Shown: piece by piece, positions 1 to 64,000 of the stretch
Layout of the letters: every line of letters starts with the position of its first letter
How positions within the stretch are numbered: position 1 is the stretch's first letter
Virus record (IMG/VR): IMGVR_UViG_3300045988_176357
Location: 64,001 to 128,000 of that record
Direction: 5' to 3' (one strand)
Length of the DNA stretch: 64,000 nt
Origin: a virus
Position numbers and translations under genes: made by a program
The notes under the pieces: model-generated
Database searches by the model: none
What the model saw: only the letters and a program-made list of their open reading frames with translations
Told to the model about the DNA's origin: nothing

Positions 1-897
1 GGCTGTGACAGCAACGGCAGCGAAGCTATGTACAAGGTAAGGAACGTTGTTCCCAGAGTGCCTGACAAAAAGAGCAAGTTCCGCAAGATCATACTCCAGT
101 CCGGCAGAACACTCATCACATCACCGTGCCACAAGTGGTACATATACAAAGACGACAAGTTCAACCTTGTTCCTGCTTCGTAGCTCAAACAGGGCATGCT
201 TGTTCCAAGAACAGTGTTCCAGACTGTACCTGTAAGGAGTGCAACTGTAGCAGGCAAGCCTGTCACAAGAGAGATAGCAGTCCTTATGGGAAGACTTTGC
301 GCCTCTTTGTAGGTAGTGGGAACAACTGTCAGGTTCTCTTTCGTTCGCGACAGGAACCCTGAAACAGACCAGAGACAGGACATCACAGACGCTCTTGCAC
401 AGCTCGGTGTTGTGAACTACACGATATACACGCACAAATAGCAGACCTGGTGCAACATCAAGGACTGCGTCTTCAGGGACTGGATTGCGTAGAACATCGG
501 TCGCGATTAGCAGCACAAACGCATACCGAAAAGCATGCTCTCACTCGACAGAGGCTATACGAGCATCTTCCTCGATTCCTTCTTCAAGACTCTGGATACA
601 GTCGCATAGGACATCACAGGTGACAACTGGCTGCTCAGGCTTCCCAATCCCACTGTGCGCGACGGTGTTGCGTTCATGCTCACGAAGATCGACACCGATA
701 CCAATTTCAGAGACGCAGTGCTTCCTGATCACAGAATCCACAGAGCACTGCACTTGCTTCCCATACAGAGAGGCAAGCACGATGTCATCCTGTAGCCCAT
801 TGTCAGCATAGAGGAAATGCCGACACCTGGAATGATGATCGACATCGACTGTGACGACAACGTGTACGCAGTTGCGAACGGCATCATCACACATAAC
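1..897 (+). mobile_element. Intein in RpoB (5'-partial); C-terminal splice junction ...VYAVANGIITHN|S at 895-900
   Basis: Block F/G-like DIDCDDNVYAVANGIITHN is followed by Ser and then rpoB extein resumes (SKYGTQAVPLQQRQA). The insertion lies just before the conserved QRQA region. N-terminal boundary is outside the window. Confidence 0.6.
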
Positions 898-3800
898 AGC
901 AAGTACGGAACACAGGCAGTCCCTCTCCAGTAGCGTTAGGCTCCTTTTGTTCGCGCACTTGACTAGCAGTCCGGATAGGACATGCCTACGAGACTCGGAA
1001 GACTCCTCGGCACACAGTGGGCATAGAAGCCAGGTATGGTGAAAGCTGTTCGCAAGGACAGAATCGACATGCTGTACGACGACGGCACGAAGGGATCAGT
1101 GTATCTGTACGACAACTTCCCTGCCAATGCGAAGGGCTGGCTGACCAACTACGTGAAGGTCAAGGCCGGTGACAAGGTTGCTAAGGGGCAGCTGCTGGCG
1201 TCTTCCAACTACACTGACGACAACGGCGTTGCAGCTACAGGCAGGAACCTGCGTGTAGGCTACATGAGCTATCATGGCGCGACGTATGAGGATGCCTGTG
1301 CACTGTCGTAGTCGGCTGCGAAGAAGATGGGCTACACGATCATGTACAAGACAGGCATGGACAAGGACAAGTCCATCCGTACGTCCAAGCAGCTGTACAA
1401 CACCTGGAAGCCAGGACAGTACACAAAGTAGCAGCTGTAGAAGCTGGACGATTTCGGCGTGGTCAAGCCGGGCACTGTTTTGCAACCTGGCGACCCGATG
1501 ATCCTTGGTATCCGAACTACTGAGCCCTCGCCCGGCACACTTGGCAAGAGGATCCTCACCGATGTTACCTAGACATGGTAGCACAGCACACCGGGCACAG
1601 TCACGGACGTGACGAATACCAAGAGCGGCATCAAGGTGTACGCTACCGTCAGCAAGCCACTGTAGGTAGGTGACAAGATGTGCTACGATGAGTAGACGTA
1701 GGTACTGACAGCTGATGGCTGGAAGCGTTTTGCTCAACTCACATTGCATGACAAAGTGTACACGCTCGATCCTGATTCCGATACCATATAGCTGCAGCAC
1801 CCTGTGATGGTACACAGATACAGACATAAGGATCCGATGTACAAGCTCTGCACAAGAGACATCGACCTTATGGTCACTCCCAACCACAGGAACCTTGTCA
1901 GGATACATGCCGCACAGGGACCTGCCAAGTATCGGCTGGTGCAGGCAAGTGAGCATTATGGCGAGCTGCTGTAGATGCGTACAGGTGCGGAAGGTGCTCG
2001 CCGGGATGTGCCCGTGAACTACGCTGCGGACGACGTGTAGCAGTGGGTCGCCTACGACGGCTACGTGTACTGTGCCACTGTGTAGAAGTACCATACGCTG
2101 TACGTGCGCAGGAACGGCAAGGCAGTATGGTCAGGCAACTCTGGCTTCTAGGGCTCCAAAGGCACGGTCGCACAGGTCATCCCTGACGACAAGATGCCGA
2201 GGGACTCGCAGGGCAGGCCGCTGTAGCTGCTGTTCGACCCGCTTGGAATCATCAGTCGCACAAATCCCTCGCAGCTCATGCAGGCAGGACTCGGCAAAGT
2301 GGCAGCCAAGACAGGCAAGCCCATAGTGATGCCTCAGTTCATGCCCAAGGGACAATCAAGGCTCAAGTATGTCAAGGACCTCATGAAGAAGAACAATGTT
2401 CCATGGTCCTAGGACGTGTACGATCCGTAGTCAGGGCGCACAATCAAGAACGTCTTCACAGGCGTCGCCTACTACATGCCTCTCAAGCACCTTGCATAGT
2501 CCAAGATGAGTGCACGAGGCACTGAAGGGTACGATGCATCAGGTGTGCCGAAGTCCGGTGGTGAGCATGGAAGCAAGAAAATAGGACAGCTGTAGAGCAG
2601 CGCTCTGGTCGGACACGACGCCTTCGACTTCCTCACTCAGGACGCCAAGCTCATACGCGGCCAGTCCAACGCCGACTTCTGGCGCTCCATTCGCACAGGC
2701 CAGATACCTGTCGTCCCGGGCTAGCCTCTCGTGCACAAGAAGTTCTTCGCGCACCTGCAGGCTTCTGGACTCAACGTCCGCAGATCCAAGTAGGGCGTCT
2801 CTCTGTTCGCACTCTCCACAAAGGACGTGGACGACATGGCAGGCAACAGATAGCTCAAGTCAACAGACACATACGAGCAGAAGAACTTCAGACCCATCGA
2901 CGGCGGTCTCTTCGGACAGGACATCTTCGGACCCGACGGCATGAACTGGGGCTACATTCAGCTCGACAGCCCTCTCCCGAACCCCGTCATGTAGTAGCCG
3001 CTTGCGCGTCTCCTGCGCATGTCCGACAAGGACTTCCAGGCAGTCGCTCAGGGCAGAGCCACGGTCAATGGCATCTCCAACGCAACATAGATGAAACAGG
3101 CGCTGGCAAAGATCGACCTGTAGAAGGAAGCCCAGCAGTCGCTCGTATAGCTCAAGGATGCACGGCCCTCAAAGAAGGACGCTGCGCTGAAGCGCTATGT
3201 AGCCATTGCCAAGATGCGCGACAACGGTGTTCCTCCTCAGGACTACATGCTGGACAGAATACCGGTGCTGCCTCCCAAGTTCCGCCCGATCACACAGCAC
3301 GGCGGTCTCACAATGGTAGCAGACAGCAACTACCTGTATGCGCAGCTGCTGAACGCAAGGGACGACCTGCGCTAGGCACAGAAAGAAGGACTGCCCGCTG
3401 AGTACATCACCGACGCGAACGCGAAGCTTTACACGAAGTGGAAGGAACTGGTGGGGCTGTACGACCCATAGGACGTGAAGCTGAAGAACAAGTCGGTGAA
3501 GGGCCTGCTGAAGTGGGCCCTCGGCACGAGTCCCAAGCGCTCGGCGTTCGCCACGAAGGTGCTGGGGTCGACGGTGGACACTGTGGGACGCGGAGTCATT
3601 GTTCCCAGTACTAAATTACGATTGAATGAGATCGGGATGCCGGTGGACATGGCGTGGGATGTATATGCGCCTTTTGTGGTGCGCAAGCTGGTGCAGCGGA
3701 ACTACACACCTGTGGACGCCATGAAGATGGTCAAGTAGCGTGTGCCTGCGGCGTTCGATGCACTGCAGCAGGCGGTGAGCGAGCGGCCTGTGGTCATGAA

Positions 3801-5889
3801 CCGCGCTCCCTCGCTGCACAAGCTCAGTCTCATGGGCTTCAATGTGAGGCTGACAAGCGGCAAAGCTATCAAGATCAACCCCTCAATTGTTGTCCCGTAC
3901 GGAGCTGACTTTGACGGAGACTCATGTAAGTCGTTGATAATCATATGGTTACAACAAAAATAGGGCTCTCAGGTAGCAAAAAAGATATATAGAGGCAGTT
4001 AGAATTGGCACTTGACAAATGCGAAATCTGGTGTATATTACCTTCATAATGACAAGGAGCCGCAGCTCCAGAACCAACAATAGAAAGAAGGTAATACAAT
4101 GATTTCCAAAAATGAAAAAGTCTCAGTGATGCCGTATCTTATGGAACTCTCTGAAGTTCCTGTCATCAAAGGATCGGAAGTTGCCAAGTCGCCTACTGTC
4201 ACCGAATGGGATGTTGAGGAAGGCACTTTGGTGAACACCATAGACCCTGCTACAGGTGAGATTGTGTTTGCTCCCATGACAAAGGTATCCAGGCACACAA
4301 ACCTGAAAATGTTCGACGTGAAGTTCGGTATCAGCGGAGCCTATGAGCACATGTCCACAGTGTCTGAGGATCACAGCTTGATCACATATAACAGCACATC
4401 TATGGAACTGGAAAAGACCAGACCTGAAGAAGCCCTCGGCGCATGTGTTCCGATGACCAGATTCAACTGGTGCAACAAGGTTAACGATGAGCAGGGATGT
4501 GCAACTCATATCAACTTCCCGTCTGGTAACTACTCACTGTCCTACGATATGGGTGTCTTCTTTGGCCTCATGGTCGGTGACGGTTGGGTAGCCAGCACAA
4601 GTGCCAACACAAAGGTGGCCCATATCGCTTGCTGCGAAGAGTCCCTGCAGAACTACATATTGGAACTGACAAAGAGCGCGTCTATGCCGTTCACCAAACA
4701 GGCGGCACTATTCAGCTATGCAGCGGATGAACAGAGATTCAGCCAGCGAGACAAGCAGAGATTCACTATCTACATGGATAACGAAGATAAGGCGTTCCTT
4801 GAGAAGCTCATAGGTCATGGTGCCGAGAACAAACATATCCCCTATAAGAGCTTCATGGGAAGCATAGCACACATGATTGGCGTCCTTATGGGTCTGCTTG
4901 CTACAGATGGCGCGGTATCACATACGCCTGGAAGCGGAAACAGAAAGTCAGCTAAGAAAGCTATCATTTACCACACTGTAAGTCCTACACTGAGAGATGG
5001 AGTGCAGGATTTGGCATGCAGGCTTGGTATAAAGACAAGTGTCACGACATACACTGGCACATCTTCTGGAAACACAGCATATGCAATTGTGTTCTCACTT
5101 GAGGACTTTGCTAGACTGTACGATAAGAATCCGACAAGATGTGTGATACCTGTCAGCTATAAGCAGGAAGCTCTTATGCGTATCGTTAACGATGTGCATG
5201 AGAACAATAAAGCGTCGTGCAAGACCACCGTCACTTCTTATGATATAGTGCCGTTCCCTCGCGGACTGTTCTGCGAGTTCAGCTGGGCAAAGATTGTCGA
5301 CATCTCAAGAGACAGTGTCATAGCTGCACGTACCAAAGGCTTCATAAAGAGAAGCGTCGCAAAGCGTATTGCAGATGCTCTTGAGCGTCGCGACTGGTCT
5401 ATCTACAAAGATCCTGCATACCTCAAGAAAGCTGACCAGACGCATCGCACTCCCGCCCAGGCCAAGGCACTTGTGGACAAGTGGATCGCCATGGTACGCA
5501 ACGACGACATCGGCTGGGAAGTCGTGACAGACGTGACTCCGTCCACATGCACTGAGGGATGGGACTGCACAGTGCCTGGACCGTACACCTTCTCGCTCAG
5601 CACAGGAACTATTGTGCAGGACACCGTGAACCTGCACGTGCCTGTTTCACAGGCCGGTATCCGCGACGTGCGCTAGAAGATGATGCCCGAGCACAATCTG
5701 ATCTCAGCGAGAAAGCGCAAGATATTATACGCACCGTAGAAAGCTTATACGCAGGGACTCTATGTAGCCACAAGAATGGGTGAGGCCAAGGACGTGAAGA
5801 CCTTCAACACGCTGCAGGAAGCCAAAGACGCCTACAGAAAAGGCCTCATCGACGTGGATACACCGATACTGATCAAGGAGAAGCGATGA
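1..5889 (+). CDS. rpoB-rpoC: RNA polymerase beta (C-terminal two-thirds, 5'-partial) fused in frame to beta' N-terminal half; TAG read as sense; ends at TGA 5887-5889
   Basis: Frame 1 has no TAA/TGA from nt 1 to 5886 but about 60 in-frame TAGs. Translation matches bacterial RpoB: SKYGTQAVPLQ-Q-R-Q-APFVRA (QRQA motif, both Q encoded by TAG), MSYHGATYEDA (MPWNGYNFEDS), KPLQVGDKM...SGFQGSKGTVAQV (GDKMAGRHGNKGV), LLFDPLGIISRTNPSQLMQAGLG, AYYMPLKHLAQSKMSARG, RPIDGGLFGQDIFGP. It continues without a stop into beta': IPVLPPKFRPI, NRAPSLHKLS, PYGADFDGD, and after the insertion LHVPVSQAGIRDVR...GLYVATRM...AYRKGLIDVDTPILIKEKR. Confidence 0.85.
1681..2139 (+). mobile_element. Mini-intein (153 aa, no endonuclease domain) in RpoB between GDKM and SGFQGSKG
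   Basis: Starts CYDEQTQVLTADGWKRF (Hint block A); block B DLMVTPNHRNLV; block F/G GYVYCATVQKYHTLYVRRNGKAVWSGN followed by +1 Ser. Flanking exteins reconstitute the RpoB motif GDKM|SGFQGSKG. Confidence 0.8.
3922..5622 (+). mobile_element. In-frame intein-like insertion with double LAGLIDADG homing-endonuclease motifs in beta' at the NADFDGD catalytic loop; exact splice junctions uncertain
   Basis: Same frame as flanking rpoC when the three TAGs at 3961, 4000 and 4081 are read through. Hint block B-like TVSEDHSLIT. LAGLIDADG-like motifs GLMVGDGWVAS and MGLLATDGAVS. Extein resumes TVNLHVPVSQ, matching QMAVHVPLS after DGD. Junction residues (S or C at the start, D or N at the end) are non-canonical. 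Confidence 0.55.
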
Positions 5890-6218
5890 CATACGCACAG
5901 GCATACGGACTCACCAAGCAGGCTAACACATAGCAGACTGCGGATAGCGCATTGCAGGATGCCTTCAACCTCGGCGGCCGAATGGGAGGCGCTGTCGGTG
6001 GAGGCACTGCAGGACTTGTAGGCGGAGGTCTTGCAGGCGCCGCGCTTGGGTACAATTTGCCTGACTGGTTCAGCAAGGCACAGAAAGCGGGCAAGCTGAA
6101 CAAGATTCTGGCTGCACTGGGCGGCGGTGTGCTCGGCGCAGGTGCAGGTCTGGTTGCCGGTGCTCATGGCGGTCACTGGATGGGCGGCCGCATCATGGAC
6201 GCAATCTCGAAGCAGTAA
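5886..6218 (+). CDS. Gly/Ala-rich glycine-zipper small protein; ATG overlaps rpoC-N stop (ATGA)
   Basis: ORF MTYAQAYGLTKQANTQQTADSALQDAFNLGGRMGGAVGGGTAGLVGGGLAGAALGYNL...ALGGGVLGAGAGLVAGAHGG, two TAGs, TAA stop. Confidence 0.5.
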
Positions 6219-6278
6219 CGTGCAGCTGGGCCGTACAACTAAGAATCGAAGAACATATACCTAGCAGTTGATGGCATA

Positions 6279-6971
6279 ATGCGTACCTACACACAGATAT
6301 ACAAGCAAGCCAGAGATCTGAGAGATGCAGCAAAAGACGCCCGATGGCGTGCTTAGCTGAAGCACTTTGTGGATACCCTTCCGGATCTGTCACTTATGCA
6401 TCCTGATCTGACTCCGCAGCAGTACGCCGCCAAGGTGAAAGCTTCTCCGCCAGTTCCTTTACAGCCTTTCTCAGCTAAAGTTCTGCGTCCCTATTCCAGT
6501 GCTGCCGGTACTTACAAGCAGAACTTACAGAATGCAGCCATAAATGCCCTTGCGCAGACATAGTCCAGTAATAACAGGTTCGCCGTATCTGCTCCCGATA
6601 GGAAAGGCAGACAAGCTGTTGGAACATACCAGATACGTAGGCCAGCATTGGAACAGCTGAAGAAATGGAAGCTTGTTAAGCCGCATGTTACACAATAGGA
6701 TATTCTGTATGATGCATAGCTGAACAAGACACTAGGACCGCAGTACTTTCAGCGTATAAGTAAAGGCAGCCCATCTCCAGCTGTAGCCTATGCAAGATAC
6801 TTCAGAGGGCCTAATGCATATAAGAATGCTCTGAACAGAGGCTAGCTGCCAAAGGGAACCACGGAATAGGCATGGGCAAATAAGTTCAAGTAGGTACAGA
6901 GATACATGCAGAACTATAACAGGTAGCTGAAGCGCATTCCGGCAACCTCGAAAGGACCTGTGCAGCGATGA
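6279..6971 (+). CDS. Hypothetical protein, weak lysozyme / lytic-transglycosylase-like motifs
   Basis: Frame 0 open 6243-6971 with 9 TAGs. GTYQIRRPALEQL...YDAQLNKTLGPQYF...AVAYARYFRGPNAYKNAL. No catalytic Glu identified. Confidence 0.3.
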
Positions 6972-8272
6972 TCCCAGGGCTCCCCGACAGGCGCAACTAC
7001 GGTGACCTCGCGTCGCTGAAGCCATAGCAGACGTACACATTGCTGCGGCAGCTGCACAATGCACAGCGTGCCGGACGGCACGTGGACTTCCGCATAGGTT
7101 CTCCGTAGCTTGGTCTGTTCAGCTGGGCAGCACCTAAAGACCTTCCGACGCAGGCAGGCCAGAAACGGCTCCTCATATCGCAGCCTCTGCACACGTACGC
7201 ATACAAGGACTTCACAGGTCCCATCTATTCAGCTTATGGGCGTGGCACTGTATAGAAGCTTTAGTAGACGCCTATAGTCATCCTGCAGAACAGCCCTGAC
7301 AAGATCAAGTTCACACGCGCCGACAAGCGCAACGCGCCGGTGTACACAATGATCCGCACGCGCAACGGCAACTGGCTCACGTCCATCGTCAGCGACGACG
7401 CGCCGCCTGTCATCAGGCAGTACGACAAGTAGCACTTCAAAAGCATCTCACTGCAGCAGGCAGCCAATCTACTGGACCTTGGCGCTCAGGCCTATCCGAA
7501 GGCGGACGGCACAGGAGCACTCGCACAGGTGCGCAAGAACAGCATATAGGTGTACGGGATCCGCAAGGACAAGAACGGAAATCTGATACGATACACAGAC
7601 CACATAGGCGGACTCAGGGACATGAAGATCCCTCCGCAGCTTGTAGGCAAGGTATTCCGTGTAGAGGTCACAGGTTAGCAGAATGGCAGACCCATACAGC
7701 CCAATACTCTCTCAGGACTGCTCAATGCTTCTCTGCAGAGGAACATACAGGCACGCAAAGACAATAACATCAATCTGTTCATGTATGCACTTGCTCTTGC
7801 AGACAAGCAGGATCAATATGACAAACAGCAAGTTAACGAGCTTGTCTCCCAGCTGCAGTCTCCGAAGCTGCGTACATTGCCGAAGGTAACAGCACAGTAG
7901 TTCCAGGATCAGCTCAGACAGATGCGTGAGGGTACACATCCCATAACTCAGTAGGGCTTCATAATCCATCCCAAAGGTGGAAGACCGCTCAAAGCTAAAT
8001 TGCTGCAGGATGCAGATGTCATAGTACGTGATATATTCCCTGCATAGACACAGGATGGACAACGCGCAGGAGGATTCACGTACAGCTTGCCTGGACAGTA
8101 GACTGTTGTAGGCAGAGTAGGCACCGGTTTTACACATCAGCAGCTGCAGGATATGCTGCAGCATCCATAGCAATACACAGGCAGGACAGCAAAGATACAT
8201 GCGATGTCTCAGTATCCTTCAGGTGCATACAGAGCTCCTGCCTTCATATCTTTCAGAGCGGAAGGAGATTAA
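6968..8272 (+). CDS. ATP-dependent ligase-like nucleotidyltransferase
   Basis: Frame 2, ATGA overlap with upstream stop, about 20 TAGs. Motif I AYPKADGTGA (KxDG); NINLFMYALALAD; QGFIIHPKGG (motif IV-like); RPLKAKLL (motif V-like); PAFISFRAEGD (motif VI-like). Confidence 0.5.
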
Positions 8273-8617
8273 ATGCCCATTCATCAGAACGAAGACGGTA
8301 CCTGGCAGTGGGGCAAGTCAGGTAAGAAATACAAGAACAAGCAGGACGCAATAAAACAGATGCAGGCTATCTTCGCTTCCGGTTACAGAGAACCTGGGCA
8401 ACGCAAGAAAGCCGGGCTTACCTACATGTCTGCGTACCTGATTAAAAGAGCTGGTGGCGGTTCCTTCCAGGACTACATGAACTCCAATATTCCTGTGGAA
8501 AATGTGGAGCAGAGTCCGCAAAACAATGTGAAACAGGAACCTGAGAAACCTGCACAACAGCCGCCGACCCAGCAGCTTAACAGGCTTACGGGAATCTCTT
8601 TCTAGGAAATCAAATAA
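8273..8617 (+). CDS. Small hypothetical protein (MPIHQNEDGTWQWGKSGKKYKNKQDAIKQMQAIFASGY...)
   Basis: ATG immediately after ligase TAA; one TAG read-through at 8606 extends it to TAA 8615-8617. Confidence 0.5.
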
Positions 8618-8630
8618 GGACCTTATTAAT

Positions 8631-8969
8631 ATGACTTACATCGAAGCCTACAATATGTATAAGCAGGCTGCTCAGGTGAATGCTCCTGCTGCACATCCTT
8701 CTGTAACACCATCCGTTGCCACGAAACCTGCATTTGGTCAGTCGTATGTTAACGGCGGTTCAAAAATGCCTGACCTGCCGGGCACACGTACAGCAGTCAA
8801 AGGTGATACACCGTATCTGTACTGGACGCAGCTCGGCGGGAATAAACATATGCCGTGGCAAAAATGGCTGGGTCAGTTTCTGAAGGATAATCAGCTGAAA
8901 GCGGACGCCAAAGGCAGAGTTCTCCTGAAGCCAGGTCAGAACTATATGCTTGGCCCTGGAATTGAATAA
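8631..8969 (+). CDS. Hypothetical protein (112 aa)
   Basis: Standard ORF without TAG, TAA stop. Confidence 0.45.
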   Translation: MTYIEAYNMYKQAAQVNAPAAHPSVTPSVATKPAFGQSYVNGGSKMPDLPGTRTAVKGDTPYLYWTQLGGNKHMPWQKWLGQFLKDNQLKADAKGRVLLKPGQNYMLGPGIE

Positions 8970-8980
8970 TTGGAGTGACT

Positions 8981-9832
8981 ATGAGCTTTAAAGACATTTT
9001 CAAAGATATGAACAAGCAGGCGGCTTCGATGCTGACACCTTAGGCCATGCAGGCAGCGGCTGTGCCGCCTGAAGGTACTCCGCCTGCAGGTGCACCTATG
9101 GGAGGTGCTCCGATGGATCCGTCTATGATGGGTGCTCCGGCCGGTATGCCTGTGGATCCGGCGATGGCAGGCGCTGCTCCTGCAGGTGCTCCAATGGATC
9201 CGGCAATGATGGGTGGAGCTCCTATGGGGCCTGGACCTGATCCTGCCGGTGCGCCTGGAATGCCTGGAGCATCCGGAGCGTGGATGACTGATCCGATGTT
9301 CCTTGACTTCCTTATGCAGTCAGGTTTCCAGATCGATCAGGTTGGCAACGTAATCGATCCTAATGGACAGCCTATGGATCCTGCTATAATGGATCAGCTC
9401 TACGCTTAGTTTCAGGCACAGATGGGTGGAGCACAGCCAGACGTACAGGGAGCTCCCGCTGAAGGTGCACCTGCATAGCAGCCGCCGATGGAGCTGCCTT
9501 AGGAAGTGCTCAATCAGGTTGCAGGAATTGTGCAGGATGTTATCGACAGCTCTCTGGATGAGAAACTTTCCGCACTGGAGAAGAAGATATCTGCTTTCGC
9601 ATAGAAGCTCGATACCTTGAAGACCATGCTGGACGATATCCTTATCGGTAACACCAACCAGGATTCGCTTAACAAGTCCTAGGAAGCTTCCATTGACTCA
9701 CAGCTGTAGAAAGATCTGCGTTCAGCACAGCAGGTGGATGTGCAGTAGCCTGGAGGAACAGAACAGCTGCTTGCACCTGCTGCGGCTGTTCCTGCGTCCG
9801 GCAGCATATTGTAGCTTATGAGAGGTGCTTGA
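8981..9832 (+). CDS. Pro/Ala/Met/Gly tandem-repeat protein with coiled-coil-like C-terminus
   Basis: Frame 2 checked codon by codon. Repeats GAPMGGAPMDPSMMGAPAGMPVDPAMAGAAPAGAPMDPAMMGGAPMGPGPDPAGAPGMPGASGAWM, 14 TAGs, TGA stop. Confidence 0.6.
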
Positions 9833-10998
9833 TGGAAGTGTCCAGAAACATGAAGATTCTCGCAAAGCTTGCAAGCATAAATAAAGAAGCGCAGGGCAAT
9901 CCGATGCTCGTGTCTTCCCTTATCGGTGCCGGTGCTGGAGGACTTGCAGGAGACCTCACTTCACAGCTGCTGTGGAAGAAGCCGACTAAGACGCAGCGGA
10001 TTCTGTCTGCATTGGTCGGCGCCGGTCTTGGTGCAGGAACTGGCGCTGCTGTTACAGGTTCATTCGGACACAAAGCTGTATAGAATATTCCTGCGAGATT
10101 GCAGTCTATGTATTAGAATGCTATCGGCACAGTGTCAGGCAAATTGCCCTCCAAAGAGGACTTTGCATCCATGTCTCCTACAGCGAAAGCTATGTATGGC
10201 AGCACCAATACAGGAGATAAAGCTGCTGACAGACTAGGATCTGTTGTCAACACTCTGAAAAAGTCAGTAGTCGGATAGAATGACAAAGGCAGCGGTGTTA
10301 TAATTCCAGCACAGTTGGCAGCAGGAGGTATTGGCGGAGTCTTCGGCTGGAAAGGTGCTGTGTAGGCCCTTAACAGGCAGGGCAGACGAATACAGCTTAT
10401 AAAGGCTCTGGAAGATAAAGCAGGTGCTAATCCTGCGTTGTGGCGAGCTGCAGATATCTTGAAGATTTTCAAAATAAAAGGCGGCAATCCTGTTACTAAA
10501 CTTATCGATTAGATACAGGAAAGCTCTAAGCTTACAACGTCACCTCGTGCATATAAAAATAACCTTGCCAGTATAGTTCGGAATTTCCATAAGAGGAATG
10601 AAGCCAGTAAGGCTGCAGGTATGGGAGCTATAAGTGATACAATCCGGCAACGGTATTATGGAAAGTACAGGAACAAAGATCTTGATGCCTTCAGGCTGAA
10701 GGGCAGACAGAATGCCACAGCATTAGAGACCTTGTTCGGTTTGTCGAAACGCAGAGCCGGGCAGGTATTCGACAACACAGGTATCAAGACCGGTATATCC
10801 GCTGACGAAGCTGCCAAACTCCGGAATATGGTGACAAATCGTCCTCTTGGAAAGATGAAAGGTGCGGCTGGACTGCTGGCAGGTATCTTGTCTGCTGCTG
10901 CGTCGGCAGGTGGAGCCGGATATATAGGCAACGCACTTGCAGGTAACAATGCACGGTATCAGCAGGCGCTGACAAACCTGTAGAATGCTTATAAGTAA
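9832..10998 (+). CDS. Gly/Ala-rich hydrophobic (glycine-zipper) protein, possibly membrane or virion associated
   Basis: Frame 1 checked 9832-10998. Start ATG overlaps upstream TGA (TGATG). Segments LVSSLIGAGAGGLAG, ILSALVGAGLGAGTGAAV, AAGLLAGILSAAASAGGAGYIG. 8 TAGs, TAA stop. Confidence 0.55.
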
Positions 10999-13319
10999 CA
11001 GGTGCTGAATTGGCTGTCACCACATTAGGCAGATAGGTAATCAAACAAGCGCTTCCTTAGAAGTACAGGAGCTTCGTTGACTAGCCCCTCACAAAGGCTC
11101 GCCAATAGAAGCTCACTACGCAGCTTGCCAAGGACAATCCATAGGCTTACATAGACATCCTGCAGAAGCTGAATGCCATCGCGTAGTCGACTGTATCTAC
11201 GTACGGCAAAGACACTACCATCACTCTGGATGACATAGATGCTGGAGAGAATGTGCGCAAGATGCATGCTAAGCTCCAGTAGCTGATACGTACTGTTGTG
11301 AACAGGAAAGATCTCACTCCGTAGCAGAAGTAGCAGAAGGTCATCTAGCTGGGTTACAAGTACACTGCACTGATGAAGGACCTTGGATTAAAGGATGCTC
11401 AGTAGCGTCGTACAGGTATTGCAAATCAGATTGCATCTGGATCCCGTGGCAACCCTGTACAGCTTATGCAGCTTCTTGTCGGCGACATGCAGATGCGTGA
11501 TGCCGCCAACAGGGACATCCCTTATCTTGCTACTATGCCGTATGTGGACGGTGATTCGCCTATGTCCTACTGGGCATCGAGCATGTCCGGTAGAAAATCA
11601 ACTTACGATACGCAGGCTGCTACAGGCATGGCCGGTTACCTGAACAAACAGGCAACCAATGTTATTCAGGCAACACCTATAGCTATGCGAGACTGCGGCA
11701 CTACCAATACAGGTGTGCCGGTATCAGCTACAGATCCTTAGAATGTAGGCTCCATACTGCTGCGCCCATGGAAGAACCATCCTGCAGGAACACCTGTCAC
11801 GTAGGAGATGCTGGACTAGGCTTAGTAGGGTGACGAGATTGTGATCCGCAGCCCGAACACATGCAAGGCTCACAACGGTGTGTGCGCTATGTGCTCAGGC
11901 ATCCAGGAAAACGGCAAGCTGCCTGCTGTAGGAAGCTACGTGGCACTGAATGCCATGAAGTCCTTCATCTAGCCGCTTACGCAGGCCGGTGTAAGCTGTC
12001 TGCATCCTGACACAAAGGTAAGTCTGGCTGAAGGTGGATATAAAAGAATAGCAGATATACAGATAGGCGATACTGTAATAGGTTGCGACATAGCAGGTAC
12101 AACTACACCTGTAAAGGTCACCAATGTATTCCATAATGGAATTCAGCCTGTATACAGAACTGTATCTGTTACATAGTCTGGTAAGCACTTGTAGCTCTTA
12201 TCCACACTTACACATAAATGCCTTATGCTGATCTAGGATGCACAAGTTCCAGCACTGCTGCCTATAGGGACACAGGCTAAGAAACGCTATATAGTACTGT
12301 CAGATAGGTCTGAGTAGCAAAAAGCTTAGATAATACAGCAGACATTCGTAGGCGATATATAGACCATAGATATCTAGGTTGACCATCCTGATCATCTGTT
12401 CCAACTTGTTGATTATCAAGTGGTAGCAAATTCGAAGCATGGTTCTGGTATGGGCGGCAAAAAGAGCTAGGACCCAGACGGCTAGGACCAGCCTACAGGG
12501 TTCGACTCCATAGCGCGCATGCTCCTTGTGCCCTCTACATTCCCTGGTGGCGCAGTGCTCTCTCAGGTCGATGGTCGCGTGTCATCTGTACGTCCTGCTC
12601 CGCAGGGAGGCAACTACATTACAGTCGGCACCAATACGGTATATGCGCCACGCGTACGTACAGTAACAGTAAAGCCCGGCGACATCGTGTAGGCTGGAGA
12701 CACCCTTACCAATGGCGTGCCTAATCCCATGTAGGTAGTCAAATACAAAGGTATCGGCTAGGGCAGACATTACTTCACGAACAAGCTTTTCGAGCTGCTT
12801 CCGAAATCCGGCGCAGGCACAGCAAGACGTAATGTGTAGCAGTTCGCCCGCGCCCTCATCAACAAGGTTCGCATAACATCCGACCAGGGTTTCGGCGGCT
12901 ATTATCCTGGCGACATTGCAGATTACGACGATATAGCGTAGAAATGGAGACCCAGAGAGGACAGCAAGATGCTGAACCTCAAGGAAGCCACAGGAAAGTA
13001 CCTGTAGGAGCCAGCACTGTATTACAGCATAGGAACAAGAATAACACCCAAGGTAGCCAAGAAACTGCAACAGTACGGTTACCAGCAGGTGAATACCAAT
13101 TAGAATCCTCCGCCGTTCTAGGCGAAGTTCGTAAGCTCCAAAGCGTTCTCTACTACGTAGAGGCGCTGGTTGCCCAGACTTAACGGAGAACGGCTTAAAG
13201 AGGCTATCTTCGACGCTGCAAGAACTGGAATAACTGACAGTTATGACAGCCCTTCATTCGTCGACAAGCTTATCATAGGCCCCTATAATCCGGCAAACAT
13301 TAAACCAGCAGGAATATGA
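10995..13319 (+). CDS. rpoC: RNA polymerase beta' C-terminal half (rpoC2-like); start codon uncertain (no ATG near ORF opening; TTG at 11010 possible)
   Basis: Frame 0 open 10995-13316 with TGA stop. AELAVTTLGRQVIKQALP (TTVGRAILW), GSRGNPVQLMQLLVGDMQMRDAANRDIPYLATMPYVDGDSPMSYWASSMSGRKSTYDTQAATGMAGYLNKQATNVIQATPIAMRDCGT (ADSGARGS...DCGT region), CAMCSGIQENGKLPAVGSYVALNAM (CAHCYGRDLARGH), GDTLTNGVPNPMQVV, C-terminal LKEAIFDAARTGITDSYDSPSFVDKLIIGPYNPANI. Confidence 0.8.
11997..12431 (+). mobile_element. Mini-intein (145 aa) in beta' C-terminal half after the GEPGTQLT-equivalent motif
   Basis: CLHPDTKVSLAEGGYKRIADIQIGDTVIG (block A), LLSTLTHKCLML (block B), TIDIQVDHPDHLFQLVDYQVVAN|S (block F/G, +1 Ser). 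Exteins FIQPLTQAGVS | SKHGSGMGG. Confidence 0.8.
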
Positions 13320-14791
13320 AGTGTATGTCTAACAATCTCATCATCGACGAAGGCTATCTGCGGAAAACAGCAGCGAATTAGCCTGGCTAGGGGCCGTCCT
13401 TTGAACAGCAGTTCGGCATCCTTGCGAATGCCCAGATCACCGACAAGTACCCCAGCCTCGGCAACTATCTTGTAGCTGCTCAGCTTCTTGACAAGAGTGA
13501 CGACAACTCGTTCGCCGTGTGCGCTGTTGTGTACAAGCTCGGCAACAACTTCATCTACGTGCCTGCTGTGTTCCGCAATGGAAAAATATTCACCGGCTAG
13601 ATCATGGAAGTTCCGTCGCTGCAGAGAATGCTGCCGTTGTCGGATGCATGGATGAGCTGGGTGAAGAACAAGGACATCGGCGGATAGGGCTAGCTAATTC
13701 CTTCATAGCTCTCCAGGCTGTACGGATAGAATGCATCTTCTGCACGCAGCAGAGAGCCTGTCGATCCGCTCATGAAAACAGCGTCTGTGAACAGTGTCTC
13801 TGTTATGGATACGGCATTGAAGCTCGGCAAGAAGGCTTCCTAGAAGCTCGTCGACATGTTCACCAACATTGACTATCTGAATGCCGCCTTCAAGTATTAC
13901 AGCCCTGAACAGATCGACTCATTCGCAAAGAAGGCTGCACAGATGTTCCCATAGACATAGCCTGTTTAGATCATCTCTGTGCTCGACAAGAAAGCTGCTC
14001 TCCTTACATAGGAACAGAAAAAGAATCTGTATGCCGACGGCTTTGTGGTCAAGTAGGGCAATAAAGTAGACTGGGGTCCCGCGTAGGATTCCATTAAGGC
14101 TGTCGAATATAAGAATCTTCGCTAGGCCTTCGTTAAGCCGCAGAAGTCCTGCATGTGCCAGGTGCTGACTCGGACCGGATAGCTGCAGGATGTAACTTAT
14201 CTTGTAGTTGAGGGTAACTGTAACAGAGATGTCTGTTGCTGCTGTGATTAGTGGGATCCCGGTTCCAGATATAAACGTGGAGTCAGTACTGTTAAACACG
14301 TTGCTCCGGCCAAAGACTCTCCATTCTTCGGCAACAGATAGTACAAGAATGTAATAGTTCAGGACGGCCAGTATCTTACTGTGTAGAGTGTTCCGTGTGT
14401 TCTGCTCAGCAGTATCAAGGATATCGACGTTTCCGCTACAGGTAAGAGCATATAGGGTCTCAAATAGATTCCGTACAACAGCATCCTGCTGACAAAAGAT
14501 GGCTACACGATGTTCGGCCTCAGAGGAACGAAGCAGCCGAACGGAGATTTTGTCTCCTATAATCTCACAGTTCACATTACAGAAGATGACAACCTCAAGC
14601 AGCCGCTGATTCTTAAAGAGTATATTGAAGTACCGAAAGGCAGCCGCATCATCTTCCCCGCAGGCAACTACAATACTGACGGCACACCTAAGCAGGATAA
14701 ACTGCAATAGACACACAAGTCTGTGTACGTGGCTTATGGAGATCTCGGCAGAGCCATCGACGCTTTTGATTCCAAGTACTACAGCAAGCTG
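13316..14791 (+). CDS. Hypothetical protein (about 491 aa, about 30 in-frame TAGs)
   Basis: Frame 2 checked line by line; ATG overlaps rpoC stop (ATGA); TGA stop at 14789-14791. Confidence 0.5.
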
Positions 14792-14856
14792 AAGGTAACC
14801 AGCGACGGACAGTAGATTTCCATATCCGGTGCCAAATCCAATCCGGCTGACAGAAT

Positions 14857-15375
14857 GCAGGTGAAAGAAGCTGTGCTGCACCTTGTGCGTGACTACGGAC
14901 TCGCTCCTCTGGATGCAAAGGCGATTGTCAAGAAAGCCGGTGCAGGCAGCATACTGAATCCTGTATCAACTTCGTACAGATTATTCAAATCTGCCGCGTA
15001 GATGGTTTAGAGCGACATGTGGAAACCTGCCGACATCGGCTACTCTGAAGTACAGAATGTTCCTCCGCAGGTGACACAGGAAGATATTCAAGGCAAGGCA
15101 CTGCAGGACGAGCGCTAGATGCAGACTGTGCAGCGTGCGGCTGAAGCAGGTGTGAAGTAGGTGTTCGATACACAGACACTTAAGATGCTTGTGCAGGCTG
15201 CTGATCCGCATGAATAGGTACTGTAGGCGCTGCCGGACTTCATGAACACGCTCGATAAGCTGTGCAAGCTGCTGTTCCTTTTCAGATGCCACTTGAGCGA
15301 TATGTAGAAGAAGTACGGAGCTGTGAAGCTCAGATCACTTTAGTTGTCCATCAAGAACACGCTGAATGATCTGTC
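14857..15375 (+). CDS. Hypothetical protein (about 172 aa); frame overlaps the end of the upstream ORF
   Basis: Frame 1 open 14701-15375; first ATG at 14857; TGA stop. Confidence 0.4.
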
Positions 15376-15465
15376 ATAGCTCACGATTTTCCTCAAGCTC
15401 AGAGGTCTCAACAATGGAGAAGCTCCTGATGCAGGAGATCTGCAGACAGGAACTATGATGAACTG

Positions 15466-16350
15466 ATGCCTGTATCCAACTAGAGCGCACCATTCAAGAG
15501 GAGTCCTGTCTTTTAGCGGGACTCCTTTTTACAACCGCCCGACTGGCGATGGCAGGAAGCCAAGCAAATAGTCAGGGCGCAGCTGACAGACACCAACTAT
15601 ACACCTTCTTCCGACCCGATAATTCTGTATGCTGCTCGTATACAGAGAGCATGTCGGAATACAGATACGAGAAAGTTCGTACAGGCAAAGATGCCCGATG
15701 CCTGGCAGGTGTTCACTCTTGGGACATTTGACAACTCGTCACAGCTCAGAGCCTAGGTGGAAGCATGTCTTATCTATGGCCTGACTCCTTAGAAGACTTC
15801 TTAGAAACTGAAATGGCTGACCCCTGTACAGGTAAGACTGTACTCTGACTTGTTCTGTGACCTCACAGGTGTTCAGGCTATATCAGGGTGGTTTTAGCAA
15901 ATGCTGCTGCAGCCAGCCAGAGTCGGTAAATCTATGAACCTGTTCAGGGCCAGAGCGCTCGCACATTACCACTCCTTATAGGCAGCCCTGCACTCTCTGC
16001 GTTTCGGAAACTCTGGAAAGAGTGCCAAGTAGGCTATGGACGCCATGTGGAGAAACTGCAGAAATACGCAGGTTTTTGACTACATAGCCAAGGAGCTTAA
16101 CGTACCTATCTAGGTGTACACCCAGATGATGTAGCAGGCGGTAAAGAATCGGTAGGATCAGGCATTTATGCTGCAGCAGAAATAGGGTGGAGGCTAGTCG
16201 CAGGCTATCATAGATGCGGCGAATATTCTCAACTCCAGTATAAGAGGATTCAGCAGAGCTTAGATACAGCTTACAACATAGCAGCAGAAAGCCGGTGTTG
16301 ACTTCACTACGCAGTACACTCAGTTTATAAAACATAAATCAGAGGCTTAA
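15466..16350 (+). CDS. Hypothetical protein (about 295 aa)
   Basis: Frame 1 open 15430-16350, 20 TAGs, TAA stop. Confidence 0.4.
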
Positions 16351-16353
16351 TAT

Positions 16354-18087
16354 ATGGGATAGTTAAAGAAACTGGATCAGCTCACAGAATACCAGCTGAC
16401 CAATGCTATTGAGAAGGCGGCTACACTGGCCCTCGGCTCAGACAAGGACAGAAGCTAGATTCTGGCATAGCAGCTTGATCTTGCTGACGTCCCGAAGAAG
16501 CTCACAAAACTTGCGGCACAGGCATTCAATAGAAGGCTTGCTGTAGTCACGCTAGGAAAACGCAATGATTAGCACAAGGCGTAGGACTTCCCGCTTGCCG
16601 ACATCGAAAAGGTAGCTTCACTGCGTGGTGTGTAGCAGCTCGATAAGGTTGCCTCTGTCGGTACTGAGTTTGAGTTCAGAATCAAGGAGCCTGAAAAACC
16701 TGCAATGGTCAAAGCTGCGTCCTTCAAGGAACCACAGCCTGAACCGACTATCGGACAGCTGATGCAGAAGTTGTAGCACATGCTGTAGAAGGAAACCAAA
16801 GCATTCTAGGCGGACTATTACAATCTGATCAATTAGAAGAAAGATCTGGATCGTATGGTCAAGAAAGCCTCTGACATGCTGCGGGATGAGACTAAGCTTT
16901 CCAGGTTGATGTCTACAGTATATGGTGATACATACACTGAACTGTTTAAAGACAAGCTCCCTGAATAGTCTCTGAAGAAATCGGCTGCCTATGCTGTGCT
17001 TCCTGCATCTGCAACTGTTGAGTACGTGTAGAAGACTATACAGCAGGCATAGAATGTGCGATGGCGCCAGAAGTCTCTGTAGAAGAAAGCTCAGGCTCTG
17101 GATGTCTTCTGCACGGAAGCTGTAAAGACATAGAATGCTGTAAGGCAGGGGCTGCTCAGCGGGCTTATTAAAAATGCAGATGGGTATACGGTTGTCAAGG
17201 ATGTCCTTGCAAACATGTTGTCCGTACCTCTGATGGCAGGTATTAAAGGCGGTCAGGGTGCCTTGTAGACGGCAGGAAGCATACTTCGTTCCGGTACAGG
17301 CTCTCAGAGATATGCTGTAAATCCTTAGTCTGCTATTACAGGTGCTCTGCTGAATGCGGACAGATATGACGACAAGGTGATGCGCCTTGCTGACATGCTT
17401 GCAGACAGGGACTTCAAAGACTTCCCTGCACAGTAGATATAGAAAGCTGTGTAGGATGTCATAGTTTAGAACCCCTCATATCTGTCTCCGAGATTCAAGC
17501 AACACCTTAAAACAGCTGTTGCAGCTAGACTGATGCAGGGGGGCAAGACCAATCAGGCATCTCAGGCAGCTTAGGCCGCTACTGTAAAATCTATTACTTC
17601 AGCCGACAGGTAGCGTGCACAGGCTGCAGCTGTCAATGCAGTTAAAGGCATGTCTCCTGTGTAGACTTAGGGAAGTGTAGCTGACCTTGTTCCTGACTTG
17701 TCTAAAGCAATGTAGAGACTGAACCTTGGAAACACTGTATTTGTCGGAAATCTTGGACAGAACTGGTAGCAGTTCTCCAGAGATATCGGCTAGGCCAGAA
17801 AGCAGAACTAGGCTAATAAGTAGAAAGATGCTGAAGCCAGACTCCAGGCAATCAAGAACTACATGTCCAACAGGCAGAAAGCTATCAAGTACCTGGCCAA
17901 TAAAGCAGCTGCAAATCCGAAGCTCCAGAAACAGCTTGGCATTCCCAAAAGGACAGGAAAGAACATCAAAGGACTTACTGATCTGCGACTGTAGAATAAA
18001 CAACCTGCAGTCAATTTGGCTACAGCACAACTTGCAGCTGCCAGTGCACCTCAGCAGTAGGCGCTCTATGCTGAGATTGTCTAGTAA
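16354..18087 (+). CDS. Large hypothetical Lys/Gln/Ala-rich protein (about 577 aa), possible virion internal or morphogenesis protein
   Basis: Frame 1 continuous 16354-18087 (start and end checked, middle read by eye); many TAGs; TAA stop. Confidence 0.4.
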
Positions 18088-18098
18088 GAGGTAATGCA

Positions 18099-20030
18099 AT
18101 GATACAGAAAAGAATCGTCCCTTAGGCTTCCGATTTCGGAGGATAGGAACCTGTACAGATACTTAAAGTCAGTTCCAAAGGGTTGGATAAGTCTGCATCC
18201 ATGCAGAAACGTGCAGCAGCTTTCGACGACATCATAGCAGATCTGAAGCCGATGCCCAAGAAAGCGTACCTGCACGTTATCACTACTGGAGCGATGTAGC
18301 ACTTCGGTATCAACAGGAACTGCTTCGTAGCAGGTACTATGGTTGTCACCTGGAATGGCACGAAAGCAATCTAGCACATTCGTGTGGGTGATCTTGTGCA
18401 GAGCGGCAGCGGTTAGATGCGTAGGGTTAACGACACATCTGCCAGGTGGTACAAAGGTCAGCTTGTAAAACTGACAGCAAAGAACGGATAGATCGTTGTC
18501 ACCATGACATAGGATCATCCGGTACTTGTTCTCGATGCCAGCTAGAAGTGGGGCGACTTTGTTTCTGCCAAGGATATCAAGCCTGGAGCTAAGTTGCTGG
18601 TACCTGACGACAAAGTAACATAGACCGCACTGAAATACAATATAACTGTAGACAAGGTGTAGTTCACTTATACAGAGTCAACTGTCGTCTATGACCTGAA
18701 GATCGAAGTCGAACGTACCTTCTGCGTTCCTTTTGTCGTGCACAACTGCGACGGCTGGAATTAGGATGCTTTTGTGTACAGACCTCCGATGCCTAAAAAT
18801 GCATCCTGCAAGTAGATTCAGCTCGATGGCGGACTCAGGAAGTACCATTCGACATACCTGGACAAGGCAGCTGTATATCAGGAGCACCAGACTGACAAGT
18901 AGAAGTCAGGATAGGTGAAAGCAGCTGTGTACAATGATAAGATGCACAGAGGCTAGTTGCTCATTGAAGTGGACACTGACAAGTGGGCATAGCGGCTGAA
19001 CAAGAAGGCGAACGGCCAGGACATATTCCTTTCGGTTGGAGCTTCGCTGAGAACCGATTATTGCACCGCCTGCGGGAATGCAGCGCACACGCTCGACTAG
19101 CACTGTTAGCACATCAAGAAACATGCAGGAATGGTGCTGTCAGACGGTACCAAGATCGGCATGATAAACGATGCTCCCAAGTTCTATGACATCTCAGGAG
19201 TGAACGTACCTGCAGACCAGATGGCATTCGTGCTGCGCAAGGTAGCATCAGGCGACAGTGCAGCCAAGGCCATTGAAGCTGCGAGGTTCCAGGCAACAAG
19301 ACCTCCTATGTCATTGTCAAAGGCTGCAAGACTTCTCGGTAAACTCGCGTAGCTGTAGAAATGCATTCAGTGTGAAGCACAGGACGATCCGATCTTTGCT
19401 GACTCTCCGGAAGCTGTGGAAGATTTTCTAAAAGCGGTATAGAATTACGACGCCGACTAGATCATCGATCAGTGCAACCGCAAGGCAATCCTTCTGTCAC
19501 CGAAAATGCTCTTTAAGATCCTCGGCAAGGAATCTGATAATCAGTAGCTGTTCAATACCTTTGCCTAGAGCTGCCCTTGCAGTGGTCAGCACCTCATGTA
19601 GGATATGCAGCAGGACTAGGAATTCAAGCCTATGCTCAGCGACGGCAGTTTCGATTCTGTGCTTCCTGTAGATCTCACTTTATAGGATGTTCTTAAACAG
19701 TTCATACCTTAGTTTGGTGTCAGCAGGCCTGCTCTGAACGGCAAAGCTATACGAATATAGATAACATCCGCCTAGCCTTAGAAAGATATGCAGCAGTTCA
19801 AAGACAAACTGCAGGACAGCATGCAGGACTCAGAATCGAGTTAGGACGATGATTCCGGTGATCGACAGAATGAGGATTCAGACAAAGAGGAGGATATGTA
19901 GAAGAAGGCGTCTCTCGTTGGAGACCAGTTCAGAAGAACATATGCCAGATACGTTCTGAGTTTTGCTTAGCGTAACAGTTAGGACACCTGCATGTTAGCC
20001 ATGCAGAAGCTCGCCAGATATAAGTAACGT
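18099..20030 (+). CDS. Hypothetical protein carrying a mini-intein; 3' end approximate
   Basis: Frame 0 checked 18099-19352. Contains HFGINRN|CFVAGTMVVTWNGTKAIQHIRVGDLV...TMTQDHPVLV...VVYDLKIEVERTFCVPFVVHN|CDGWN. Confidence 0.5.
18321..18746 (+). mobile_element. Mini-intein (142 aa) in hypothetical protein
   Basis: Hint block A CFVAGTMVVTWNGTKAIQHIRVGDLV; block B TMTQDHPVLVLD; block F/G TVVYDLKIEVERTFCVPFVVHN followed by +1 Cys. Confidence 0.7.
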
Positions 20031-20212
20031 CACTCTCTATGTGAGATAGATAATCCCAACAAAAAGGTAATATACCCATGAGTATGCTTAACAAGAAAGC
20101 CGCTTTTCTCCACGATCTGCTTGTTCAGTCCGGAGCGCTGCACAAAGTTGCAGGCGGCGAATAGATTACAGAGAAGAAGCTCGATGCTCCGCAGCCCACT
20201 ATCGGCGACAAG

Positions 20213-21333
20213 ATGCAGAATGAAACCGAAGAGGCTACGAATGGCAACTATGCTTCCGATCCCAGTGTGAACGCCGAGGTCAAAGGCACTGTCGAAATGG
20301 TAGAGAACAAGATCGAAGGCGACGATGACAAGAAGGCTGAAAAAGACCTTGCAGAGACCGGTACTGATGTGAAAGACGTATGTCCTGCAGGTATGCCTAC
20401 AGGAACTCCTGCTCAGGTTGCAAAGTCTGCAGCTCTCAAGCAGAAGCTCACGGCCTGCATCAATGCCCAGATCGAAAAAGAAGCCGCTATGAAGAAAGCA
20501 GCTGAAGAAGCTGAGCTTGCCAAACAGGCTGCAGCTAAGCAGGCTGAGAGCAATGAAGTGATGACAGCTACCGAAGTTCTTAACAAGGTTGCATCTTTCA
20601 CTGAGGACAAAACAGCTGAAGAACTTGCAGCGCTTACTGACGACATCGAAGTCAGCTTCAAGAAACTCGCTGCTACCAATCCGCTGTTCAATGTTGCCTG
20701 CGAACAGGCTCTGATTCGCAAGATGGCAGCTGAGGTTGAAGCTCTTTCAGCATCTGAAGGCATTCCTCCGGAAGAAGCGGCTGCGGCGCTCGATGCTGCT
20801 GTCGCTGAAGATCCTGAAGCGATGAGTGAACTTACTAACGAGGCTGAAGGTGAGGCTCTGTCTGATCTTGCAGCTGCGGAACAGGACTCTGCTGCTCTTA
20901 TGGACGGACTCGACCAGACCGCTGCACAGCTCTCTGAAGCTCTTGGTGAACCCGTTACAAGTGACGATATTCTCGCGGCTGTCGATGAAGTCACTGCTCA
21001 GGCCGAACAGCTTGGAGTTCCTCCGGAAGCTCTCGTTCAGGCTGCTGCAGCTGAGATGGCTCAGGGAGCTTAGATCTCTCCTGAAGATGCAGCTGCTGCT
21101 GAACAGCTTGTCAGTGATGCTGCTGCTCAGGGTGTTTCTCCCGAAGAGCTTGTCGAAGGCATTGCTCAGGCTGAAGCTGGTGCTGCCCCTGTCGAAGGTG
21201 CGCCTGCGGAGGCTCCTGCAGCTGAACCTGCACCCACTGAAGAGTAGCTCGCAAAAGAAGCTTGCCTCAGAAAGCTCGCATCTACGAAGCGCGGCGCCAA
21301 TCTCATGAAGATTCTTACTGCCAGCGGCAAGTA
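20213..21333 (+). CDS. Ala/Glu-rich acidic coiled-coil protein, putative scaffolding or head decoration protein
   Basis: 286-aa track ORF extended through 2 TAGs to TAA 21331-21333. Composition AELAKQAAAKQAES...AAEVEALSASEGIPPEEAAAALDAAVAEDPEA. Sits upstream of the capsid candidate. Confidence 0.45.
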
Positions 21334-21345
21334 AGGAGCGCACAA

Positions 21346-21750
21346 TGTCACAGGACTTCCAGAAGATCGCTGAAGAAGCGATTAAACAGTGCGCAGAATA
21401 TGAAGCTCGCATTAACCAGCTCCAGGAACAGATTGCTCTCACCAAGAAGGCAAATCTGGCCGATCCTGAGCTGGTTAAGAAGTCCGTGGAAGCTCTCACT
21501 AAAACAGGAGGTATCACGGCATAGCAGGCAGACGAGACAGCTCAGTTGCTTGCCCACGACCCAAATGCCTCCTTAAGAGCTATTCAGGCTCTGTGCGACC
21601 GCTACACTGACGCAGCTCCCATTGTGAAAAAAGAATCCGATATATAGGGCGGCAGGCTTGTTGATACATTCAATAAGCAGGCATCGGCGGCTCCTGTTGA
21701 AGACGCATACGCTGCAGTTGCCCGTGTCCTCGGACTAAAGATGAATAAAT
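21346..21750 (+). CDS. Small hypothetical protein (about 135 aa)
   Basis: Frame 1 ATG after scaffold stop, 2 TAGs; end approximate. Confidence 0.35.
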
Positions 21751-21763
21751 AAAGGAAACTATT

Positions 21764-22348
21764 ATGGCTATTACAAGGTCTGTTAAACAGCAGTACGAGT
21801 ACTACGTTGCTGTTAAGAGCGGCGTTCTTGATGAGACCAACTGTCTCATGCACACGGCTGTGCTGAATGAGAATGCCGATAAGGTTGTTCGCGGCTCTGT
21901 TATCTCTCTGAATGCTGCGGGCGAATTCGTGCTTGGGCTTACTGAAGGTTCCGGCAATCTGTATCCGATGCCCTGCTTCGCGAAGAAGAATGCGTTTGAT
22001 CCGGATGTCATGACCGGCGCTGTCGGCAGTGCTACCGGCGAAGTTATCGCCAGTTCTACTGTCGGTAAGAAGATGTCCGCCTATGTTGCTACGGGTGCAT
22101 TTGAAATCGAATCCTCTGAGTTCGATAAGGATGCTACGTATGCGATCAATGCTGCACTTGTCTGTGCTGATGGCGACAAGCTTGGAAAGGTCACTCCCGG
22201 TGGTGCGAACGCTGTGTACGGAGCGAAGACTGTCGTCGGTATCGTCAGTGCGCTTCCGTTCCGCTCCAAAGCCAGCCTGAACGTGAACGGCACTGCTGTT
22301 AACCGCATCTGCTTCTGGTCGGTCTTCTTCCCGCCGAAGCGTGGTTAA
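21764..22348 (+). CDS. Hypothetical structural protein (194 aa, TAG-free), possible head decoration
   Basis: Clean ORF with TAA stop inside the capsid module. Confidence 0.4.
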   Translation: MAITRSVKQQYEYYVAVKSGVLDETNCLMHTAVLNENADKVVRGSVISLNAAGEFVLGLTEGSGNLYPMPCFAKKNAFDPDVMTGAVGSATGEVIASSTVGKKMSAYVATGAFEIESSEFDKDATYAINAALVCADGDKLGKVTPGGANAVYGAKTVVGIVSALPFRSKASLNVNGTAVNRICFWSVFFPPKRG

Positions 22349-22404
22349 TCCGCTGTAAGATAAACCAGGGGAGCGTGTCTCCCCGATAACTATAGGAACG
22401 CAAT

Positions 22405-23418
22405 ATGTACACTTCCGATCAGATTGCTGCCATCAATCAGGAGTTTAAAGACAAGCTCCTCAGCGATGACTCCGCTATGGTGAAACAGGCGGGACTCGCA
22501 GGCACCACATATTTCCGTACGCGCATTCGCTAGAATGCCGTATACCGCAAGCTTCTTCCTCCGGTCTCCGTTACGGCTGACAACTTCGATGTGAATGAAG
22601 CCTCCGACCTTCCCAGCATGATTGTCGAGCTCGACATCAACTCCGAAGGTGCAATGCAGGTTCCGTTTGAAACGGCTACCACCGGCGCAACCTTCAACGG
22701 ACGCAAGGCGAGATGTGAATTCGGGCGCATCATGACGCCGAAGTACGAGATCGACAAAATCCGTCTTACCGGATACAAGATGCCGATCCTTGACATCCTG
22801 TACGACCTCATGCTCAAAGACATCATGGATGTCGAAGACGAAGCGTGGGCGGCTGTCAACCAGGAAATCGTCGGCAATGCTGATAACCAGACCGATCAGA
22901 TCGCTGAATTCGGTCTCCGCCGCGCTATCCGCCAGACCTGGGATCGTGAAGGCGTTGCCGGTCTCGGTGCTGCGGCTGCCGGATTGCTCCGCACGAAGGG
23001 CAAATTGAAACCGTCCAAAGGACTCATGAACGAACTTCTGTACATCAGAATGGCTGAGTGGGATCGAAATACCGTTGGCGGCGATATGGCTCAGGACATG
23101 CTGTTCGATGGTGTCACGACCGGCAAGCTGAACAAGCTCGATGTCCTCGTCACCTCCAAGGATACTGTCTGCTCCGAATACGATCTGTGGGTGTTCACTG
23201 ATCCGCAGTTCTATGGTGCGAACTACACGTACCAGGATGTCAGCATGGTTACGGACGAAAAGGATGGAATCTTCCTGAACTTCTTCGCCTATGAGACCAT
23301 CGGCGGTATCGTTGTGAACAGAGCCGGTGTCTGCAAGGTCACGTACGATGCGAAGAACATCAACGAGTGCACCTTCTGGACTGATCCGGTTGATGCTTCC
23401 GACGCCATCGGTGGCTGA
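22405..23418 (+). CDS. Putative major capsid protein (337 aa)
   Basis: Size and position (after the scaffold-like gene, followed by a strong terminator); only 1 in-frame TAG. No motif-level proof. Confidence 0.35.
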
Positions 23419-23442
23419 TTGAAATCAGGTTGCTGATTATAA

Positions 23443-23472
23443 AAGCCCTCCGTAACAGGAGGGCTTTTTTTA
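23443..23472 (+). terminator. Rho-independent terminator
   Basis: AAAAGCCCTCC-GTAACA-GGAGGGCTTTTTTT downstream of the capsid candidate. Confidence 0.7.
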
Positions 23473-23520
23473 TGTCCTTAATGTGGTAAACTGTAAGAAA
23501 CCAACAAGAAAGGAAGTATT

Positions 23521-24309
23521 ATGTCAGTAACTATTCAGACCGTCATCACCAACAAGAGTCGCGGAGTTCGTTCCCTTATTGTTTCCAGATCAAAGACGTA
23601 CAGTCTCAGAGCAGGAGAGACAGTAGTTCTCGATTACGATATCTGGTCGTACCTCACACCTACAGTAAAACGGAAACTTGAACTGGATGTGCAGATGGGA
23701 AGACTCGAGATCACAACAAGGCTGTTCACAGACAATGCCAACATCTCTGTCGACCCTGATGGAACATATAAGATTGCCAACGGCGGACTTGAGGTCGCCA
23801 AGCCCAAAGAGCAGGTGAAAGAAAATAAGCTCCCGGCAGCCAAGGCTGACAAGGCCACCACCAACGGAAAACTGTTTGACAACAGTGGTACGGTTATGGC
23901 TGACAAGAGCTCGTCTGTCATGCAGAAAGCCATCGGAGCCAAGCGTGTTGAGGCTGGTAATACAGATCAGACAGAACAGCCTGCACAGGACAAAACAGGA
24001 TTCACTAAAACCGACATGAGCTCCTCGGGTCTTATGCATACTATGAACAATCTCGAACCTGCACATTCATCCAGCGTGTTCAAAGCCACCTCGACAGATA
24101 CAACCAAAGCAGAGGAAGAAGCCAAAACAGAAACAGAGAAAGAACTGTCACGTCCTGAATACATCGACGAACTGTATGCAGCTAAAGATTACACAGCCAT
24201 CGCAGGAGCGCTGACAGAGTGGTATCCTGGAACAACGTTCACAAAGGCTTCTATCAAGAAATGCAACAGCTATGCTGAACTCAAAGAAAAGTACCCTGTG
24301 CTTGCGTAA
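23521..24309 (+). CDS. Hypothetical protein (262 aa, TAG-free)
   Basis: Clean ORF, TAA stop. Confidence 0.45.
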   Translation: MSVTIQTVITNKSRGVRSLIVSRSKTYSLRAGETVVLDYDIWSYLTPTVKRKLELDVQMGRLEITTRLFTDNANISVDPDGTYKIANGGLEVAKPKEQVKENKLPAAKADKATTNGKLFDNSGTVMADKSSSVMQKAIGAKRVEAGNTDQTEQPAQDKTGFTKTDMSSSGLMHTMNNLEPAHSSSVFKATSTDTTKAEEEAKTETEKELSRPEYIDELYAAKDYTAIAGALTEWYPGTTFTKASIKKCNSYAELKEKYPVLA

Positions 24310-24364
24310 TCAGGCTTATATAACGCTCCGCACTTTGTAGCTCGCTACATCATAACCTCCTCCT

Positions 24365-24420
24365 TTCTTCCGTCTGTACAGTATTACTCCTTTTGCTGTA
24401 CAGACGGTCTTTTATTACGC
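24365..24420 (+). terminator. Rho-independent terminator
   Basis: 12-bp stem CCGTCTGTACAG/CTGTACAGACGG followed by TCTTTTATT. Confidence 0.65.
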
Positions 24421-24461
24421 ACTCACCTTAGTACAGTATAGGAACACAAATGCGTAAATAG

Positions 24462-24998
24462 ATAATTCAGTTTGTAACAGGAACTTAGGGATAGATACAG
24501 CGACTGTGTCCTGTAGCTACGCAGCAACAGCGCCTTATCCTCAATACAACTACAGGACAGGTATTCTGGGACTATGCAGGTGTACGGCATAAAGTAACAG
24601 CATAGATTGCCGACTGGAACCAGCAGGACTCAGATGCCGAGTCGTACATAAAGAATAAGCCTGTAATACCTTCTGATATCAGCCAACTCACAGACAACAC
24701 AGGGCTGATACCTAAAGATGTTACCGATCTTACAGACACTTCAGGTAATGTCGGCTACCTTAAATAGAGTGTCAATATGCAGGATGTAACACAGGACTCT
24801 GGTGCATATTACCTGCAACTTAAAGCCACCAGACTGCCGACATTCATACAGGCACCCTCAGGTGCTGTACATGATATATAGGGAGATTCTCTTACGGTAA
24901 CACCTACAGGGAGTGTGAAGATGAACCTCTCAAGGTATCTTGCATACGAGAATGCAACAATAATAAACTCTCAGTGGAGCTTGTTATACAGTTAATAA
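24462..24998 (+). CDS. Hypothetical protein with tail-fiber-like N-terminal repeats (SDISQLTDNTGLI / DVTDLTDTSGNV)
   Basis: Frame 0 checked 24324-24998, 9 TAGs, TAA stop. Confidence 0.4.
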
Positions 24999-25014
24999 AA
25001 TTAAGGAATGTAAA

Positions 25015-25281
25015 ATGAAAGACAAAGAGTAGAAAGTACCCGGTACCGTTGTGTAGATTAAGTCGGTTGAAACCTGCGATGAAGCTTGTGAAACTTGCAC
25101 CCAGTAGTGCTCTGAGGAGAAGCTTCAGGCTTTGTAGCAGGCTTTACAGTACTCACAGTTTTAGGTCATACAGAAATCAATTCTGCTTGTTGCAGTAACA
25201 GGTAAATTACAGTGTATGATCGGTACAATCCAAATAATTCTCCTCATCGGGCTTATGATCCATATGTTTTTCTTCATGTGA
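25015..25281 (+). CDS. Small protein with Cys-rich N-terminus and C-terminal transmembrane helix, holin-like candidate
   Basis: MKDKEQKVPGTVVQIKSVETCDEACETCTQQC...LLVAVTGKLQCMIGTIQIILLIGLMIHMFFFM, TGA stop. Confidence 0.35.
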
Positions 25282-25284
25282 TAA

Positions 25285-25680
25285 ATGCGGTACACAAGAA
25301 CCTAGCTGGCTAACCACTATAACGTCACAAAAGGAAAGCTTCGGCGTATATTGAAAGCGCTGCAGCTTCAGCCTGTGTAGGTTGAACGTACTGCTACAGG
25401 GCGTCCTGTGTTCTATTATGCCGACAGCACTGTGTTGTAGATCGACAAATACCTGGATGCTCTTATGCAGAAGAAACAGCAGTAGCTTGTAAAGTGCTGT
25501 ATATGTAAGCAGAGTGTCAGTAAGAGCAGTATGATCGGCGGCAGATGCCAGATGTGTTATGTGAAGAAGTGCTGTGCACCTATTATGTACGGAAAGTAGT
25601 TCTGGAACAGGAAGGTAAACGCACAGACTGTCAGCACAGCTATTCGTTATCTGCAGTCAATGTTACCTGGCTCCACGTGA
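25285..25680 (+). CDS. Putative HTH DNA-binding protein with C-terminal Cys-rich zinc ribbon
   Basis: LANHYNVTKGKLRRILKALQLQPVQVERTATGRPVFYYADSTV then CCICKQ...CQMCYVKKCC; frame 1 checked, TGA stop. Confidence 0.4.
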
Positions 25681-26072
25681 CAGGTTTGAACAGTCTGCGA
25701 AGCTTCCTTCTGGTGGCTTTCTTTTTGGCTTTTCTGTGCATCGAATCCGGTGTGACCTATCTGCCACCTGGAGTAGAATTCATGCCGTACAGTGAATTGA
25801 AAGAGCCGTACTTCTTTATGTAGCGCTTTTCCAGTCTGTCCAGCTGCTTGTTAGGCGCCTATTGGAGTATCTAAACTGAGAGCTGATCCCAGTTACCTGT
25901 AGCTTTGAGACGTTTAAGCTCCCTGACCAGCTTTGTACAGCCTGACCAGGGAGCCTTGTGTCGCTACCAGCGCTTTGAGAACGGCGTAGTGGATATGCCT
26001 ATGTAGTGCTTCTGTCCGCTTGTTATGAGATACACATAACCGTTACCCTTCTTGGGTACGTACTAAAAGTAG

Positions 26073-26492
26073 TCAGGATGCATCACCAAGCAGCTCTTTT
26101 ACACAGCATCTTTTGCTGTGTCTGATTTTGTTCATGTGGTAGTGAGCTGCACCGCATCCTCTGCACACATACAGCTGCTTCTTGTGGAAGTCACTAGATA
26201 CATACAGACTGTCTATGTTGAACAGCAGCTGACGCACTTTGCCTGACACTGATCGCTTGTTCCAGTCAGCAAGGTCGCATGAAGTGTGCCACAAAGCGCA
26301 ATCAGCCGTGTTGCATTTCACTTCAGCGCCTTTTCCGTTCTCATAGACGTGCACTTCAGGAATACTGCCGCAGAAAGGACAAGGCAGAACATGCTTAGGC
26401 AGCTTGGCTGTGCCTATTTCGTACTTGTCTGTACCTGGCACTTTGATGCCGTTCCTGCGGAAGATCTTATCTATGACTGTGTGTTTGTGCAT
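26073..26492 (-). CDS. Lar-family-like zinc-ribbon protein (restriction-alleviation-like), standard stops
   Basis: 139-aa − strand ORF with LPCPFCGS...EVKCNTADCALWH and a second CRGCGAAHYH motif. Confidence 0.45.
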   Translation of the reverse strand: MHKHTVIDKIFRRNGIKVPGTDKYEIGTAKLPKHVLPCPFCGSIPEVHVYENGKGAEVKCNTADCALWHTSCDLADWNKRSVSGKVRQLLFNIDSLYVSSDFHKKQLYVCRGCGAAHYHMNKIRHSKRCCVKELLGDAS

Positions 26493-26596
26493 GCTGTTCC
26501 TGTTGGTGTCTCTCCTGTGAAGTATAAAAGGGGCCAGAGTGCTGCAGGAGTTCAGTACTCTTGTCGACTGGCCGGTCTAGGCCCCTTGGAATTAAC

Positions 26597-26713
26597 TGGC
26601 GCTCCCACTGAGATTCGAACTCAAGATCTGGCGGATTTCATTGATAATCGAGGACTTACAACAATCCTGATATCTCTGGACTATATCATCTTCTCCGTTT
26701 CCAGAGAAGGAGC
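26597..26713 (-). ncRNA. Aberrant 117-nt tRNA-like element: canonical T-arm (TTGAG-TTCGAAT-CTCAG), acceptor 3' strand, discriminator and encoded CCA, but non-canonical 5' half
   Basis: Reverse complement ends ...CAGATCTTGAGTTCGAATCTCAGTGGGAGCGCCA; candidate 5' acceptor strand GCTCCTT lies 117 nt upstream; no standard D/anticodon arms could be fitted and no CTA anticodon is present. Confidence 0.35.
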
Positions 26714-26931
26714 GCTTCGGACTTTCGTCCTACTCCCTTGCGGGATAGTCTCTGAACCCTTTCCGGGCTCCATAGCTTTCGCCTTAGGAGATCCCTTGAT
26801 CGGCTGCTGATTGCCTTCGGCGTTACCCGTTAAGGTGTCCCAGCAATTCACTTTCTTGTTCGACACACCTCGCGGTGTGAAGCTCCAAACAGAGTCCGCT
26901 GTTCTGCCATTAAACTATGGGAGCATAATAT

Positions 26932-27007
26932 TGGTTGCGGGGACAGGATTCGAACCTGCATATCCAAGCTTATGAGGCTTGTCGGCAACCGTTGCCACCA
27001 CCCCGCC
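26932..27007 (-). tRNA. tRNA-Met (anticodon CAU), 76 nt with encoded CCA
   Basis: Reverse complement GGCGGGGTGGTGGCAACGGTTGCCGACAAGCCTCATAAGCTTGGATATGCAGGTTCGAATCCTGTCCCCGCAACCA: anticodon stem CAAGC/GCTTG, loop CTCATAA, T-loop TTCGAAT, acceptor 6 bp plus a G1:A72 mismatch. Confidence 0.7.
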
Positions 27008-27405
27008 ATATGTACACCTTAGTGCGCCTTGGTACTCCTTGTTGTTACATGACTAATCTACTGCAGACGTCGAAAAACAAAACAACTAACGCACTCAGCT
27101 CTAGTAAGCAGAAGCATACAAAAGCAATAATAAAAGGACACAACAATGTAGTTAATCACCAGCTTGGTCGCACTGATACTTGCTATATTCGGCGGGTTTG
27201 GGTATATGGTCAGGCAGACCGAGAAAGGATTCAAAAGGCTCTAGACCAGAATCGAAACCTTGTAGAAGAAATTAGATACGACAGTCGATTAGGACACATG
27301 TTAGTAGAGGCGCTGTCATTATGTAACAGCAGTCTCATTCCAAGAGCAGATAAGTTAGCTTACGTTGTCCATACAGCGCCTGACGCAGATATTAGAGAGC
27401 AAAAA

Positions 27406-27831
27406 ATGAAGTACGCGTTGCTTGCTTGTTCTATATTGTTGTTTGGGTTTCTGTTATCTTGTGCGCCCTTTGGCTCTACTGTATAGCCGCAGCCGAAGTA
27501 GCTGACAGTTGTCTAGCAAATAATACAGTAGAACAAAGACAGCATACGCAGCATATCGAATTAGATAAATCAGGACTATTAGATAGGGTATAGAACACAT
27601 AAACTTATCACATAGGTGCAACCTGAATCCGATCTGCACTATAAATAGCTTGGAAAGATTGTTTAGTCGATTGTGAAGTAGGTTTAGCAACAGGCCAACA
27701 AGACAAAGACTCAGCGCAAAGACAGAGCTAGAACTGCAGCTGTAGCAGTGGTAGCTATAGTTTGCCTGTGCGCTATAGGCAGATCTTGCAAAAGGGTAAG
27801 GGCTATATGCAGATCAAATAGAGATTCATAA
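27406..27831 (+). CDS. Lipoprotein-signal plus C-terminal transmembrane protein, unimolecular-spanin-like; extremely TAG(Q)-rich
   Basis: MKYALLACSILLFGFLLSC (lipobox LLSC) ... C-terminal TAAVAVVAIVCLCAIG; 13 TAGs in about 141 codons; TAA stop. Confidence 0.35.
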
Positions 27832-30394
27832 AGCTAATGGCAAAACTCGGATTCAAGCTGATGTAGAATAAAGCAGTCAGGTTTCAGGTTATCCGAAGTC
27901 TGCTTAAGTATTTATCAAGGATGGAATAATGGCTGATATCTGTATTCCTTAGGTCACAGCAGGTGCTGGTGGTGTTGGTGGAGGACAGGGAGCCGATGGT
28001 CAGGCGTCCCTGATGGCTGACGGACACTATGCCACATCATATGGTGTACCTGTTATAAAGATCACCACAGGAATGACAGCCTAGTACACACTGCAGCTGA
28101 CCAGAGACATGTAGGGAACGATACCTGCATAGCTGTAGGACATGCATATAATTCAGTTCATGTGTCTGGCAGACGGCATGCACGGCAAGGCGCTGTTTCA
28201 AGTACCACTCACATATCTCGGCAACGGACGTGTACAGCTGCACCTCACACCGGCATAGGTCGACTACAGACCTGGGCTGCATTATGCATAGATACATTGC
28301 TATGATGAAAACCAGGCATTACGGCACGTGTTCAAGTGCTGTCTGTAGCTATAGAAATCTTTTGATGGCAGCCACATCGACTGCAGACGACCGATAACCA
28401 TTGCCTAGGTTCGTATGTAGCTGTATGATACGTGCTCAAAACAGAATCAGCTGCTGAATGACCTGTAGTTCTCCGACATCGTTATAGCAAGATGTATCGG
28501 CAGAGCTGTACAGGACTGGAACTAGATGCCTCCGACATTAGCCAACGCTTAGACAGCAGCTTCCTTCCCTTTCCCTGCCAACCTGTGTTCCGGCGCAGCT
28601 GCACATTGTCTGAGAATGGCCATGTACAGATACAACAGGAACGGTATGCGTCACTCCAATGCCGGACTTACATTCGATGACAACGATAAAGGAGCTCTTT
28701 ATGCCAGCCTGGCTGACAAAGCTATGACAGACTGGAAGAGCTGGATAATAGCCAAGAAGAGCTAGCTGAACATGCTGTAGTGCATGGGAAGCATTTCAGA
28801 CGGATTCATGTAGGGTTCGTAGCCTTGGTGGAGGTAACATGTCCTCTCCGTTCGATTCCATAAAGGTATTTGTGCAGCCGAATGGCACCAGAGTCGTCAG
28901 CTGGCAATTTACACATGGAGTATAGATTCCATAGACCGCTACCATAACTGTTCAGAGAGCACGAGCTGGTGGCTAGTGGTAGACATTGGAAGAGGGGCTT
29001 CCTGTCTCTTACTGCTACTCTGATACTACCGCCTGGAACAGGAACAAATATCAGAATGACTATTACAGGCTGATACTTCAGACACAAGACGGTCAGAGCT
29101 ACACATCAGATCCGCAGCATACAGGTATGACTCTCTCATATCCTTACTATTCATAGGCTGCGAATCTCATAAGACTGAGCTAGTTGTAGATACAGAGAAC
29201 AGGAAGATAGGGGTATCTGCTGAAAAAGATAACCTATGGACCAAAATGTCCTGTATGTCAGCAATTCGGTGACGATCATCCTGTAAACTAGCACTGTCCT
29301 CAGTGCCTTGGTACAGGTAAAAAGGGCGGGTACTATAAAGCGATTCCTTTAGGTGTTCTGTAGCAAGGATAGTCAGCTGACCAGTCTGTAGCCATGTCCG
29401 GGCAGTAGGTATCATAGACATTGACTGTGAAATGCACTGCATGGCCGATAATACAGCACGGAGATGTGTGGACAGATAAATATACAAGTCTCAGATACTA
29501 CATAGATAAGATACAGGTCGCTTCGAAATTTAAACATGTGCCTTTGATATATACATTACAGATGCATTTGATATAGCAGTCGGATATAATGTATACTGAT
29601 AATGCTGATCAGCTTATTCAGGAAGCACATGTTTAGTACAGCAACCCTGACTGGGACAAGGCCTTCGGTTAGTTATGATATTTACAGACTACACATAGAA
29701 AAGCACATTTCAGAACGGTTACGCTCAGCAGTACCGTATCATGAAGTACTTCAAGGATCTGCTCAATAACTGGTTTGCAGATAAGAGAAACATAAAGGAC
29801 TAGCGCCTTGTCAGTCTGCTGTATGATGTTAATGGGAATCTGAATAAGGACTGCTTCAAGACAGGTACTGCATTCAATCCTGACGGCACTTATGCAGGTA
29901 CTACACCTGCTGTTGTTGTCAGTCTTGGCACTGTCACATACCAGAACAGACCTATTAACAGAGCAGGCAATCCCTAGTTCCTCAGGAATCCAATGCAGCC
30001 GCCTGTAAAATAGTGCAGATTCAAGCTCATTCCGATTCAAATTACCGTCATTACATAGAGTTGTGACGGTACTATCTTATTAGCTGAACTCATATAGCTG
30101 TTTCTTGCTATGAACAGTTAGGTTATACAGCAGGACACAAATGCTCTAAGTTTCGTCAACGTGAACTAGATAAGCAGTCCACAAGCTGTACAGCCCGGAT
30201 CAGGAGGCAACGCGAAACAGCTGTATGCATCTACCATATCTGTGTCTACTATGAGTGTACTCACTTGGACAACAGATACACAAGGACCTGTGTTCAATGG
30301 TTACAGCATGCGGAATGCGGAGCTCGGCAATATTAAGGTAACTAACAGCTGATATGCCCAACAACGTGTCAGTATCGAAACAATAAGGATAAAT

Positions 30395-32398
30395 ATGATT
30401 ACAGACTATAAGGATCCTAGTGTAACCCTTAATCAGGTTTACAAGGCATCCACTGTCGGTACTACACCGGCGTTGGGAGCCTGTATTATCGGTCCGAATT
30501 ACTTTGTACGTACATATTCCGACCTGAAGGAGTCTCTCAGACTCGACAGTTAGGACAATTACGCAAAGTAGGACTATTCGGTCGTGTATACTCCTGCAGA
30601 CGGACTTTCCTTCAGATACTTCCCTGGAAGAGAGACGAAAGACGGCAGTGTAGACGAAGATTCCGTGAAGGTGCTTGTCAAAAACGCCCAGCTCTAGTAC
30701 CTTCCTGAGTTCGGAGCTTCTGACAGCATCACTACGGATGCAGTGTATGGTACAGATACGATCAGTATCAAACAGGAAGGCATCTACTATGTCTTCAACG
30801 GTGCAGGAAGCGACACATCTGTTCCGGCTGTTCAGGCTGGAGACGCAGTGAAGATCACTGTCGCCGGGGATACTGTTGACTGCTACGTTCAGGGTTTCCT
30901 CAGAGACGACGGAGGCAAGTATACCAAGTGCGTTCTTACCAAGAGTCTTCCACAGGGAGACATCACTGCGGTCAGTTTCAGGCGCGTTGTCGATTGCTAT
31001 GTCAACCAGGCATATGTGACTGTCCGCACCGTCGATGGCGTGCAGCAGGTTTCCATCCAGCCTAATGCAGAGGCGACCGTAGATCTCGGTATCGGTCAGA
31101 CAGAGTATCCTATTCTGACAGGTGCTTTCTATGTCGAATACAGGTGTCGGTCCAATCGCTATGTCGGTACTTATGGCATGGTCGCTGATATCGATGATGT
31201 CCAGGGAATGCTTGGCAAAGTCTGCGCGGACAATCCGCTAGGTGTTGCTGTTGCGTGCGCTGTGACTGAATCCGATGGCGCATTCGTGTACTTCACAGCC
31301 ACTGCATAGGAAGACCTCAACAACAGCGCTGTTAAGGTGTACAACGATGCGGCGGATCTCATTGCCGACACTGACGGCATTTACGGCATTGTTCCGTGTA
31401 CTGCCGATGCAGAAGTTACGAAAAACCTGTTCAACTTCGTGACCAACCAGTCCGGTGAGTAGGTTCCGTATCCCAAGTATCTGTATGGCAGCTGCGACAT
31501 TCCGACTGAAGAGAAGCTGAATGGTACGTATCTCACTGTGACAGATTCTTCTGCTTCCGGCAACACAACTACGGTAACGTTCAGCAGCTCTCCGCTGCTT
31601 GCTATGTCTACGGTTGTTAAAGGCGATGTGCTTCGCATAGGCGATAAGAGCTACACCATCACTGGTTCCAACCACAAGGACAAGGTGTATGTTGCAGGCG
31701 ATCAGACAGCAAATATTGCTTCAGGCGCCGTTGCAGACATTTATCACACGCTGACTGACAACGCTCAGATTGTGGCAAGTATCATTGCGGCTAAACCGGT
31801 TGCCGACAGACGAGCATCCATTGTGTTCGCGGACGGCCCGATGTACAACGGATAGCCGGTTCACAATTACTGTGTTGCAGCTGCTCTTGCTGGAATGCGT
31901 TCCGGAACTTATCCGCATGCTCCCCTCAGCAATGTTACCGTCACCGCTGTCACGACTTCATAGGAGCATGGGTTTACAGCCAGTCAGCTCAAGCAGCTCG
32001 GTGCTTATGGTTTCTGGCGTGTCGGACAGAATGAAGAGGGTGTTGTGATCAGTCGCAGACAGCTCACATCCGCTGCAGCCGATGATGTCAATCTCGACGA
32101 GCAGTCTATAGTCTGCAACATCGACAGCATCTGCATTTCGCTTAAGACCACCGGAAGAGATCTTGTTGGAAACTCGAATATCTCTCCGATGCTCCTGACA
32201 TTGCTTAAATCTACGCTGCTTACGAAACTTGAAGGTTTCCAGCAGTATGTTACGGAGCTCATAGGTCCTCAGCTGCTCAGCGCATCTCTGGATTCGATCG
32301 AACAGGACGAGATACATAAGGATAGAATCTATGCGGACATGTCTGGATAGCCTCCGAAGCCGTTCAACAGATTCCATATGAGATTCTATATGAATTGA
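30395..32398 (+). CDS. Large structural protein, putative tail sheath
   Basis: Frame 2 continuous through track ORFs 30743/31538/32045 joined by TAGs. N-terminus KASTVGTTPALGACIIGPNYFVRTYSDL resembles the T4 gp18 N-terminal GTAALAGKFQWGPAF signature. AAGGA 8 nt upstream of the ATG. TGA stop 32396-32398. Confidence 0.35.
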
Positions 32399-32409
32399 GG
32401 TGACAGAGA

Positions 32410-32925
32410 ATGAAAAGCGTTTTCAATAACCCGTATACACAGGCTCCTTAGGTATGGTCTGCACAGGGTGCGGCTGTCACCTGGGGACAGACATAGGCTG
32501 TCGCACAGGCGAATCAGGCTACAGCGAATAAAGTGTTTGCTGCTCTTGGCGGCATCACGATTAATTATCAGCGTCCTGTCAGCACGAGATATCCGATTGG
32601 CGGATCTGCTCCGATTCAGCTTATCGGAGCCCCTTCCGGTGTAGTGCAGCTTAATACGCTCATCGGACCGTCTACGGAACTCAATGACTTCCTGGATGCT
32701 CTGGCAAGTGCCTGTAAGCCGATAACGATTATCGTTACCAACTCTTCCAGTACATCGGGCTAGGATTGTGCTGTCAAGTCTAAGCCTCAGGAAATTGTAT
32801 GTAACGGTGCGATTGGAAGTCAGGTGCAATACAATCTTATCATTGCTTAGGGTGGCATGGCTATTGCACAAGGTACATTTGTACTGCAGTTCACTGAGAT
32901 GAAGTGGTCCAGTACGAACAGCTGA
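32410..32925 (+). CDS. Putative tail tube protein (about 171 aa)
   Basis: Immediately downstream of the sheath candidate; size typical; 5 TAGs; TGA stop. Confidence 0.3.
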
Positions 32926-33153
32926 CACACAGTACATTGATGTTCAATGATGCGCATGTAAGTTACTACATGCGCATTTTTTATATAGGAGCCAACCTTG
33001 AGCGTTCTTAACAGCTTCACTCCATAGAACCAGCCTCTCACGTATGTGGGCAGCTAGGTTATAGCTGGTGTCATATAGGCCTGTCTGCCGAATACAGGTA
33101 CAGCAGTGGTTCGCACCCAGTCGGCAGGTGTCGACAGACAGTTCTCATGTAAG

Positions 33154-35502
33154 ATGTGTGGTGGCGGAGGTATCTTTGGCGCGAGTGTAGCTGGTCTGCC
33201 TGCTGTCGGTTCATCTGTCATAGCCTGGATAAATAAAGCAACAGGTAAAGGCTACATTCTATCTGTGAATCCAGGCGGAGGGTAGCCTAAATCATACAAA
33301 CTATTCTCTTTGCTGCATACCTACAGATGGAACACACCTGTAGGCGACCTGACTTTTTCCACATAGCTGTAGACACTGATAAGCAAGTATGCAAACAGTG
33401 GCGTGAATTCGACTCCCTGCGGTGCCACGTAGGACACATATCCCGGCGACCTTGTAATCGGTGATAAGTATGGACCGTCTGCGTTCTTCGGGAGAGCTCA
33501 GATAACAATAAAGGGTTCCGGACTTGCCTATACAGAGTTCTCCGGACTGGACAACAGTATAACAGTTGTAGCTTAGCACGCTTAGTTCGACTCTTTCAGT
33601 CAGCTGATATAGCACAGTACAGATATAAGCAGATAGCTAACAGCATCTGGTGCCAAATAGGGTCTTGGTGTCCTGCAGACTAATAGCAGTAAACCTGTTG
33701 AGAATAATCCAGGAGACGGAAACACACCGTCAGTTGACTACAGTGCGTAGTCAGGTGATCCTATTTACAGAACGCAGGAATTTAAGGGCGGACTTGTATC
33801 CGGCCAGTTCAGTTCGGTACTGTCTCCTCTGCAGGATTAGTAGTATCAGGACATGGATATACCTGTGCTTGCTACTAATCATGTATCATACGATGGGTAG
33901 ACAGAAACAGTATCGGCAAAAAGCATCAGAATGATAAAGACACCTGATATCTACGCTCCTCAGCAGATATCAGACTAGACAGCGGCTTAGTTATCCTAGA
34001 AGTAGATTCCTAAGTTTCAGACTCCTCAATATACCTCGACAGATAAAGCGCTGCAGATGGATGCGCTGCTGCAGCAATCAGGAACACAGTACATACTTAG
34101 GAACCAACTTACGGATTAGCAGATTCTCAGTTTGTATTCCAACAATGTACAGTGTCTTGCGTAGCCTCTGACAGCCAGGATAACGGATTGGACAGATTCT
34201 GGACAGGCGTCACAGCAATAGTTAGCTCCATGTCAGTACGCATAGATAACGGATACGTATACAGGACAGCAGAAGCGAGTGTATAAATGCGCGTCATTTA
34301 TCACTCAATAGTAGGATGGGTCTATCCTTATCAAGGATGGTTGGGGAAGTTAGATACGAATGACCGGAGGCAACATCTACATATCCAGTGCGCTCGATAC
34401 CTTTATTCGTCCGGGTCGTGACTGCATAGGTTTGATACCAAGACGTATGTAGCTGGATGCCAATGGAGCAGCTGTTATCGCCTCCAAGAAGTCAGTAAAG
34501 GTAGCTGCCTAGGGCAGTCTGTATCTGTCTTCTGCTGTAGGAGGACAAGATGGTTACACGGTGCTGTAGAACAGATCTAAAACATCGTCTGCCGGTATGG
34601 TGATACGCAGTAACGGCAACTTATCTCTCACTTCATCCAGAGATATGTACATAGGACTAAACGATAAGACAACTACGAACGCAGGAGATAAAGCTACCAG
34701 AGGCTCCGGTTCGATCTGCATCGATGGAAGTGTGCTCATGCTCAATGCGGACAGCTATATGAAAGCCACATCCGGATCCATAGGCTTGTATGGATATTCA
34801 GGTGGTACAGGAGCTGGCGTCGTCATAACGCCTAACGCAACAAGTGTGCTGTCACAGGCTTTCTATGTTAATGTAGGATCTACATTTGTTGGAGCACTCG
34901 GAGGAAGGAGCACTGTAACTGTCGGCAATACTGATCAAACTTTTACAGTCAGTGGAGGTTCAGGTTCAGGTATCATGCATGTCAGAGGCTCTATACAATG
35001 CAAAGATATCACAGCTGACGGCACTATGTCTGTAAATGGATCTTTCGGAGCCGCCAGCTATATGGTACTGGGAACAGAACAGGTAGATATAATACCTAAA
35101 GTAACAATAGATTCATTGCGAGCCTTCAAGCAGTCCATTGCTCGTATATTCCAATATAAAATAGATACTCCATCTATATCGTATCCAGAACAGACACAGC
35201 AATGGTACAACGACAACTATATCTGCAGCAAATAGCTGAGCTTCACCTAGTCAGGTGTGTTGAGCTTTGGTGAATACAAAATGCCAAAGATGTGCTGGCA
35301 GACAAATACCTAGTCCGGTCAGATCTTTTAGCCTGTAATAACAATGGAAACAGGTCAGGATCAGCCGACATCCAAGTCATATCCTGGTAAGTCTGCATGG
35401 TAGGCTGGTACAATTTCAACTCTAGATTAGAATTACTCAGTCAAATACGAACTGCCGCTACAGGGCAACTATACAGTGAATACAGATAAGGAGGACCAAT
35501 AA
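33154..35502 (+). CDS. Tail fiber-like protein(s); frame 1 open from 32962; may be two genes, with a second start at ATG 34549 preceded by GGAGGA
   Basis: Frame 1 checked line by line 33001-35502: 847 codons without TAA/TGA, about 60 TAGs. Gly/Ser/Thr-rich beta-like sequence (GSGSICIDGSVLM..., TVTVGNTDQTFTVSGGSGSG). Confidence 0.45.
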
Positions 35503-36079
35503 TGTCATAGACGAACACTTAGAAAGAACTGCTTACATGTCCGTGCTGTGGAAAACCGACATTCCAGGCTCCGGCTAAAGTCGATGACTAGACTAAACAC
35601 AGGTATCTTGCATGCATTATATCAGGCATGCCTTACAAGCAGACTTACAATCTTTTCGATCGGACAGTAAAAATAACTGTTACATAGTTATCCCCTCAGG
35701 TGACTGATAAGATGGTTCGTCTCGGTGCGCTTACTTCCTTGTAGCAGGATAAAGACAGGAAATCCGTCTTATCTGATCTGTTATCAAGACTGTATAGACT
35801 GCTGCCTGTATAGAACATCAGCATCGTTACAGACACCAGTGTATCTGATTACCACGTGAGCTCCGTATGTCTGTAGATTCTGGAGAAAGCTCTGCAACCT
35901 GACTGTACAACACAGCAACTGTCTGAAATGTACGCACGGCTTGTCGATCCTTCCGTTGTTACATCATTGTCAGCAGGTATTCTCGACAAGGTTCTGGTTA
36001 CACATTCAAGAACCATGGAGCTTCTGATTTCCAGTGGATTTGATGATTCTTTTTATCAGGGTATTCCGCACGCCTGTTA
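35502..36079 (+). CDS. Hypothetical protein with CPCCGKP zinc-ribbon motif (about 192 aa)
   Basis: Frame 0 checked; TAATG overlap with upstream stop; TAA stop. Confidence 0.4.
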
Positions 36080-36373
36080 ATGCTATCTCAGCAACGGGAT
36101 ACCTACGGAGCAATAAAAAGATACGCATAGCGCCCAACGGATCGCAATTTCCTGGCTGTTAAACTGCTGGCATCCTCCACGTAGATGCTGTTAAGGGCTG
36201 CTGGTATTCAAATAGCCGCATAGCTTAATATCTAGCTCAATAAGGGTGTGCCTGCTGCAATAAATGACATACTTGGAAGGGCGAGTAAAGAGCTAGAGAC
36301 AGACCTTACGGTAGACGCAAAAAGTATTTATGAGAACACATTACGCGCTGCCGGATTCAAATTACCATAGTAA
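36079..36373 (+). CDS. Small hypothetical protein (about 98 aa)
   Basis: Frame 2; TAATG overlap; TAA stop. Confidence 0.35.
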
Positions 36374-36392
36374 TAACAGTTGAAAGACGTGC

Positions 36393-38888
36393 ATGAGTCA
36401 ATAGTCAAATATACTTAATCAAATTCTACAGGTGCTGTCATCTTTTGTTCAGCGTCCGCAGACTCAACTTGGAGATGACTATTGGCGCAGTGTATCCGGT
36501 ATGCAGACAGGCCCATACTCAATGCATAGCCTGTTACAGTCCACAGTTACATCCGCACTTGGTCCGCTGTTTGGCGGAATTGTAAACAAGCTGATCATAG
36601 GCGACTAGTTTAACAGAGCCGGAAATTTCTCCAGTCCCCTGGCCGGTATGCTGCTTCCAACAAATGGAGGTACATACAGCGGCGCTTTTGCCAGTATGGT
36701 TCAAGATTCGATGCGGACTGCTGCATACTGGAGTAGACAGCAGAACTAGAATGCTTTGAAGCGTGATTTCTACAGATCGTATTTTAATACCTTGTATCCT
36801 AACTAGTCAAATGCGCAGATATAGCAGCGTATATATGGTGTATAGAGAAATCCAATACAGGCTGCAGGGCTTATACAGGCATTTGCCGATCCGTACGAAG
36901 TAACAAGGACAATGCAGGGCATGTAGCTGGCTCAGGCAGGTGTCCTTCAATGGAGTACAAGGCGAAACCCGTTAGATACAAGTGCTGTTACTCGTGCCAA
37001 TCAGTTAGCTGCAGGTATCAGTCAGCTTTCGCAGCAGGCACAGCGCAGAGCAGTACTCGGACAAGGGGAATCTTTTGGGGGGTTCTCAGGAGGAGCTGTT
37101 GCCTAGCTCGCAGGCATAATAGCCAATGCCAGTGATCAGTTCGGTAATGTCAGCGGACAGTAGCTGGCATCAAGCATATAGCGATTCAAGACCAAAGTAA
37201 GAGACACTACAAGAGCTCTGCAGCCGTTAAGAGATATCTTTGGTCAGGACATTCGCTCTATGGTAAATGCCATACAGGGATTTACAGGTCAGAATATATC
37301 TCAACTGAGTGTGTCTGCTGTACAGAACATTTCGACAAGAATCGCCGATATACAGAGGTATGCTCCAGGTGTGTCAATGGGTCAGCTGGCTGATATGGGC
37401 GGTGCAATGCGCCGTATGCTGGCTAACAACGGAATTAGAGGATATGCCGGATTGGGAGCTGGCGTGCTTGGCGTTGAAGTTGCAGGTATGCTTATTCCGG
37501 GCAATACGTCCTATGGTATGACTCCTTAGTAGTTCCAGCAGGGAACGCTTAATGCCTACGCCAGTGCGCAAGGCAGCCGTGGCGTTGACTTCATGTCGAT
37601 GGCTTACAGTCTGTGGAGACAGAGGAACAGAACAGGAACAATCCAACAGTTCAGAGACAGAATCAGCTAGGCACAGGCTAACGGACAGGATGCACTTACA
37701 GCTGCCCGTAACCTTGCTGGCGTAAGCTCCAATGGCTAGCTGCTGAGAGGTCTGTAGTACTCTGATTACAGAGAGGCTCAGATGTCCGGCGCATTTGCTT
37801 CATCCGGTATCAGATAGCAATGGAGACAGCAGCGAGACATCAAAGAACTGCAGTTAATGCAGACAGGCCGCTGGACAAGAGCACAAATCAGCGCTGCCAT
37901 GCGTTAGTTCAGCAACCCTTAGGTCATGGCATAGCTCAGTCGTTCAGGTAATGTTGACCAGGTTCGTGGACTGAACTAGACATCCAGACGCATCATTAAC
38001 TGGGCTGTAAGTACTGACACGAATTTCCTGGCAGGTGCACGCAGAGTATCTCAGATACAGTAGCAGTAGCAGTTCGGACGTACCATGTCCACTATACGCA
38101 ATACATTCAAAGACATGGATGCCACAGGAGGAACAGGTTGGAATACATTTTTCAACAGGTTCATGACAAATAACTGGGGAGATCAGTCCGCTGTCTATAA
38201 GATGTTTGCTCAACAGGTATATGGGTAGACAGATGAGGCAAGAATAACTGAACGCAATACACAGCTGCGAAGTGCTTTAGGTTCGTCAGGGATGCAGTAG
38301 GCACTCCGATACGGGTTTCTTGGAGCCGGAAGGTCAGATAGCGACTATAGACAGCATCTAAAAACGCTCACACAAGCCGATAAGAGTACTCAATAGTACA
38401 AATAGGCGCAGAGATATGTTCTGTCCGCAATCGCAGTAGGCTAGGATAAAAAGCTTAAAGATCTGGCTGCAAGTAAATAGGGGCAGGATGCATACAACGC
38501 TTTTGCAGCAGCCCTGATGCAGGCTGACAACTAGACCGATCAGACAAAGCGTGCTGATGCTGTTCTCACTGCCAGAAGCAACTACAGGTACAGACTGAAT
38601 GCTCTCAGCCGCAGAAACGCACTTAAATAGAGCACTGATTAGTAGTTCACACTGCAGACCAGAAGAGATATGTAGACTCTGCTTAAGGCTTAGTCTGAAG
38701 GCACTGTTGTCAACTAGCAGTATTTCAATACCAACAAAGGCAGATTCAAGTCAATATAGTCTTTCAGCTAGTACAGCAGACTCAGAGCAAAGCTGGGCGG
38801 ATCAGATACAAACAGTGATCTGGCAGGCAAGTTGAACAGTGTTCTGTAGCGTATAGCCAACTTCCTCAAACAGATAGCTTAGAAGAAA
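36393..38888 (+). CDS. Large Gln/Ala/Arg-rich protein (831 aa), putative tape measure protein
   Basis: Frame 0 checked line by line 36384-38888 with about 75 TAGs. Position after sheath/tube/fiber; internal Gly-rich hydrophobic segment GIRGYAGLGAGVLGVEVAGMLIPG. Confidence 0.3.
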
Positions 38889-38904
38889 TGAACAAGGCTG
38901 CTCT

Positions 38905-39387
38905 ATGTCAACTACGGTTTTCCCTATAACAAGTTATATACAATAGACAAAGCTGAAAGGTTACACATACGTTACGCTGAGCCTTGGATCTAAATAGCTG
39001 TATATAGCTCAGGCTCCGATAATGGGCATATAGATATCCTAGCAGATAGACTACAATCTAATAAAGTCTCTTTCAGGCAACTTTGGTATGCTTACCTTTG
39101 AGGACCATCCTGTCAGTATAACTATCTCCGGTTTGCGTATGGCCTTGTAGCCTACGTGCAGCTTGTCTTCTGCTAACCGCAATGCGACCACTATATAGAG
39201 CTTGTCTAAACTTTACATGGACTATAGAGGTTCTATAAAAAATGCTTCCCAGCAATCGCTGCTCACTATAACTGTAGGTACAGATACATATAAGGGAGTC
39301 ATTGTCAGTTTACAGCAGAGTTCAGCCAGCTAGAGTATGCCCGGAGTTATGCAATACCAGCTGACCATGTACGGAGCCAGAATATGA
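38905..39387 (+). CDS. Hypothetical tail/baseplate-associated protein (about 160 aa)
   Basis: Frame 1 open 38836-39387, TGA stop. Confidence 0.35.
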
Positions 39388-41069
39388 TGACGTTATACAC
39401 ATCCGGCTCATTTGTACTTTGTGTCAAGGTGTCCGGAGCTGTAAAGTATTACGCTGTAAAGAACTTCTATCTTCGCAAGGCTAAAGGCGCAATAACTCAG
39501 TGCCGGGTGAGCCTTATGGATGTTACCTGGCAGGTGGAAGTCAGAAATCTGTCTACATATCCGAAACTGTCGGCATTGGCATAGCTGTATAACAGTGCAT
39601 GTCAGCCTGAAACTAAACCCATGTAGTGCCAGCTGCTGTAGTACAACTCCAGATAGAACAGTGGACAGCCTGTACAATGGTTTACAGGACGTGTGTGCGT
39701 CGTAACTCCGGTTCTGGCATAGCGCCCTGGAATTACATCTTAGTATACATGTTTCTGCATGGGAAAGGCGTGCTAGCTGATGTTCTCCTATGTCAGCGAC
39801 TATAAGTATGTGGATGCTAAGTCTGCAAACAATGTGCCATAGCTGTAGAAAAACGGCCTTATAGGAGCCAACGCACAGGCAACCAATATATTCAGCACTG
39901 AAAAACTCGATACAGCGTTGCTGATTTCCAACAGCGGCCAGAGCATATAGGCCGACACCGTAGATCAGCTTTTTACCAAAGCATTCAATTACTTGCAGTA
40001 GATGCGGGCAAAACTGGCTCTTTTCGCATAGACGCCTACTATAGACTTATCCAAATACATAACCTCTCAGTACAAGATAAGTTCTGTAATCAAGTAGGCT
40101 ATCAAGGCGCCTGTAGACTTAGGACATAGTAATCCATATCTTATAGCCTTTGATCAGATGTTCGCATCAGGTATCGATAACAGGCAGCTCATCGATGCTA
40201 TAATGACTACTCTGGCCGGTTAGCGGTTCCTGACAACTGCGCCTGCTTAGCGAACACTTCCCGACGCTTAGGACAAATTGTTTATCATCCCTAATTATGT
40301 ATTGCCTGTTTAGACTCAAGATGCCATCATAACACCGGAAGACATCAATCTTGTACAGGTTACCGCCAATCCGTTGTCCCATTTAAGTATACCTGATAAA
40401 TTGTTTGTCAACCTGACGATGCTGTCGGCTTTCGATATGGGAACAAGATTGATACAGAATATACCTGGATTATATGGTGAGTACGAAGCGGTTACACCAG
40501 CCTCCAAGATAAAGCAGGCAGGTGCTCCGTGGTGGTTACTTACCATAGCTGTATAGAAGTCCAGATTCAAAACATATAAAGCCGATATGAAGAACATTCC
40601 TGTTGGTCAGTCGGTTGTCACATAGATATAGTAGAACGCAAGCTGGGCAGACGGAGCTAAACAGATGTTTGATACATATGCAAAGACACTGTATTTCAGT
40701 ATGTATGCTGCCTAGAAGCAAGCTACTGTGAGTCTGCTGCCGACTGATAAAGCTAAGGATATGGACAGGTATATAGGTAAGTCCATAGCTTTACAGCTTC
40801 CTTTAGATCAACAGAATCTGAATGACAGGAAATACAGTAAATTCTTCGGTGTTCTTGATTCAGTTACATATTAGTACGGATGCTCTACATCACCTCAGCA
40901 GTCGTCATATCTGACAATAACGGCAAATGTGACGGCGCTGACTCCATAGAGCTCTGCCTTCGCCAAGGCTATATTTCAGGATTAGCGGACACCTCTGCTC
41001 TATTAGAAAAGCCTGGCTACATCTGATATGTACGATTACAATAACAGCTCTGATTACAGTGGTTTAGCG
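39384..41069 (+). CDS. Hypothetical structural protein (561 aa)
   Basis: Frame 0 checked line by line; ATGA overlap with upstream stop; about 45 TAGs; TGA stop. Confidence 0.5.
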
Positions 41070-41080
41070 TGAGGTTTAAG

Positions 41081-41913
41081 ATGCCGGGTATATTTGAACA
41101 AATTAAAGGTCTGAATACTTCTTCTCAGAATATTGCGCCTAAACCTGTAAAGCAGCCGCAAGAAGATATCGTACAGACCATAGCCGATTGGCAGAAGAAG
41201 AGCACGCCTGAAACCACCAAACAGATATTGGACTTCATCAGGCCGACTATCGACAGTGCGCTTCATACCTATACACCTGGACAATAGAACACATTCAGAA
41301 TAAAAGCTACATCCTATGCCTTGCAGAGTCTGCGTAACTACGATGTGACAAAGAAAGTGTCTCCAAAGACCTTCGTGTTTTCAAACCTTCAAAGACTCAA
41401 CAGACTCAGAAGGTAGCGTTAGAATATCATTCATATCCCTTAGAATCAGGTCTATATGAAACAGATGCTGGACAATAAAACAGCTTAGCTGTAGAGTGAC
41501 CTGGGAAGACCGCCTACTGATTAGTAGCTGAGCTAGGCTCTGTATATCTCCAAGCGCAAACTGGATAAGCTGCGTTAGCAGTCCTCTGTTACCATAAGTT
41601 AGACAATGTCTCAAGATCCGTAGGGACACTAGATGCTTGGAGCGTCTGATGTCACGGACAGGGATTACTATAATTATGTCTACTCATCTGTATCTCCTGT
41701 AGATAAAAAGATAATGTAGTGGACATCCGGGTACAAAACAAAGCCGCTGTCCAATAATCAGATAGCTGAGAAACTGCATATATCACCTGGGGCTGTATCA
41801 CAGAGAAAGAACAGGATACAGCAGCTCATGGGTTAGGTCAGAGGTCTCGTATGAGAAAACTTATACAGGAAGGCGGAGAAAAGCCAACCGGCTGCTCATT
41901 GCAGCAGCACGAT
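41081..41913 (+). CDS. Sigma-70 family sigma factor, TAG-rich (late?) copy
   Basis: Frame 2 checked. Region 4.2-like HTH LSNNQIAEKLHISPGAVSQRKNRI preceded by VTDRDYYNYVYSSVSPVDKKIM; region-2-like N-terminal segment; 23 TAGs; TAA stop. Confidence 0.6.
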
Positions 41914-41930
41914 AAGTTTATCAGGTATGC

Positions 41931-42254
41931 GATGAACCTCCGTTTAGAATCTCTATAGGATATAGTGGACGGCAGTCAGCAATACCGGGCAACTTAGGCA
42001 CAGAAACCTGCATAGGCATAGCTGTACCTGACAAACCTGGATTAGATTCTGCAGCCTCAGTTCTTGTCCCATCTGCAGAGTAATAAGGATCAGTCTGCAC
42101 AGGTATCTACATTTTAGCAGTACGGCTAGATATTCCGTATAAGCAGAGACTTACTGACTTGCACTTAGAAAAGAAAATCGAGACTGCTTGCCGGTGTCCA
42201 GGAAACGCTTGGAAAAGCATGGGCTAACAGTACAGCTGGAGATGTGTACTTATG
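41931..42254 (+). CDS. Small hypothetical protein
   Basis: Frame 0, TGA stop; read by eye only. Confidence 0.25.
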
Positions 42255-45200
42255 AAGGATATGCAGTTCACGTAGCCTAAAACAATGCTTATATAGCCAC
42301 ATGTGCTTGGAGTAACTTCTGTACAGGGGCTTATTCTGTATCAGAAAATACTTGTGCTTATGCTCAGCTCGTCTTCCTCCAGCTACAGAGAAAATGCCGG
42401 AACACAATTGATAGACTTGTTATCTGGCTCGAATACGCCATCTGACTAGCTTCTTACATCTCTCGGTTCCAACGCATGTGCACAGGCGAGATCTCTGCTG
42501 GACTCATAGGATATTGACAAAATGGACTCACTTACAGCATCTGCAAGTAATGGAGTCTTAAGTATAACCCTGCGGCTCAAAGACGGCTAGACATATACTG
42601 GAGAACTGTCGTGAATTTAACAGAACCAACAAATACTCAATTTCAGCAGGCCTAGTAGACACTGACCAATTTGATGCAGGACTACTCTCAGCAGCTTGAT
42701 GTAAAGAAAGCATCTACCATACGGTAGCTGTTGATAAGACCCTATGCATATGTATTCGCAAAGATAAATCAACTGATGTAGACATGGTTAAGAACTACGT
42801 CTGTAGGTTACCTGTCCTAGTCACAGCTTACACAGAACCAGACTGCGGATATAGTTGCAAGTAATTACTTTGTCACAAGAAAGCAGGGCACATACGCAAA
42901 AGGTGTTGTGACTCTTACCTGTACTGCCTCTTCTGTTCGAGTGACTAAAGGCGCGCAGTTTACTATAGACGGACATATCTTTGTTACTTAGAAGACAACT
43001 ATAGCCTCTGTGAATCCTCTATAGGATACTGAAGACATCAATTACACAAAAATGTACAGCATTAATGGCCAGTACAAGACCAATGTTCCTGTTGTTTCTG
43101 TTGTATCCGGCTACATGGAGATACCGGAAGGGGCTCTGGTCACAGTATCATCGTACATAGCCAATGTCAACCAGGCGTAGCTTACATCTCCGATAACAGG
43201 TGGAGCTTAGAGCTAGACAGACGCATCTATGATGAGCAGATGTAAGGACAGGTGCGGATCTGCTATAGGAACATTAGGAGCTCTACGGATAAAGATGTAG
43301 GAAGCTCCTGTACAGGTTATGAGCTGCAACGCAATAAGCAGCAAAGATCCTGGATGCTTCAGAGCCAGAAACAACAACCTCGATGTGCCTTATGGCGGCA
43401 TAGTTGATGTCTATGTGAAAACGGCAAATCAGACATCATTCGGTAAGCTTCTGTTCTAGTCTATGAAACATGACAGTGATGGCTACTATATATAGGTGTC
43501 CGCAGAAGATGACAGATAGATTGCCGGTTTCACACGCGTAACAAAGGTAATTTCTGCCCGGCAAGGCACATAGATCGGCACATACACTGTATAGTATGGT
43601 TCATCCAACACACTTGTATCTGCGTAGGCAGCAAGACTTACTGTATATCAGACAGCTAAGATACGCTTCCGCCAGTCCCTCGCAGCTTCGGTTCCGGTAT
43701 AGGTGACTGTGTAGTATGTAAACGGCATTACAGACCTGCAGTAGTATATGGACAGTTCTTCAGGCGCCTTCCTTGGACAGGATTGCCTTGTGAAAGCTGC
43801 TGTACCTGCAACAGTACATATATCCGGCTACATACACAGCACACAGCCGATAACATAGGATACCTTATAGTCACTTAAGGTTTTCATATCTCAATATGTG
43901 AACAGCAAACAAGTCGGTGACTATATATTGAATATGGCTTAGGTTGGCTAGGCTCTGCACCAGCAGTATCCTGACATCAATTTAAGACTTCCATATGGTA
44001 TTCAGACAAGCTTGCCGATGACTAATGGTGGCAACTATAACTTTACCACTTCTGACGGCTAGATCGACCTGACATACAGACAAGGTTTGTATATGTGGGA
44101 TCCTCAAGCATATTACTTCTCAACAGTGCCAGCATATATCACACTTGAGGTACTGTAATGTAGAAATGGGCTAAACTTGTTCGCAGAATATGCGGATATT
44201 TCTGGACTACGGTATGGAAAGATACATGGCTGATCTAGCTGCTTGGCAAGTTCTTTCAGCACGTGTCTGGATAGGTGCTGTAGGATAGGCTGCTGCAAAT
44301 AGACAATCAGTTGCATGTTGCATATACGGTGCAGCCTGATAAGTGGCACCCTGTGCGTATACTGGTTGATGCTTAGACATAGAGCAGCGCTGTAATACCT
44401 ATAACACAGTTCGTAATTGGATCATCTTCCATAGGGCAAACTGTGTAGGGCACTAAGTACAGTACTTTGTAGCAGCTTGGTATCCCGATAAAGATACAGA
44501 ATAAGGTGGACACACCTGATATCCTGCTCAATATCGATACCGACTATACTGTGCAGGACGGATGTATTAAGTTCAACCAGCCGTTGGATCAGATCGGATT
44601 CCGATCTACTGTAGTCACTGTAGCCGGTTAGATAAAAGTCTGTTACTAGCTGTGGGGCATCTACTAGAAGTATCAGACACTGAGGGATGCTTTTACCGGT
44701 ATCCTGTAGGTTCCGAATTATTGGTTGTATAAGTATCCGGGAGCTGTGGAGGCGGCCTGGAGCATAAAGCTTAACGGCAGCAACAAGCGAGATGTTCTGC
44801 GGTTACTTGGAGCTGTCGGACAATGTCCTGTAGCTTGGCAGTAGGGCACTGTATCAGATGTACAAGGCAGCACAGTCATTATAGGTGACCACACATATAC
44901 CGGTGAAGGTTCTCCGATAGTTACTAAAGGTCAGTATGTGCTGAAGGGTTAGCCTTTATTTGTCGCAGCTGAAAACGCACTTGACTATCCGAGAGTGATA
45001 ACATGGAAAGATACCATTCCATCTGATATCGCGAGCATACCTGTTGTTACAGATGCCGGAGTGCTTACAGCTTCAAACAGAGACGGACTGAGTCCTGTAA
45101 ACAATGTACTGCCGCTAACAGGTTAGAACTACATACAGTATCAAAGACTGTGTGCATAGTTAAATGCTGATCTGAATATACCGTATATACAGCTTCCAGC

Positions 45201-45782
45201 CAATATGAATCCAGCGCAATTCCTTCTGTCCACAGTATGGAAGCATTCTGGCTTTATCGTTGTAGCTCCGTCTTCCAACTACAAAGACATGTGTATAGCT
45301 GCTCGTGTGATTGTTTAGAACACAGCGCTAGGTGCTATACCTATAATATACAGATATGCTGCACAGACATACGTTACGATATAGCCTGACTTACAGGTGA
45401 CGTCTAAAGCGATAGCTTATTACAGTGAATCCGTGAATAACGGCTTGCAGTATAAGGAGAGGTACAATGACTTTGACAAATAAAGGATCTGAGCTGTTGT
45501 TGCGGGCTCTTCTGCAGGCAGTCAACTCTTGTACAGGACTTACAGATACAGGTAAAGTAGTAAGGAACGGAACTGTCTCTGTTGAGGATAACTCTATAAA
45601 ATGCTGCTTCGATACATACAAATTAGATCACTCGTAGATTGAATAGCAAAAAGATAAAATAGTACATATATGTCTGCTGGATGAAAATAGCTGGTAGCTT
45701 GCCCGCGTGCCGGTATAGCCAACGTGCAGACTCAATGGTGCTGGACTTATATTCAATCTGAGCATGAATATTGGAGGCTTAC

Positions 45783-47366
45783 ATGGCTGAAAGTTACATG
45801 GTACCCAAGTACACATAGGGGATGGCTACTGTTGATAAGCTCAACCAGCCTCTTGACTACATATAGACAGCACTCAACGATATAAGTCAACGTGTTGACC
45901 AAATTTCAAATAAAAGTGCTGTCATACAGTGGTAGGCTGTGCTCGACGCATCTGTACAGACAGGAGACCTTGTATATTTCGATTCTGAAGGGTCGTCAGC
46001 ATGTTTCAAGCCTGCGAAAGCGGCTCTGTTGGGCATTCCCGGAGCACAAGGGCAGTCTGTATAGGCGCCGCAGAGCCGAGTATAGGGCATCGTGCTTTCC
46101 GCAGACCCTGCGGTTATATTGCGATCTGGATACTACTAGTCACCCATCATCTAGGCTACATTAGGTACTGGAGCTTAGGCTGGAATCTATTATTTATCTC
46201 CTTAGACAGCTGGTAAAGCTACAAAGACACCGGGATGGAATCTCAGGCAGCCATGCCTAAGCTATTACGGGGACGGCAAGTTCAGTCTGTTCTCGAACTA
46301 TCTTGCACATGACAACCATCATCACGCAAGTTTGGTTATAGGGTAGTGGCAGTAGCGCGCAGCGTATGACGGAGAGTACACGGCACAAGGAAATTACTTC
46401 TATAAGATATCTGATGCAGACATACTTGGACAGCTGTCCGCAGATACGACCGCTGTGTTCTACAGAGGTCTTCTCAATACTACTGATTTTTCCTTCCAGC
46501 CTGATGCTGTATGGTGTACAGCATCTGATGCACCGCAGGCTGGATAGGTTGTCGTGTTCAATGACTATCCGTTCGCCTATGGGGACTCTGTTGTAAGGAC
46601 TGTAAGAAGTTCTTCTCTCAGTGTGAATTCTCTTAACGGCACATATGAGATCAACCTGCCGCAGTACGTAAAGAACAAAGTTGTTGGTTCGGCCACAGCC
46701 GTTGCCGATATTTCAGGCAAGAATATTTCCATAACACCTATCGTTTCCAGGCTGTATGCAGGTATGGGCATCAAAGTACAGAAGCTTGGATTGGGTATAT
46801 ATCAGATTTCGTCTGCTCAGCACGACGGAGCAAACATCGCCGCTTCTGACATGCGTATGAACGGTACACAGAGAGTTGCGGACGGACTGCTGACGTATAC
46901 TGTCTTCCCGAGATCAGCGACAACCTCGTTCATCATATCTACACCTGTTACGTATTCCGGATAGAACCTGAAAGGACAGACCAAAATATGGTTTACTACA
47001 AGAGGTCCCGGATCAGGACGTGTCAACATCTCTGTGTACTGGATACCTGTAGACACGTCTGGCACTGAATATACTACTATTCCAGGAATACACATAGGCG
47101 ACACAACTGCAGTGTTCTCCAACACCAGCACGTCTATGCTTGCTTACACATAGACAGCTTACATCGGCAACTTTGATCTGAGTACACATGGCACGTTGCT
47201 GGCAAAGGTATAGGCTGTAGCGCCCGGCAGCGACATGTATGTGTATCAGACAGGATTCAAGACAACCGCTGTTGCATAGGTGCAGGAAGACGATACATCC
47301 GATGCTGTATCTCAGGATATCCTCGACCAGCTCGCCAAGGTGCTCACCTACAACGCTAATTACTGA
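45783..47366 (+). CDS. Tail fiber / receptor-binding-like protein (527 aa)
   Basis: Frame 0 checked 45761-47366. Ser/Thr/Gly-rich beta-like sequence (SLSVNSLNGTYEINLPQYVKNKVVGSATAVADISGKNISITPIV...). Confidence 0.45.
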
Positions 47367-50300
47367 GGTGGTAAATGACAGACTATTAGTGGATGAGCCA
47401 TATGGCCGCCCAGACATATCCTCTGGCGGATTAGGTAACAGGACTGTCTGTTACAAGTCAGCTGTTGCCTAAGTATCTGATTTTGGATATGCGCATATTG
47501 GTCCCTGAAGCTACCGGAACTGTAGACGGCGATGCTTTTTATATAAGCAGAGTTCAGGACTAGGGAGCATCTCTGTCTATCTACATAGGATACAACGGTA
47601 TCTAGGTTGCTGTAGGCTCAGGGATTCCAAAAACACTCACTATGACATAGCCTGCTGTGCAGCATTGGTACACATTGACTGCACTATAGGGAGGATCACT
47701 GTCGTGGGCAGCTAAACTTACAGGCTCCATATGTGTAGGACCTACGAATACATATGATATCGGCACACAGGTATACACAGCGAGCAACACTAAGCTTAAC
47801 CGGAATGTCATCAGTGTAATAGGTAAACTGACATATCTTTAGGCGATAAAGGTTAACTAGGTCTATTATGATGGAGTTGTGTAGATCCAGGCAGGATAGG
47901 GGGTCAGCATATCCGCTGCTGTTGAAGGCTAGGTAACGACACTTACTATATCTGTCGACCAGACTTATGTTACCTAGACTGTGCAGTAGTCTGTGGTGCA
48001 ACAGCTGAACGCCTCGACAGGAGCGACACCCATCACCTCTATCAACGGCGTAACTCCTGACTCCAACGGCAATATACAGATTTCAGGTGTTGACTGCGTT
48101 GACGTTGTCGCACAGGGACAGGGTGGGCTGATTGTGAAAAATCCATGTTCCAAGCCGTGCTGTGATTCAACCAATATGTAGAGCACAGTGATTGCTTTGT
48201 AGGCCTTGAAGCAGCAACAGAGTGTCCTGCAGAGTTACTTCACAAATCAGGCCAATACCATTAATTATATGCAGGCGAATTTATCTACGCTAATGAACCA
48301 GCACTGATATGATAACAGAATTGCGCATAGCAGGATATCCTGTAAGTACAAAATACTTAAAGATACAGGGAAAGGATGACCTTAAGGTCACACCAGGAAC
48401 ATCCGGACCGAAGATATCTTATATATTGACTAAGCAGGAGTCTGACAGTTAGTCGGAAGCTCCTGTCGTGCCCATTATAACAGGATCTTACTTAAGGACT
48501 ATAAATGGAGTGTCGCCTCTGTAGTAGGGACAGTTCATGCTGATGGGCGATTACTGTACGTCTGTTGTTTAGGGCGGTGACGATTCAGATCCATAGATAT
48601 CCAAAGTGTCTGGAGCAATAAAGATCTTCGATGGCTGTCAGGCATGCGTCGACTGCAGTTCCCAGTGGTATGTGCAGTCTATGCTCCAGTAGTGTATGTT
48701 GTGGCTTGCTGGGTTGAAGGATTGTATCCTGTACTATGAACCGGCTGCAGCCAGGCTCTGGAACTAGATGCTGCAGAAACGAGTATTGTAGATATAGAAC
48801 TGCGGCAAAAGCGAAATAGATGCGGAGTACAGACAAAGAGAGTTCGGCAAGGCTGTAAAGCTTTTGTATCAATATAAAGCAGTTGTCGCCATGTGGAACT
48901 ATCTGGTGTTTACAAAAGCCAGATCGATAGAAGTGGTTCAGGCGCCTGAGACACACCTGGGCTTTATAATGCAGTCAAAGCGAATCATAGACTTCTGCGA
49001 TGCCGGGCTGAGTACTGTCACACTTCACTTAAAAGCGACATTATAGTCAGGACAGACACAATCTTTCCTTGCGGCGCAAGGCAGAGCAATGCTGCTCTCT
49101 GTTACCAAAGTCACATAGAACACTTACATCTAGTACGGTAAAGATACCGGAAGCCTGGGCGGAGGGCTTGATACAGGCAGCCTCAGTTGTGACATATCGG
49201 CTACGAACTAGCCTGTAATAACGTGCGCTATACAATTCTTCCCGACAAAGTAGTGCAGAGCTGTGTTCTCAGGATCCATTAAAGTGCTGCCTGTCATTGT
49301 ATAGGGAGGCAGCGGCAGTGACGCACAGTTATATTCCAGCCCGCTTGTTGATCTCGGAACATATGCTGAAGCAGCTTATGATGCTACTGATATCGACAAA
49401 GGATAGCTGACAATGACAAACAGGTGGCGTATATAGCTTGCCTGGTAGTTCACACAGGGAGATATGGTGGTCAGCAAATAGGACACCTAGTAGGTAACTT
49501 ATTTCACATCAGGATTTGGTTTGTATCCTTCCAGATCTGATTCAGGGTCTGGATCGGTAAACGTCGGAGACGATGATACCGGCGGTGGCGGACTTATTTA
49601 GATATAATCGGTGAGAGCAATACATGAGCTTTGTAACGACAGAGACAAGCGCACGTACAGATACGTACCCTTTCACATGTTAGGTGCCTTTCGGCAATTA
49701 CTTTATATAGTCGATAAAGTTAGCCCTTAAAGATGTACAGCAGCAGCCTTCTCTTAACATATTGACATCTAAACAGGGCTAGTGCTCGATAACACTGATG
49801 TCGGGTTCTGTAGTGTTGGCTACTGTATAGTATGCAGGCAATCTGTGGATGACTTTTGATACAGCACATGCTTTCGGTTTCGTTAAGTTGCGTGTCAGAC
49901 CTTCTCACACTATAAATTTTTCAGGAAAGCTGCCTCTCCATCCGCTTACATATACATATAGCTACAACAATAAAGGTATCACCAGTATTCAGGCTAACGA
50001 CGACGTGAAGCCTGTCGGAGATACATTAAACATTACTGTGATAGGATCTATCCAGTGTGATAAAGACTAGTTAAACTTTACGAACAAGGGTGCTTTAGGT
50101 GGACCTGACTGGCCTTTCAGTATTCAGAGATTTGACATGGCAGGCAATGTTGTCGGCTATCCGGGAACTCTTACAATAACGCCTGTAGTTAAAAACTCAT
50201 AGCTCATAGCTAACTAGTATGTTGGACAGAATATATGGTATGGTGACACTTACGGTGGTGTAACCCATGCGTATCTGCCTAGTGCTGATTATATGTATAT

Positions 50301-50599
50301 AAGACGTACGCAATAGTCATTGTACAACTTCATATAGACGCCTATAGAATCCAATTAGGTAGTATATACAAACACATAGGTAGGAAAATATATACAGAAC
50401 ATCAATGGGACTCAGACGCAGAACCTGAACATAACAAGTGTATGCGAGCAGATATCTGTTACAGGACCCGTTGCTGTTGGAGACTCTGTCTATGTGATCT
50501 ATGTCTCATCCAATCCGGGCTTCCCTACATGCGCCTAGTATGACAGTGATTCCTTGTCATCTACTGGAAGCTGATCTGCAATAAACAAAAGAGGTAATA

Positions 50600-51370
50600 A
50601 TGAACATTCTTAATGCAGATACGCAGCAGGTGCGGACATTTTCGAAATATCCGTTCGATTAGGCTTCCACTATGCAGATATATAACTACATAGTAAAATC
50701 TACGTGGATACCATCTGTAGGTATTTGTGTATAGCAGGCTAGATTCCCTCTATATATAAGCGGTTTTACACACAACAGCGCCACTACATGCAAGTTACAT
50801 ATAAGTGACAATACAGCTACTGAAATAGCTTATGCCGTACTGTACAGATAGCGCAGTACGGCCCAGACAGCAGGTATATAGAGTGCCGATAAAGTTGTAG
50901 CTTCGCTAGTGGATGTATATGGACATGTCTGTGGGCAATTAATGTATGATGTATAGTTTTCCGGATTCATTCTGAATGTGCTTACTACGGAGCATCTCGG
51001 ATAGATAGCACTGAGCGCGAACAACCTCATACTGTCTCCATAGTGTATAACATGTACACATACAGTGGGGTGTAAACAGGTCATATTTAATGGAAAATAC
51101 AAATATAAAGGGAGTACAACTCTGATTTTCCAGCGCAATGTGACACTCACCGACAGCGGAATACTATCAACACCGTCTATAAATGTGTATGGGGATAAAG
51201 ATACCACAGATGTATCCGCCATTGCATATCAGGCACCGAAGTACCTCAAATATGTGAACGGTAAAGACCTGTCTGGCAGCCATGTGCTGATTAAACCGAT
51301 TGCTCTTTCAGATCTTCGAGTGATAACCAACACAGGAACTATAACGTTCTCAGGGGTACGGAATGCTTGA
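50600..51370 (+). CDS. Tail fiber-like protein (about 257 aa)
   Basis: GAGG 8 nt upstream of the ATG; frame 2 joins to track ORF 51065..51370 (..TGTITFSGVRNA); read by eye. Confidence 0.3.
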
Positions 51371-53522
51371 TAAACTGTACAATATATCTGCTGTATATCC
51401 ATTCTATAACCATACTGGATTGTCTGATACAGACAGACAGACAGCCGGATGTATAGCTTGCTGCAGAATATAGATACGAAAACCGAGACTCAGGCAATTT
51501 TTAGCAGGCTAGGATTACTACAAACCTATTCAGGATACAAATATTCCGACGCAGATAGTTCTTGAAAGAACAGAACCGGGCAAGGCTGTATTTAAAGTGC
51601 AATACGGTTACTATGAGTAGCCGTGGTACATAACATGGACAAGGGATGGGACTTGCTCAGGCACTTTTCTTGTTTCATGCTATATGTAGCTGACAGCTTA
51701 GCTGCCTACATATACAGGCAGCTCTTTAATTCTCCTTAATTAGTGCATGATAATCAGAACGCCTGGAGTAGTGCTGCATGCCGCATCGGATGGAATCCAA
51801 TAGACAGGCGGGATATATCCTAACCAGACCATGTATACGAATGTCAAAGGTTTCTGTGACGGATATAACTGTCAGGTAAGTGCATAGGATTCCAATTTGA
51901 TTATACTGTCGTCGGCTGCAGCAGGTAAAGGGAGACCTAAATACAATGATGTGTGGGGTTCAGACTCACAGGAGTCTTAGTTACCAGCGGAAGCTCCGAC
52001 AGGTGTGCGCACTATAAACACAAGCACGGGAAGCGTAACTTTTCTATCTATAGGCGATGTAACGCAGAACGTTGTTGTTACTTAGTAGGATGACGAAGTT
52101 ACAACTACAGTACAATTAAGTATCTGAGCTTATATGAAACACCTTAAGAAAGACAGATGCGGATGGAAAGAGTATTAGTGTGTAGGCATTAAAGACCTGT
52201 TCTCCGACTCTATATCCATATGCTGTGACACGACAAATTATGATTAGACTGGCGGGTAGAGATAGAACGACTATAACTACCTGAATCTGCCTGTATCTTT
52301 TTAGGGTGTAGTCAACATAGTTCCATTTGCCAACCTGTAGTCACTTGGAGGTGGCGTCGGATGTATATCCAGCTACGATCCGATGGGGGACGGCTTGCAG
52401 GACTGGTTTGACAAAGTCAGTAAAAATTCTGACTACATAGCGGCATATGGTAACTTCAGAGCTTCTCTGGCTTGCTATTTTGATTCTTAGAAGTAGCGTC
52501 CGGGGATAATGACACCGAAAGCTACGCTGAGTCCGTTTAACACAGCACCTTCAGTAGTTGTCCCGACGTCTTAGCTGCGTGTATAGCCTAACGTGGGCGG
52601 CGGAGGTACAAGTTCGTGGGATGGACAGAGTGCCTGCGCTAACGGGTTCGCTATAATACCGCTGGATCACAAGGGCTCTGGATATAGACTGTATGTAAGT
52701 TCAGGCGATGCTATACCTTCTGTAAATGCAAACGGATAGGCTGTATCCTATTACGTAGAAGGAAGATATCCGGAGGGATAGGGTGCTAGATATAAGTCTG
52801 ATCTGTAGGTATACCTGACAGCCAAATATGACTTTACCACCGCAAAATGGGACTTCGGAATTGCGGTCGTGCAGCAGGATCAGGATTGGTAGACTGCTGT
52901 GGACAGATAGTAGTGGGAAAAGGTGACTCTGCTGGGCACTGTAAGTTGTGTCCGGAATGGTAACGCGAAGGTATAGACATACGTAACGCAGACAGCTTGC
53001 TCTCCTGTCGATATGCGCGACTTTGTTTCTTAGGTTCCTATGCCGTCAGGTACTGATACATCAATGTATGTATTCGCTTATCTTGGCAGCAGCAAGATAA
53101 AGAAATGGGTACAGGTAAAGGACTGTTGACTTACATGTAACTTCAGCTAGGCTTAATGAAACTAACTGAAGGAATATAACATGCCAAACTGTCCATGTCC
53201 GTAGTTCGACATTTAGAAGTACAAAGATAAGCCTTACTAGGAAACTCCTTGTGCCAAGTGTTTCCTGTCAAAGTAGACTACCAACACACATAAACACTCA
53301 TAGCTGTTCGACACAGACGGTGTGTAGTCTCAGCAACCTGTCAAACGTCCGTAGCCTGTGTAGATATAGGATATCCTTCCTGAAAAAATTTCTCCTGACA
53401 CGTTGGCTATAATCGTATAGGCGTGTCAGCAGAACTTTATTCTTACACTCAGCAATCTGGTGCTCAAACTTACACGTCTGTCCAAGACATATCCTGTACT
53501 GTTTTAGATTCTCACATACAAG

Positions 53523-53892
53523 ATGCAGCATCCATAGATGTCTTACTTCGAGATAGGCAGGAAGCTTAATCCGCCGTGCTCAAAGCAGAACGTGCTGTAT
53601 CACCTGTCGCACGCTGTCAGATAGTTCCCTCAACTGGAGAAGAGCATTGTTACAGATACAAGGTTCTCAGGAGGAAGATACGCACTGAAGACCATAGCAT
53701 AGCTGGCATCCAGGATCAAGCAGGTGTAGATCGTGCGGCGTAAATTATACGAGCAGAACTAGTACAACACACGTAAAGAGTTCGACGAACTGAAGAGATA
53801 GCTGTAGAGACCATATAAGGTTAACATCATCAGCGAGTTCGACAGCTATCTTCATGAATCCGACAGCGGAGACGACAATGTTAAGAGCAGAT
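53523..53892 (+). CDS. Hypothetical protein (about 123 aa)
   Basis: Frame 0, TGA stop. Confidence 0.3.
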
Positions 53893-54981
53893 GAATAGGT
53901 ATTCAAACTTAATGATTCAAGAGTTAAGGCACTGTCAACAGGTAAGCTGACTGTAGCTGCACTTGCATATACTATCAAACCTGGAGACTACATGATACTG
54001 TACAAGAATACAGTATATGCACTGACAGAAGACTAGTACTATGCCGCTCAACAGATGGACATGTAGAAGTATCTGACAAAAGAAGCATTCTAGCAGGTAC
54101 TCAAATAGGATATAGACAAGCTCGATACAGTAGACAGGAAAGCCGCATAGAGAATCAAGAACAGCAAGACCAATTGTTCCACCTGCCAGTACAACTCGTA
54201 CAAGACTCAGCTGCTCAGAATCATGCAGAAGTATCCATGGCTGCTCAGCAAGTACAATCTTGTGAAGATAAAGCGCCAGATACGGCAATACCCATAGGTA
54301 TCGTAGCCTGTTATATCGAAGGTAAGCGCTCTGTTCCCTACGTTCTTCCAGAAAGTTGAATACGACAGGAAACCGTGTCTTGACTGCGTGTAGAAGCACA
54401 TAGGCATGGCGTACATAAAAGGATGCTAGGCGCAACAGGGCTATCCTGAGCATCTTGTACTTGCAGTAGCTAATTTGCAGGAAGCATATGAGGAATGCCC
54501 TAAGGACTGCTCCGCTATAAGAGAGATGCTGCTGTTCTGCATAGGCAAGACAAAGATCGAGAACAAAGCGTTTATTCCGCTGGATAATCTCCTGTATCTT
54601 ATATAGATAGCCAGACAGGAAACAAGCATGTCGTAGGCTCTGGATAAGAATAAAGCGGATTAGTCGTTCGACCTGTAGCTCGATTAGCAGATGAAGCAGG
54701 AACTTGCAGAGATTCCTGTGCTTAAGAAGCTGGATATAATGAACGAACTTAAGGCGCTCATTGCACTTGAGTACAGCAACAAAGACCACATATCTGTCAA
54801 GTATCAGGGATACATGGGCAGTCTTGCAGACATGATATTGCCGTTTTCTGTGAAGGTAAGTAATCTGATCAGGAACAGGCGCCTTATGTTCAAGGCGTGT
54901 CCGTAGTTAGTGCGTCAGACTGAGTATGATTGCAAAGATTTACAGGAAGCGTTGAAGAGTCCGATGGCGAAAAAGGACTGA
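53878..54981 (+). CDS. Cys-rich hypothetical protein (about 367 aa)
   Basis: Frame 1 checked line by line 53794-54981; motifs CSTCQY, KPCLDCVQKH, ECPKDCSAIREML. Confidence 0.4.
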
Positions 54982-55815
54982 TCTACTACAGAATATCAAA
55001 TTCCATGCCGTAGATGCACATTGTTCCGCTGTTGCTTGTATCGGACTGTGATTCAGAGCTCTAACTGTAGCTTATGCTGTAGCTGGAGCTCTGTGACTAT
55101 GAACCTGACAATGACTGCGAATATGACACAGAGTCGGAGCACGCTGTTCCTGTTGTAAACTAAAAGGCAGTGGCCTGTGCAGAGTTCAGATAGTTCAGAG
55201 CTTTAACAAGCGCTGTTACACCTGTCTTTATTCCGTTTATAGCATGCTGAGCCTGGAAGTCGTTACGAACTCTGAGCTTTATACTGTCTGTGCGGAAATA
55301 CGCGTAATCATCCATAATCTCGGACGGATAATCCTACATATCCACAGGATCTGCAATATGACTGAATCTGTAGTCAGGCTACTTATTGAAGTTCTTCGGC
55401 AGCTTCTATATTACAAAAACATTTGTATCTACGTTACAGGCGGAGGTTGCTTTGCATTCAATATCAACAGCCGCCTTATATCCTGATCGCTGATATCTTT
55501 TGACACTGAAGTGCAGAGTTATGTTCATTGCTGCTCCGTAAATGTGACGCCGCCAATTGTAATTGGCAATTTGAAATTCTATTTAAGAAAAGCATTAAAG
55601 GCTTTATTATATTGTAAGCGCAAAGCAGCTGCTTTCAGTATAGTATGCTTATTTACCTGTTTATGCGGGCACGTTGGACAGCCCTTGATAGCGGCTGACG
55701 CAGCTGCCATAAGAGGGAAGGACTTTAAGTCCATATTGAGTAATTTTTGCTAATCAGGTGTTAAAAACATTTTGCGCTCCTTATGAGCTGGGCGCGTTCA
55801 ACTGGAAAGAATAGA

Positions 55816-56712
55816 ATGGGAACATTGAGTAAAGACTGTTACGCGTATCCTGCCAAGGAACTCTATCCTATACACACCAAATAGGCTGCGCTTAATTCTT
55901 ACAAAGAGTTCTAGCACGATATTGATAAGTATTCAATTGACAGCATCAAGATGATTGCAGCCAATTTCATAAAAGCTGCGTCTGTACACGACATCAAATA
56001 TCCTTGTGCACAGGCTGCGAAATCCAGACAGTGTGTAGACATATAGCTGGATAACGGCGCTGTAGTGTCTATGACCAAAATATAGAACTTGCAAGATGCG
56101 GATAAAGCTGTAGCCATGCTGGATCAGATCAGAGACAACATTGAGCTTAAATCTCTCAGAAAGGTTGCGAGGTATATTGTCAATGAATGTGAGAAACTCA
56201 GCCTGTATCCTACTGACAGCATAAAGCTTCATAAGTACGCTGGTTTTGGTCTTGGCAATGCCTAGTAGATGGCTGCATAGTTCCGCAAGCGCGGTACGCT
56301 CATACTGTTGCCTGAAAGCATCAAATCATAGTTCTATCAGGCATATAGAAACCTTGATCAGCAGGATGCATAGACCATGTACAAGCAATCTGCAGCTATT
56401 TGCGATATGCTTGATGGTATCGACAGACTGTATAAGCTCGAATCTCATTACGGTAACGAAATCAGTAAACCGTAGGATGTGTGCTTTTCGTAGACACTCG
56501 ATACTATGATCAAGTAGGCTTCTGACTATCTCGGAGTCGAGTCGACATCTACCATTCTATCCAAAAAGGCTCTACTACAGGACAAATAGAAAGTAGCCAA
56601 ATTCTTTGCTGATAAATACGGCGCGTAGATAAAAGATGACAATGATATGCTGAATAAGGTAGCGACACTGTCTTCAACCGGAATAAAAGCACTCATAAAG
56701 GAACTTGAATGA
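55816..56712 (+). CDS. Hypothetical protein (298 aa)
   Basis: Frame 1 checked line by line, 23 TAGs, TGA stop. Confidence 0.5.
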
Positions 56713-57359
56713 ACCTATTCTAGCGCAAAGACTGTATGGTTCCTGTATATGCTCTTGCTGCTGTATCCAAGTTTCAGTAGTAGGCTGTAAACTGGGACCC
56801 TCTGGTACTGCGCGACGCATTTTAGGCTCAGTTCAACTGCAAACTGTCACAGCGCGGTTTTGACAAGCTGATGGCAGGTACGTCCATGATAGGTACAAAC
56901 CTGTTCACAGCATCCATATAGAGCTTTTTAGCCTGTACTGCAGCTTGTGCCAACAGAAGCATACAGTCATCACAGCTGAACTATGTATCTCTGAAAGAAT
57001 GCTGTTGGTCTGTATTCGTGTACAAAGATATGATCGGATACAACCAGCAGGAACAGCAAGATCAGTTCGATCCGGATATAGTGATGTATATACAGGGCCT
57101 TATGGATATATAGGGTATATCCAAACTACCTTCATACATGTCCTTTGTCTAGCTGCCGACGTAGAGGATGGCGACTATATAGCAGGCTCTGGTAGGTGAC
57201 GTCACATCGTTCTAGGCCTACAACACAAGGCAGCTGAACTAGATGCAGGATATAAATGCCTACGTGATGCAGATGCAGGCAGATCTTGTATAGCAGCTGA
57301 AGCTGTTGGATCCTATTATACACTGAATTATTCTCAAAGGGAAAAGTGTGTATTTTCCT

Positions 57360-58450
57360 TTGAAAATAGCTAAAAAATGACCACTTTTTTGGCATAATAA
57401 TATGGAGAAGCTTTTAGAGCTTTTCTATGGATGGACTTATCCATCCGGTTTCACGGTGCTGTATTGAGGTCGACTTATGTTGACTGTCAATACAGCACCA
57501 TTCGAATTTGTGACTATTGTTTTCTGTTACCCTGCTTAAATTTTTACTTAGTAGTCGTATATGCATCAGCTACTGTTGCTCGCTGGTAAATTACAACCTA
57601 AGTAAGTTTAGCTACGATGTGAACAAGAAGCTGCTACGGCTTCGATTTGTAGAAGGACCGCCGCGTGTCCGTTACTGATTTCCACTGGAAATTTCATAAG
57701 CGATCTGCCTCTCGTGGTTACGAAGGCCAGATCGCACCTGAAATTACCAAAGAAAATACAAGACATCGTTATCTGAGCATGCAGTTGTTACAACTGCTGT
57801 AAACACATACTAATGGTGGTATGTGATCATATTTCCTGGTACTAGGTATTATGTACCAGGAAATCGATAGATATACAGGTGAACAGTTCGACAAGCAGTC
57901 GGCTGGATATGTCACACTATTTTATTTATGCGGATTCTGTTGCTCTTGTGTCTTGGTTCATTTTAATATTCAATAGACTTCGTATCAGTTACTGATACAC
58001 TTAGAGACCATGTGAGACACATATGTGTGTCTATTACCCTCAGCATACCTCCAGAGTGATACTCTGGAGGTTAACTTTAGGGTAATAAAAGTATTGAATA
58101 TGTTGCCAACAGATGACTAGTACGTGAAATAGAAGTCGTTGCGACTTCGCATCGGATTTGATAAATACCTTATCAAACAAATGAACGGCTGAGAGGCGAC
58201 CCGCCAGGCCCAATTGAGGCACTTGGCTACAGCCAAGTGACCACAAGTGGGCATCGGCGTACGCCTCCCGCCTATCGTTGAGACGTTAAAGCCTGAATCT
58301 ACAATCGTTACGATTGCTTGTATGCTGGCTAGGACAGTATATATGTTATAATTGGAAGGATCATGCTATTATTGATCCTTCCAATTTTAGAGGCGATGAC
58401 TAGTTTATTTATTTGGTAAAACAGATGCACACTAACACGTTACGTGTTAT
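57360..58450. other. Noncoding region of about 1.1 kb, dense in stable hairpins and inverted repeats
   Basis: No long frame free of TAA/TGA. Hairpins include GGATGGACTTATCCATCC, GGTGCTGTATTGA...TCAATACAGCACC (13 bp), TTTCCTGGTAC...GTACCAGGAAA (11 bp), CCTCCAGAG-TGATA-CTCTGGAGG nested in TTACCCT/AGGGTAA, AATTGGAAGGATCA-TGCTATTAT-TGATCCTTCCAATT (14 bp). Confidence 0.5.
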
Positions 58451-59118
58451 TTTACAGCATACAATGGACAACGTTGTATCGCGGTATGTTCTTACTTATG
58501 AAGCCTGCGGCGAGCGCAAAACTCTGCTGTCTATCGACGCAGACTTCAGCGCACCGACGCAGCTTCAGAACTAAGAACAGATCAGATCTGTAAATAAAGC
58601 TGAACTCGAGTCCGTTACGGATTCACAAATGTGTATTACTCAATGCGTGATACACAACAATCCTGGTGCTGCATGGAGCACCTCCGAACAGCACCAGGAT
58701 TCAGAGCTTATACCCCAACACAGCTAAAGCTTTCTCAAGCTAAGCTATAAACTTGGCATCAGGAACAACAGAATTCGCAAACCCTCCAAGCCCGTCCCAC
58801 TGTCCTGCAAGACGCTGTTTAACAGCCTATCTTATCCGCACACCAAGATCCTACAGAACCAGTTTGATCTATTGGCTCTGCACATGGAAGCCTTTCTGCT
58901 CCCATCTGACCCAAATCGGGTACCACCTTGCAAACCGCTTGCATGCGGTAGGCAGAGGATATATAGTATCCCTTCTTCCCTATTTGCCGCGCAACACAAC
59001 GTTGCCGTTTATTGACTAGAGTCTTCTGACCTAGTCAAAAGTGAACTTAGCGTGACTCATAGACTAGTACTGCGTTGCTTCTTTTTTTAGCCTATAGTCA
59101 TTGTTACTGTCAAGTTTA

Positions 59119-60936
59119 ATAACTTTCATATACATCCTCCTATGGGTCTATTACAACAGGGTGACTGGAGACGGCCTGCACGAACTGACTGAACTAGGAT
59201 CTTGGACTGAAGTTCTGATACTAAGCGGCCAGCACAGAAGTGTCGAACTTCTAGCCCAGCACAGGAAATATTCCGAACTTATGCCATAAGGCTGAGCAGG
59301 CAAAGTTGACGGCATGTGCAAAGTCATCAGGCACACCTGGTTTCTTGCCTATGAAGACAACTGTCCTGTTGCCTATATACGCTCTTGGATCCTACTTAAG
59401 CGCAAGAAAGTCATAGGCAAGCTAAGTCTTATCCTATACATTGAACTTCATTATACGTACAGACGTATCTTTCAGCGCCTGCACAATAAGAGCAAGACTT
59501 CTGGACTTGTCTATTGTATAGTTATAATAGTCAGCCTGCTGCTGAGCTTTGTCGTAGCTTATGATGTCGCCTTTCTTAGGTCCGGTATATGTGAACGGAA
59601 CAGGATACGTGCTTGTGAGCAGCAATCCTCGCTGCTTCATGATCTACATGCGCACAAAACCCGCACCACCGTTATCGTGTGCAAATATATCAGGATGCAG
59701 GATATCTATCCATTGCATCAGCTACTAGGCCTGCTATGTCGGCGTCGTTCCTTTAGGGTATCTCTTGCCGAACAATATATCTATGCGGTCTGTATCCGTT
59801 CGCAACCCTGCTACACACGCAGTTGTGAACGACTATGATACAGCGCCCCCTCCGTCCCAGTCTACACCTATGACTATGCATCTGTACATGTGCCTGATAC
59901 CGAGTATATCCTGTACTGAAGCGATGTTGTAGTCATGTTGGGCTGCAACAAGATCACGCAATGTCAGAGGATTGACTGACTAGTCATACGGCCAGCCGAA
60001 AACTTCATTGTACACACGCAGCTTGGAATAACTGTCGACTTTAGCCAGAAGGTCGTACCATTTTCTAGGTTCATTGGTAGCCTAGTCGATCGTAAGATGC
60101 AGCGGATGTATCGGCTGCCCTATATGGTAGCCTGGGAAAGTGAACTGTCTCTAAGGTACGGCATGTACGAAGCCTCCGTTATGTGGAAACACAGTGCGCC
60201 CACACCTGGAACACACAAGGCCGTTCTTTCCGAGCATTCCAAGAAGATCGTGCTATGGATTGGGTATATTGAAATGGTTGCAGTGTGTGCATCTTATTAT
60301 CCACTATGCCTGCGATGACTTATCCCACAGGATACCGCAAGTAGTATCTGTCGTAGTCGGAGTACCCGCATACATGGAATACCCGTGCCGCAGGTTGGCC
60401 GACATAACCTCACGTATGACAGGCACGAAACTGAAATCCACGTCGGCAAGCTCGTCTATGACTATCTGTGAGCATCCGGACAGGCCTCGCAGAGCATCTG
60501 CGTTGGCGTAAGCGGTGCCCAGATACATGAACGAGCCGACATTGAACTGCTTCAGCAGAGTTTTGCTGAGCTATACTTTTTTGATAAGAGATCCGCATAT
60601 CGGACTGGACTCAAGCAGAGGTTTCAGAATGGTAGTGTGATATCGTGTCCTCTGTTCATCTCTTGGTTCGATATGAAGTATATCATAAAACGGTATCAGA
60701 CTGGAACGCAGTACAGACGACTAGGCTATCTGATAGGTCTTACCGACCTGTCGTCCAGTCATCCATACCTGCTATCTAGGATATATAGTGTTGAACATGG
60801 GTGCGAACTGATAGTGCAGATCCAATGTCAGAGGTTTCCCCTTAAGAGAGAAGATACTCAACAGTGGAATGAACGTCCTCAGTTTGTCCTAGGCGATAGC
60901 ATTCAAACACGATTTAACAGCATCAATTAAAGTCAT
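59119..60936 (-). CDS. terL: Large terminase subunit (605 aa), TAG-recoded on the minus strand
   Basis: Reverse-strand frame free of TAA/TGA with 16 CTA (antisense TAG). Walker A MTGRQVGKTY (T4 gp17-type RQxGKT); Walker B QIVIDELADV; nuclease motif CIVIGVDWDGGGA; stop TAA (rc of 59116-59118). Confidence 0.75.
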
Positions 60937-60972
60937 AGTAATTCAAGCATAAAACAGAAAGGAAAAACGAAA

Positions 60973-61335
60973 ATGAAAAGCAAACGGACACCGGAACCAG
61001 ACGCAGAACTCGTAACAGCAATCAAGTGTGCGCCAGACAATGGGGCTTGCGTTACCAAAGTCATCAGCGTACACAAGGCTGCAGCCAATCTGAGCTCGAG
61101 AGCTGCCGCACGTAAAGCTGTACTGGATATAGTTAAAAGCCTGAAACTGAACCATGCCAAAGTCCAGCTGGATTCGGCTGCTTATTTCGATGAAGATATT
61201 TTCAGAGTCCGAATCTGGAAAGAGAAAGCAACAGCAGATGCATGGGATAAGACTGTAATTTACTGGCTCGAGACGATGCCTCTTATAAAGCCGGTCAGGA
61301 ACAAGCTTGCCAAACTGGGATTCAACCTGGACTGA
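60973..61335 (+). CDS. Hypothetical early protein (120 aa)
   Basis: TAG-free ORF, TGA stop; divergent from terminase. Confidence 0.5.
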   Translation: MKSKRTPEPDAELVTAIKCAPDNGACVTKVISVHKAAANLSSRAAARKAVLDIVKSLKLNHAKVQLDSAAYFDEDIFRVRIWKEKATADAWDKTVIYWLETMPLIKPVRNKLAKLGFNLD

Positions 61336-61366
61336 GCTTTACTGTAACAAATGAAAGGAATAAAAG

Positions 61367-61627
61367 ATGAAAAGAAACAATTATGTATTCGCAGTACTGA
61401 GCTCAGGTATATTCCACACGTATATCGAAGCTGCATTTGATAGTGAGCTGTTGGCAATTGCGTACATGCAGAAACGTCTTGATGCTGTGCGGGCAAAGCA
61501 CAAACGAGGATATGGTGGCAGATGGCGTACTGAACCTGACGGGTCGAGAACTGTCATGCTCAGGATGTGTAATCAGCCACACATCCAGCTGAATCTGCAG
61601 AAACTCACCATACAAACCCACCTGTAA
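61367..61627 (+). CDS. Small protein, paralog of 61664..61960
   Basis: Shares AYMQKRLDAVRAKHKRGYGGRWRT with AYMQHRIDMYKRKHRRGWGGKWNT in the next gene. Confidence 0.5.
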   Translation: MKRNNYVFAVLSSGIFHTYIEAAFDSELLAIAYMQKRLDAVRAKHKRGYGGRWRTEPDGSRTVMLRMCNQPHIQLNLQKLTIQTHL

Positions 61628-61663
61628 CCAACACATATACGAAATAACTGAAAGGAAAGACCC

Positions 61664-61960
61664 ATGGCAAAAAATAAGAAATGCGCATACATTGTACTGA
61701 GAGATGACAGATTTTATGACTGCCTGTCAGGAGTCGAAGCTTTGTTCGACACAGCAGAAGCAGCTAAAGCCTACATGCAGCATCGTATCGACATGTACAA
61801 AAGGAAACACAGGCGAGGATGGGGCGGCAAATGGAACACTAAGGCGCCGATGAATGAAGAATGCGAAGCCGAAATACGTGCAGGTGACGGCTATTGGTAC
61901 ACACTGTATGTAGAGAAATTTATCATACACACAAAAGAAGATATAAAGGAGCTTGAATGA
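61664..61960 (+). CDS. Small protein, paralog of 61367..61627
   Basis: See the paralog entry; TGA stop. Confidence 0.5.
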   Translation: MAKNKKCAYIVLRDDRFYDCLSGVEALFDTAEAAKAYMQHRIDMYKRKHRRGWGGKWNTKAPMNEECEAEIRAGDGYWYTLYVEKFIIHTKEDIKELE

Positions 61961-62364
61961 TCGTTATCAGTCGTCTTTATGTCTCCGGACTTCCTTTAGA
62001 TAAACTCGAGCAACTGGCAGATGAAATCAGCCACAAAGACTTCACAGACGGCTGTGTCTTCGCATGCTCTGTCCACAAGGATGCTGCTAGGATGTACATA
62101 GACACCTTTGAAGGCGTCGCTACCGACCAGATGGACGATGATCTCAACGAGATTGGCAGACTCGCGCTGAATTATGGTTGCCGCATTGCAGGCAAAATCT
62201 TCCAATTTGGTGAATTTGCAGTATGGTCCGGAAACTTCAATGATGTGAATGAGATCGAATGGGTTGACATGACTCTGTTCATGGAACTGCCCACACACGA
62301 GCTCAGAAAACTTGCAACATATGTAGGTGCCGACAATGTCGTACAAGCTCAACACAAATGTTAA
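61957..62364 (+). CDS. Hypothetical early protein (135 aa)
   Basis: ATGA overlap with upstream stop; TAA stop. Confidence 0.45.
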   Translation: MIVISRLYVSGLPLDKLEQLADEISHKDFTDGCVFACSVHKDAARMYIDTFEGVATDQMDDDLNEIGRLALNYGCRIAGKIFQFGEFAVWSGNFNDVNEIEWVDMTLFMELPTHELRKLATYVGADNVVQAQHKC

Positions 62365-63136
62365 GCCGCTTACTGCTGCACAGGAAAAAGAGGCATTCGC
62401 AGACTTCCATTCCCAAGATACAAAGAAAAGCGAGGCTGCTGCCGACCTGCTGCTTTCCGCTAACTCAAAATTGATCTTTAAATTGGCGCAGGAATTCAAG
62501 CACCATCCCATTCCTTTCGACGATCTCATAGCCGAAGGTTGTGTAGGTCTTATGGTAGCGGCTGGGAAGTTCGACATCAACAGAGGAACACGCTTCATTA
62601 CATATGCAGCATGGTGGATAAAACAGCGGATGCGCAAAGCTGTGGAAACACAGAGCCGCACAGTGCGAGTACCTGCAAAGACACATGTGACCAAGTCCAG
62701 ACTCCTCAGGATGCAAGACCAGCTGAGAGACGAACTAGGTTACCAGCCGGACATCTATCAGCTGTCCGAGTACACGGGCATGCCTGAATCCAAGATCAAG
62801 ACGCTGCTGAACAGCCTTGGGCACGGTGTGTCTGTAGATGCGGAATCAGAAGACACTGAAATGTCCAACCTGGAGAAGGCACGTGTAGCCATTGCCGATG
62901 ATCTTGGTGACCTGCTGGACGACTCCGAGCTGCTGGACGAGATGCGCAAAGCTTTCAAGCGCCTTCCTAAACGTGACCAATTCGTGCTTGGTATCAGGTA
63001 TGGACTTGATGGCGGCGGCGTATCCACACTGGAGGAAGTCGCGCAGGAAGTCGGCAGGTGCAGAGAACGATGCAGACAACTTCAGGAAGAAGCCTTAAGG
63101 AAGCTTCGCAGAGAAATCAGAAAACGAACAAGTTGA
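62336..63136 (+). CDS. Sigma-70 family sigma factor (TAG-free early copy); start ATG 62336 or GTG 62327
   Basis: Region 2 DLIAEGCVGLMVAAGKFDINRGTRFITYAAWWIKQRMRKAV; region 3 RTVRVPAKTHV; region 4 LPKRDQFVLGIRYGLDGGGVSTLEEVAQEVGRCRERCRQLQEEALRKLR. Confidence 0.85.
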   Translation: MSYKLNTNVKPLTAAQEKEAFADFHSQDTKKSEAAADLLLSANSKLIFKLAQEFKHHPIPFDDLIAEGCVGLMVAAGKFDINRGTRFITYAAWWIKQRMRKAVETQSRTVRVPAKTHVTKSRLLRMQDQLRDELGYQPDIYQLSEYTGMPESKIKTLLNSLGHGVSVDAESEDTEMSNLEKARVAIADDLGDLLDDSELLDEMRKAFKRLPKRDQFVLGIRYGLDGGGVSTLEEVAQEVGRCRERCRQLQEEALRKLRREIRKRTS

Positions 63137-63142
63137 GGCACT

Positions 63143-63448
63143 ATGAAAAACGTATACACAGTGTGTGTCAGCAAACCGGGCAAAAGTCTGATGCGTTCTG
63201 TCACATGTTCTACAGCGAGCCTTGCCAGCTATTACATGCTGTACATGGTCGAGCAATACAATAAGGAACACAAAGACGTGGCGATCAATGCTATGGAAGG
63301 TCCTGACGGCAATATCGACGAAGTGCGCATTGCGGATAAGGATGGCAAGCAGATAGCCTGGATCTTCATTGTTGAAGTTCCTGTACACGCAAAGAAATCG
63401 GATACAGCCAAACTCGGTATGGCTCCCATATTGAAGTGGCTGGAATAA
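63143..63448 (+). CDS. Hypothetical early protein (101 aa)
   Basis: TAG-free, TAA stop. Confidence 0.45.
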   Translation: MKNVYTVCVSKPGKSLMRSVTCSTASLASYYMLYMVEQYNKEHKDVAINAMEGPDGNIDEVRIADKDGKQIAWIFIVEVPVHAKKSDTAKLGMAPILKWLE

Positions 63449-63899
63449 AACTCAAATCAAAATCTAAAATGTCTTCAAAGTAAATGAGAATGACGGTGTG
63501 CAGCTATTAAAAGGAGACACCATGACAAAGTCAGCCTTGAAATTCCTCACCAACATTCACATAGCCCCCTAGGAACGCCTTATAAGGCAGAATACGTTTG
63601 CCACATAGAGAACACAGTAGCGCAAGCGTAAGCCCACGGCTAAGGTAAGACCGACACAGGGTGTAAGCCGATAACCGGCACACCTATTGCAAGAAGACAT
63701 CATCAAGTTCCTTCGTAAGCTGCTATATATAGTCACAGGTATTATTTACACACCTGAACGCAACAAGCTGATTCATAAGCTAACAGCAGAAGCATCCAGG
63801 TATTGTAAAAGACAAGTCACTGAAGACGAAATATACAGCTCCGAATGGAGTAAACCGAACAAAGTAATAAAAGTTTATAACTGTAAAAAGGAGAATAAA

Positions 63900-64000
63900 A
63901 TGAAACGTTGGATTCCAGCACGAAAAGCAGTGCTTCTCCTGCTGTTGGTGCTGGTCGTTGCGGCATTCATGCCGACTACAGTGATAGCTACACTGGTGGC
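63900..64000 (+). CDS. Signal-peptide/TM protein, 3'-partial (MKRWIPARKAVLLLLLVLVVAAFMPTTVIATLV...)
   Basis: ATG with AGGAGA upstream; runs off the window end. Confidence 0.35.
   Translation, partial: MKRWIPARKAVLLLLLVLVVAAFMPTTVIATLV

Follow-up and report, generated by a model that had tools for sequence, protein, structure and literature searches.

The 64,000-nucleotide stretch of viral DNA analyzed here (the window; positions 64,001 to 128,000 of IMG/VR record IMGVR_UViG_3300045988_176357) opens inside a gene that fuses the RNA polymerase beta subunit to part of beta', the remainder of beta' being encoded separately (Table 1). The Pfam matches of these genes (Rpb2_6, 1.5e-36; Rpb1_2, 8e-22; Rpb1_5, 4e-8; with Rpb1_1 also matched in 1-5889) identify an enzyme of the cellular beta/beta' type, in agreement with the bacterial-type polymerase recognized in an earlier, sequence-only reading of this DNA. 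The homologue family of the fused gene measures 1,450 to 1,590 aa. Five inteins are found across the genes, the third of which sits exactly between DFDGD and TVNLHVPVS in the beta' catalytic motif. Further along lie a lytic transglycosylase gene, four conserved genes that carry 115 TAG codons together and are syntenic with standard-code relatives, and a capsid block encoding an acidic scaffold-like protein, the major head protein, a 194-aa protein, and a 262-aa protein. Two tRNA genes and a homing-endonuclease gene are followed by a long series of putative tail and baseplate genes, in which a Pfam scan of 27929-28837 and 30395-32398 gave no match.

Table 1. Coordinates of features in the window (GAR, GAA+GAG)
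Feature	Coordinates	Strand	Evidence
Fused RNA polymerase beta/beta' (N-terminal part), open at window start, ends TGA	1..5889	+	Pfam
Intein 1, beta part, cut by window start, end ...THN/S, 7 TAG	1..897	+	Pfam Intein_splicing
Two TAGs of the proposed QRQA motif (TAG-cgt-TAG)	931..939	+	RpoB alignment
Mini-intein 2, in GDKM/SG of beta (C...SGN/S), 6 TAG, 4 GAR	1681..2139	+	
Intein 3 with LAGLIDADG homing endonuclease	3922..5622	+	Pfam LAGLIDADG_3, Hom_end
SLT-domain lytic transglycosylase	6279..6971	+	Pfam SLT 5e-8, TAG translated as Glu for scoring
RNA polymerase beta' C-terminal part, separate gene, 35 TAG	11010..13319	+	Rpb1_5
Hint mini-intein in beta' C-terminal gene	11997-12431	+	
Four conserved TAG-rich genes	13316-15466, 15466-16350, 16354-18087, 18099-20027	+	
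Hint intein in gene 18099-20027	18321-18746	+	
Capsid block, TAG-poor	20078..24309	+	
Major head protein, 1 TAG vs 18 GAR	22405-23418	+	phrog_2522 major head protein
Free-standing GIY-YIG homing endonuclease, 6 TAG, downstream of both tRNAs	25631..26089	-	Pfam GIY-YIG 1.4e-8
Amber suppressor tRNA, anticodon CUA	26597..26924	-	ARAGORN, introns allowed
Suppressor 5' exon; intron; 3' exon (CCA encoded)	26924-26891; 26890-26639; 26638-26597	-	
tRNA-Met(CAU), adjoins suppressor, G1.A72 mismatch	26932..27007	-	
Some 30 closely spaced TAG-rich genes, putative tail and baseplate	27929..57326	+	
Terminase large subunit TerL, GpA-type ATPase, 21 TAG, ends TAA	59116..60936	-	
Start of nearly TAG-free, Glu-normal block	60973..64000	+	

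TAG is a sense codon in most of the window. The frame at 1-5889 contains 46 in-frame TAGs and not a single TAA or TGA over 1,963 codons, whereas 57.6 of the latter two are expected from base composition (P(0) ~1e-25). With greedy, non-overlapping ORFs, reading TAG as sense raises coverage of the window from 57% (code 11; median, 94 aa; mixed strands) to 96% (median, 238 aa; 92% on the plus strand), while TAA or TGA treated in the same way gave no comparable gain. The 71 called genes contain 730 TAGs among 20,830 codons; their terminators are TGA (43) and TAA (28), a split that follows from the ORF-calling procedure. Recoding also affects the minus strand, where besides TerL and the GIY-YIG gene the frame at 58701-59135 carries 8 TAGs, and the enrichment is specific to frame and to gene. 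The sequence-only reading had proposed sense TAG on both strands of 1-60936 and termination by TAA and TGA, both of which we confirm, including the right-hand limit, since 60973-64000 is nearly devoid of TAG. Its TAG counts were approximate (46 rather than about 60 in the fused polymerase gene, 35 rather than about 50 in the beta' C-terminal part, and 21 rather than 16 in TerL).

The genome is laid out in two code blocks, one TAG-rich and one TAG-avoiding. In a close relative, the nearly TAG-free region runs on for at least 7 kb and encodes an SbcC/Rad50-like ATPase and an SF2 helicase. Within 1-60936, TAG is scarce in the capsid block, where the scaffold-like protein has 3 TAG versus 54 GAR and the 262-aa protein has none, and in intein 3 (3 TAG versus 31 GAR; GC, 47.9% versus 56% for the host gene). 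Given its low TAG and GC content, this intein appears to have been acquired recently from a source using the standard code. In the genes of 27929-57326, TAG/(TAG+GAR) ranges from 0.5 to 0.95, with the exception of a 667-aa protein (30395-32398; 0.27).

In principle, the TAGs might go untranslated, reflecting a sequencing, assembly, or base-modification artefact or a pseudogenised genome, and a general caution toward metagenomic contigs is all that favors this. The pattern recurs in six related contigs and in independent assemblies from IMG/VR, ENA, and Logan with GC contents of 40 to 48%. In the closest pair of genomes (96 to 97% identical; 8,970 codons compared), 353 TAG positions are conserved and 551 synonymous face 196 non-synonymous differences, so that purifying selection is evident. 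The window also encodes a tRNA with the corresponding anticodon, CUA. Because TAG positions are conserved and the enrichment is frame-specific, this explanation is for practical purposes excluded.

Regarding the residue inserted, codon usage points to Glu. GAA and GAG make up 1 to 2% of codons in recoded ORFs, TAG 4 to 6%, and CAA plus CAG 4 to 8%, compared with 5 to 13% GAR in TAG-free ORFs. Hence, Gln codons are at a normal level and Glu codons are depleted, approximately three-quarters of the Glu positions being spelled TAG. In RpoBC, E plus TAG amounts to 4.8% and Q to 4.0%, against ~5% and ~3.2% in standard-code homologues. Likewise, across relatives, TAG increases as GAR decreases, and CAR is steady at 3.7 to 4.3%.

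Alignments agree, with Glu opposite TAG in RpoB-RpoC, TerL, and six other genes. At 30 TAG columns of RpoBC, 117 standard-code homologues have E at 39%, D at 15%, and Q at 5% (summed log-odds of +42.3, -1.5, and -7.8, respectively), and as controls GAG, GAA, CAG, GAC, AAG, and other codons each returned their own residue. For TerL, the log-odds are +21.6 for E and -6.6 for D, with Q outside the top three residues, and four columns that are >90% Glu in ~100 standard-code homologues (122, 211, 431, and 515) all carry TAG. Comparing seven genes with their counterparts in three syntenic relatives that use the standard code gave 385 aligned TAG positions (E, 150; D, 54; Q, 13), with E well above Q in every gene. 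In each of the four genes of 13316-20027, E is much commoner than Q opposite TAG, and in five further recoded contigs TAG faces E at 23 to 47%, Q never being among the top five residues. Columns that are at least 90% Glu are written TAG (7) or GAR (4) and never CAR, and those at least 90% Gln are written CAG (5) and never TAG. At a 50% threshold, E columns have 15 TAG and 3 CAR and Q columns 0 TAG and 9 CAR (Fisher p = 4.7e-5). TAG occupies the second, invariant Glu position of the GEME motif in RpoB and the catalytic Glu position of the "ES" motif in the SLT domain (6561-6563). The latter TAG lines up with E in AWNESKN of EtgA (8urn_A), albeit in a weak match (E = 0.09). Within the recoded clade, GAR and TAG alternate at invariant-Glu columns.

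Composition, alignments, and conserved columns thus all favor Glu over the code-15-like Gln assignment of the sequence-only reading, which had pointed to two RpoB motifs. The codons cag-TAG-cgt-TAG-gct do occur exactly at 928-942, but their identification as QRQA, with TAG twice at Gln, was based on a six-residue misalignment; the true RQAVP motif reads T-Q(CAG)-A-V-P and lies upstream, at 910-924. The X-R-X-A stretch corresponds to RREAP in the RpoB of Firmicutes, which places its second TAG opposite Glu, the residue found in 106 of 117 family members. In L-TAG-VGDKM, Gln is indeed commonest (Q 44, E 27, K 14, R 14), making this the sole such TAG column in RpoBC.

A Gln code here would match crAss-like and Lak phages, in which a tRNA-Gln-type suppressor decodes TAG. 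The literature searched reports no other TAG reassignment in phages, and gene callers already translate the relatives in this way. Apart from the L-TAG-VGDKM column, this reading could draw on CAG<->TAG being the most frequent TAG change in the closest pair, with 14 replacements by CAG versus 4 by GAR. This exchange, however, occurs at 2.0%, similar to conservative non-synonymous transitions (1.5 to 2.7%) and below nearly all synonymous ones (mostly 3 to 9%; 4.2% for the first-position pair CTG<->TTG). We read it as a Glu-to-Gln change via a single transition, although the counts alone would also fit synonymy with Gln. The three such changes in TerL all fall outside conserved-Glu columns, and compared with relative L003, TAG<->GAR is seen 12 times and TAG<->CAR 7 times. 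A Gln code would further imply proteomes with ~1.5% Glu and 8 to 10% Gln and would place Gln at near-invariant and catalytic Glu positions, and neither the negative Q log-odds in RpoBC nor the TAG-free conserved Gln columns fit it. Together with the tRNA features described below, this makes it very unlikely.

The suppressor tRNA is interrupted after U35 by a 252-nt group I-like intron ending in G, which scores 31 bits (E 5e-6) against Rfam RF00028, below the gathering score of 50, while its conserved core segments align with the model. A 97% identical relative (L008) has the identical tRNA without an intron, and L015 has a different intron of 273 nt at the same site. Group I introns are known from anticodon loops of bacterial tRNAs such as cyanobacterial tRNA-Leu(UAA). 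The present intron resembles these in its insertion after U, terminal G, alignable core, and presence/absence polymorphism between near-identical genomes, and differs in its sub-threshold score and its location in a phage amber suppressor.

Syntenic tRNA(CUA) suppressors exist in L013, L014, and L015, although the four share only ~50 to 70% identity. The tRNA-Gln signature U1-A72/G2/G3 is absent from all four, each having G1-C72 or G1.U72. Over its first 26 nt, the L013 suppressor is identical to E. coli gltT tRNA-Glu at all but two positions (24 of 26), with no difference in the D arm, and the L014 suppressor has the D arm, 4-nt variable loop, and T arm of this tRNA. The window suppressor (U11-A24, U13.G22, G1-C72, G73) is only partly Glu-like, with C2-G71 and a variable region of 5 to 6 nt versus 4 nt in tRNA-Glu, and comparison of its whole sequence with reference tRNAs gives no preference for Glu. 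Of the genes that the sequence-only reading had advised looking for (tRNA-Gln(CUA), release factor, and synthetase), the window has a tRNA(CUA) that lacks the tRNA-Gln signature; release-factor, synthetase, and anti-RF1 genes were not seen among the genes scanned, which included two of 27929-57326.

Two further possibilities concern the charging of this tRNA. TAG might specify Asp, pyrrolysine, or a non-canonical acidic amino acid, as ARAGORN labels the tRNA "Pyl" and Asp is second most frequent opposite TAG (15 to 23%), with three TerL TAG columns at least 74% Asp. Yet the Asp share equals that of ordinary GAG codons, its log-odds are negative where those of Glu are strongly positive, Lys is opposite TAG at only ~6 to 8% of positions, and the canonical cloverleaf with G18G19 and TTCGAAT is unlike tRNA-Pyl. 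We regard such a residue as highly improbable. Alternatively, the tRNA might be aminoacylated with Glu in some copies and with Gln in others, through GlnRS mischarging or partial GatCAB transamidation, making each TAG a mixture. A CUA anticodon is known to attract GlnRS, so some Gln insertion is possible; in E. coli, amber suppressors engineered from tRNA-Glu incorporate a certain amount of Gln, since C34 and U35 are read by GlnRS. The frequent, apparently tolerated CAG<->TAG exchange is in line with this. Still, TAG stands at catalytic and invariant Glu positions, where a high proportion of Gln would come at a cost, and by published identity rules the first base pair of all four suppressors would argue against recognition by GatCAB or GlnRS. 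Substantial mixing therefore seems unlikely.

We consider it probable (roughly 0.8) that this is a tailed phage with a cellular-type RNA polymerase in which UAG encodes Glu in polymerase and virion genes. The phage tRNA(CUA) would read TAG after charging by host glutamyl-tRNA synthetase, as suggested by its Glu-like body, clearer in the relatives' counterparts, and the missing tRNA-Gln signature. TAA and TGA remain stop codons, with host RF1 presumably outcompeted or neutralised. That 30 to 40 UAGs per gene would have to be read efficiently counts against the Glu reading. The DNA-metabolism genes right of 60973 are essentially without TAG and could thus be translated by the unmodified host apparatus, which suggests that the recoded codon sets gene classes apart in time, possibly for a regulatory purpose. 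The near absence of TAG from the most abundant capsid proteins (scaffold and major head) suggests avoidance where translation demand is highest. TAG as Glu would be a genetic-code variant for which we found no report in viruses of bacteria in the literature searched.

TAG-recoded (code 15) phages include crAss-like, Lak, Agate, and phAss-1 phages (10.1101/2021.08.26.457843; PMC9523058; PMC10607447), and Borges et al. describe only TAG-to-Gln and TGA-to-Trp in phages with a code unlike the host's (10.1101/2021.08.26.457843). The window shares with code-15 phages the in-frame TAGs in virion and late genes, TAA/TGA stops, an own tRNA(CUA), sometimes with an intron, and a standard-code block of DNA-metabolism genes beside the recoded one. 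Unlike in those phages, TAG is at Glu positions, is very dense, replacing ~75% of Glu codons, and is avoided in the major capsid and scaffold genes, and the suppressors are tRNA-Glu-like.

In the nuclear code of peritrich ciliates (NCBI table 30), UAR encodes Glu. The same is described for Blastocrithidia nonstop (PMC12153298). In these codes, too, UAG is assigned to Glu via a tRNA-Glu with a stop-cognate anticodon. Both are cellular and genome-wide and reassign UAA as well as UAG, in contrast to UAG alone, with TAA a frequent stop, in part of a viral genome whose host presumably uses the standard code.

Multi-subunit RNA-polymerase-encoding Caudovirales (mReC; Weinheimer and Aylward 2020, PMC7481178) likewise are tailed phages with beta/beta' detectable by cellular profiles, the DxDGD motif, TerL, and a major capsid protein, a likeness by features rather than by phylogenetic placement. 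The retrieved passages of that paper make no mention of alternative coding; to be selected, sequences had to have a predicted stop codon and be free of X characters, which may have biased against recoded members. Compared with the mReC described there, the window differs in the fusion of beta to the N-terminal part of beta' and in its five inteins, and it is similar in having hundreds of metagenomic relatives, on contigs of up to ~235 kb.

The part of the sequence-only reading that takes TAG as a sense codon in the conserved genes is confirmed. The window, with a GC content of 47%, contains long frames that carry dozens of TAG codons and neither TAA nor TGA. The frame encoding the fused beta/beta' polymerase protein (RpoBC) has 46 TAGs and no TAA or TGA in 1,963 codons, against the 57.6 TAA plus TGA expected from base composition (P for none, ~1e-25). 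Translation with code 11 gives an ORF coverage of 57%, a median ORF of 94 aa and mixed strands, whereas with TAG as sense the coverage rises to 96% and the median to 238 aa, with 92% on the plus strand; admitting TGA or TAA as an additional sense codon produced nothing comparable in the ORF tiling. The called genes hold 730 TAGs in 20,830 codons and no in-frame TAA, and all 71 end in TGA (43) or TAA (28), a split that depends on the ORF definition used. That these two codons act as the sole terminators is supported by the tight end-to-end tiling of the ORFs. Recoded genes also occur on the minus strand, where the large terminase (TerL) carries 21 TAGs, the adjoining ORF eight and the GIY-YIG gene six. 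The earlier counts of about 60, 50 and 16 TAGs in rpoB-rpoC, rpoC-C and the terminase were approximate, the actual numbers being 46, 35 and 21. A sequencing or base-modification artefact was considered as a source of the TAGs and rejected.

The assignment of TAG to glutamine, on the other hand, did not survive comparison with homologues, and we find that the encoded residue is better read as glutamate. In per-gene codon counts, TAG-rich genes contain only 1-2% GAA+GAG (GAR, the Glu codons) next to 4-6% TAG and 4-8% CAA+CAG (CAR, the Gln codons), whereas TAG-free genes and one intein contain 5-13% GAR, virtually no TAG and 3-5% CAR. If TAG meant Gln, the recoded proteins would have about 1.5% Glu and 8-10% Gln; if it meant Glu, both residues would be at normal levels. 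For the RpoBC extein, Glu plus TAG amounts to 4.8% and Gln to 4.0%, and homologues at 57-59% identity have about 5% and 3.2%, respectively.

Alignments lead to the same residue. RpoBC was aligned with its inteins removed (943 aa, the 30 TAGs written as X) to 117 homologues of normal Glu/Gln content, three of which were checked and translate correctly with table 11. In the TAG columns, Glu makes up 39%, Asp 15% and Gln 5%, a profile almost matched by that of the GAG columns (37, 13 and 8%), and the summed log-odds are +42.3 for Glu, -1.5 for Asp and -7.8 for Gln; the same procedure returned the correct residue for the control codons GAG, GAA, CAG, GAC, GAT, AAG, AAC, TAC, TGG, CTG, CAC and others. 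For TerL, on the minus strand, the TAG log-odds against 106 standard-type homologues are +21.6 for Glu and -6.6 for Asp, and four columns with Glu in >90% of the homologues (122, 211, 431 and 515) are all TAG in the window. Seven window genes were further compared with their orthologues in three standard-code syntenic relatives (L005-L007), fetched through their RpoBC. Of 385 aligned TAG positions, 150 face Glu, 54 Asp and 13 Gln, with Glu well ahead of Gln in each gene. Overall, TAG faces Glu at 37-39% and Gln at about 5% or less.

Conserved columns of RpoBC and TerL were tabulated by the codon that the window has there. Where Glu reaches at least 90%, the window has TAG in seven columns, GAR in four and CAR in none; where Gln reaches at least 90%, all five columns have CAR and none has TAG or GAR. 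At a threshold of at least 50%, the Glu columns hold 15 TAG, 5 GAR and 3 CAR, and the Gln columns no TAG, 1 GAR and 9 CAR (Fisher p = 4.7e-5 for TAG versus CAR). Single anchors agree. TAG occupies the position of the second, invariant Glu of GEME in RpoB and, at 6561-6563, that of the catalytic ES-motif Glu of the SLT lytic transglycosylase, an anchor for which the structure match is weak (E 0.09) and Pfam was scored on a sequence with TAG translated as Glu. The codons at 928-942 that had been taken for an invariant QRQA motif are found exactly there, but alignment to solved bacterial RNA polymerases places the true RQAVP motif at 910-924, as T-Q-A-V-P with its Gln written CAG. The Q-TAG-R-TAG-A segment lies six residues downstream and matches VRREAP of Firmicutes RpoB, its second TAG facing Glu both there and in 106 of the 117 family members. 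For the other motif cited in favour of Gln, L-TAG-VGDKM, Gln is indeed the most frequent residue (Q 44, E 27, K 14, R 14), but this is the only such column in RpoBC.

Both Asp and pyrrolysine were rejected as the meaning of TAG; mixed decoding as Glu and Gln is the main alternative. A 95-kb contig, IMGVR_UViG_3300045988_177579 (L001, L008 and L009), found through TerL, is 96-97% identical to window positions 23963-42395 and 49144-64000. Over the 8,970 codons common to both, 353 TAGs are conserved, and the differences are to CAG (14), GAG (2), GAA (2), TAT (2) and single others. The preponderance of CAG is what mixed decoding might produce, and a smaller sample of 14.5 kb (11 events, 4%) had made the exchange look possibly synonymous. 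Over all 8,970 codons, however, the CAG-TAG rate is corrected to 2.0%, within the 1.5-2.5% of conservative nonsynonymous transitions (I-V, A-V and N-S) and under nearly all synonymous ones, which mostly lie at 3-9% (4.2% for the first-position pair CTG-TTG). Since Glu written as TAG and Gln written as CAG are one transition apart, Glu/Gln exchange should in any case rise under the Glu reading. The three CAG-TAG changes in TerL all fall outside conserved-Glu columns. In a more distant recoded relative (L003; RpoBC 66% identical), TAG is opposite GAR in 12 cases and opposite CAR in 7, and the few GAG/GAA codons of the window most often face TAG. From the evidence as a whole, which is computational throughout, we would put the probability that TAG predominantly encodes Glu in this phage at roughly 0.8. 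At window positions 54700 and 54745, 45 nt apart in gene 53854-54981, the close relative differs by two double-nucleotide GAA-TAG changes; they could reflect a small recombination tract or selection that keeps Glu through a codon switch.

Placement of TAG at Glu positions is, as judged from related contigs, a feature of the clade. In L003 and L013-L016, recoded relatives from other samples (40-48% GC), TAG faces Glu at 23-47% and Gln is never among the five commonest residues. Across relatives, the TAG share (0.8-3.8%) trades off with that of GAR (6.2-2.4%) at a steady CAR share (3.7-4.3%), and invariant-Glu columns of TerL switch between GAR and TAG inside the recoded clade. The closest database proteins (P0001-P0003 and P0121-P0134) are poor in Glu and rich in Gln. 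For P0003, all 59 extra Gln residues are TAG codons in the DNA (L003, 10001-14701), the gene caller having used code 15, and Gln is written at invariant Glu positions; P0121-P0134 were judged to be mistranslated in the same way by composition. A search of IMG/VR with the 667-aa protein of the window matched the close relative only. The GC content of clade relatives ranges from 40% to 56%.

The suppressor tRNA with anticodon CUA, for which a search had been proposed, is phage encoded and present both in the window and, in synteny, in L013, L014 and L015. Default ARAGORN and Rfam at gathering thresholds reported only the tRNA-Met in the window, the suppressor being interrupted after U35 by a 252-nt insertion. 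This insertion is group I-like: it matches the group I intron model of Rfam (RF00028) over the full model length, at 31 bits and thus short of the gathering score of 50 (E 5e-6 in a 701-nt search). The last nucleotide is U in the 5' exon and G in the intron, and excision of the insertion yields exactly the uninterrupted tRNA of the 97% identical relative (L008, 2636-2709). The identity of that tRNA with the predicted spliced product fixes the exon junction and makes the intron a recent gain or loss. The suppressor of L015 (16817-17164) has a different, 273-nt intron at the same site. Additional tRNAs called inside genes by ARAGORN at lowered thresholds with short introns were implausible and were ignored.

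Typing the suppressors by overall similarity was uninformative: the best phage BLAST matches were Asn, Arg, Trp and "TERM/Pyl" tRNAs, nor were the isotypes told apart by global identity to about 80 reference tRNAs, so that only signature elements are informative. By the E. coli rules, GluRS recognizes U11-A24, U13.G22 and the absence of nucleotide 47, as well as G1-C72/U2-A71, and both GlnRS and GatCAB require U1-A72. The first 26 nt of the L013 tRNA equal E. coli tRNA-Glu (gltT) at 24 of 26 positions, with a complete D arm, and its variable loop has 4 nt; the L014 tRNA shares its D arm, 4-nt variable loop and T arm with tRNA-Glu. The window suppressor has U11-A24, U13.G22, G1-C72 and G73 but C2-G71 (followed by U3-A70) and a variable region of 5-6 nt, and its relatives have G1.U72. 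All E. coli and phage tRNA-Gln references start with UGGG, and the tRNA-Gln acceptor end U1-A72/G2-C71/G3-C70 is absent from all suppressors of the window and relatives. By these rules, the suppressors would probably be charged with Glu, the resemblance to tRNA-Glu being clearer in L013 and L014 than in the window.

The suppressor, the tRNA-Met and a free-standing GIY-YIG homing-endonuclease gene directly downstream of both form a small minus-strand island in a plus-strand genome. L013 has a tRNA similar to this tRNA-Met, and GIY-YIG/SegE-like genes occur in this region of both L013 and L016. Opposite the suppressor and its intron, an overlapping TAG-free ORF of 174 aa matches no family and probably does not represent a gene. 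Scans of window proteins, all from outside the stretch of about 30 genes at 32-57 kb, turned up neither a release factor nor an aminoacyl-tRNA synthetase nor any further translation factor.

As to the host, a TerL alignment used as query against species-representative genomes gave four matches (L019-L022), three in Lentisphaeria or Victivallales MAGs and one in Planctomycetales, L019 being a standard-code contig (TAG, 0.1%). This hints at a host in the PVC superphylum, a lead only, since the binning of phage contigs is unreliable. Should such hosts lack GlnRS, a nondiscriminating GluRS would offer an easy route to UAG as Glu. More speculatively, UAG as Glu might be the natural code of this whole clade of RNAP-encoding phages, with the amino acid set by the synthetase repertoire of the host, an extension we regard as rather improbable. 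It would require hosts without GlnRS whose nondiscriminating GluRS, tolerant at anticodon position 36, charges a tRNA-Glu-derived CUA suppressor that GatCAB would reject owing to its G1-C72 or G1.U72 pair; the putative self-splicing group I intron in the anticodon loop might then serve as an extra switch for the onset of the code.

The nearest known kind is the TAG recoding of crAss-like, Lak and other gut phages, in which TAG is described as Gln, with proteomic proof for crAss-like phages (PMC9523058), and Glu instead of Gln would be new. Borges et al. (10.1101/2021.08.26.457843) name TAG-to-Gln and TGA-to-Trp as the only reassignments they saw in phages that differ in code from the host. The Lak paper noted occasional alignments of TAG with Glu and still concluded Gln. 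A literature search, of incomplete coverage, returned nothing relevant on TAG or UAG to glutamate in phages. In the nuclear code of peritrichs, UAG encodes Glu. It has the same meaning in that of Blastocrithidia (PMC12153298). In the eukaryotic codes with UAR as Glu (tables 30/31), however, UAG is always reassigned together with UAA, whereas the window keeps UAA as a stop.

The reassignments so far described in phages turn TAG into Gln and TGA into Trp, or TGA into Gly if phage and host have this code in common, and the existing explanation is that GlnRS and TrpRS are easily hijacked. A clade in which most glutamates are written TAG would break this Gln/Trp rule, provide a new test case for code evolution and point to GluRS as a third exploitable enzyme. 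As current pipelines use code 15, public collections already contain clade proteins with Gln at catalytic and invariant Glu positions. This annotation error is systematic and impairs composition statistics as well as structure prediction and the search for homologues. Phages of both codes coexist as close relatives, with TAG shares that differ from contig to contig, and so offer a graded series on the spread of a reassignment through a genome. Natural amber suppressors of tRNA-Glu type, with efficient reading at 30-40 sites in each gene, could also serve genetic-code engineering.

The recoded codon is unevenly distributed. TAG accounts for 45-95% of Glu codons in the polymerase genes, in the conserved group lying at 13-20 kb and in some 30 genes at 28-57 kb that presumably encode tail proteins. 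Its share is 27% in the 667-aa protein and 0-5% in the stretch 20078-24309, which holds the scaffold-like and major-head genes and their neighbours. From 60973 on, TAG is essentially absent and Glu content normal, and this block continues in the close relative with an SbcC/Rad50-like ATPase and an SF2 helicase. The distribution separates a standard-code DNA-metabolism block from a recoded virion-plus-polymerase block. Such a two-block layout is also seen in code-15 phages, but here TAG is avoided in the capsid proteins of highest abundance. In the scaffold-like ORF, readthrough of TAG leads into sequence of the same acidic character. In our reading, the suppressor would be made after infection, with genes needed before that point kept TAG-free, and TAG would be kept out of the genes under the heaviest demand for translation; the polymerase, itself heavily recoded, may act late and be packaged in the virion. 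Along the window, GC content drops from 49-57% in the polymerase/capsid part (1-24000) to 42-47% in the tail part (24000-64000).

Features of the window (positions in the window)
Feature	Position	Strand	Basis or remark
RNA polymerase beta fused to N-terminal part of beta'	1-5889	+	Pfam Rpb2_6 1.5e-36, Rpb1_2 8e-22
Inteins 1, 2 and 3 of the fusion	1-897, 1681-2139, 3922-5622		
SLT lytic transglycosylase	6279-6971		
Protein with LigD 3'-phosphoesterase-like N-terminal domain	6968-8272		
Pro/Ala/Met-rich protein	8975-9832		
beta' C-terminal part	11010-13319	+	Rpb1_5
Intein in beta' C-terminal gene	11997-12431		
642-aa protein	18099-20027		
Intein in 642-aa protein	18321-18746		
Major head protein	22405-23418	+	Family match
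GIY-YIG homing endonuclease	25631-26089	minus	
ORF opposite the suppressor	26286-26810	+	
tRNA, anticodon CUA	26597-26924	minus	ARAGORN, introns allowed
Insertion in tRNA(CUA)	26639-26890		
tRNA-Met(CAU)	26932-27007	minus	Adjoins suppressor; G1.A72 mismatch atop acceptor stem
ORF next to terminase	58701-59135	minus	
GpA-type large terminase	59116-60936	minus	Family match

The fused polymerase is a member of a large family of metagenomic proteins of 1,450-1,590 aa. Its beta and beta' parts were found with cellular profiles, bacterial RpoB structures match at E 1e-35, and the catalytic DxDGD motif is present as GADFDGD. By profile matches and motif, the phage resembles in its RNAP genes the multi-subunit RNA-polymerase-encoding Caudovirales of Weinheimer and Aylward (mReC; PMC7481178). 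No close cultured phage was found: TerL shares about 22% identity with terminases of Bacillus phages, and a 20-kb piece of the window had no megablast match among 50,697 phage records. An exact 45-mer of the window was absent from IMG/VR. PHROGs and Pfam returned no function for most of the small TAG-free ORFs.

Five inteins lie within 20 kb, three of them in the beta-beta' fusion. They are in frame at conserved sites that are empty in homologues, with Hint or homing-endonuclease domains and Ser, Cys or Thr at the junctions. Intein 3, which carries a LAGLIDADG endonuclease, splits the catalytic motif (DFDGD/TVNLHVPVS) and has an unusual end, VQD before the T in place of HN. It holds 3 TAG against 31 GAR codons at a GC content of 47.9%, compared with 56% in the host gene, pointing to recent homing from a relative that uses the standard code. 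Between the two RNA polymerase genes lie about 5 kb of genes (5886-10998), among them glycine-rich small proteins and the lytic transglycosylase, a spacer that is shorter in L005-L007.

Follow-up and report, generated by a model that had tools for sequence, protein, structure and literature searches.

The window, a stretch of 64,000 nucleotides (positions 64,001 to 128,000 of IMG/VR virus record IMGVR_UViG_3300045988_176357), opens inside a gene for RNA polymerase. Judged by domains, motifs and alignments, its nucleotides 1-13319 are the catalytic core, in two polypeptides, of a phage-owned, bacterial-type multisubunit RNA polymerase. The phage setting, proposed in an earlier note made from the letters alone, is upheld by a terminase, a major head protein and sigma factors in the same window, and the polymerase genes sit in a TAG-rich late/structural block. 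The closest systems are those of Salmonella phage Arash, gp206 plus gp216 (OQ632216; BMC Microbiol 2023, PMC10585845), and of the Vibrio phages D69, D181 and D148. The features are as follows.

1-5889, +: beta-beta'N precursor ORF, 5'-truncated at the window edge, stop TGA 5887-5889
1-897, +: intein 1, C-terminal 299 aa (...GIITHN/SKYG), from Pfam Intein_splicing and family alignment
1681-2139, +: intein 2, a 153-aa mini-intein (VGDKM/CYDEQT...VWSGN/SGFQGSKG) in the beta GDKxxGxxGxKG motif
2770-2940, +: in-frame beta/beta' junction, from MAFFT with E. coli and Arash
3901-3921, +: Mg-binding catalytic motif GADFDGD, the N-extein edge of intein 3
3922-5622, +: intein 3, 567 aa (DFDGD/SCKSLIIIW...TGTIVQD/TVNLHVP), Pfam LAGLIDADG_3
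3961-4098, +: AT-rich in-frame linker within intein 3, three TAG (3961, 4000, 4081), zero TAA or TGA
4012-4039, +: sigma-70-like promoter match, TTGACA-N16-TATATT, 11/12
4099-5676, +: internal TAG-free ORF, 525 aa in the standard code, 100% identical to database protein P0121
5623-5886, +: last beta'N extein segment (TVNLHVPVS...ILIKEKR)
5886-10998, +: seven ORFs between the polymerase halves, ~5.1 kb
5886-6218, +: intervening ORF, Gly-rich
6279-6971, +: intervening ORF, SLT transglycosylase
6968-8272, +: intervening ORF, LigD_N plus ligase OB-like
8273-8617 and 8631-8969, +: two intervening ORFs
8975-9832, +: intervening ORF, Pro/Ala/Met-rich
9829-10998, +: intervening ORF, Gly-zipper-like
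11010-13319, +: beta'C gene, from Pfam Rpb1_5, PDB beta' matches, and matches to Arash gp216 and D69 0264
11970-11972, +: TAG at the Glu of beta' motif GEPGTQ (window SFI[TAG]PLTQ), a Glu conserved in E. coli, Arash and D69
11997-12431, +: intein 4, a 145-aa mini-intein (QAGVS/CLHPDTKV...YQVVAN/SKHGSG), Pfam Hint and NCBIfam intein models
41069-41854, +: second, weak sigma-like protein with region 3/4 HTH, TAG-rich, in the structural module
62336-63136, +: TAG-free sigma-70-family factor with regions 2, 3 and 4, homologous to Arash gp196 and D69 0246

With TAA and TGA as sole stops, frame 1 is open from nucleotide 1 to the TGA at 5887-5889, a run of 1962 codons with 46 in-frame TAG. The fused gene begins ~3.1 kb upstream of the window start in strain L012 (95-97% identical), and the 3,542-aa frame is fully open in 95-97% identical strains. 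The profile search that the earlier note proposed places the ORFs in the RpoB and RpoC families, by Pfam, phmmer and PDB matches alike: RNA_pol_Rpb2_6 (PF00562, 8e-40), Rpb1_1 and Rpb1_2 (PF04997 and PF00623; 4e-22) all fall in the single ORF 1-5889, and Rpb1_5 (PF04998) in ORF 10995-13319. The RpoB hallmarks, Rpb2 domain 6, which includes the second double-psi barrel, and the GDKxxxRxGxKG motif, are present, the lysine motif reading VGDKMSGF[TAG]GSKG after removal of intein 2, aligned to E. coli GDKMAGRHGNKG; on the beta' side there are GADFDGD and the trigger-loop [E]PLTQ...SKHG, with PDB beta' chains matched at E 1e-50 and 1e-26. That conservation is well above that of phiKZ-type polymerases, as had been claimed, is borne out by phmmer, in which bacterial beta' chains of solved structure match at E 1e-43 to 1e-50.

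In MAFFT alignment with E. coli RpoB plus RpoC and Arash gp206 plus gp216, the last beta homology is at about aa 926 (nt ~2778) and beta' homology comes next in the same frame, its zipper region directly after the end of beta, so that the fused ORF is RpoB followed by the N-terminal ~40% of RpoC. The four N-terminal Cys of the beta' zinc finger (E. coli C70/C72/C85/C88) are gone in a 33-residue deletion whose point, P978/D979 (nt 2934/2935), is at the same place in Arash. Open frame, Pfam domains and alignment therefore uphold the earlier reading that RpoB runs into beta' in one frame without the zinc finger, and no hidden frameshift between rpoB and rpoC is needed, the best 120 of 1,774 homologues being single proteins of 1,100-1,650 aa.

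The end of the fused ORF and the start of the beta'C gene fall in alignment columns identical to those of Arash, which place the split at E. coli beta' ~559/560. All conserved blocks are retained, so the claim that beta' is split without loss stands. The endpoints need a correction: the columns match as described, but the AE of AELAVTT, where the downstream gene was thought to begin, is untranslated, codon 10995 being GTA and the start being TTG 11010, with AGGTG 5 nt upstream. The beta'C gene carries bridge helix and trigger loop as well as the C-terminal modules, has 35 in-frame TAG and ends at TGA 13317-13319. The roughly 5 kb of other genes described between the halves is confirmed as the seven ORFs, ligase-like and Gly-zipper-like ones included.

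As in cyanobacterial and plastid rpoC1/rpoC2, the break in beta' separates the catalytic domain from the bridge-helix module. The likeness to the gamma/beta' site noted earlier holds in that the two splits are nearby, but they are not at the same point, the phage one being ~25-60 residues upstream (E. coli beta' ~559/560 versus ~610-620). The fused ORF ends at about residue 562 of the 625-aa gamma, short of its end, and the first ~25 residues of phage beta'C correspond to the end of gamma, ahead of cyanobacterial beta' residue 1. Helicobacter and Wolbachia rpoB-rpoC are natural in-frame beta-beta' fusions; in such cellular fusions beta' is complete and has its zinc finger.

At least four inteins are present in the window, at least three in the first gene and one in the second, and in the first they account for about 1,020 of the 1,962 codons. 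A 95-97% identical strain has two further inteins in the part of the gene that the window covers, and about eight overall. The earlier note overlooked the inteins, among them the one placed within the catalytic motif NADFDGD. Boundaries were set by the empty sites of intein-free relatives, and removal in silico precisely restores the host motifs. Intein 1, common to relatives P0001-P0017, ends THN/S (its start, MG/CLHP, is seen in relatives) and is inserted after beta RLLMG, equivalent to E. coli ANRALMG/ANMQRQ. Intein 2 (C...TPNH...SGN/S) is homologous to a full-length LAGLIDADG intein at the identical site in P0038, and intein 4 (C...LTHK...VAN/S) lies in the trigger loop of beta'. All three have the Hint domain, Cys1, block B TxxH, C-terminal Asn and a +1 Ser. 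Both polypeptides would be made as precursors that lose their inteins by protein splicing.

Intein 3, in the catalytic loop, consists of a Hint fold plus a LAGLIDADG homing endonuclease. Its removal yields DFDGDTVNLHVP, as in the intein-free relative P0001, whose empty site reads DFDGDTVNIHVP. An AF2 model of the 54%-identical homologue P0128, in which the N-terminal strand has a pLDDT of ~65 (moderate confidence), matches in Foldseek the solved endonuclease-bearing inteins TliVMA, PI-PfuI and PI-SceI (E 1e-16), and also I-DmoI. The predicted endonuclease (PF14528, 8e-08) has two putative LAGLIDADG helices, GLMVGDGWV and GLLATDGAV, in which the Asp and Gly residues are invariant or nearly so (at least 90%) across 18 homologues, the second Asp being invariant and the first conserved in at least 90%. 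Like PI-SceI, PI-PfuI and TliVMA, it combines Hint and LAGLIDADG folds and interrupts an essential enzyme at its most conserved motif. Its termini differ from the Cys1 and His-Asn of known inteins: the first residue is Ser (Ser or Thr in homologues P0127-9), block B is SEDH with S, D and H invariant, and the end, VQD/T, invariant in the 18 homologues, has Gln-Asp in place of His-Asn, which makes the efficiency of splicing uncertain. By fold, nucleophile, +1 nucleophile and exact restoration of the motif it nevertheless qualifies as a predicted intein.

Ser1 of intein 3 is followed by a poorly conserved strand and then a ~60-aa linker, the 177-nt stretch ahead of the internal ATG (3922-4098) having a GC content of 0.37. 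Within the linker are a predicted sigma-70-type promoter and the Shine-Dalgarno site AAGAAGG, a consensus promoter and ribosome-binding site inside an intein being a difference from known inteins. The promoter-like site is the joint best in nt 1-13500, tied with 13261-13289. Such sites are in no excess over chance across the whole region; the argument for an internal promoter rests on positional conservation: TTGAC(A/T)-N16/17-TATAnT, a Shine-Dalgarno site and an in-frame ATG recur at the same position in 6/6 homologous loci examined. The ORF that follows, 4099-5676, covers the intein 3 body and extends 17 aa beyond it into the C-extein, where the first TAG closes it. The body itself has 0 TAG against 29 GAR codons, while in the exteins TAG makes up 67% of Glu-type codons (P ~1e-14), and three other recoded genomes show this pattern too.

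In L007 and L011, relatives with the standard code, the gene is truly in two parts: a TAA stop follows an N-fragment of only 20-34 aa, and the C-part has a separate start. The window has only the three TAG between the parts, and these are sense codons while the host gene is being translated. Naturally split inteins with a very short N-fragment, of the AceL-TerL and VidaL type, are known from phage metagenomes, and the L007/L011 fragment is likewise short. The family differs from known split inteins in keeping the endonuclease domain in the C-fragment, and in that recoded phages bridge the halves by a linker with TAG as sole stops. Intein 3 could then work as a split intein in the window phage too, its N-part ending in the linker (e.g. 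at TAG 3961) and its C-part starting from ATG 4099, with trans-splicing and three core products. The true split at the same place in L007 and L011 speaks for this, as do the promoter, Shine-Dalgarno site and conserved Met in every locus, the enrichment of TAG in recoded-phage linkers (2-7 per 46-59 codons), and a modelled N-piece (strand plus helix, ~17 aa) of about the length of the 20-aa N-fragment of L007. However, an N-extein with dozens of TAG needs readthrough, under which the linker TAGs would be read through as well, and translation from ATG 4099 would get no further than TAG 5674, after 17 aa of the C-extein, if TAG were not decoded. The linkers of 4/4 recoded genomes are without TAA or TGA (chance ~0.07 each), which suggests selection for a continuous frame. 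A split element in the window phage is unlikely on this balance, and a precursor read continuously through the linker is preferred.

The earlier note translated with code 15 (TAG as glutamine), as does the protein database for relatives P0001-3 and P0139-52, and this is the sole amber reassignment reported for phages whose code differs from that of the host, the survey of Borges et al. recording only TAG to Gln and TGA to Trp in such phages. The alignments do not agree with that reading. In three gene families TAG aligns with invariant Glu, not Gln, from which it follows that the code is not code 15. At 30 TAG sites in the polymerase exteins, 14 close standard-code relatives have E in 60% and Q in 4%, with E in 14/14 relatives at 11 of the sites; at 21 sites in TerL, 58 standard-code homologues have E in 39%, D in 23% and Q in under 4%, four of the sites having invariant or nearly invariant E (55-58 of 58). 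TAG takes the Glu place in GEPGTQ. It is GAR, not CAR, that is depleted in TAG-rich genes (to 1-2.5%, with normal levels in TAG-poor genes; correlation with TAG -0.55 for GAR and +0.27 for CAR), and with TAG taken as Q the composition comes to 7% Q and 2% E, off the family norm of 3% and 5.5%. A glutamine reading is very improbable; wherever a TAG codon was translated as Q, the residue is most likely E. No suppressor tRNA was detected in the window or in 10 further loci scanned for tRNAs, and no report of TAG as Glu in phages was found in the literature. The TAG-recoded gut phages of code 15 (Borges et al. 2021/22; Peters et al. 2022, PMC9523058) are similar in having amber sense codons mainly in structural genes, in leaving some genes TAG-free (here the sigma factor and the intein endonuclease) and in source, which by sample names is probably human gut metagenomes; they differ in having Gln where the window phage has Glu.

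Fragmentation of the region under table 11, the interruption of NADFDGD by 1.7 kb and the DFDGN at the junction in the distant relative P0098 might be taken to mean that the genes are decaying, non-functional remnants whose catalytic motif was broken by a mobile element. This has a slighter probability still: TAG is the sole interrupter, with zero TAA or TGA in 1,962 plus 769 codons, and is placed at conserved Glu positions; the insertions are all in-frame inteins whose removal gives back the conserved motif exactly; and the long frame is kept open in the near-identical strains. Least credible is that the phage acquired a host rpoB-rpoC operon recently and that fusion and fragmentation happened to follow there, an option that the earlier note had entertained and that the plain homology to bacterial beta and beta', far above phiKZ-type phage polymerases, might favor, since identity to E. 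coli is no more than 24-29%, beta' chains from five phyla (Actinobacteria, Firmicutes, Deinococcus-Thermus, Proteobacteria and Cyanobacteria) give similar scores of 151-173 bits, the best 120 of 1,774 database matches are all phage-type fused proteins of the same architecture (35-68% identity), junction, zinc-finger deletion and split site are common to Arash at 30% identity, and D69 too has the two-gene arrangement.

An identity of only 24-31% to bacterial polymerases instead points to an old phage lineage. The 120 best matches are metagenomic, on contigs of up to 235 kb, and nearly all have both Rpb2 and Rpb1 domains; the total of 1,774 may include cellular RpoB and RpoC. Arash and D69 likewise join beta in frame to beta'N, the loss of the zinc finger and the point of the split in Arash lying at matching alignment columns, and the beta'C gene follows after a few other genes (4.8 kb in Arash, 0.6 kb in D69, where 0261 and 0264 are arranged as in the window phage, and 7.4 kb in relative L005). 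They also have sigma-70-family factors of their own and polymerase genes among structural genes. The window phage has these genetic traits of the Arash type: fusion, split at E. coli beta' ~560, downstream beta'C and a sigma factor. The differences are that Arash is ~30% identical to the window proteins, and that Arash and D69 use the standard code and are free of inteins (1,525 and 1,527 aa). The layout itself is already known, from cultured Arash, the Vibrio phages and the best 120 of 1,774 metagenomic homologues, and as judged from these alignments it goes back to the ancestor of a large phage lineage of which Arash is the typical member. In passages of the Arash paper that deal with them the proteins are named beta and beta', with fusion and split unmentioned; the same passages give Gp206 as the most abundant protein by virion mass spectrometry, with Gp216 (abundant) and the sigma factor Gp10 also in virions (PMC10585845).

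The mReC polymerases of metagenomic tailed phages of up to and above 200 kb have beta and beta' that are alignable with cellular RNA polymerase and form a deep clade sister to Bacteria (Weinheimer & Aylward 2020, PMC7481178). In that paper fusion and split are not applied to mReC, and inteins, sigma factors and recoding go unmentioned. The mReC major capsid protein is PF07068/VOG11186 and its TerL PF03237/VOG01069; the window TerL matches PF05876 and its major capsid protein phrog_2522 only. With a TerL family unlike that of mReC, the window phage may belong to a different polymerase-bearing lineage. The jumbo phages phiKZ and AR9 (reviewed in PMC7598289) are similar in having phage beta and beta' homologues, there without alpha and omega, and a beta' split past the catalytic double-psi barrel. 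Their enzymes differ in being very divergent and in 4-5 pieces, with beta split too, unfused, and no sigma-70 homologues; a virion-packaged form transcribes the early genes (PMC7598289). No Pseudomonas (phiKZ-type) record was in the organism tally or among the 30 matches listed (tblastn, E ≤ 1e-5).

Taken together, a two-polypeptide phage polymerase core with intein-bearing precursors, an 'early gene inside a late gene' at NADFDGD, and TAG as Glu, is a reading in which we have good confidence. Polypeptide 1 would comprise beta and the front part of beta' through the Mg-binding double-psi barrel, without the zinc finger, and polypeptide 2 the remaining beta', with bridge helix and trigger loop. 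Among ~38 of the ~60 window ORFs (the window being 64 of ~192 kb) there is no Pfam match to alpha (RNA_pol_A/L) or omega, though such genes, or a second RNA polymerase, may lie elsewhere in the genome; the covalent beta-beta' link may stand in for the assembly platform of the alpha dimer. Recognizing promoters presumably falls to the phage's own sigma-70-family factors. The polymerase would probably travel in the virion and be injected to begin early transcription, as the virion proteomics of Arash suggest by analogy.

Because the body of intein 3 is TAG-free, its homing-endonuclease part could be made while TAG is still a stop, expressed alone from the internal promoter; the full polymerase precursor could be made only after TAG gains decoding. 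It is a tentative but attractive proposal, for which the chances may be a little under even, that a ~190 kb gut-phage lineage has reassigned TAG to Glu, previously unreported for phages, and that the code switch gates the endonuclease intein in NADFDGD, expressed early under the host code, the precursor being made and spliced after the switch. In standard-code relatives the same element would be a natural split intein with a ~20-aa N-fragment, and since the NADFDGD element is split there, the active site of their RNA polymerase would be assembled by protein trans-splicing.

With table 11, the window's first 14 kb yield a scatter of short ORFs, and once only TAA and TGA are counted as stops the + strand there resolves into tightly tiled genes. 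Two of these encode parts of an RNA polymerase (RNAP).

Window edge to TGA 5887-5889, + strand: fused RNAP ORF (beta and the N-terminal part of beta', beta'N), 1962 codons with 46 in-frame TAG
TTG 11010, + strand: start of the gene for the C-terminal part of beta' (beta'C), the first start codon, with AGGTG 5 nt upstream

A beta'C start at 10995, as a GTG, was considered and rejected, the codon there being GTA. Pfam matches to RNA_pol_Rpb2_6 (8e-40), Rpb1_1 and Rpb1_2 (4e-22) all lie in the one fused ORF, and Rpb1_5 matches the ORF ending at 13319. Without its insertions the fused ORF encodes 943 aa of RNAP that match solved bacterial beta' chains with phmmer E values of 1e-43 to 1e-50, and for the second gene the match is to the C-terminal half of beta' (best E 1e-26), so that homology searches place both ORFs in the RpoB/RpoC families. 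When aligned with E. coli RpoB and RpoC, beta homology stops at about aa 926 and beta' homology follows in frame, the four-Cys zinc finger having been removed by a 33-residue deletion. The end of the first ORF and the beginning of the second both correspond to about E. coli beta' 559/560, with the conserved blocks all kept. Given these matches and this alignment, the earlier note was correct in describing an in-frame fusion of rpoB to the N-part of rpoC that lacks the beta' zinc finger, and a beta' split without loss. The fused gene and the next ORF have an ATGA start/stop overlap (5886-5889). Between the RNAP halves, 6968-8272 (+ strand) encodes a protein with a LigD 3'-phosphoesterase-like N-terminus (2.4e-08) and an ATP-dependent ligase OB-like C-terminus (phrog_114, 6e-13), in which an adenylation domain was undetected.

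The proposal that the split is near the cyanobacterial and plastid gamma/beta' site holds at the level of region and fails at the level of site. On the cyanobacterial gamma subunit (625 aa) the fused ORF reaches to about residue 562, and phage beta'C begins with ~25 residues whose alignment precedes residue 1 of cyanobacterial beta'. By this alignment the two splits share an inter-module region, that between the catalytic barrel and the bridge helix, and the phage one is not at the rpoC1/rpoC2 site. The distance between the two RNAP genes is 5.1 kb in the window, 0.6 kb in Vibrio phage D69, 4.8 kb in the cultured Salmonella phage Arash and 7.4 kb in L005, a relative locus fetched as DNA; the separation of the genes is conserved and the spacer content variable.

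The window is clearly from a phage, as it encodes a large terminase, a major head protein, a sigma-70-family factor and a weaker sigma-like gene. Features that bear on this, and on transcription and decoding, are:

22405-23418: major head protein, 1 TAG
26932-27007, - strand: tRNA-Met(CAT), the sole tRNA in the window (ARAGORN and Rfam)
41069-41854, + strand: small HTH protein, weak sigma-70 region 3/4 matches, late block
53181-53894, + strand: small HTH protein, WhiA-like HTH, late block
59116-60936, - strand: large terminase
62336-63136: sigma-70-family factor, TAG-free, homologue of Arash gp196

Structural genes flank the poorly coding stretch (~25-27.9 kb) that contains the tRNA. The gene at 25631-26089 (- strand) encodes a free-standing GIY-YIG homing endonuclease (PF01541, 1.4e-08); it is on the strand opposite to its neighbours and has TAG codons.

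Searching deposited phages by tblastn gave full-length matches, with 99% coverage and ~30% identity, in Arash and in the Vibrio phages D69, D181 and D148. In Arash the beta-beta'N fusion is gp206 (1,525 aa; its annotation is 'RNAP subunit beta') and the beta'C piece is gp216 (606 aa), 4.8 kb downstream; Arash and the window agree in the alignment columns of junction, zinc-finger deletion and split. D69 has the same two-gene pair at its closer spacing, and both Arash and D69 encode sigma factors. Mass spectrometry of Arash virions (PMC10585845) had Gp206 as the most abundant protein, with Gp216 and a sigma factor also detected; the passages of the paper matched by keyword name the proteins beta and beta' and leave the fusion unmentioned. 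The two small HTH proteins of the window may be counterparts of the virion-packaged Arash sigma, Gp10. Literature searches for a published account of the fusion or split found none, which is not proof of absence.

A large protein database gave 1,774 matches, possibly including cellular RpoB/RpoC, and each of the best 120 is a fusion of ~1,450-1,600 aa; the contigs that carry them measure up to 235 kb. Identity to E. coli RNAP is 24-29%, and bacterial beta' chains from several phyla score similarly against the window protein. This rules out the recent capture that the earlier note had left as an option, and an old phage lineage is indicated. The 'mReC' phages of Weinheimer & Aylward (2020; PMC7481178) have deep-branching beta and beta', and in that paper neither fusion nor split is applied to them and inteins, sigma factors and recoding are unmentioned; their TerL and MCP families differ from the window's TerL match. 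Rhizobium phages (RHph_TM30) were rejected as having the same arrangement, the match being to beta' only and their beta' gene unsplit. A scan of IMG/VR viral contigs with an 88-aa C-extein piece as query gave zero confirmed relatives. The architecture is genuine and not unique, and makes the window RNAP a new member of the Arash-like family of phage RNAPs.

The window had been translated with genetic code 15, in which TAG specifies Gln, and that assignment does not stand: TAG aligns with conserved Glu in the fused gene, beta'C and the terminase. The 30 TAG sites in RNAP parts (exteins) were compared with 14 close relatives that use the standard code, in which E fills 60% and Q 4% of cells, with E in 14/14 at 11 sites; window GAR codons give the same profile (E 56%) and CAR codons give Q in 26%. 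More distant RNAP relatives were compared at the TAG sites separately from these 14. E. coli, Arash and D69 all conserve the trigger-loop motif GEPGTQ, and the window has TAG (11970-11972) at its Glu. In an independent family, the terminase, 21 TAG sites compared with 58 standard-code homologues have E 39%, D 23% and Q <4%, and E is invariant or nearly so (55-58/58) at four of them. Across 44 window genes GAR is 1-2.5% where TAG is frequent and a normal 5-13% in TAG-poor genes; GAR correlates with TAG at r = -0.55, and CAR, at r = +0.27, shows no compensation; CAA is nearly unused in the window. Database translations of relatives that use Q for TAG contain 7% Q and 2% E, where 3% and 5.5% are normal for the family. 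With these five lines in agreement (RNAP, GEPGTQ, terminase, GAR depletion and Q/E composition), TAG probably encodes Glu, not Gln, and the Q at TAG in the database translations of homologues P0001-3 and P0139-52 is probably wrong. The same TAG-to-E pattern is present in L005 (67% identical).

Among phages with a code unlike their host's, Borges et al. report TAG to Gln and TGA to Trp as the sole changes they observed, and literature phrase searches found phage TAG to Glu unreported, not in itself proof of absence. Neither a suppressor tRNA nor a tRNA(CUA) was found in the window (ARAGORN, Rfam) or in the 10 fetched loci, L005-L014. Genes poor in or free of TAG lie in or beside the TAG-rich block (20078-21334, 22405-23418, 23521-24309 and 60973-63448) and include the head protein, the sigma factor and a 418-aa protein very rich in Glu and Ala (12.9% GAR), so recoding is not simply a matter of 'all structural genes'.

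Non-RNAP sequence makes up more than half of the fused ORF, and inteins are the feature that the earlier note did not see. Pfam and NCBIfam intein models match the insertions in the RNAP genes, and relatives with empty sites set the exact boundaries of the four (slashes).

1-897: intein 1, partial, ...THN/SKY, common to P0001-P0017
1681-2139: intein 2, GDKM/C...SGN/SGF, a mini-intein whose homologue in P0038 is a full LAGLIDADG intein
3922-5622: intein 3, DFDGD/SCKSL...IVQD/TVNLHVP, 567 aa with two LAGLIDADG motifs
11997-12431: intein 4, QAGVS/C...VAN/SKHG, in the beta'C trigger loop
18099-20027, + strand: gene with a further intein, GINRN/CFVAGTMVV...PFVVHN/CDGW, with Hint and Intein_splicing matches

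The host of the last is a 642-aa structural-module protein that matches D69 gene 0270. Among the best 120 of the 1,774 homologues the fused gene has at least 7 distinct intein sites. A strain with 95-97% DNA identity (L012/L013; ENA scaffold, 191,943 bp) has about eight inteins in a precursor of 3,542 aa. Two extra ones in its fused gene occupy sites that are empty in the window (GIISR/TNPS and GEHG/SKK), and in its N-terminal region inteins are just 4 residues apart (...VWLGN/TAEK/CYRADT...). There is also an extra ~1.1 kb after its fused gene (window positions compared: 2259/2260, 2570-2626 and 6225-6227). About eight inteins in a single gene, with presence and absence differing between strains so alike, indicate very active intein traffic in gut phages.

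Intein 3 interrupts the catalytic motif NADFDGD. The 177 nt from DFDGD to ATG 4099 are AT-rich (GC 0.37), with three TAG and zero TAA or TGA, and contain TTGACA-N16-TATATT, the joint-best sigma-70-like site in 13.5 kb (11/12). The site tied with it, TCGACA-N17-TATAAT at 13261-13289, is just before the gene at 13316. AAGAAGG precedes ATG 4099 by 8 nt, and this ATG opens a 525-aa ORF with zero TAG, whose homologues (40-71% identity) have a conserved Met in common. Five homologous loci were fetched as DNA, and 6/6 loci, the window included, show a -35/-10 pair separated by 16 or 17 nt (by 16 in the window) together with a Shine-Dalgarno and an ATG that shares the N-extein frame, so that on comparison of the loci internal promoter, Shine-Dalgarno and Met are conserved.

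Group I/II introns and ribozymes were looked for with Rfam and not found, by which test the 177-nt stretch is not an intron. That it is non-coding junk, with the insert a free-standing endonuclease gene, was rejected: homologues with the upstream part in the protein stay in frame, with Ser/Thr as residue 1 and then a short hydrophobic strand. A repeat in the L008 linker, AAAATAGGG, does not recur as a motif in the window. Three homologous proteins (P0127-9) are fully contiguous, and the AlphaFold model of P0128 (pLDDT 69; 54% identical to intein 3) has a strand and helix right after DFDGD, then a disordered linker holding the conserved Met and then a Hint plus LAGLIDADG body that matches the solved HE-inteins TliVMA (E 1e-16), PI-PfuI and PI-SceI. 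Across the four TAG-recoded genomes the linker carries 2-7 TAG, and TAA and TGA are absent from it. In the standard-code loci L007 and L011 the upstream ORF ends at a TAA 20 or 34 codons past DFDGD, with more stops after, and both gene and intein are truly split there. TAG is 67% of Glu-type codons in the window exteins (30 TAG vs 15 GAR) and similarly frequent in inteins 1, 2 and 4, against 0 TAG and 29 GAR in the intein 3 body (P ~1e-14), as also in three other recoded genomes. A homologous intein in P0098 (39% identical) is at the same catalytic site with DFDGN instead of DFDGD as N-extein, and after splicing the third catalytic Asp would become Asn.

These features suggest that the endonuclease part of intein 3, with a promoter of its own to drive it, is maintained in a form that the host's standard code can translate, and that the polymerase precursor would be translatable only after TAG is decoded. 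The endonuclease would be made early and home into intein-free alleles; with TAG decoded, the linker would be read through and intein 3 could splice in cis. The RNAP-gene inteins presumably splice, and the two spliced polypeptides would form an alpha-less core using the phage sigma factor(s), which, as in Arash, would probably be produced late, packaged into virions and injected. The locus is unusual for its intein load, for an NADFDGD intein poised between contiguous and split with its own expression signals, and for its probable amber-to-glutamate code.

The fused and split RNAP would be a minimal, alpha-less, sigma-dependent bacterial-type polymerase for which Arash and the Vibrio phages are cultured models, and once the architecture is recognised, alpha-free assembly of beta and beta' and the start of infection by a virion-delivered holoenzyme become testable. 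If TAG is Glu, the database translations of the lineage (P0001-3, P0139-52 and clusters with hundreds of members) are all wrong at 3-6% of residues and the accepted amber-to-Gln-only rule for phages fails, which bears on the tRNA/synthetase pairs that phages can hijack. The element at the NADFDGD site, contiguous, TAG-bridged or truly split in related genomes with a promoter in each, is a natural series for the origin of split inteins and a source of short-N-fragment inteins for protein engineering.

Follow-up and report, generated by a model that had tools for sequence, protein, structure and literature searches.

It is quite likely that the stretch of DNA analysed here (the window, 64 kb) carries four conventional inteins and a fifth, located at the DFDGD motif of the RNA polymerase beta' subunit, which is expressed in two ways, in a TAG-recoding phage syntenic with Salmonella phage Arash. 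Late in infection, the long RNA polymerase mRNA would be translated straight across the DFDGD intein, whose frame is kept with TAG codons as the only interruptions, and the intein would then be excised through Ser1, Thr+1 and the cyclisation of its C-terminal Asp. By an independent route, a sigma-70-type promoter, a Shine-Dalgarno (SD) sequence and an ATG, all lying in a disordered linker of the intein, would yield a TAG-free protein of 525 aa that comprises the endonuclease and most of the Hint domain, and for which the standard code would suffice; it would probably be made early in infection, the stage at which homing is of advantage. To our knowledge, no intein that carries a promoter, a ribosome site and a start codon of its own has been described before.

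TAG recoding and the host genes

The source of the window is a tailed gut phage of approximately 190 kb, with a myovirus-type baseplate gene and synteny with Arash, whose RNA polymerase genes stand among structural genes, and whose late genes translate TAG as an amino acid. With TAG decoded as an amino acid, the plus-strand ORFs of at least 200 aa span 51.5 kb of the window, against 7.1 kb under the standard code, and frame 1 is open from 1 to 5889. Only because TAG is taken as a sense codon can the five insertions be read at the coordinates given in the table, a dependence that was left out of the preliminary description of this DNA, although its reading of five inteins holds. The amino acid inserted is most likely Glu rather than Gln, and the letter Q placed at the TAG positions in that description (e.g., CYDEQTQV) is probably wrong.

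Features of the window discussed in the text (a slash marks an insertion site or splice junction)
Feature	Position	Strand	Remarks
Fused ORF, beta C-terminal part and beta' N-terminal part	1..5889	+	runs off the left window edge; 46 in-frame TAG
Intein, beta site RLLMG/SKYGTQAVPL	1..897	+	last 299 of 333 aa inside the window; ends ITHN/S
Mini-intein, 153 aa, beta motif GDKM/SGF.GSKG (bacterial GDKMAGRHGNKG motif)	1681..2139	+	GDKM/CYDE...WSGN/SGF
Empty intein site GIISR/TNPSQ	2259..2260	+	150-aa mini-intein there in L001
Empty intein site GGEHG/SKKIG (site F)	2571..2572	+	396-aa LAGLIDADG_2 intein there in L001
Insertion read as an atypical intein, 567 aa, LAGLIDADG endonuclease	3922..5622	+	between the last Asp of catalytic beta' DFDGD and TVNLHVP
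Presumed first-strand (block A-like) segment SCKSLIIIWLQQK	3922..3960	+	runs to the first TAG
Promoter-like element TTGACA-16-TATATT in the intein linker	4012..4039	+	11 of 12 consensus positions
Predicted hairpin, ACCUUC (4040-4045, adjoining the -10 box) with SD GAAGGU (4087-4092)	4040..4092	+	weak, z = -1.6
ORF2, 525 aa, standard code	4099..5676	+	ATG to first TAG, 17 codons inside the C-extein
Two LAGLIDADG motifs, GVFFGLMVGDGWV (4552-4590) and IGVLMGLLATDGAV (4876-4917)	4552..4917	+	
Blocks F and G, GWDCTVPGPYTF...STGTIVQD	5557..5622	+	resembles the Ssp DnaB intein C-terminus (1mi8 match)
ORF, beta' C-terminal part (Rpb1 domain 5)	10995..13319	+	35 TAG; Arash gp216 homolog
Mini-intein, 145 aa, trigger-loop region of beta'	11997..12431	+	AGVS/CLHPDT...VVAN/SKHG; block B TLTH
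ORF, homolog of Arash gp222 ("structural protein")	18075..20027	+	35 TAG; likely start ATG 18099
Mini-intein, 142 aa, in the gp222-type ORF	18321..18746	+	NRN/CFVAG...FVVHN/CDGW; block B TxDH

The hosts previously described as RpoB and rpoC-N are indeed RNA polymerase subunits, but they form a single fused ORF, with intein making up 52% of its visible part. The spliced product of this ORF matches Pfam RNA_pol_Rpb2_6 (E=3e-46) and RNA_pol_Rpb1_2 (E=2e-27), and Arash gp206 is an intein-free fused homolog, with 30% identity across 99% of the spliced query. The host of the fifth intein, which had been called a hypothetical protein, is the gp222 homolog, in which the intein itself was correctly recognised.

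Four class-1 inteins and their empty sites

Four of the insertions (1-897, which is partial, 1681-2139, 11997-12431 and 18321-18746) are ordinary class-1 inteins, with a Cys start, a block-B His and a terminal Asn before Ser or Cys. Those in the RNA polymerase subunits, like the DFDGD insertion, occupy the most conserved catalytic motifs of these proteins. The class-1 inteins would be translated inside the host protein and then remove themselves by protein splicing, rebuilding the conserved motifs, and ligated junction peptides such as GADFDGDTVNLHVPVSQAGIR, or DFDGD-TVNLHVP for the DFDGD site, would be expected. The partial intein ends in ANGIITHN/S, with the Asn codon at 895-897, and its full-length counterpart, which starts with CLHPDTPVLV, is present in the relative L001; L004, L006 and Arash have no intein at this position. 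The beta mini-intein has Cys1, a block B VTPNH, the end WSGN/S and six TAG codons, and its excision turns a two-piece RNA_pol_Rpb2_6 match into one stretch. L005, L006 and Arash lack it, and its paralogs occupy three or four other rpoB sites. The trigger-loop site is empty in L003 (AGVG/SKHV) and L006, and the gp222-type site in L003 (NRN/GDYW) and Arash.

The profile searches gave a mixed outcome. The Intein_splicing profile reached 39.2 bits (cut-off 35.8) when the whole ORF was scanned, and 32.4-33.9 bits, under the cut-off, with the partial intein alone. Hint_2 matched the gp222-type mini-intein at 31-34 bits (cut-off 28.4), and its PDB matches were a bacterial intein-like domain (E=2e-5) and the KlbA intein (E=3e-4). 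On the other hand, both RNA polymerase mini-inteins fell under the curated Pfam and NCBIfam cut-offs (E = 1e-5 to 0.03), the one in the trigger loop matching Hint and Hom_end_hint at E=3e-5 and the Mxe GyrA intein at E=5.5e-4. The comparison with relatives gives much stronger support than these scores. For each of the five insertions there is at least one homolog that lacks exactly this segment and in which the flanking residues abut, and the coordinates first proposed for five inteins in about 19 kb, four of them within RNA polymerase subunits, were reproduced.

The contig L001, which is 96% identical to the window, contains two further inteins where the window has empty sites, with a total of seven inteins in a single RNA polymerase ORF. 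Given that filled and empty sites differ between genomes this similar, the gain or loss is recent. At the site 2571/2572, about 60 nt on each side have diverged between the window and L001 (identity of 33/60 nt downstream and 50/60 upstream), with over 93% identity further out. The patchy presence of the inteins, including the two extra copies in L001 and the diverged flanks at this endonuclease-bearing site, shows recent mobility, in line with the suggestion of active homing in this lineage. The rarity that had been proposed for inteins in bacterial-type beta and beta' also agrees with our literature search, in which the RNA polymerase inteins located were confined to the enzymes of archaea, eukaryotes and giant viruses, with none in the bacterial type.

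An atypical intein with an internal reading frame

The 567-aa insertion with LAGLIDADG motifs reported at the DFDGD loop was located at 3922-5622, and on its modelled structure it is an intein, albeit an atypical one, to which the canonical blocks attributed to all five insertions do not extend in full, given that it begins with Ser and ends in Gln-Asp before Thr, rather than in His-Asn. Among its relatives, the Val-Gln-Asp end is invariant, the +1 Thr is kept in 90% or more, and all 13 of 13 start with Ser, Thr or Cys, followed by an alternating hydrophobic pattern; conservation extends to this strand pattern and to the block-B His. Relatives at 51-58% identity have intein-less alleles, DFDGDT(V/A)N(V/I)H(V/A)P, and when 3922-5622 is excised, the best RNA_pol_Rpb1_2 stretch crosses the DFDGD junction and reaches profile position 162 instead of 146.

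The AlphaFold models of the element (pLDDT 71-81; 80.9 for ORF2 of the window) have endonuclease-bearing inteins as their top Foldseek matches (7qss, E=4.7e-17; PI-PfuI, E=2.7e-15). We infer that the segment 3922-3960 is strand 1 of the Hint fold: in the contiguous model of P0008, the equivalent residues form a strand of medium confidence (pLDDT 63-65) with disordered flanks, and the equivalent of ORF2 residues 10-16 is a strand only in this model, not when ORF2 is modelled alone. The homing endonuclease is apparently intact. It scores 36.9 bits with LAGLIDADG_3, over the Pfam cut-off of 22.5, and the Gly, Asp and Thr of its motifs vary little or not at all within the family. Splicing is possible for inteins that end in Asp or Gln (PMC4031507), and the C-terminal Asp may result here in slow splicing or in cleavage alone.

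The linker that follows the first strand is where the second route of expression would begin. The promoter-like element is the sole plus-strand match in the window to a pattern derived from the linkers of the relatives, and in the nine relatives for which DNA was retrieved TTGACA-N16/17-TATAxT is kept at a distance of 31-103 nt from the ATG, although the version in L006 is weak; each of these relatives also has a purine-rich SD-like sequence ahead of its ATG. It is a candidate promoter, based on its match to the consensus; the Bacteroidota are not known to use a consensus of this type. Hairpins analogous to the predicted one, with a different sequence and a 5' arm no more than 3 nt from the -10 box, are found in L003, L009 and L010, and none that would mask the SD in this way was seen in L005 or L011.

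ORF2 holds the entire intein except for the first strand and the linker, and is an exact match to the database protein P0001 (130 member sequences, contigs of up to 191,943 bp). In each of five TAG-recoded lineages, the 497-508 intein codons of this ORF contain no TAG (508 codons and P=7e-8 in the window), whereas TAG makes up 1.8-4% of extein codons and 4-5% of those in the remaining inteins.

One unlikely alternative is that the element of the window is a split intein, in which the beta-beta'N chain ends in the linker with a short N-fragment (at a poorly suppressed TAG, for example) and ORF2 is made separately and joined in trans. Such an arrangement would suit the conserved SD and ATG, the promoter-like element present in all relatives but L006, and the missing strand in the model of ORF2 alone, and gut metagenomes are known to contain natural inteins split in an atypical way, whose N-fragments measure 15 aa (PMC10189870). 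Three relatives (L004, L008 and L006) do have real stop codons in the linker, so that translation in cis is not universal; in these three the intein is split atypically and its N-fragment is short (20 and 34 aa in L004 and L008). Nevertheless, DFDGD and the ATG share one frame in 13/13 relatives despite nine different linker lengths (39-69 codons), and 10/13 linkers are free of TAA and TGA, which favours translation through the linker. In addition, ORF2 of the window would end 17 codons into the C-extein unless its TAG is suppressed, and this suppression implies that the linker TAGs are read through as well.

Considerably less probable is the loss of splicing altogether, with C-terminal cleavage by Asp cyclisation, or no processing, and a beta' that works as two pieces. 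The Gln-Asp end and the start codon of ORF2 would be in keeping with this, and phage RNA polymerases with split subunits exist, as in phiKZ and AR9. The conservation of the N-terminal nucleophile, the strand pattern, the block-B His and the +1 Thr argues against it, as does the position of the break, right after the Mg-binding Asp, which would leave a tail of 567 aa or 13-34 aa on that residue, and the contiguity of the intein-less relatives at this point. Finally, it is scarcely credible that the segments are lineage-specific insertions retained in the mature proteins, or that the genes are decaying pseudogenes, given that, despite several profile scores under the curated cut-offs, each boundary is sharply defined (Cys or Ser as the first residue, and a final Asn to which Ser, Thr or Cys is adjacent), the sites lie in the catalytic motifs (GDKM/AGRHGNKG, DFDGD and the trigger loop), several diverged lineages retain the long ORFs intact, presence varies between 96%-identical genomes, and the fold of the DFDGD element matches inteins.

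Comparison with known systems

The inteins of this phage resemble class-1 inteins such as Mxe GyrA, Ssp DnaB, PI-PfuI and TliVMA in their in-frame location at highly conserved sites, their sporadic presence among relatives, their residues (Cys or Ser at position 1, the block-B His, and a C-terminal Asn next to a Ser, Thr or Cys of the extein) and a Hint fold with a nested LAGLIDADG domain. They differ in having bacterial-type beta and beta' of a phage as hosts, in being encoded with a reassigned TAG, and in their extreme density (at least five in 19 kb, and seven in one ORF of L001).

The gene-within-a-gene arrangement proposed for the DFDGD intein recalls the I-TevI ORF in a group I intron of phage T4, which has its own promoter and a ribosome-binding site that is masked in read-through transcripts. 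The DFDGD element likewise has a predicted promoter, SD and ATG of its own, and four of six lineages have a predicted hairpin by which the SD could be masked in the long transcripts only. In contrast to I-TevI, it is an intein rather than an intron, the same codons would also be translated within the host protein, and the avoidance of the recoded codon would add a second layer of control.

Archaea, eukaryotes and giant viruses have RNA polymerase inteins as well (Mja RpoA'/A'', RPB2/RPA2/RPC2; PMC1635734), which likewise lie at conserved positions close to the active centre, in both of the largest subunits and at several non-allelic sites per gene family, but with no more than one or two per gene and in enzymes other than the phage beta/beta' type. 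The atypically split inteins (PMC10189870) share with the DFDGD element a break or linker just past the first strand or strands, Ser or Thr nucleophiles and an origin in phages or gut metagenomes, as well as short N-fragments like those of L004 and L008; unlike them, the window and most relatives keep both parts in frame, TAG aside, and the C-part includes a full homing endonuclease and a Gln-Asp end.

Crass-like phages are similarly gut phages that recode TAG or TGA in late genes and are rich in self-splicing elements, both introns and inteins, with up to three inteins per genome reported (PMC7886860), whereas the present phage, with its baseplate wedge gene and Arash synteny, is not crAss-like. 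Their RNA polymerase ORFs are disrupted at the DxDxD motif by a mechanism left unexplained (PMC7886860), while the interruption of DFDGD described here can be accounted for by an intein.

Five insertions in RNA polymerase and structural genes

Read with the standard code, the first 20 kb of the window are without long ORFs, and the plus-strand ORFs of at least 200 aa cover 7.1 kb of the 64 kb, against 51.5 kb when TAG is read as a sense codon. In Salmonella phage Arash, the closest cultured relative, gp206 is an intein-free beta-beta'N fusion, with 30% identity across 99% of the spliced query. Genes for a baseplate wedge subunit and for a major head protein are also present in the window, whose gene order is that of Arash gp206, gp216, gp222, and gp226. 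Given this, the window comes from a tailed phage with a myovirus-type baseplate gene, in which the RNA polymerase genes lie inside the structural block, and the same genes and gene order rule out a crAss-like identity. No GenBank phage gave a megablast match to window 1-20000, and a scan of IMG/VR with the spliced beta-beta' sequence returned no confirmed relative.

Features of the window, with a slash marking the predicted splice junction
Feature	Position	Strand	Length	Details
RNA polymerase beta C-terminal part fused to beta' N-terminal part	1-5889	+		frame 1; 46 TAGs; Pfam Rpb2_6, Rpb1_1, Rpb1_2
rpoB site C intein, cut by window edge	1-897	+	299 of 333 aa	start CLHPDT; block B TSPCH; end ...ITHN/S
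rpoB site D mini-intein	1681-2139	+	153 aa	GDKM/CYDE...WSGN/SGF; block B TPNH
DFDGD element	3922-5622	+	567 aa	DFDGD/SCKS...IVQD/TVNLHVP
Promoter-like element	4012-4039	+		in DFDGD linker
Predicted hairpin	4040-4092			in DFDGD linker
ORF2 (standard code)	4099-5676		525 aa	TAG-free; database protein P0001
LAGLIDADG motif with GDG	4552-4590
LAGLIDADG motif with TDG	4876-4917
ORF with KxDG-type motif	6920-8272			PKADGTG
ORF, remaining part of beta'	10995-13319	+		Pfam Rpb1_5
beta' C-part mini-intein	11997-12431	+	145 aa	AGVS/CLHPDT...VVAN/SKHG; block B TLTH
ORF, homolog of Arash 'structural protein' (gp222)	18075-20027	+
Structural-protein mini-intein	18321-18746	+	142 aa	NRN/CFVAG...VVHN/CDGW; block B TxDH
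Major head protein	22390-23418			TAG-poor
tRNA	26932-27007	-		CAT anticodon

The preliminary description had placed five Hint/intein insertions between 1 and 18746, and all of them were reproduced exactly at those positions; the observation is thus confirmed, and its interpretation as inteins with active homing is supported. All but the DFDGD element present class 1 termini and blocks, i.e., Cys/Ser1, a block-B (T)xxH, a C-terminal Asn, and Cys/Ser/Thr at +1, which supports their assignment to class 1 inteins that would be expected to splice. The penultimate His is absent from two of these four (the GN and AN ends), a known intein variation (PMC4031507). The predicted ligated-junction peptides are GADFDGDTVNLHVPVSQAGIR, VGDKMSGF[E/Q]GSK, AGVSSKHGSGMGGK, and NCDGWN[E/Q]DAFVYR.

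The recognition of these blocks by profiles was partial. The LAGLIDADG_3 match of the DFDGD element and the Hint_2 match of the fifth intein exceed the Pfam cut-offs, as does the Intein_splicing match of the first (39.2 against 35.8, reached in the whole-ORF scan only), while the rpoB site D and beta' C-part mini-inteins reach only E = 1e-5 to 0.03. Among solved structures, phmmer matched the Mxe GyrA intein (5.5e-4), a bacterial intein-like domain (2e-5), the KlbA intein (3e-4), and the AceL NrdHF intein (0.08). Deleting 1681-2139 merges a two-piece Rpb2_6 match into one stretch, and deleting 3922-5622 lets the best Rpb1_2 stretch continue over the DFDGD junction. By themselves, the profile searches are only moderately convincing evidence for inteins. 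Group I or II introns are ruled out, as Rfam at gathering thresholds found one tRNA and no introns in the whole window and the host frames are continuous. Nine intein queries run with phmmer turned up no additional copies in the rest of the window.

Filled and empty sites in related phages

The decisive evidence that the insertions are inteins comes from the comparison of sequences with those of relatives, which were found through P0001, an exact match to ORF2 with 22 relatives of its own. The contigs fetched from related phages were L001-L006 and L008-L011, together with Arash. In the alignments, the four class 1 insertions are precisely absent from homologs with empty sites (L003, L004, L005, L006, and Arash), in which the flanks abut at a conserved site, and two further sites, E and F, are filled in relatives.

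Occupancy of the insertion sites in the window and in related phages
Site	Junction	Filled	Empty
C	RLLMG/SKY	window, L001, L003, L005	L004, L006, Arash
D	GDKM/SGF	window, L001, L004	L005, L006, Arash
E	GIISR/TNPSQ	L001, L003, L005	window, L004, L006, Arash
F	GGEHG/SK	L001, L005	window, L003, L004, L006, Arash
beta' C-part		window, L001	L003, L006
Structural protein		window	L003 (NRN/GDYW), Arash gp222

Near site D, L003 carries a 359-aa endonuclease-bearing intein nine residues downstream (GDKLSGRYGNKST/CFQG...WCGN/CTL), so that this motif has another, non-allelic point of insertion.

With 95-97% DNA identity to the window, L001 departs from it by precise insertions, one of 450 bp at 2259/2260 and one of 1188 bp at 2571/2572. 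The flanks of site E, whose intein is without an endonuclease, are conserved between the two. The site F intein carries a LAGLIDADG_2 endonuclease, and about 60 nt are diverged on either side of it, with 33/60 identities downstream and 50/60 upstream, compared with more than 93% farther away, a pattern that homing co-conversion or escape of the target site would produce.

The intein load of L001 is extreme. At 1004-11791 (ENA ERZ28629902 scaffold_1; 96% identity with the window), one beta-beta'N ORF carries seven inteins, which make up 2,311 of its roughly 3,600 codons (about 64%), and the beta' C-part raises the number in the RNA polymerase genes to eight. Upstream of the region shared with the window, two endonuclease-bearing inteins lie four residues apart (IGSAR/C...GN/TAEK/C...GN/SPG). 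Paralogs with a shared pattern, CY..T....T..GW ... VYCxTVP.G.V.RRNGK...GN, account for four of the seven (the two upstream ones and those at D and E), and so one intein family has spread to several sites within the same gene; the site D mini-intein of the window belongs to this family. To our knowledge, the highest intein count in a single gene had been four, which the seven of L001 exceed.

RNA polymerase inteins were known earlier from archaeal, eukaryotic, and giant-virus enzymes (PMC1635734), and crAss-like phages combine recoding with introns and inteins at high density, at most three inteins per genome (PMC7886860). In the literature searched, no inteins were reported in bacterial-type beta/beta' RNA polymerase, nor any intein with internal expression signals. 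What is added here are the polymorphisms between filled and empty sites, the load of L001, and a DFDGD intein with putative dual expression and split relatives. The inteins occupy the Mg-binding DFDGD loop, the GDKM...HGNKG motif, and the trigger-loop region; an active polymerase must therefore rely on their splicing, and these phage genes provide an experimentally tractable set of new mini-inteins.

The DFDGD intein and its predicted expression signals

The DFDGD element, inserted directly after the DFDGD motif of beta', is an intein by its modeled fold, in which a homing endonuclease is nested within a Hint fold. The AlphaFold model of P0008, a relative that includes the N-extein, has a mean pLDDT of 71 (mostly 73-96 in 10-residue blocks across the intein), and its best Foldseek matches in the PDB are the endonuclease-bearing inteins TliVMA (7qss, E=4.7e-17) and PI-PfuI (1dq3, 2.7e-15). 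In the intein-less relatives P0025-P0031 (51-58% identity), the sequence reads DFDGDT(V/A)N(V/I)H(V/A)P, just what splicing is predicted to yield, and the element is also absent from Arash (DYDGD/ALSMYLP). Two LAGLIDADG motifs with acidic residues are invariant in the family, and the product is thus a putative LAGLIDADG homing endonuclease.

The termini are unusual. The C-terminal His-Asn is replaced by an invariant Val-Gln-Asp, the Gln-Asp being kept in all of 23 sequences, and a C-terminal Asp or Gln is documented in working inteins (PMC4031507). The +1 Thr is conserved in at least 90%, and position 1 is Ser, Thr, or Cys in 13/13 sequences. A class 3 intein is rejected by this position 1 and by the F:4 Cys (WDCTV), which becomes Met or Ile in relatives, while a frameshift behind the odd start of the insert is rejected by the absence of a block A motif from the other frames. 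When the N-terminal region was compared with other inteins by hhalign, the probability was 1.5%.

The element begins with about 12 residues of a conserved strand-like pattern, followed by a linker of 39-69 codons with predicted disorder. Among the relatives fetched as DNA, nine have in this linker the motif TTGAC(A/T)-N16/17-TA(T/A)A(T/G/A)T, which is weak in L006, and in all relatives fetched as DNA the motif is followed by a purine-rich Shine-Dalgarno sequence and an ATG. The promoter-like element of the window matches 11/12 consensus positions, and no other plus-strand sequence in the 64 kb fits the pattern drawn from the linkers of the relatives. The likeness of the linker peptides (NWHLTNAKSGVYY and NWYLTKSKKGVYY) is due to the conservation of this underlying DNA motif.

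From the ORF2 ATG onward, direct counts gave no TAG in 497-508 intein codons (window/L001, L003, and L005), and in L010 and L011 ORF2 was called as one standard-code ORF, and is therefore TAG-free as well. The share of TAG is 1.8-4% in the surrounding exteins and 2.3-4.9% in the other four inteins, and TAGs return 18-23 codons past the C-terminal junction; for the window, the probability of no TAG in 508 codons is 7e-8. As this avoidance is kept across lineages of only 50-67% identity, it reflects selection rather than recent import.

The ATG is in the same frame as DFDGD in 13/13 sequences with nine different linker lengths, a coincidence of roughly (1/3)^9, or 5e-5, counting about ten independent lineages, and 10/13 linkers are free of TAA and TGA. 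Thus, for most lineages it matters that the linker is translated, an indication of a precursor that splices in cis. The window does not show the separate ORFs of a naturally split intein with an atypical, short N-fragment, given that the stretch from 3922 to 4099 stays in frame and is free of TAA and TGA. On the other hand, the standard-code relatives L004 and L008 have five stops each in the linker, and L006 has one, so that in these phages the gene is truly split, with N-fragments of 20, 34, and 4 residues in L004, L008, and L006, respectively. The signals further suggest that ORF2 is also built to be expressed alone, without TAG suppression, from a promoter of its own.

In four of six lineages (the window, L003, L009, and L010), a predicted hairpin in the linker would mask the Shine-Dalgarno sequence or the ATG, with pairs that differ by lineage (ACCUUC with GAAGGU, GCCUCC with GGAGGC, AUCUGC with GCAGAU, and AUACGUGU with ACACGUAU) and z-scores of -1.6 to -3.3; none was seen in L005 or L011. 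The masking arm begins at most 3 nt from the -10 box and would occur in long read-through transcripts only; the pattern is suggestive but statistically weak. This would be the same masking logic as that of the intron endonucleases of phage T4, whose start sites are masked in read-through transcripts.

In the contiguous model, the post-DFDGD segment forms a strand (pLDDT 63-65), and another is found at ORF2 residues 10-16, which is consistent with a role of the former as strand 1 of the Hint fold. In that case, the linker would be placed where atypically split inteins break (PMC10189870). Modeled alone, ORF2 (P0001, pLDDT 80.9) is disordered at its N-terminus, residues 1-9 included, and its first strand comes no earlier than residue 28, which does not support the view that its opening residues, 'MISKNEKVSV', are a duplicated strand 1 completing the Hint fold of the free protein. 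In the most distant relative, L006 (9851-10000), the linker seems to repeat roughly the first 25 intein residues, with CVSA*ITVTYDFEKAGGKDLLKYL after DFDGD, MIYNDRVFILNGNLVKNIHIKDFP at the ORF2 start, and an in-frame TGA at codon 5. A duplication, decay of the element, or read-through could each account for this.

It is a real possibility, which we place just short of an even chance, that the DFDGD intein has acquired signals of its own for transcription and translation while avoiding the reassigned codon, and that its split relatives represent a transition to an atypically split intein. With its own signals and no TAG, the endonuclease would be made early, under the standard code, and the same DNA would later be translated within the RNA polymerase precursor and then spliced out, while the relatives with stops in the promoter-bearing linker would be the element caught in transition. 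If so, split inteins would have here a naturally occurring intermediate of their origin, and the uncoupling of endonuclease expression from the host gene would be achieved by a selfish element in a new manner. What would be new in this intein is the combination of its own promoter, Shine-Dalgarno sequence, and ATG with insulation, at the codon level, from the code switch of the phage, and the presence of contiguous and split forms in one family makes the origin of atypically split inteins testable. The crAss-like RNA polymerase genes disrupted at DxDxD were left unexplained, with 'unknown expression mechanisms' (PMC7886860), and the DFDGD intein suggests what to test for in such genes of recoded gut phages.

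The meaning of TAG and other observations

The meaning of TAG was analyzed on the plus strand of window 1-5889, 10995-13319, 18075-20027, and 27908-29678. Across 912 shared columns of the exteins, Glu occurs 54-60 times and Gln 24-32 times in the standard-code homologs, and in the recoded genomes the counts are 12-27 for Glu, 28-36 for Gln, and 22-42 for TAG; on this basis, the sum of Glu and TAG fits the standard-code homologs, while that of Gln and TAG is about twice too high. At columns with Glu in at least two of the three standard-code references, the recoded genomes show Glu 46 times, TAG 22, Asp 17, and Gln 9, and where the reference residue is Gln, they have Gln 19 times and TAG none. 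The conserved Glu of the GEGG and (Y/F)ED motifs is replaced by TAG, and the log-likelihood at TAG positions favors Glu over Gln by 38 units. At 48 independent TAG positions in other proteins aligned to Arash, Glu occurs 12 times and Asp 10, and Gln is outside the eight commonest residues. GAA and GAG together make up only 1.0-1.3% of the codons in TAG-rich genes.

Pfam scores with TAG as Glu or as Gln differ by 2-5 bits in either direction, and no suppressor tRNA was found in the window. The known amber reassignment of phages is to Gln (PMC9523058; bioRxiv 10.1101/2021.08.26.457843). Judged by the alignments, TAG is most likely read here as Glu, not as Gln (code 15), which would be a new phage genetic code, and annotation under code 15 would then mistranslate such genomes. 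The two residues differ in mass by 0.98 Da.

Several genes at about 20054-24309, 26283-26810, and 59296-64000 have few or no TAG codons amid TAG-rich neighbors, among them the major head protein, a scaffold-like protein of acidic character, and the block that closes the window on the right, and code use is therefore mosaic. The tRNA, the sole RNA gene found in the window, sits within an otherwise plus-strand late region and overlaps the start of a plus-strand open frame. Between the beta-beta'N gene and the next gene, L001 has an extra segment of 1,145 bp (12128-13272; window junction 6225/6226), which holds a TAG-bearing ORF missing from the window. Finally, the ORF with the KxDG-type motif lies among the RNA polymerase and structural genes, and its C-terminus has a PHROG match to ATP-dependent DNA ligase (E=3e-12); its product could be a ligase or a capping-type nucleotidyltransferase.

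Follow-up and report, generated by a model that had tools for sequence, protein, structure and literature searches.

The catalytic loop of an RNA polymerase gene in a recoded gut phage is interrupted at positions 3922–5622 of the window (the whole stretch of 64,000 nucleotides analysed here) by what its conserved blocks and its structure model indicate to be a LAGLIDADG-endonuclease-containing class-1 intein. We consider it likely that three things come together here: a self-splicing mobile intein, a gene within this intein that has its own promoter and encodes the endonuclease in the standard code, and a sister clade in which the intein is split. A more far-reaching reading, to which we give about even chances, holds that here, for the first time among inteins, a promoter, a ribosome-binding site and a start codon would lie inside the intein's own reading frame, written in a TAG-free dialect unlike that of the host gene. 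Host machinery could then make the endonuclease under the standard code and the precursor would follow only once TAG is sense, and the family would retain every stage of splitting at the S1 site, from contiguous through TAG-interrupted to truly split with the endonuclease in the C-terminal part (IntC).

Location and boundaries of the insertion

The window stems from the genome of a gut phage of ~192 kb in which TAG is read as sense; SAMN09781682 is one of the samples with this phage. With TAG so read, frame 1 is open from the first base of the window to a TGA at 5887 and holds 46 TAG and no TAA or TGA, which agrees with an earlier remark, in a preliminary description of this DNA, that the frame is continuous only by way of TAG. 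The polymerase gene aligns with the RNAP of phage relatives; the products of these relatives match the Pfam families RNA_pol_Rpb2_6, Rpb1_1 and Rpb1_2. A blastn search among GenBank phages returned no close DNA relatives. Two further inteins, both containing TAG, reside in the same gene. The host gene and the insert are laid out as follows.

1–5889, + strand: RNA polymerase gene, a fusion of beta with the N-terminal part of beta'; the 5' end lies beyond the window, the TGA stop at 5887–5889
3901–3921, + strand: end of the N-extein, GADFDGD, the Mg-binding catalytic loop with Asp as residue -1; read directly and conserved in all relatives
3922–5622, + strand: putative intein of 567 codons, Ser1 to Gln566-Asp567; excision gives DFDGD-TVNLHVP
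5623–5886, + strand: C-extein, beginning with Thr+1 (5623–5625) and VNLHVPVSQ and running to the end of the gene

The insertion point directly follows the final metal-binding Asp of the DFDGD loop in beta' and precedes the native Thr. Five intein-free viral relatives (L001–L005) read this site uninterrupted, as YGADFDGD-(T/R)M..(H/F/Y)VP, and removal of 3922–5622 therefore restores the family consensus; the intein-less site of the window gene is GGAGCTGACTTTGACGGAGAC joined to ACCGTGAACCTGCAC. Four of the five have Thr as their native residue at +1. The site that these relatives define is the one originally proposed, with an endonuclease-containing intein directly after beta' DFDGD and the extein resuming at TVNLHVP. 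The span then given, 3922–5631, had the correct start; its end took in three extein codons, the true end being 5622. Carriers of an intein at the same site comprise 18 protein homologues and more than 25 loci.

The first 59 codons of the insert are AT-rich. Only 3.1% of shuffles of this stretch were free of TAA and TGA, and it is unlikely that its open in-frame state arose by chance. In all 15 translated-through relatives the corresponding leader segment has a length that is a multiple of three and contains neither TAA nor TGA. Three in-frame TAGs are indeed present, as had been noted, at 3961, 4000 and 4081; they all fall in the first 162 nt rather than in the first 136. An AT-rich leader with a Shine-Dalgarno (SD) sequence and an ATG, and with stop codons under the standard code, might also be read as part of an RNA-level group I or II intron that carries a free-standing endonuclease gene. 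We give this next to no probability: a scan of 3600–5900 detected no Rfam family at E<=10, the Hint blocks lie exactly against both exteins, standard-code relatives have contiguous ORFs, and the frame is kept in all translated-through lineages. The lack of an Rfam match and the maintained frame uphold the initial preference for an intein over a group I intron.

Hint fold and splicing residues

The Pfam Hint and intein models gave no match to the insert. AF2 models were obtained for P0001, the window's own 525-aa body, and for P0008, a contiguous relative. The model of the window's 525-aa ORF (pLDDT 80, pTM 0.79) has as its best PDB matches TliVMA (1.4e-14), PI-PfuI, PI-TkoII and PI-SceI, which are endonuclease-containing inteins. 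The reading as an intein had been made to depend on a Hint fold; this fold is supported by the match of the model to inteins and by the finding of blocks A, B, F and G.

3922–3954, + strand: block A and first beta-strand, SCKSLIIIWLQ, with Ser1 as the putative nucleophile; fits the pattern of the relatives and is a strand in the P0008 model
4291–4296, + strand: Arg-His (H66 of P0001), matching the 'NX' motif [R/K]-His; His invariant, presumed equivalent in position
4363–4374, + strand: block B, Ser-Glu-Asp-His, the equivalent of TxxH; S89, D91 and H92 of P0001 invariant
5557–5622, + strand: blocks F and G, GWDCTVPGPYTFSLSTGTIVQD, with the F:4 Asp at 5563–5565 and the terminal Gln-Asp at 5617–5622; profile match and invariant residues

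Blocks A and B were located by the family alignment, and block F has a profile match to the Ssp DnaB intein (E 2.6e-5). Since hhalign to the Ssp DnaB mini-intein aligned block F alone, the linker that follows the first strand is assigned to the 'S1' loop provisionally, by secondary-structure prediction and alignment by eye. Across relatives, block A follows the pattern [ST]-[VIAC]-x-[NSD]-x-[VI]-x-[IT]-x-[VLI]. Throughout the immediate family residue 1 is Ser or Thr; two more distant relatives have Cys or Ser there, and position 2 has no conserved Cys. The choice previously left between Ser and Cys as first residue and between Asp and Asn as last thus falls on Ser and on Asp, the latter within an invariant Gln-Asp. 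More than 25 relatives have in common Ser or Thr at position 1, SxxH in block B, Asp in block F and an invariant Gln-Asp before Thr+1. SxxH, the F:4 Asp and VQD followed by T are invariant across relatives at 40–72% identity; within blocks F and G, so are a W, a D, TVPGPYTF, G-T and VQD.

The usual C-terminal His-Asn is absent and replaced throughout the family by Gln-Asp. Cyclisation by Asp, Gln or Glu instead of Asn is an accepted alternative, some inteins can do without the penultimate His, and class-1 variants with Ser1, Thr+1 or a C-terminal Asp, although rare, are documented (PMC4031507). The Gln-Asp terminus is a variant compatible with membership of this class. The junction residues had been called unusual, and they are indeed rare. 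The [R/K]-His 'NX' motif has been described for, and is typical of, Ser1/Ser(Thr)+1 inteins (PMC10189870).

Two other assignments were considered and rejected. A class 3 intein acting through the Cys of GWDCTV is at odds with the Asp at F:4 and with the replacement of this Cys by Met in P0015-18; of the class 3 triplet Trp(B:12)-Cys(F:4)-Thr(G:5) nothing is seen, Ser1 being present, B:12 being Leu and G:5 not being Thr. Taking DVEEGTLVNTIDP, ~97 residues into the insert, as block A would imply a broken N-junction; in the relatives block A directly follows DFDGD, and the DVEEGTLVNTIDP strand belongs to a later part of the Hint fold.

The conserved residues suggest self-removal by oxyester chemistry. 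The whole gene, including the three sense TAGs, would be translated as a single precursor. Ser1 would undergo an N-O acyl shift, aided by the block-B His, the F:4 Asp and the Arg-His of the 'NX' motif, and the acyl group would pass to Thr+1. The C-terminal Asp, which stands where most inteins have Asn, would then cyclise, releasing an intein of ~64 kDa and restoring DFDGD-TVNLHVP.

Endonuclease domain and mobility

4552–4590, + strand: first LAGLIDADG motif, GVFFGLMVGDGWV; G152, G156, G160, G162 and W163 invariant, D161 in at least 90% of members
4876–4917, + strand: second LAGLIDADG motif, IGVLMGLLATDGAV; T269, D270 and G271 invariant, Pfam match
about 3925–5483, + strand: allele cassette exchanged between the window and phage L088; identity 50–70% inside and 95–100% on both sides

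Both LAGLIDADG motifs contain acidic catalytic residues (GLMVGDGWV and GLLATDGAV). The second is recognised by the Pfam models LAGLIDADG_3 (4.6e-9, above the curated cut-off) and Hom_end (1.4e-4). The endonuclease domain has a profile match to PI-SceI, and its structural matches are I-DmoI and PI-SceI.

The exteins of the window and of phage L088 are 100% identical, and their intein bodies are 58% identical. Because phages with identical exteins carry different alleles, the intein is mobile; the alignment shows replacement of alleles between phages. Members of the family are found in standard-code as well as recoded phages, and the GC3 of the intein body is 0.56, compared with 0.64–0.75 for the host gene. 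Separately, this insertion site was seen to be occupied in other phages by a sister clade of inteins that have neither a nucleophile at residue 1 nor the block-B histidine; inteins of the L109 type show Gln1, DDD in block B and Asn before Thr+1.

A non-splicing or decaying insertion, either in a pseudogenised polymerase or as a tolerated insert, would fit the missing penultimate His and C-terminal Asn and the silence of the Pfam intein models. We regard it as extremely unlikely, since relatives at 40–72% identity have invariant catalytic positions and two intact LAGLIDADG motifs, the exteins are conserved, the alleles turn over, and a 567-aa insert in the catalytic Mg loop is implausible for an active enzyme. 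An intein that is "splicing-impaired", as first suggested, likewise finds no support: all catalytic positions stay invariant down to 40% identity, and the element is exchanged between otherwise identical phages.

Probable expression signals in the leader

The reading as a functional, self-splicing intein leaves the first 177 nt to be accounted for. This stretch had been described as looking non-coding. The look is real, but the segment is a translated linker with conserved promoter, SD and ATG signals.

3922–4098, + strand: leader or linker, translated as part of the intein, with sense TAGs at 3961, 4000 and 4081; GC 0.37
4012–4039, + strand: putative sigma-70-type promoter, TTGACA (4012–4017), 16-nt spacer, TATATT (4034–4039); 11/12 match
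4056–4069, + strand: short hairpin, GGAGC-CGCA-GCTCC, within the 5' UTR predicted for the internal transcript
4083–4091, + strand: Shine-Dalgarno-like GAAAGAAGG, ending 7 nt before the ATG
4099–5676, + strand: internal standard-code ORF of 525 aa, identical to the database protein P0001; 508 intein and 17 extein codons

The leader peptide is 12–36% identical between relatives, compared with 40–71% for the body, and its equivalent in P0008 is predicted to be disordered (pLDDT <50). In 13 of 18 lineages the corresponding position of the alignment has an equivalent site with a 10–11/12 match (per-leader shuffle P 0.002–0.07). In the window, a transcript from this promoter would be expected to start at about 4046–4048. 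It is absent in L092, L096 and L099 and degraded to 9/12 in L103 and L104. The hexamers fall in different codon phases, encoding LT as opposed to VDK or LDF, and VYY as opposed to GIL, CIL, AIL, GIV or YRL; conservation therefore acts on the DNA and not on the peptide. Sites matching at least 11/12 were seen twice in the 64-kb window, where about one is expected by chance, so that the match within a single genome is weak evidence. All matches were scored against TTGACA/TATAAT, a consensus that is not certain to be that of the phage's host. An SD-like 5-mer located 6–11 nt 5' of the conserved ATG is present in 18/18 lineages, compared with 8% of the window's ATGs, and the Met encoded at 4099 is invariant in all aligned members. 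The hairpin recurs with different sequences in longer leaders (z -2.4 to -3.9) and is not universal. The internal ORF ends at the first extein TAG (5674–5676).

We infer from these signals that the internal promoter is used and that translation starts internally. The linker that joins the first beta-strand to the remainder of the Hint domain would thus double as an expression cassette. Stand-alone synthesis is possible because promoter, SD and ATG precede 508 TAG-free codons: host RNA polymerase and unmodified ribosomes could make the 525-aa endonuclease protein by itself, ending at the TAG at 5674, independently of the recoded polymerase gene and possibly earlier. Its likely purpose would be the cleavage of alleles, foreign or lacking the intein, that co-infecting phages carry. 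Such a product would be without the first ~11 residues of the Hint fold, and we assume that it is active as a free endonuclease. Nothing relevant came up when the literature was searched for inteins with an internal promoter or internally initiated translation. Upstream of the window's other TAG-poor genes no convincing sigma-70-type promoters were found, and these genes do not point to a wider class of standard-code genes that are transcribed early by the host.

Distribution and decoding of TAG codons

Almost all genes of the window carry 3–7 TAG per 100 codons, and the exteins are rich in TAG. Across ten recoded lineages, the intein body has 0 TAG in 4,993 codons and the leader 21 in 519. 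Calculated under a model in which TAG encodes Glu, as were all TAG statistics, the chance of a TAG-free body ranges from 1e-15 to 4e-4 per lineage. The leader has no TAG in three recoded lineages (L075, L076 and L088), and TAG/CAG polymorphism in the leader distinguishes the near-identical alleles of L088 and L097/L085. The only recoded relative without the promoter, L096, has one TAG in its body; with a frameshift and 1.9x coverage it is too weak to serve as a control.

In this phage lineage, TAG probably encodes Glu rather than Gln. Alignment and composition tests favour Glu; a log-likelihood test, with its small sample of Glu, was ambiguous.

The TAG-free body could instead reflect shuttling of the element between standard-code and recoded phages. 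The element would then be an ordinary cis-splicing intein without internal expression, its signals being neutral or relics, for example of a split ancestor, and its body being kept free of TAG by re-import from, or transferability to, standard-code phages. Clear exchange of the intein between phages, the occurrence of the family under both codes and a body GC3 unlike that of the host gene would all agree with this account, as would the loss of the promoter in three to five lineages and the existence of other TAG-poor genes in the window that have no such promoter. We nevertheless consider it unlikely. The leader lies in the same exchanged cassette, yet contains TAG at a density like that of the host gene (21/519, as against 0/4,993 in the body), and its TAG/CAG polymorphism is found among near-identical alleles. 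Relics would not hold a 10–11/12 match in different codon phases within leader peptides of 12–36% identity, and SD and ATG are kept in 18/18 lineages, including contiguous ones that use the standard code.

Split relatives

The internal gene that we favour for the window has counterparts in a sister clade of three standard-code relatives, L078, L107 and L108. In these, 931–1,264 stop-free upstream codons are followed by a TAA 20–34 codons after DFDGD. All frames of their leaders contain stops, and promoter, SD and ATG are retained; one of these leaders, 208 nt long, is for that reason out of frame. At the sequence level these three are shown to be natural split inteins, with an N-terminal part (IntN) of 20–34 aa and an IntC that includes the endonuclease; in L078 the IntN has 20 aa and the C-terminal fragment 600 aa. 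Expression of this IntC would depend on the same promoter, SD and ATG as the internal ORF of the window.

The window's copy is not split, its frame being continuous under the phage's own code. It might be argued that translation stops at the leader TAGs, giving beta-beta'N with a 13-aa IntN, that a start at 4099 gives IntC with the C-extein, and that the two are joined by trans-splicing. The split of the three relatives at exactly the same place and the conserved SD and ATG would suit such an arrangement, and working natural split inteins with an IntN of 15–25 aa are on record (PMC10189870, PMC11923092). We hold it to be very unlikely, as the 43 other TAGs of the same ORF need to be read through for any polymerase to be made and the leaders of L075, L076 and L088 carry no TAG at which to stop. 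Moreover, the leader is in frame and free of TAA and TGA in every recoded lineage, which implies selection for read-through.

Relation to known systems

Inteins are generally regarded as wholly dependent on the transcription and translation of their host gene. An intein with expression signals of its own would, if true, change this picture and illustrate a way for a selfish endonuclease to free itself from the late timing of a recoded gene.

Like PI-SceI, PI-PfuI and TliVMA, the window element has a Hint domain interrupted by a two-motif LAGLIDADG endonuclease, is mobile and occupies a conserved catalytic site; its block F is recognisably like that of the Ssp DnaB intein. These inteins have Cys1, His-Asn and Cys(Ser)+1, whereas the window has Ser1, Gln-Asp and Thr+1. 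The window family also differs from all four in a poorly conserved linker of 40–70 residues after the first strand, which in the window contains the predicted promoter, SD and start codon. With inteins ending in Asp or Gln and with cysteine-less Ser1/Ser(Thr)+1 inteins (PMC4031507; PolB16 OarG, PMC10189870) the family shares an oxyester nucleophile at each junction, a non-Asn cyclising residue and an [R/K]-His between blocks A and B. Unlike in those inteins, Gln-Asp followed by Thr is invariant here in the sequences of a whole one-site family.

In their 20–34-aa IntN and a separately initiated ORF for IntC and C-extein, L078, L107 and L108 resemble the S1-split inteins AceL-TerL, GOS-TerL and PolB16 OarG. 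The IntC of the latter has ~100–170 aa and no endonuclease, whereas that of the former has ~500 aa and includes a homing endonuclease. The origin of split inteins is a long-standing question, on which the family bears as a natural series from contiguous to short-IntN split forms. Cysteine-less inteins with Ser/Thr-Asp junctions, and a split pair with a large IntC, may also be of use in protein engineering.

In 'fractured genes', split inteins have a free-standing endonuclease gene between their halves (PMC2677866); as proposed for the window, expression of the endonuclease is uncoupled from that of the host protein. Unlike there, the window's endonuclease stays fused within the intein, and the uncoupling would come from signals inside the intein ORF.

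T4 I-TevI is the product of a phage intron homing endonuclease gene with its own promoter. The PhiPA3 endonuclease gp210 is encoded by an intron in a phage RNA-polymerase gene (PMC11620839), and like it the window's endonuclease is nested in an essential phage RNAP gene beside catalytic Asp residues. With both it would share expression signals of its own and a plausible part in competition with co-infecting phages. Unlike both, the window element acts at the level of protein and not of RNA; being an intein and not an intron, it must accommodate its signals inside a translated reading frame.

Recoded phages are known to have standard-code-readable genes beside recoded ones, the unrecoded genes being possibly made before the code switch (Borges et al., 10.1101/2021.08.26.457843). 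The two kinds of coding coexist in the window genome as well. Unlike in the phages of Borges et al., the partition here runs inside one ORF, between TAG-rich exteins and leader and a TAG-free body, a sharp example of codon-level partitioning in recoded phages. The polarity is opposite in Agate phages, in which an intron endonuclease is preferentially recoded (Borges et al., 10.1101/2021.08.26.457843). The probable reassignment of TAG to Glu and the sister clade without a residue-1 nucleophile each merit separate study.

An intein in the catalytic loop of the RNA-polymerase gene

With TAG read as sense, frame 1 runs uninterrupted from the first base of the window to its stop, TGA, at 5887; inside it are 46 TAG codons but neither TAA nor TGA. 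The gene encodes an RNA-polymerase beta subunit fused to N-terminal beta', and the products of relatives match the Pfam families Rpb2_6, Rpb1_1, and Rpb1_2. A preliminary description had placed an intein in the DFDGD loop of beta', ending at 5631 and bearing three TAGs in its first 136 nt. The intein is present; however, it ends at 5622, and the TAGs (3961, 4000, and 4081) fall within the first 162 nt. The relevant features of the window are:

3922-5622: intein insert, 567 codons, between ...PYGADFDGD (ends 3921) and TVNLHVPVSQ
4012-4039: predicted sigma-70-type promoter, TTGACA-N16-TATATT, 11/12 match to a consensus that may not be the host's
4099-5676: internal standard-code ORF, 525 aa, self-contained, terminating at the first extein TAG

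Since five intein-free viral relatives read YGADFDGD followed by (T/R)M..(H/F/Y)VP, precise excision of 3922-5622 restores the family consensus; Thr+1 is the native residue in four of the five. Downstream (5623-5889), the polymerase ORF stops only 88 codons past the catalytic loop, so the rest of beta' must come from another locus, a split that other large-phage polymerases also show.

Pfam searches of the insert returned endonuclease matches only (LAGLIDADG_3, 4.6e-9; Hom_end, 1.4e-4). A family profile, which also matches the PI-SceI endonuclease, aligned with block F of the Ssp DnaB intein (WDCTVPGPYTF against FDLTVPGPHNF, E 2.6e-5). The top PDB matches of an AlphaFold model of the 525-aa ORF (pLDDT 80, pTM 0.79) were endonuclease-containing inteins, namely TliVMA (1.4e-14), PI-PfuI, PI-TkoII, and PI-SceI. 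Rfam detected no intron in the region. The earlier preference for an intein over an intron is borne out.

The same element occupies the same site in 18 protein homologues of 40–100% identity and in more than 25 loci. Residue 1 is Ser or Thr in all members of the immediate family and Cys or Ser in two remoter relatives, while the Cys at position 2 of the window intein is not conserved. Invariant across the homologues are the His of block B (S-x-x-H) and the C-terminal junction Val-Gln-Asp/Thr, and the F:4 Asp of block F is kept. An Arg/Lys-His, likewise invariant, lies 26 residues N-terminal to the block-B His and may be equivalent to the recently described 'NX' motif specific to Ser1/Ser(Thr)+1 inteins (PMC10189870). 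Rare class-1 inteins with Ser1, with Thr+1, or with a C-terminal Asp have been documented, and Asp can replace Asn in cyclisation (PMC4031507).

Allele turnover and intein mobility

The related phage L088 and the window have identical exteins (100% across 300 aa before and 84 aa after the intein), but their intein bodies are only 58% identical. At the nucleotide level, identity is 95–100% outside and 50–70% inside a segment from ~3925 to ~5483, demonstrating, at the level of sequence comparison, that the intein is mobile. Because the catalytic residues are invariant, the LAGLIDADG motifs are intact, and alleles turn over, the data argue for a functional, mobile intein, and the suggestion that splicing is impaired found no support.

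Among near-identical phages (L085-L091, L095, and L097 compared with L088 and the window), the residues preceding the junction differ (PYGADFDGD or PFGMDYDGD), as do residue 1 (Ser or Thr) and leader codons (CAG or TAG), a pattern that would fit co-conversion tracts and a rapid turnover of TAG. L088, otherwise 95–100% identical to the window, contains two extra insertions of ~400 and ~300 nt in the beta part of the gene, at window positions ~2258 and ~2574-2588. A second cassette, 3' of the polymerase gene (6204-6967), is wholly divergent between the two phages. These differences suggest further mobile inserts and variable cassettes.

Decoding of TAG

Across the window, TAG probably encodes Glu and not the usual Gln, as judged from alignments and codon usage. 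At the columns of the window's TAGs, standard-code relatives carry Glu (31%), Asp (15%), or Gln (~3%). In 40 window ORFs, TAG use fell as Glu codons rose (r = -0.60, p = 4e-5) and showed no such relation to Gln codons, and GAA plus GAG account for only ~1–2.5% in TAG-rich genes. In orthologous RNA-polymerase exteins, TAG plus GAR in recoded phages (4.8–6.9%) equals GAR in standard-code phages (5.4–6.5%), and the Gln codons are unchanged. Borges et al. described such phages with only TAG-to-Gln and TGA-to-Trp changes (10.1101/2021.08.26.457843), and we found no literature report of TAG-to-Glu in phages. In its 64 kb, the window encodes a single tRNA, tRNA-Met(CAT) at 26932-27007 (-), and no TAG-suppressor tRNA.

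TAG partition within the ORF

Nearly all window genes contain 3–7 TAG per 100 codons, and the other two inteins of the polymerase gene contain TAG at host frequency. Downstream of the ATG at 4099, the intein body had no TAG in 4,993 codons across ten recoded lineages; the leaders of the same lineages, i.e. the intein section upstream of this ATG, had 21 in 519 codons, and their exteins had 2–5 per 100. With TAG modelled as Glu, the probability of a TAG-free body ranges from 1e-15 to 4e-4 per lineage. Exactly the protein of the internal ORF (database entry P0001) is predicted by standard gene callers in public assemblies. L096 (955-2400) is the only recoded relative with a promoter-less leader; its body has one TAG and a frameshift, which may represent error or decay, on a contig of 1.9x coverage.

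Putative embedded expression signals

The leader comprises the first 177 nt and is translated. The first 136 nt had been described as non-coding in appearance. The leader has a GC content of 0.37, and its peptide is barely conserved (12–36% identity between relatives, compared to 40–71% for the body). However, its length is a multiple of three and it is free of TAA and TGA in 15 of 15 translated-through relatives; only 3% of shuffled window leaders matched the open frame. For P0008, a contiguous relative, a structural model has leader residues following the initial strand and a short helix as predicted disorder.

In 13 of 18 lineages, a promoter match of 10–11/12 falls at the corresponding alignment position, while its spacer and flanks are scrambled; in five, the match is absent or degraded. 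The codon phase of both boxes varies by lineage: the -35 box encodes LT or VDK/LDF/LDN and the -10 box VYY or GIL/CIL/AIL/GIV/YRL. The hexamers thus appear to be selected as nucleotide motifs and not for the peptide. Taken by itself, the window match is weak, as two sites of at least 11/12 occur in 64 kb where about one is expected by chance; it is the pattern across lineages that points to a promoter. An SD-like 5-mer lies 6–11 nt 5' of the invariant ATG in all 18 lineages, compared to 8% of window ATGs and 5 of 61 in-frame ATGs of the polymerase gene. The window has a hairpin (GGAGC-CGCA-GCTCC, 4056-4069) 3' of the -10 box and 5' of the SD; hairpins of differing sequence occur at the same place in longer leaders (L074, L076, L088, and L094; z -2.4 to -3.9) and not in short ones.

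Most likely, the element operates in two modes. When TAG is decoded as sense, a complete polymerase precursor would be made and the intein excised by Ser/Thr oxyester steps and Asp cyclisation. Independently of this, the endonuclease protein alone could be produced by host RNA polymerase and ordinary ribosomes from the promoter, SD, and ATG within the leader. Such expression would fit the model in which recoded phages express genes readable in the standard code ahead of the code switch (10.1101/2021.08.26.457843) and the demonstrated action of an endonuclease resident in an RNA-polymerase gene against co-infecting phages (PMC11620839). The TAG-free body could instead result from shuttling between phages with different codes; the leader, however, is part of the same exchanged cassette and does gain TAG. 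Further points against separate expression of the endonuclease are the five lineages with absent or degraded promoters, the possible mismatch between consensus and host, and the window's other TAG-poor genes, near which no convincing sigma-70-type promoter was found. The latter are a small set with normal Glu-codon content (20054-24309 and 62273-63136) and are candidates for standard-code, perhaps early, genes. A strong terminator-like hairpin is located at 23441-23468.

Split relatives

States of the element in the window and related loci
Contiguous: L075, L076, L088, L092, L094, L099, L103-L105
TAG-interrupted: window, L069, L071, L073, L074, L077, L097
Truly split: L078, L107, L108

In the three standard-code relatives L078, L107, and L108, 931–1,264 upstream codons lack any stop, and the polymerase ORF is terminated by TAA 20–34 codons past DFDGD. 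Their leaders have stops in all three frames, that of L108 being 208 nt long and out of frame, and the remainder is a new ORF headed by the same promoter, SD, and ATG. Its sequence organization makes the element in these phages a naturally split intein of the atypical type in which IntN is short (PMC11923092, PMC10189870), with an IntN of 20–34 aa and an IntC of ~500 aa that retains the endonuclease, an arrangement we did not find described in the literature. The window copy itself is unlikely to act in split mode, because 43 other TAGs of the ORF need read-through and its leader stays in frame. The split leaders (L078 2794-3000, L107 3794-4000, and L108 3793-4000) share an extra conserved element, TGGCATAATATATGT, ~50 nt 5' of the SD.

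Relation to known inteins and further inteins

[quoted passage not shown] New in arrangement are the predicted embedded expression cassette, the codon partition within one ORF, and the endonuclease-bearing S1-type split relatives.

The polymerase gene of the window harbors two further inteins. One (1-897) is large, extends past the 5' end of the window, and terminates in ...GIITHN/S (Pfam Intein_splicing, 1e-7). The other (1681-2139), a mini-intein of 153 aa, lies in beta at the site GDKM/C...SGN/SGF(TAG)GSKG (Hint_2, 0.012).

A sister intein clade occupies the same DFDGD/T site in L109 (=L006; 1501-3030), L113, L115 (=L010), L116/L121, L118, and probably L117. Residue 1 is a non-nucleophile (Gln, Lys, Leu, or Phe), block B reads [ST]DDD with Asp in place of the near-universal His, F:4 is Asp, and the terminus is Ser-Asn, followed by Thr. 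Lacking both canonical N-junction catalysts, the clade fits none of intein classes 1–3. These features are kept at 35–46% identity, with the LAGLIDADG motifs intact.
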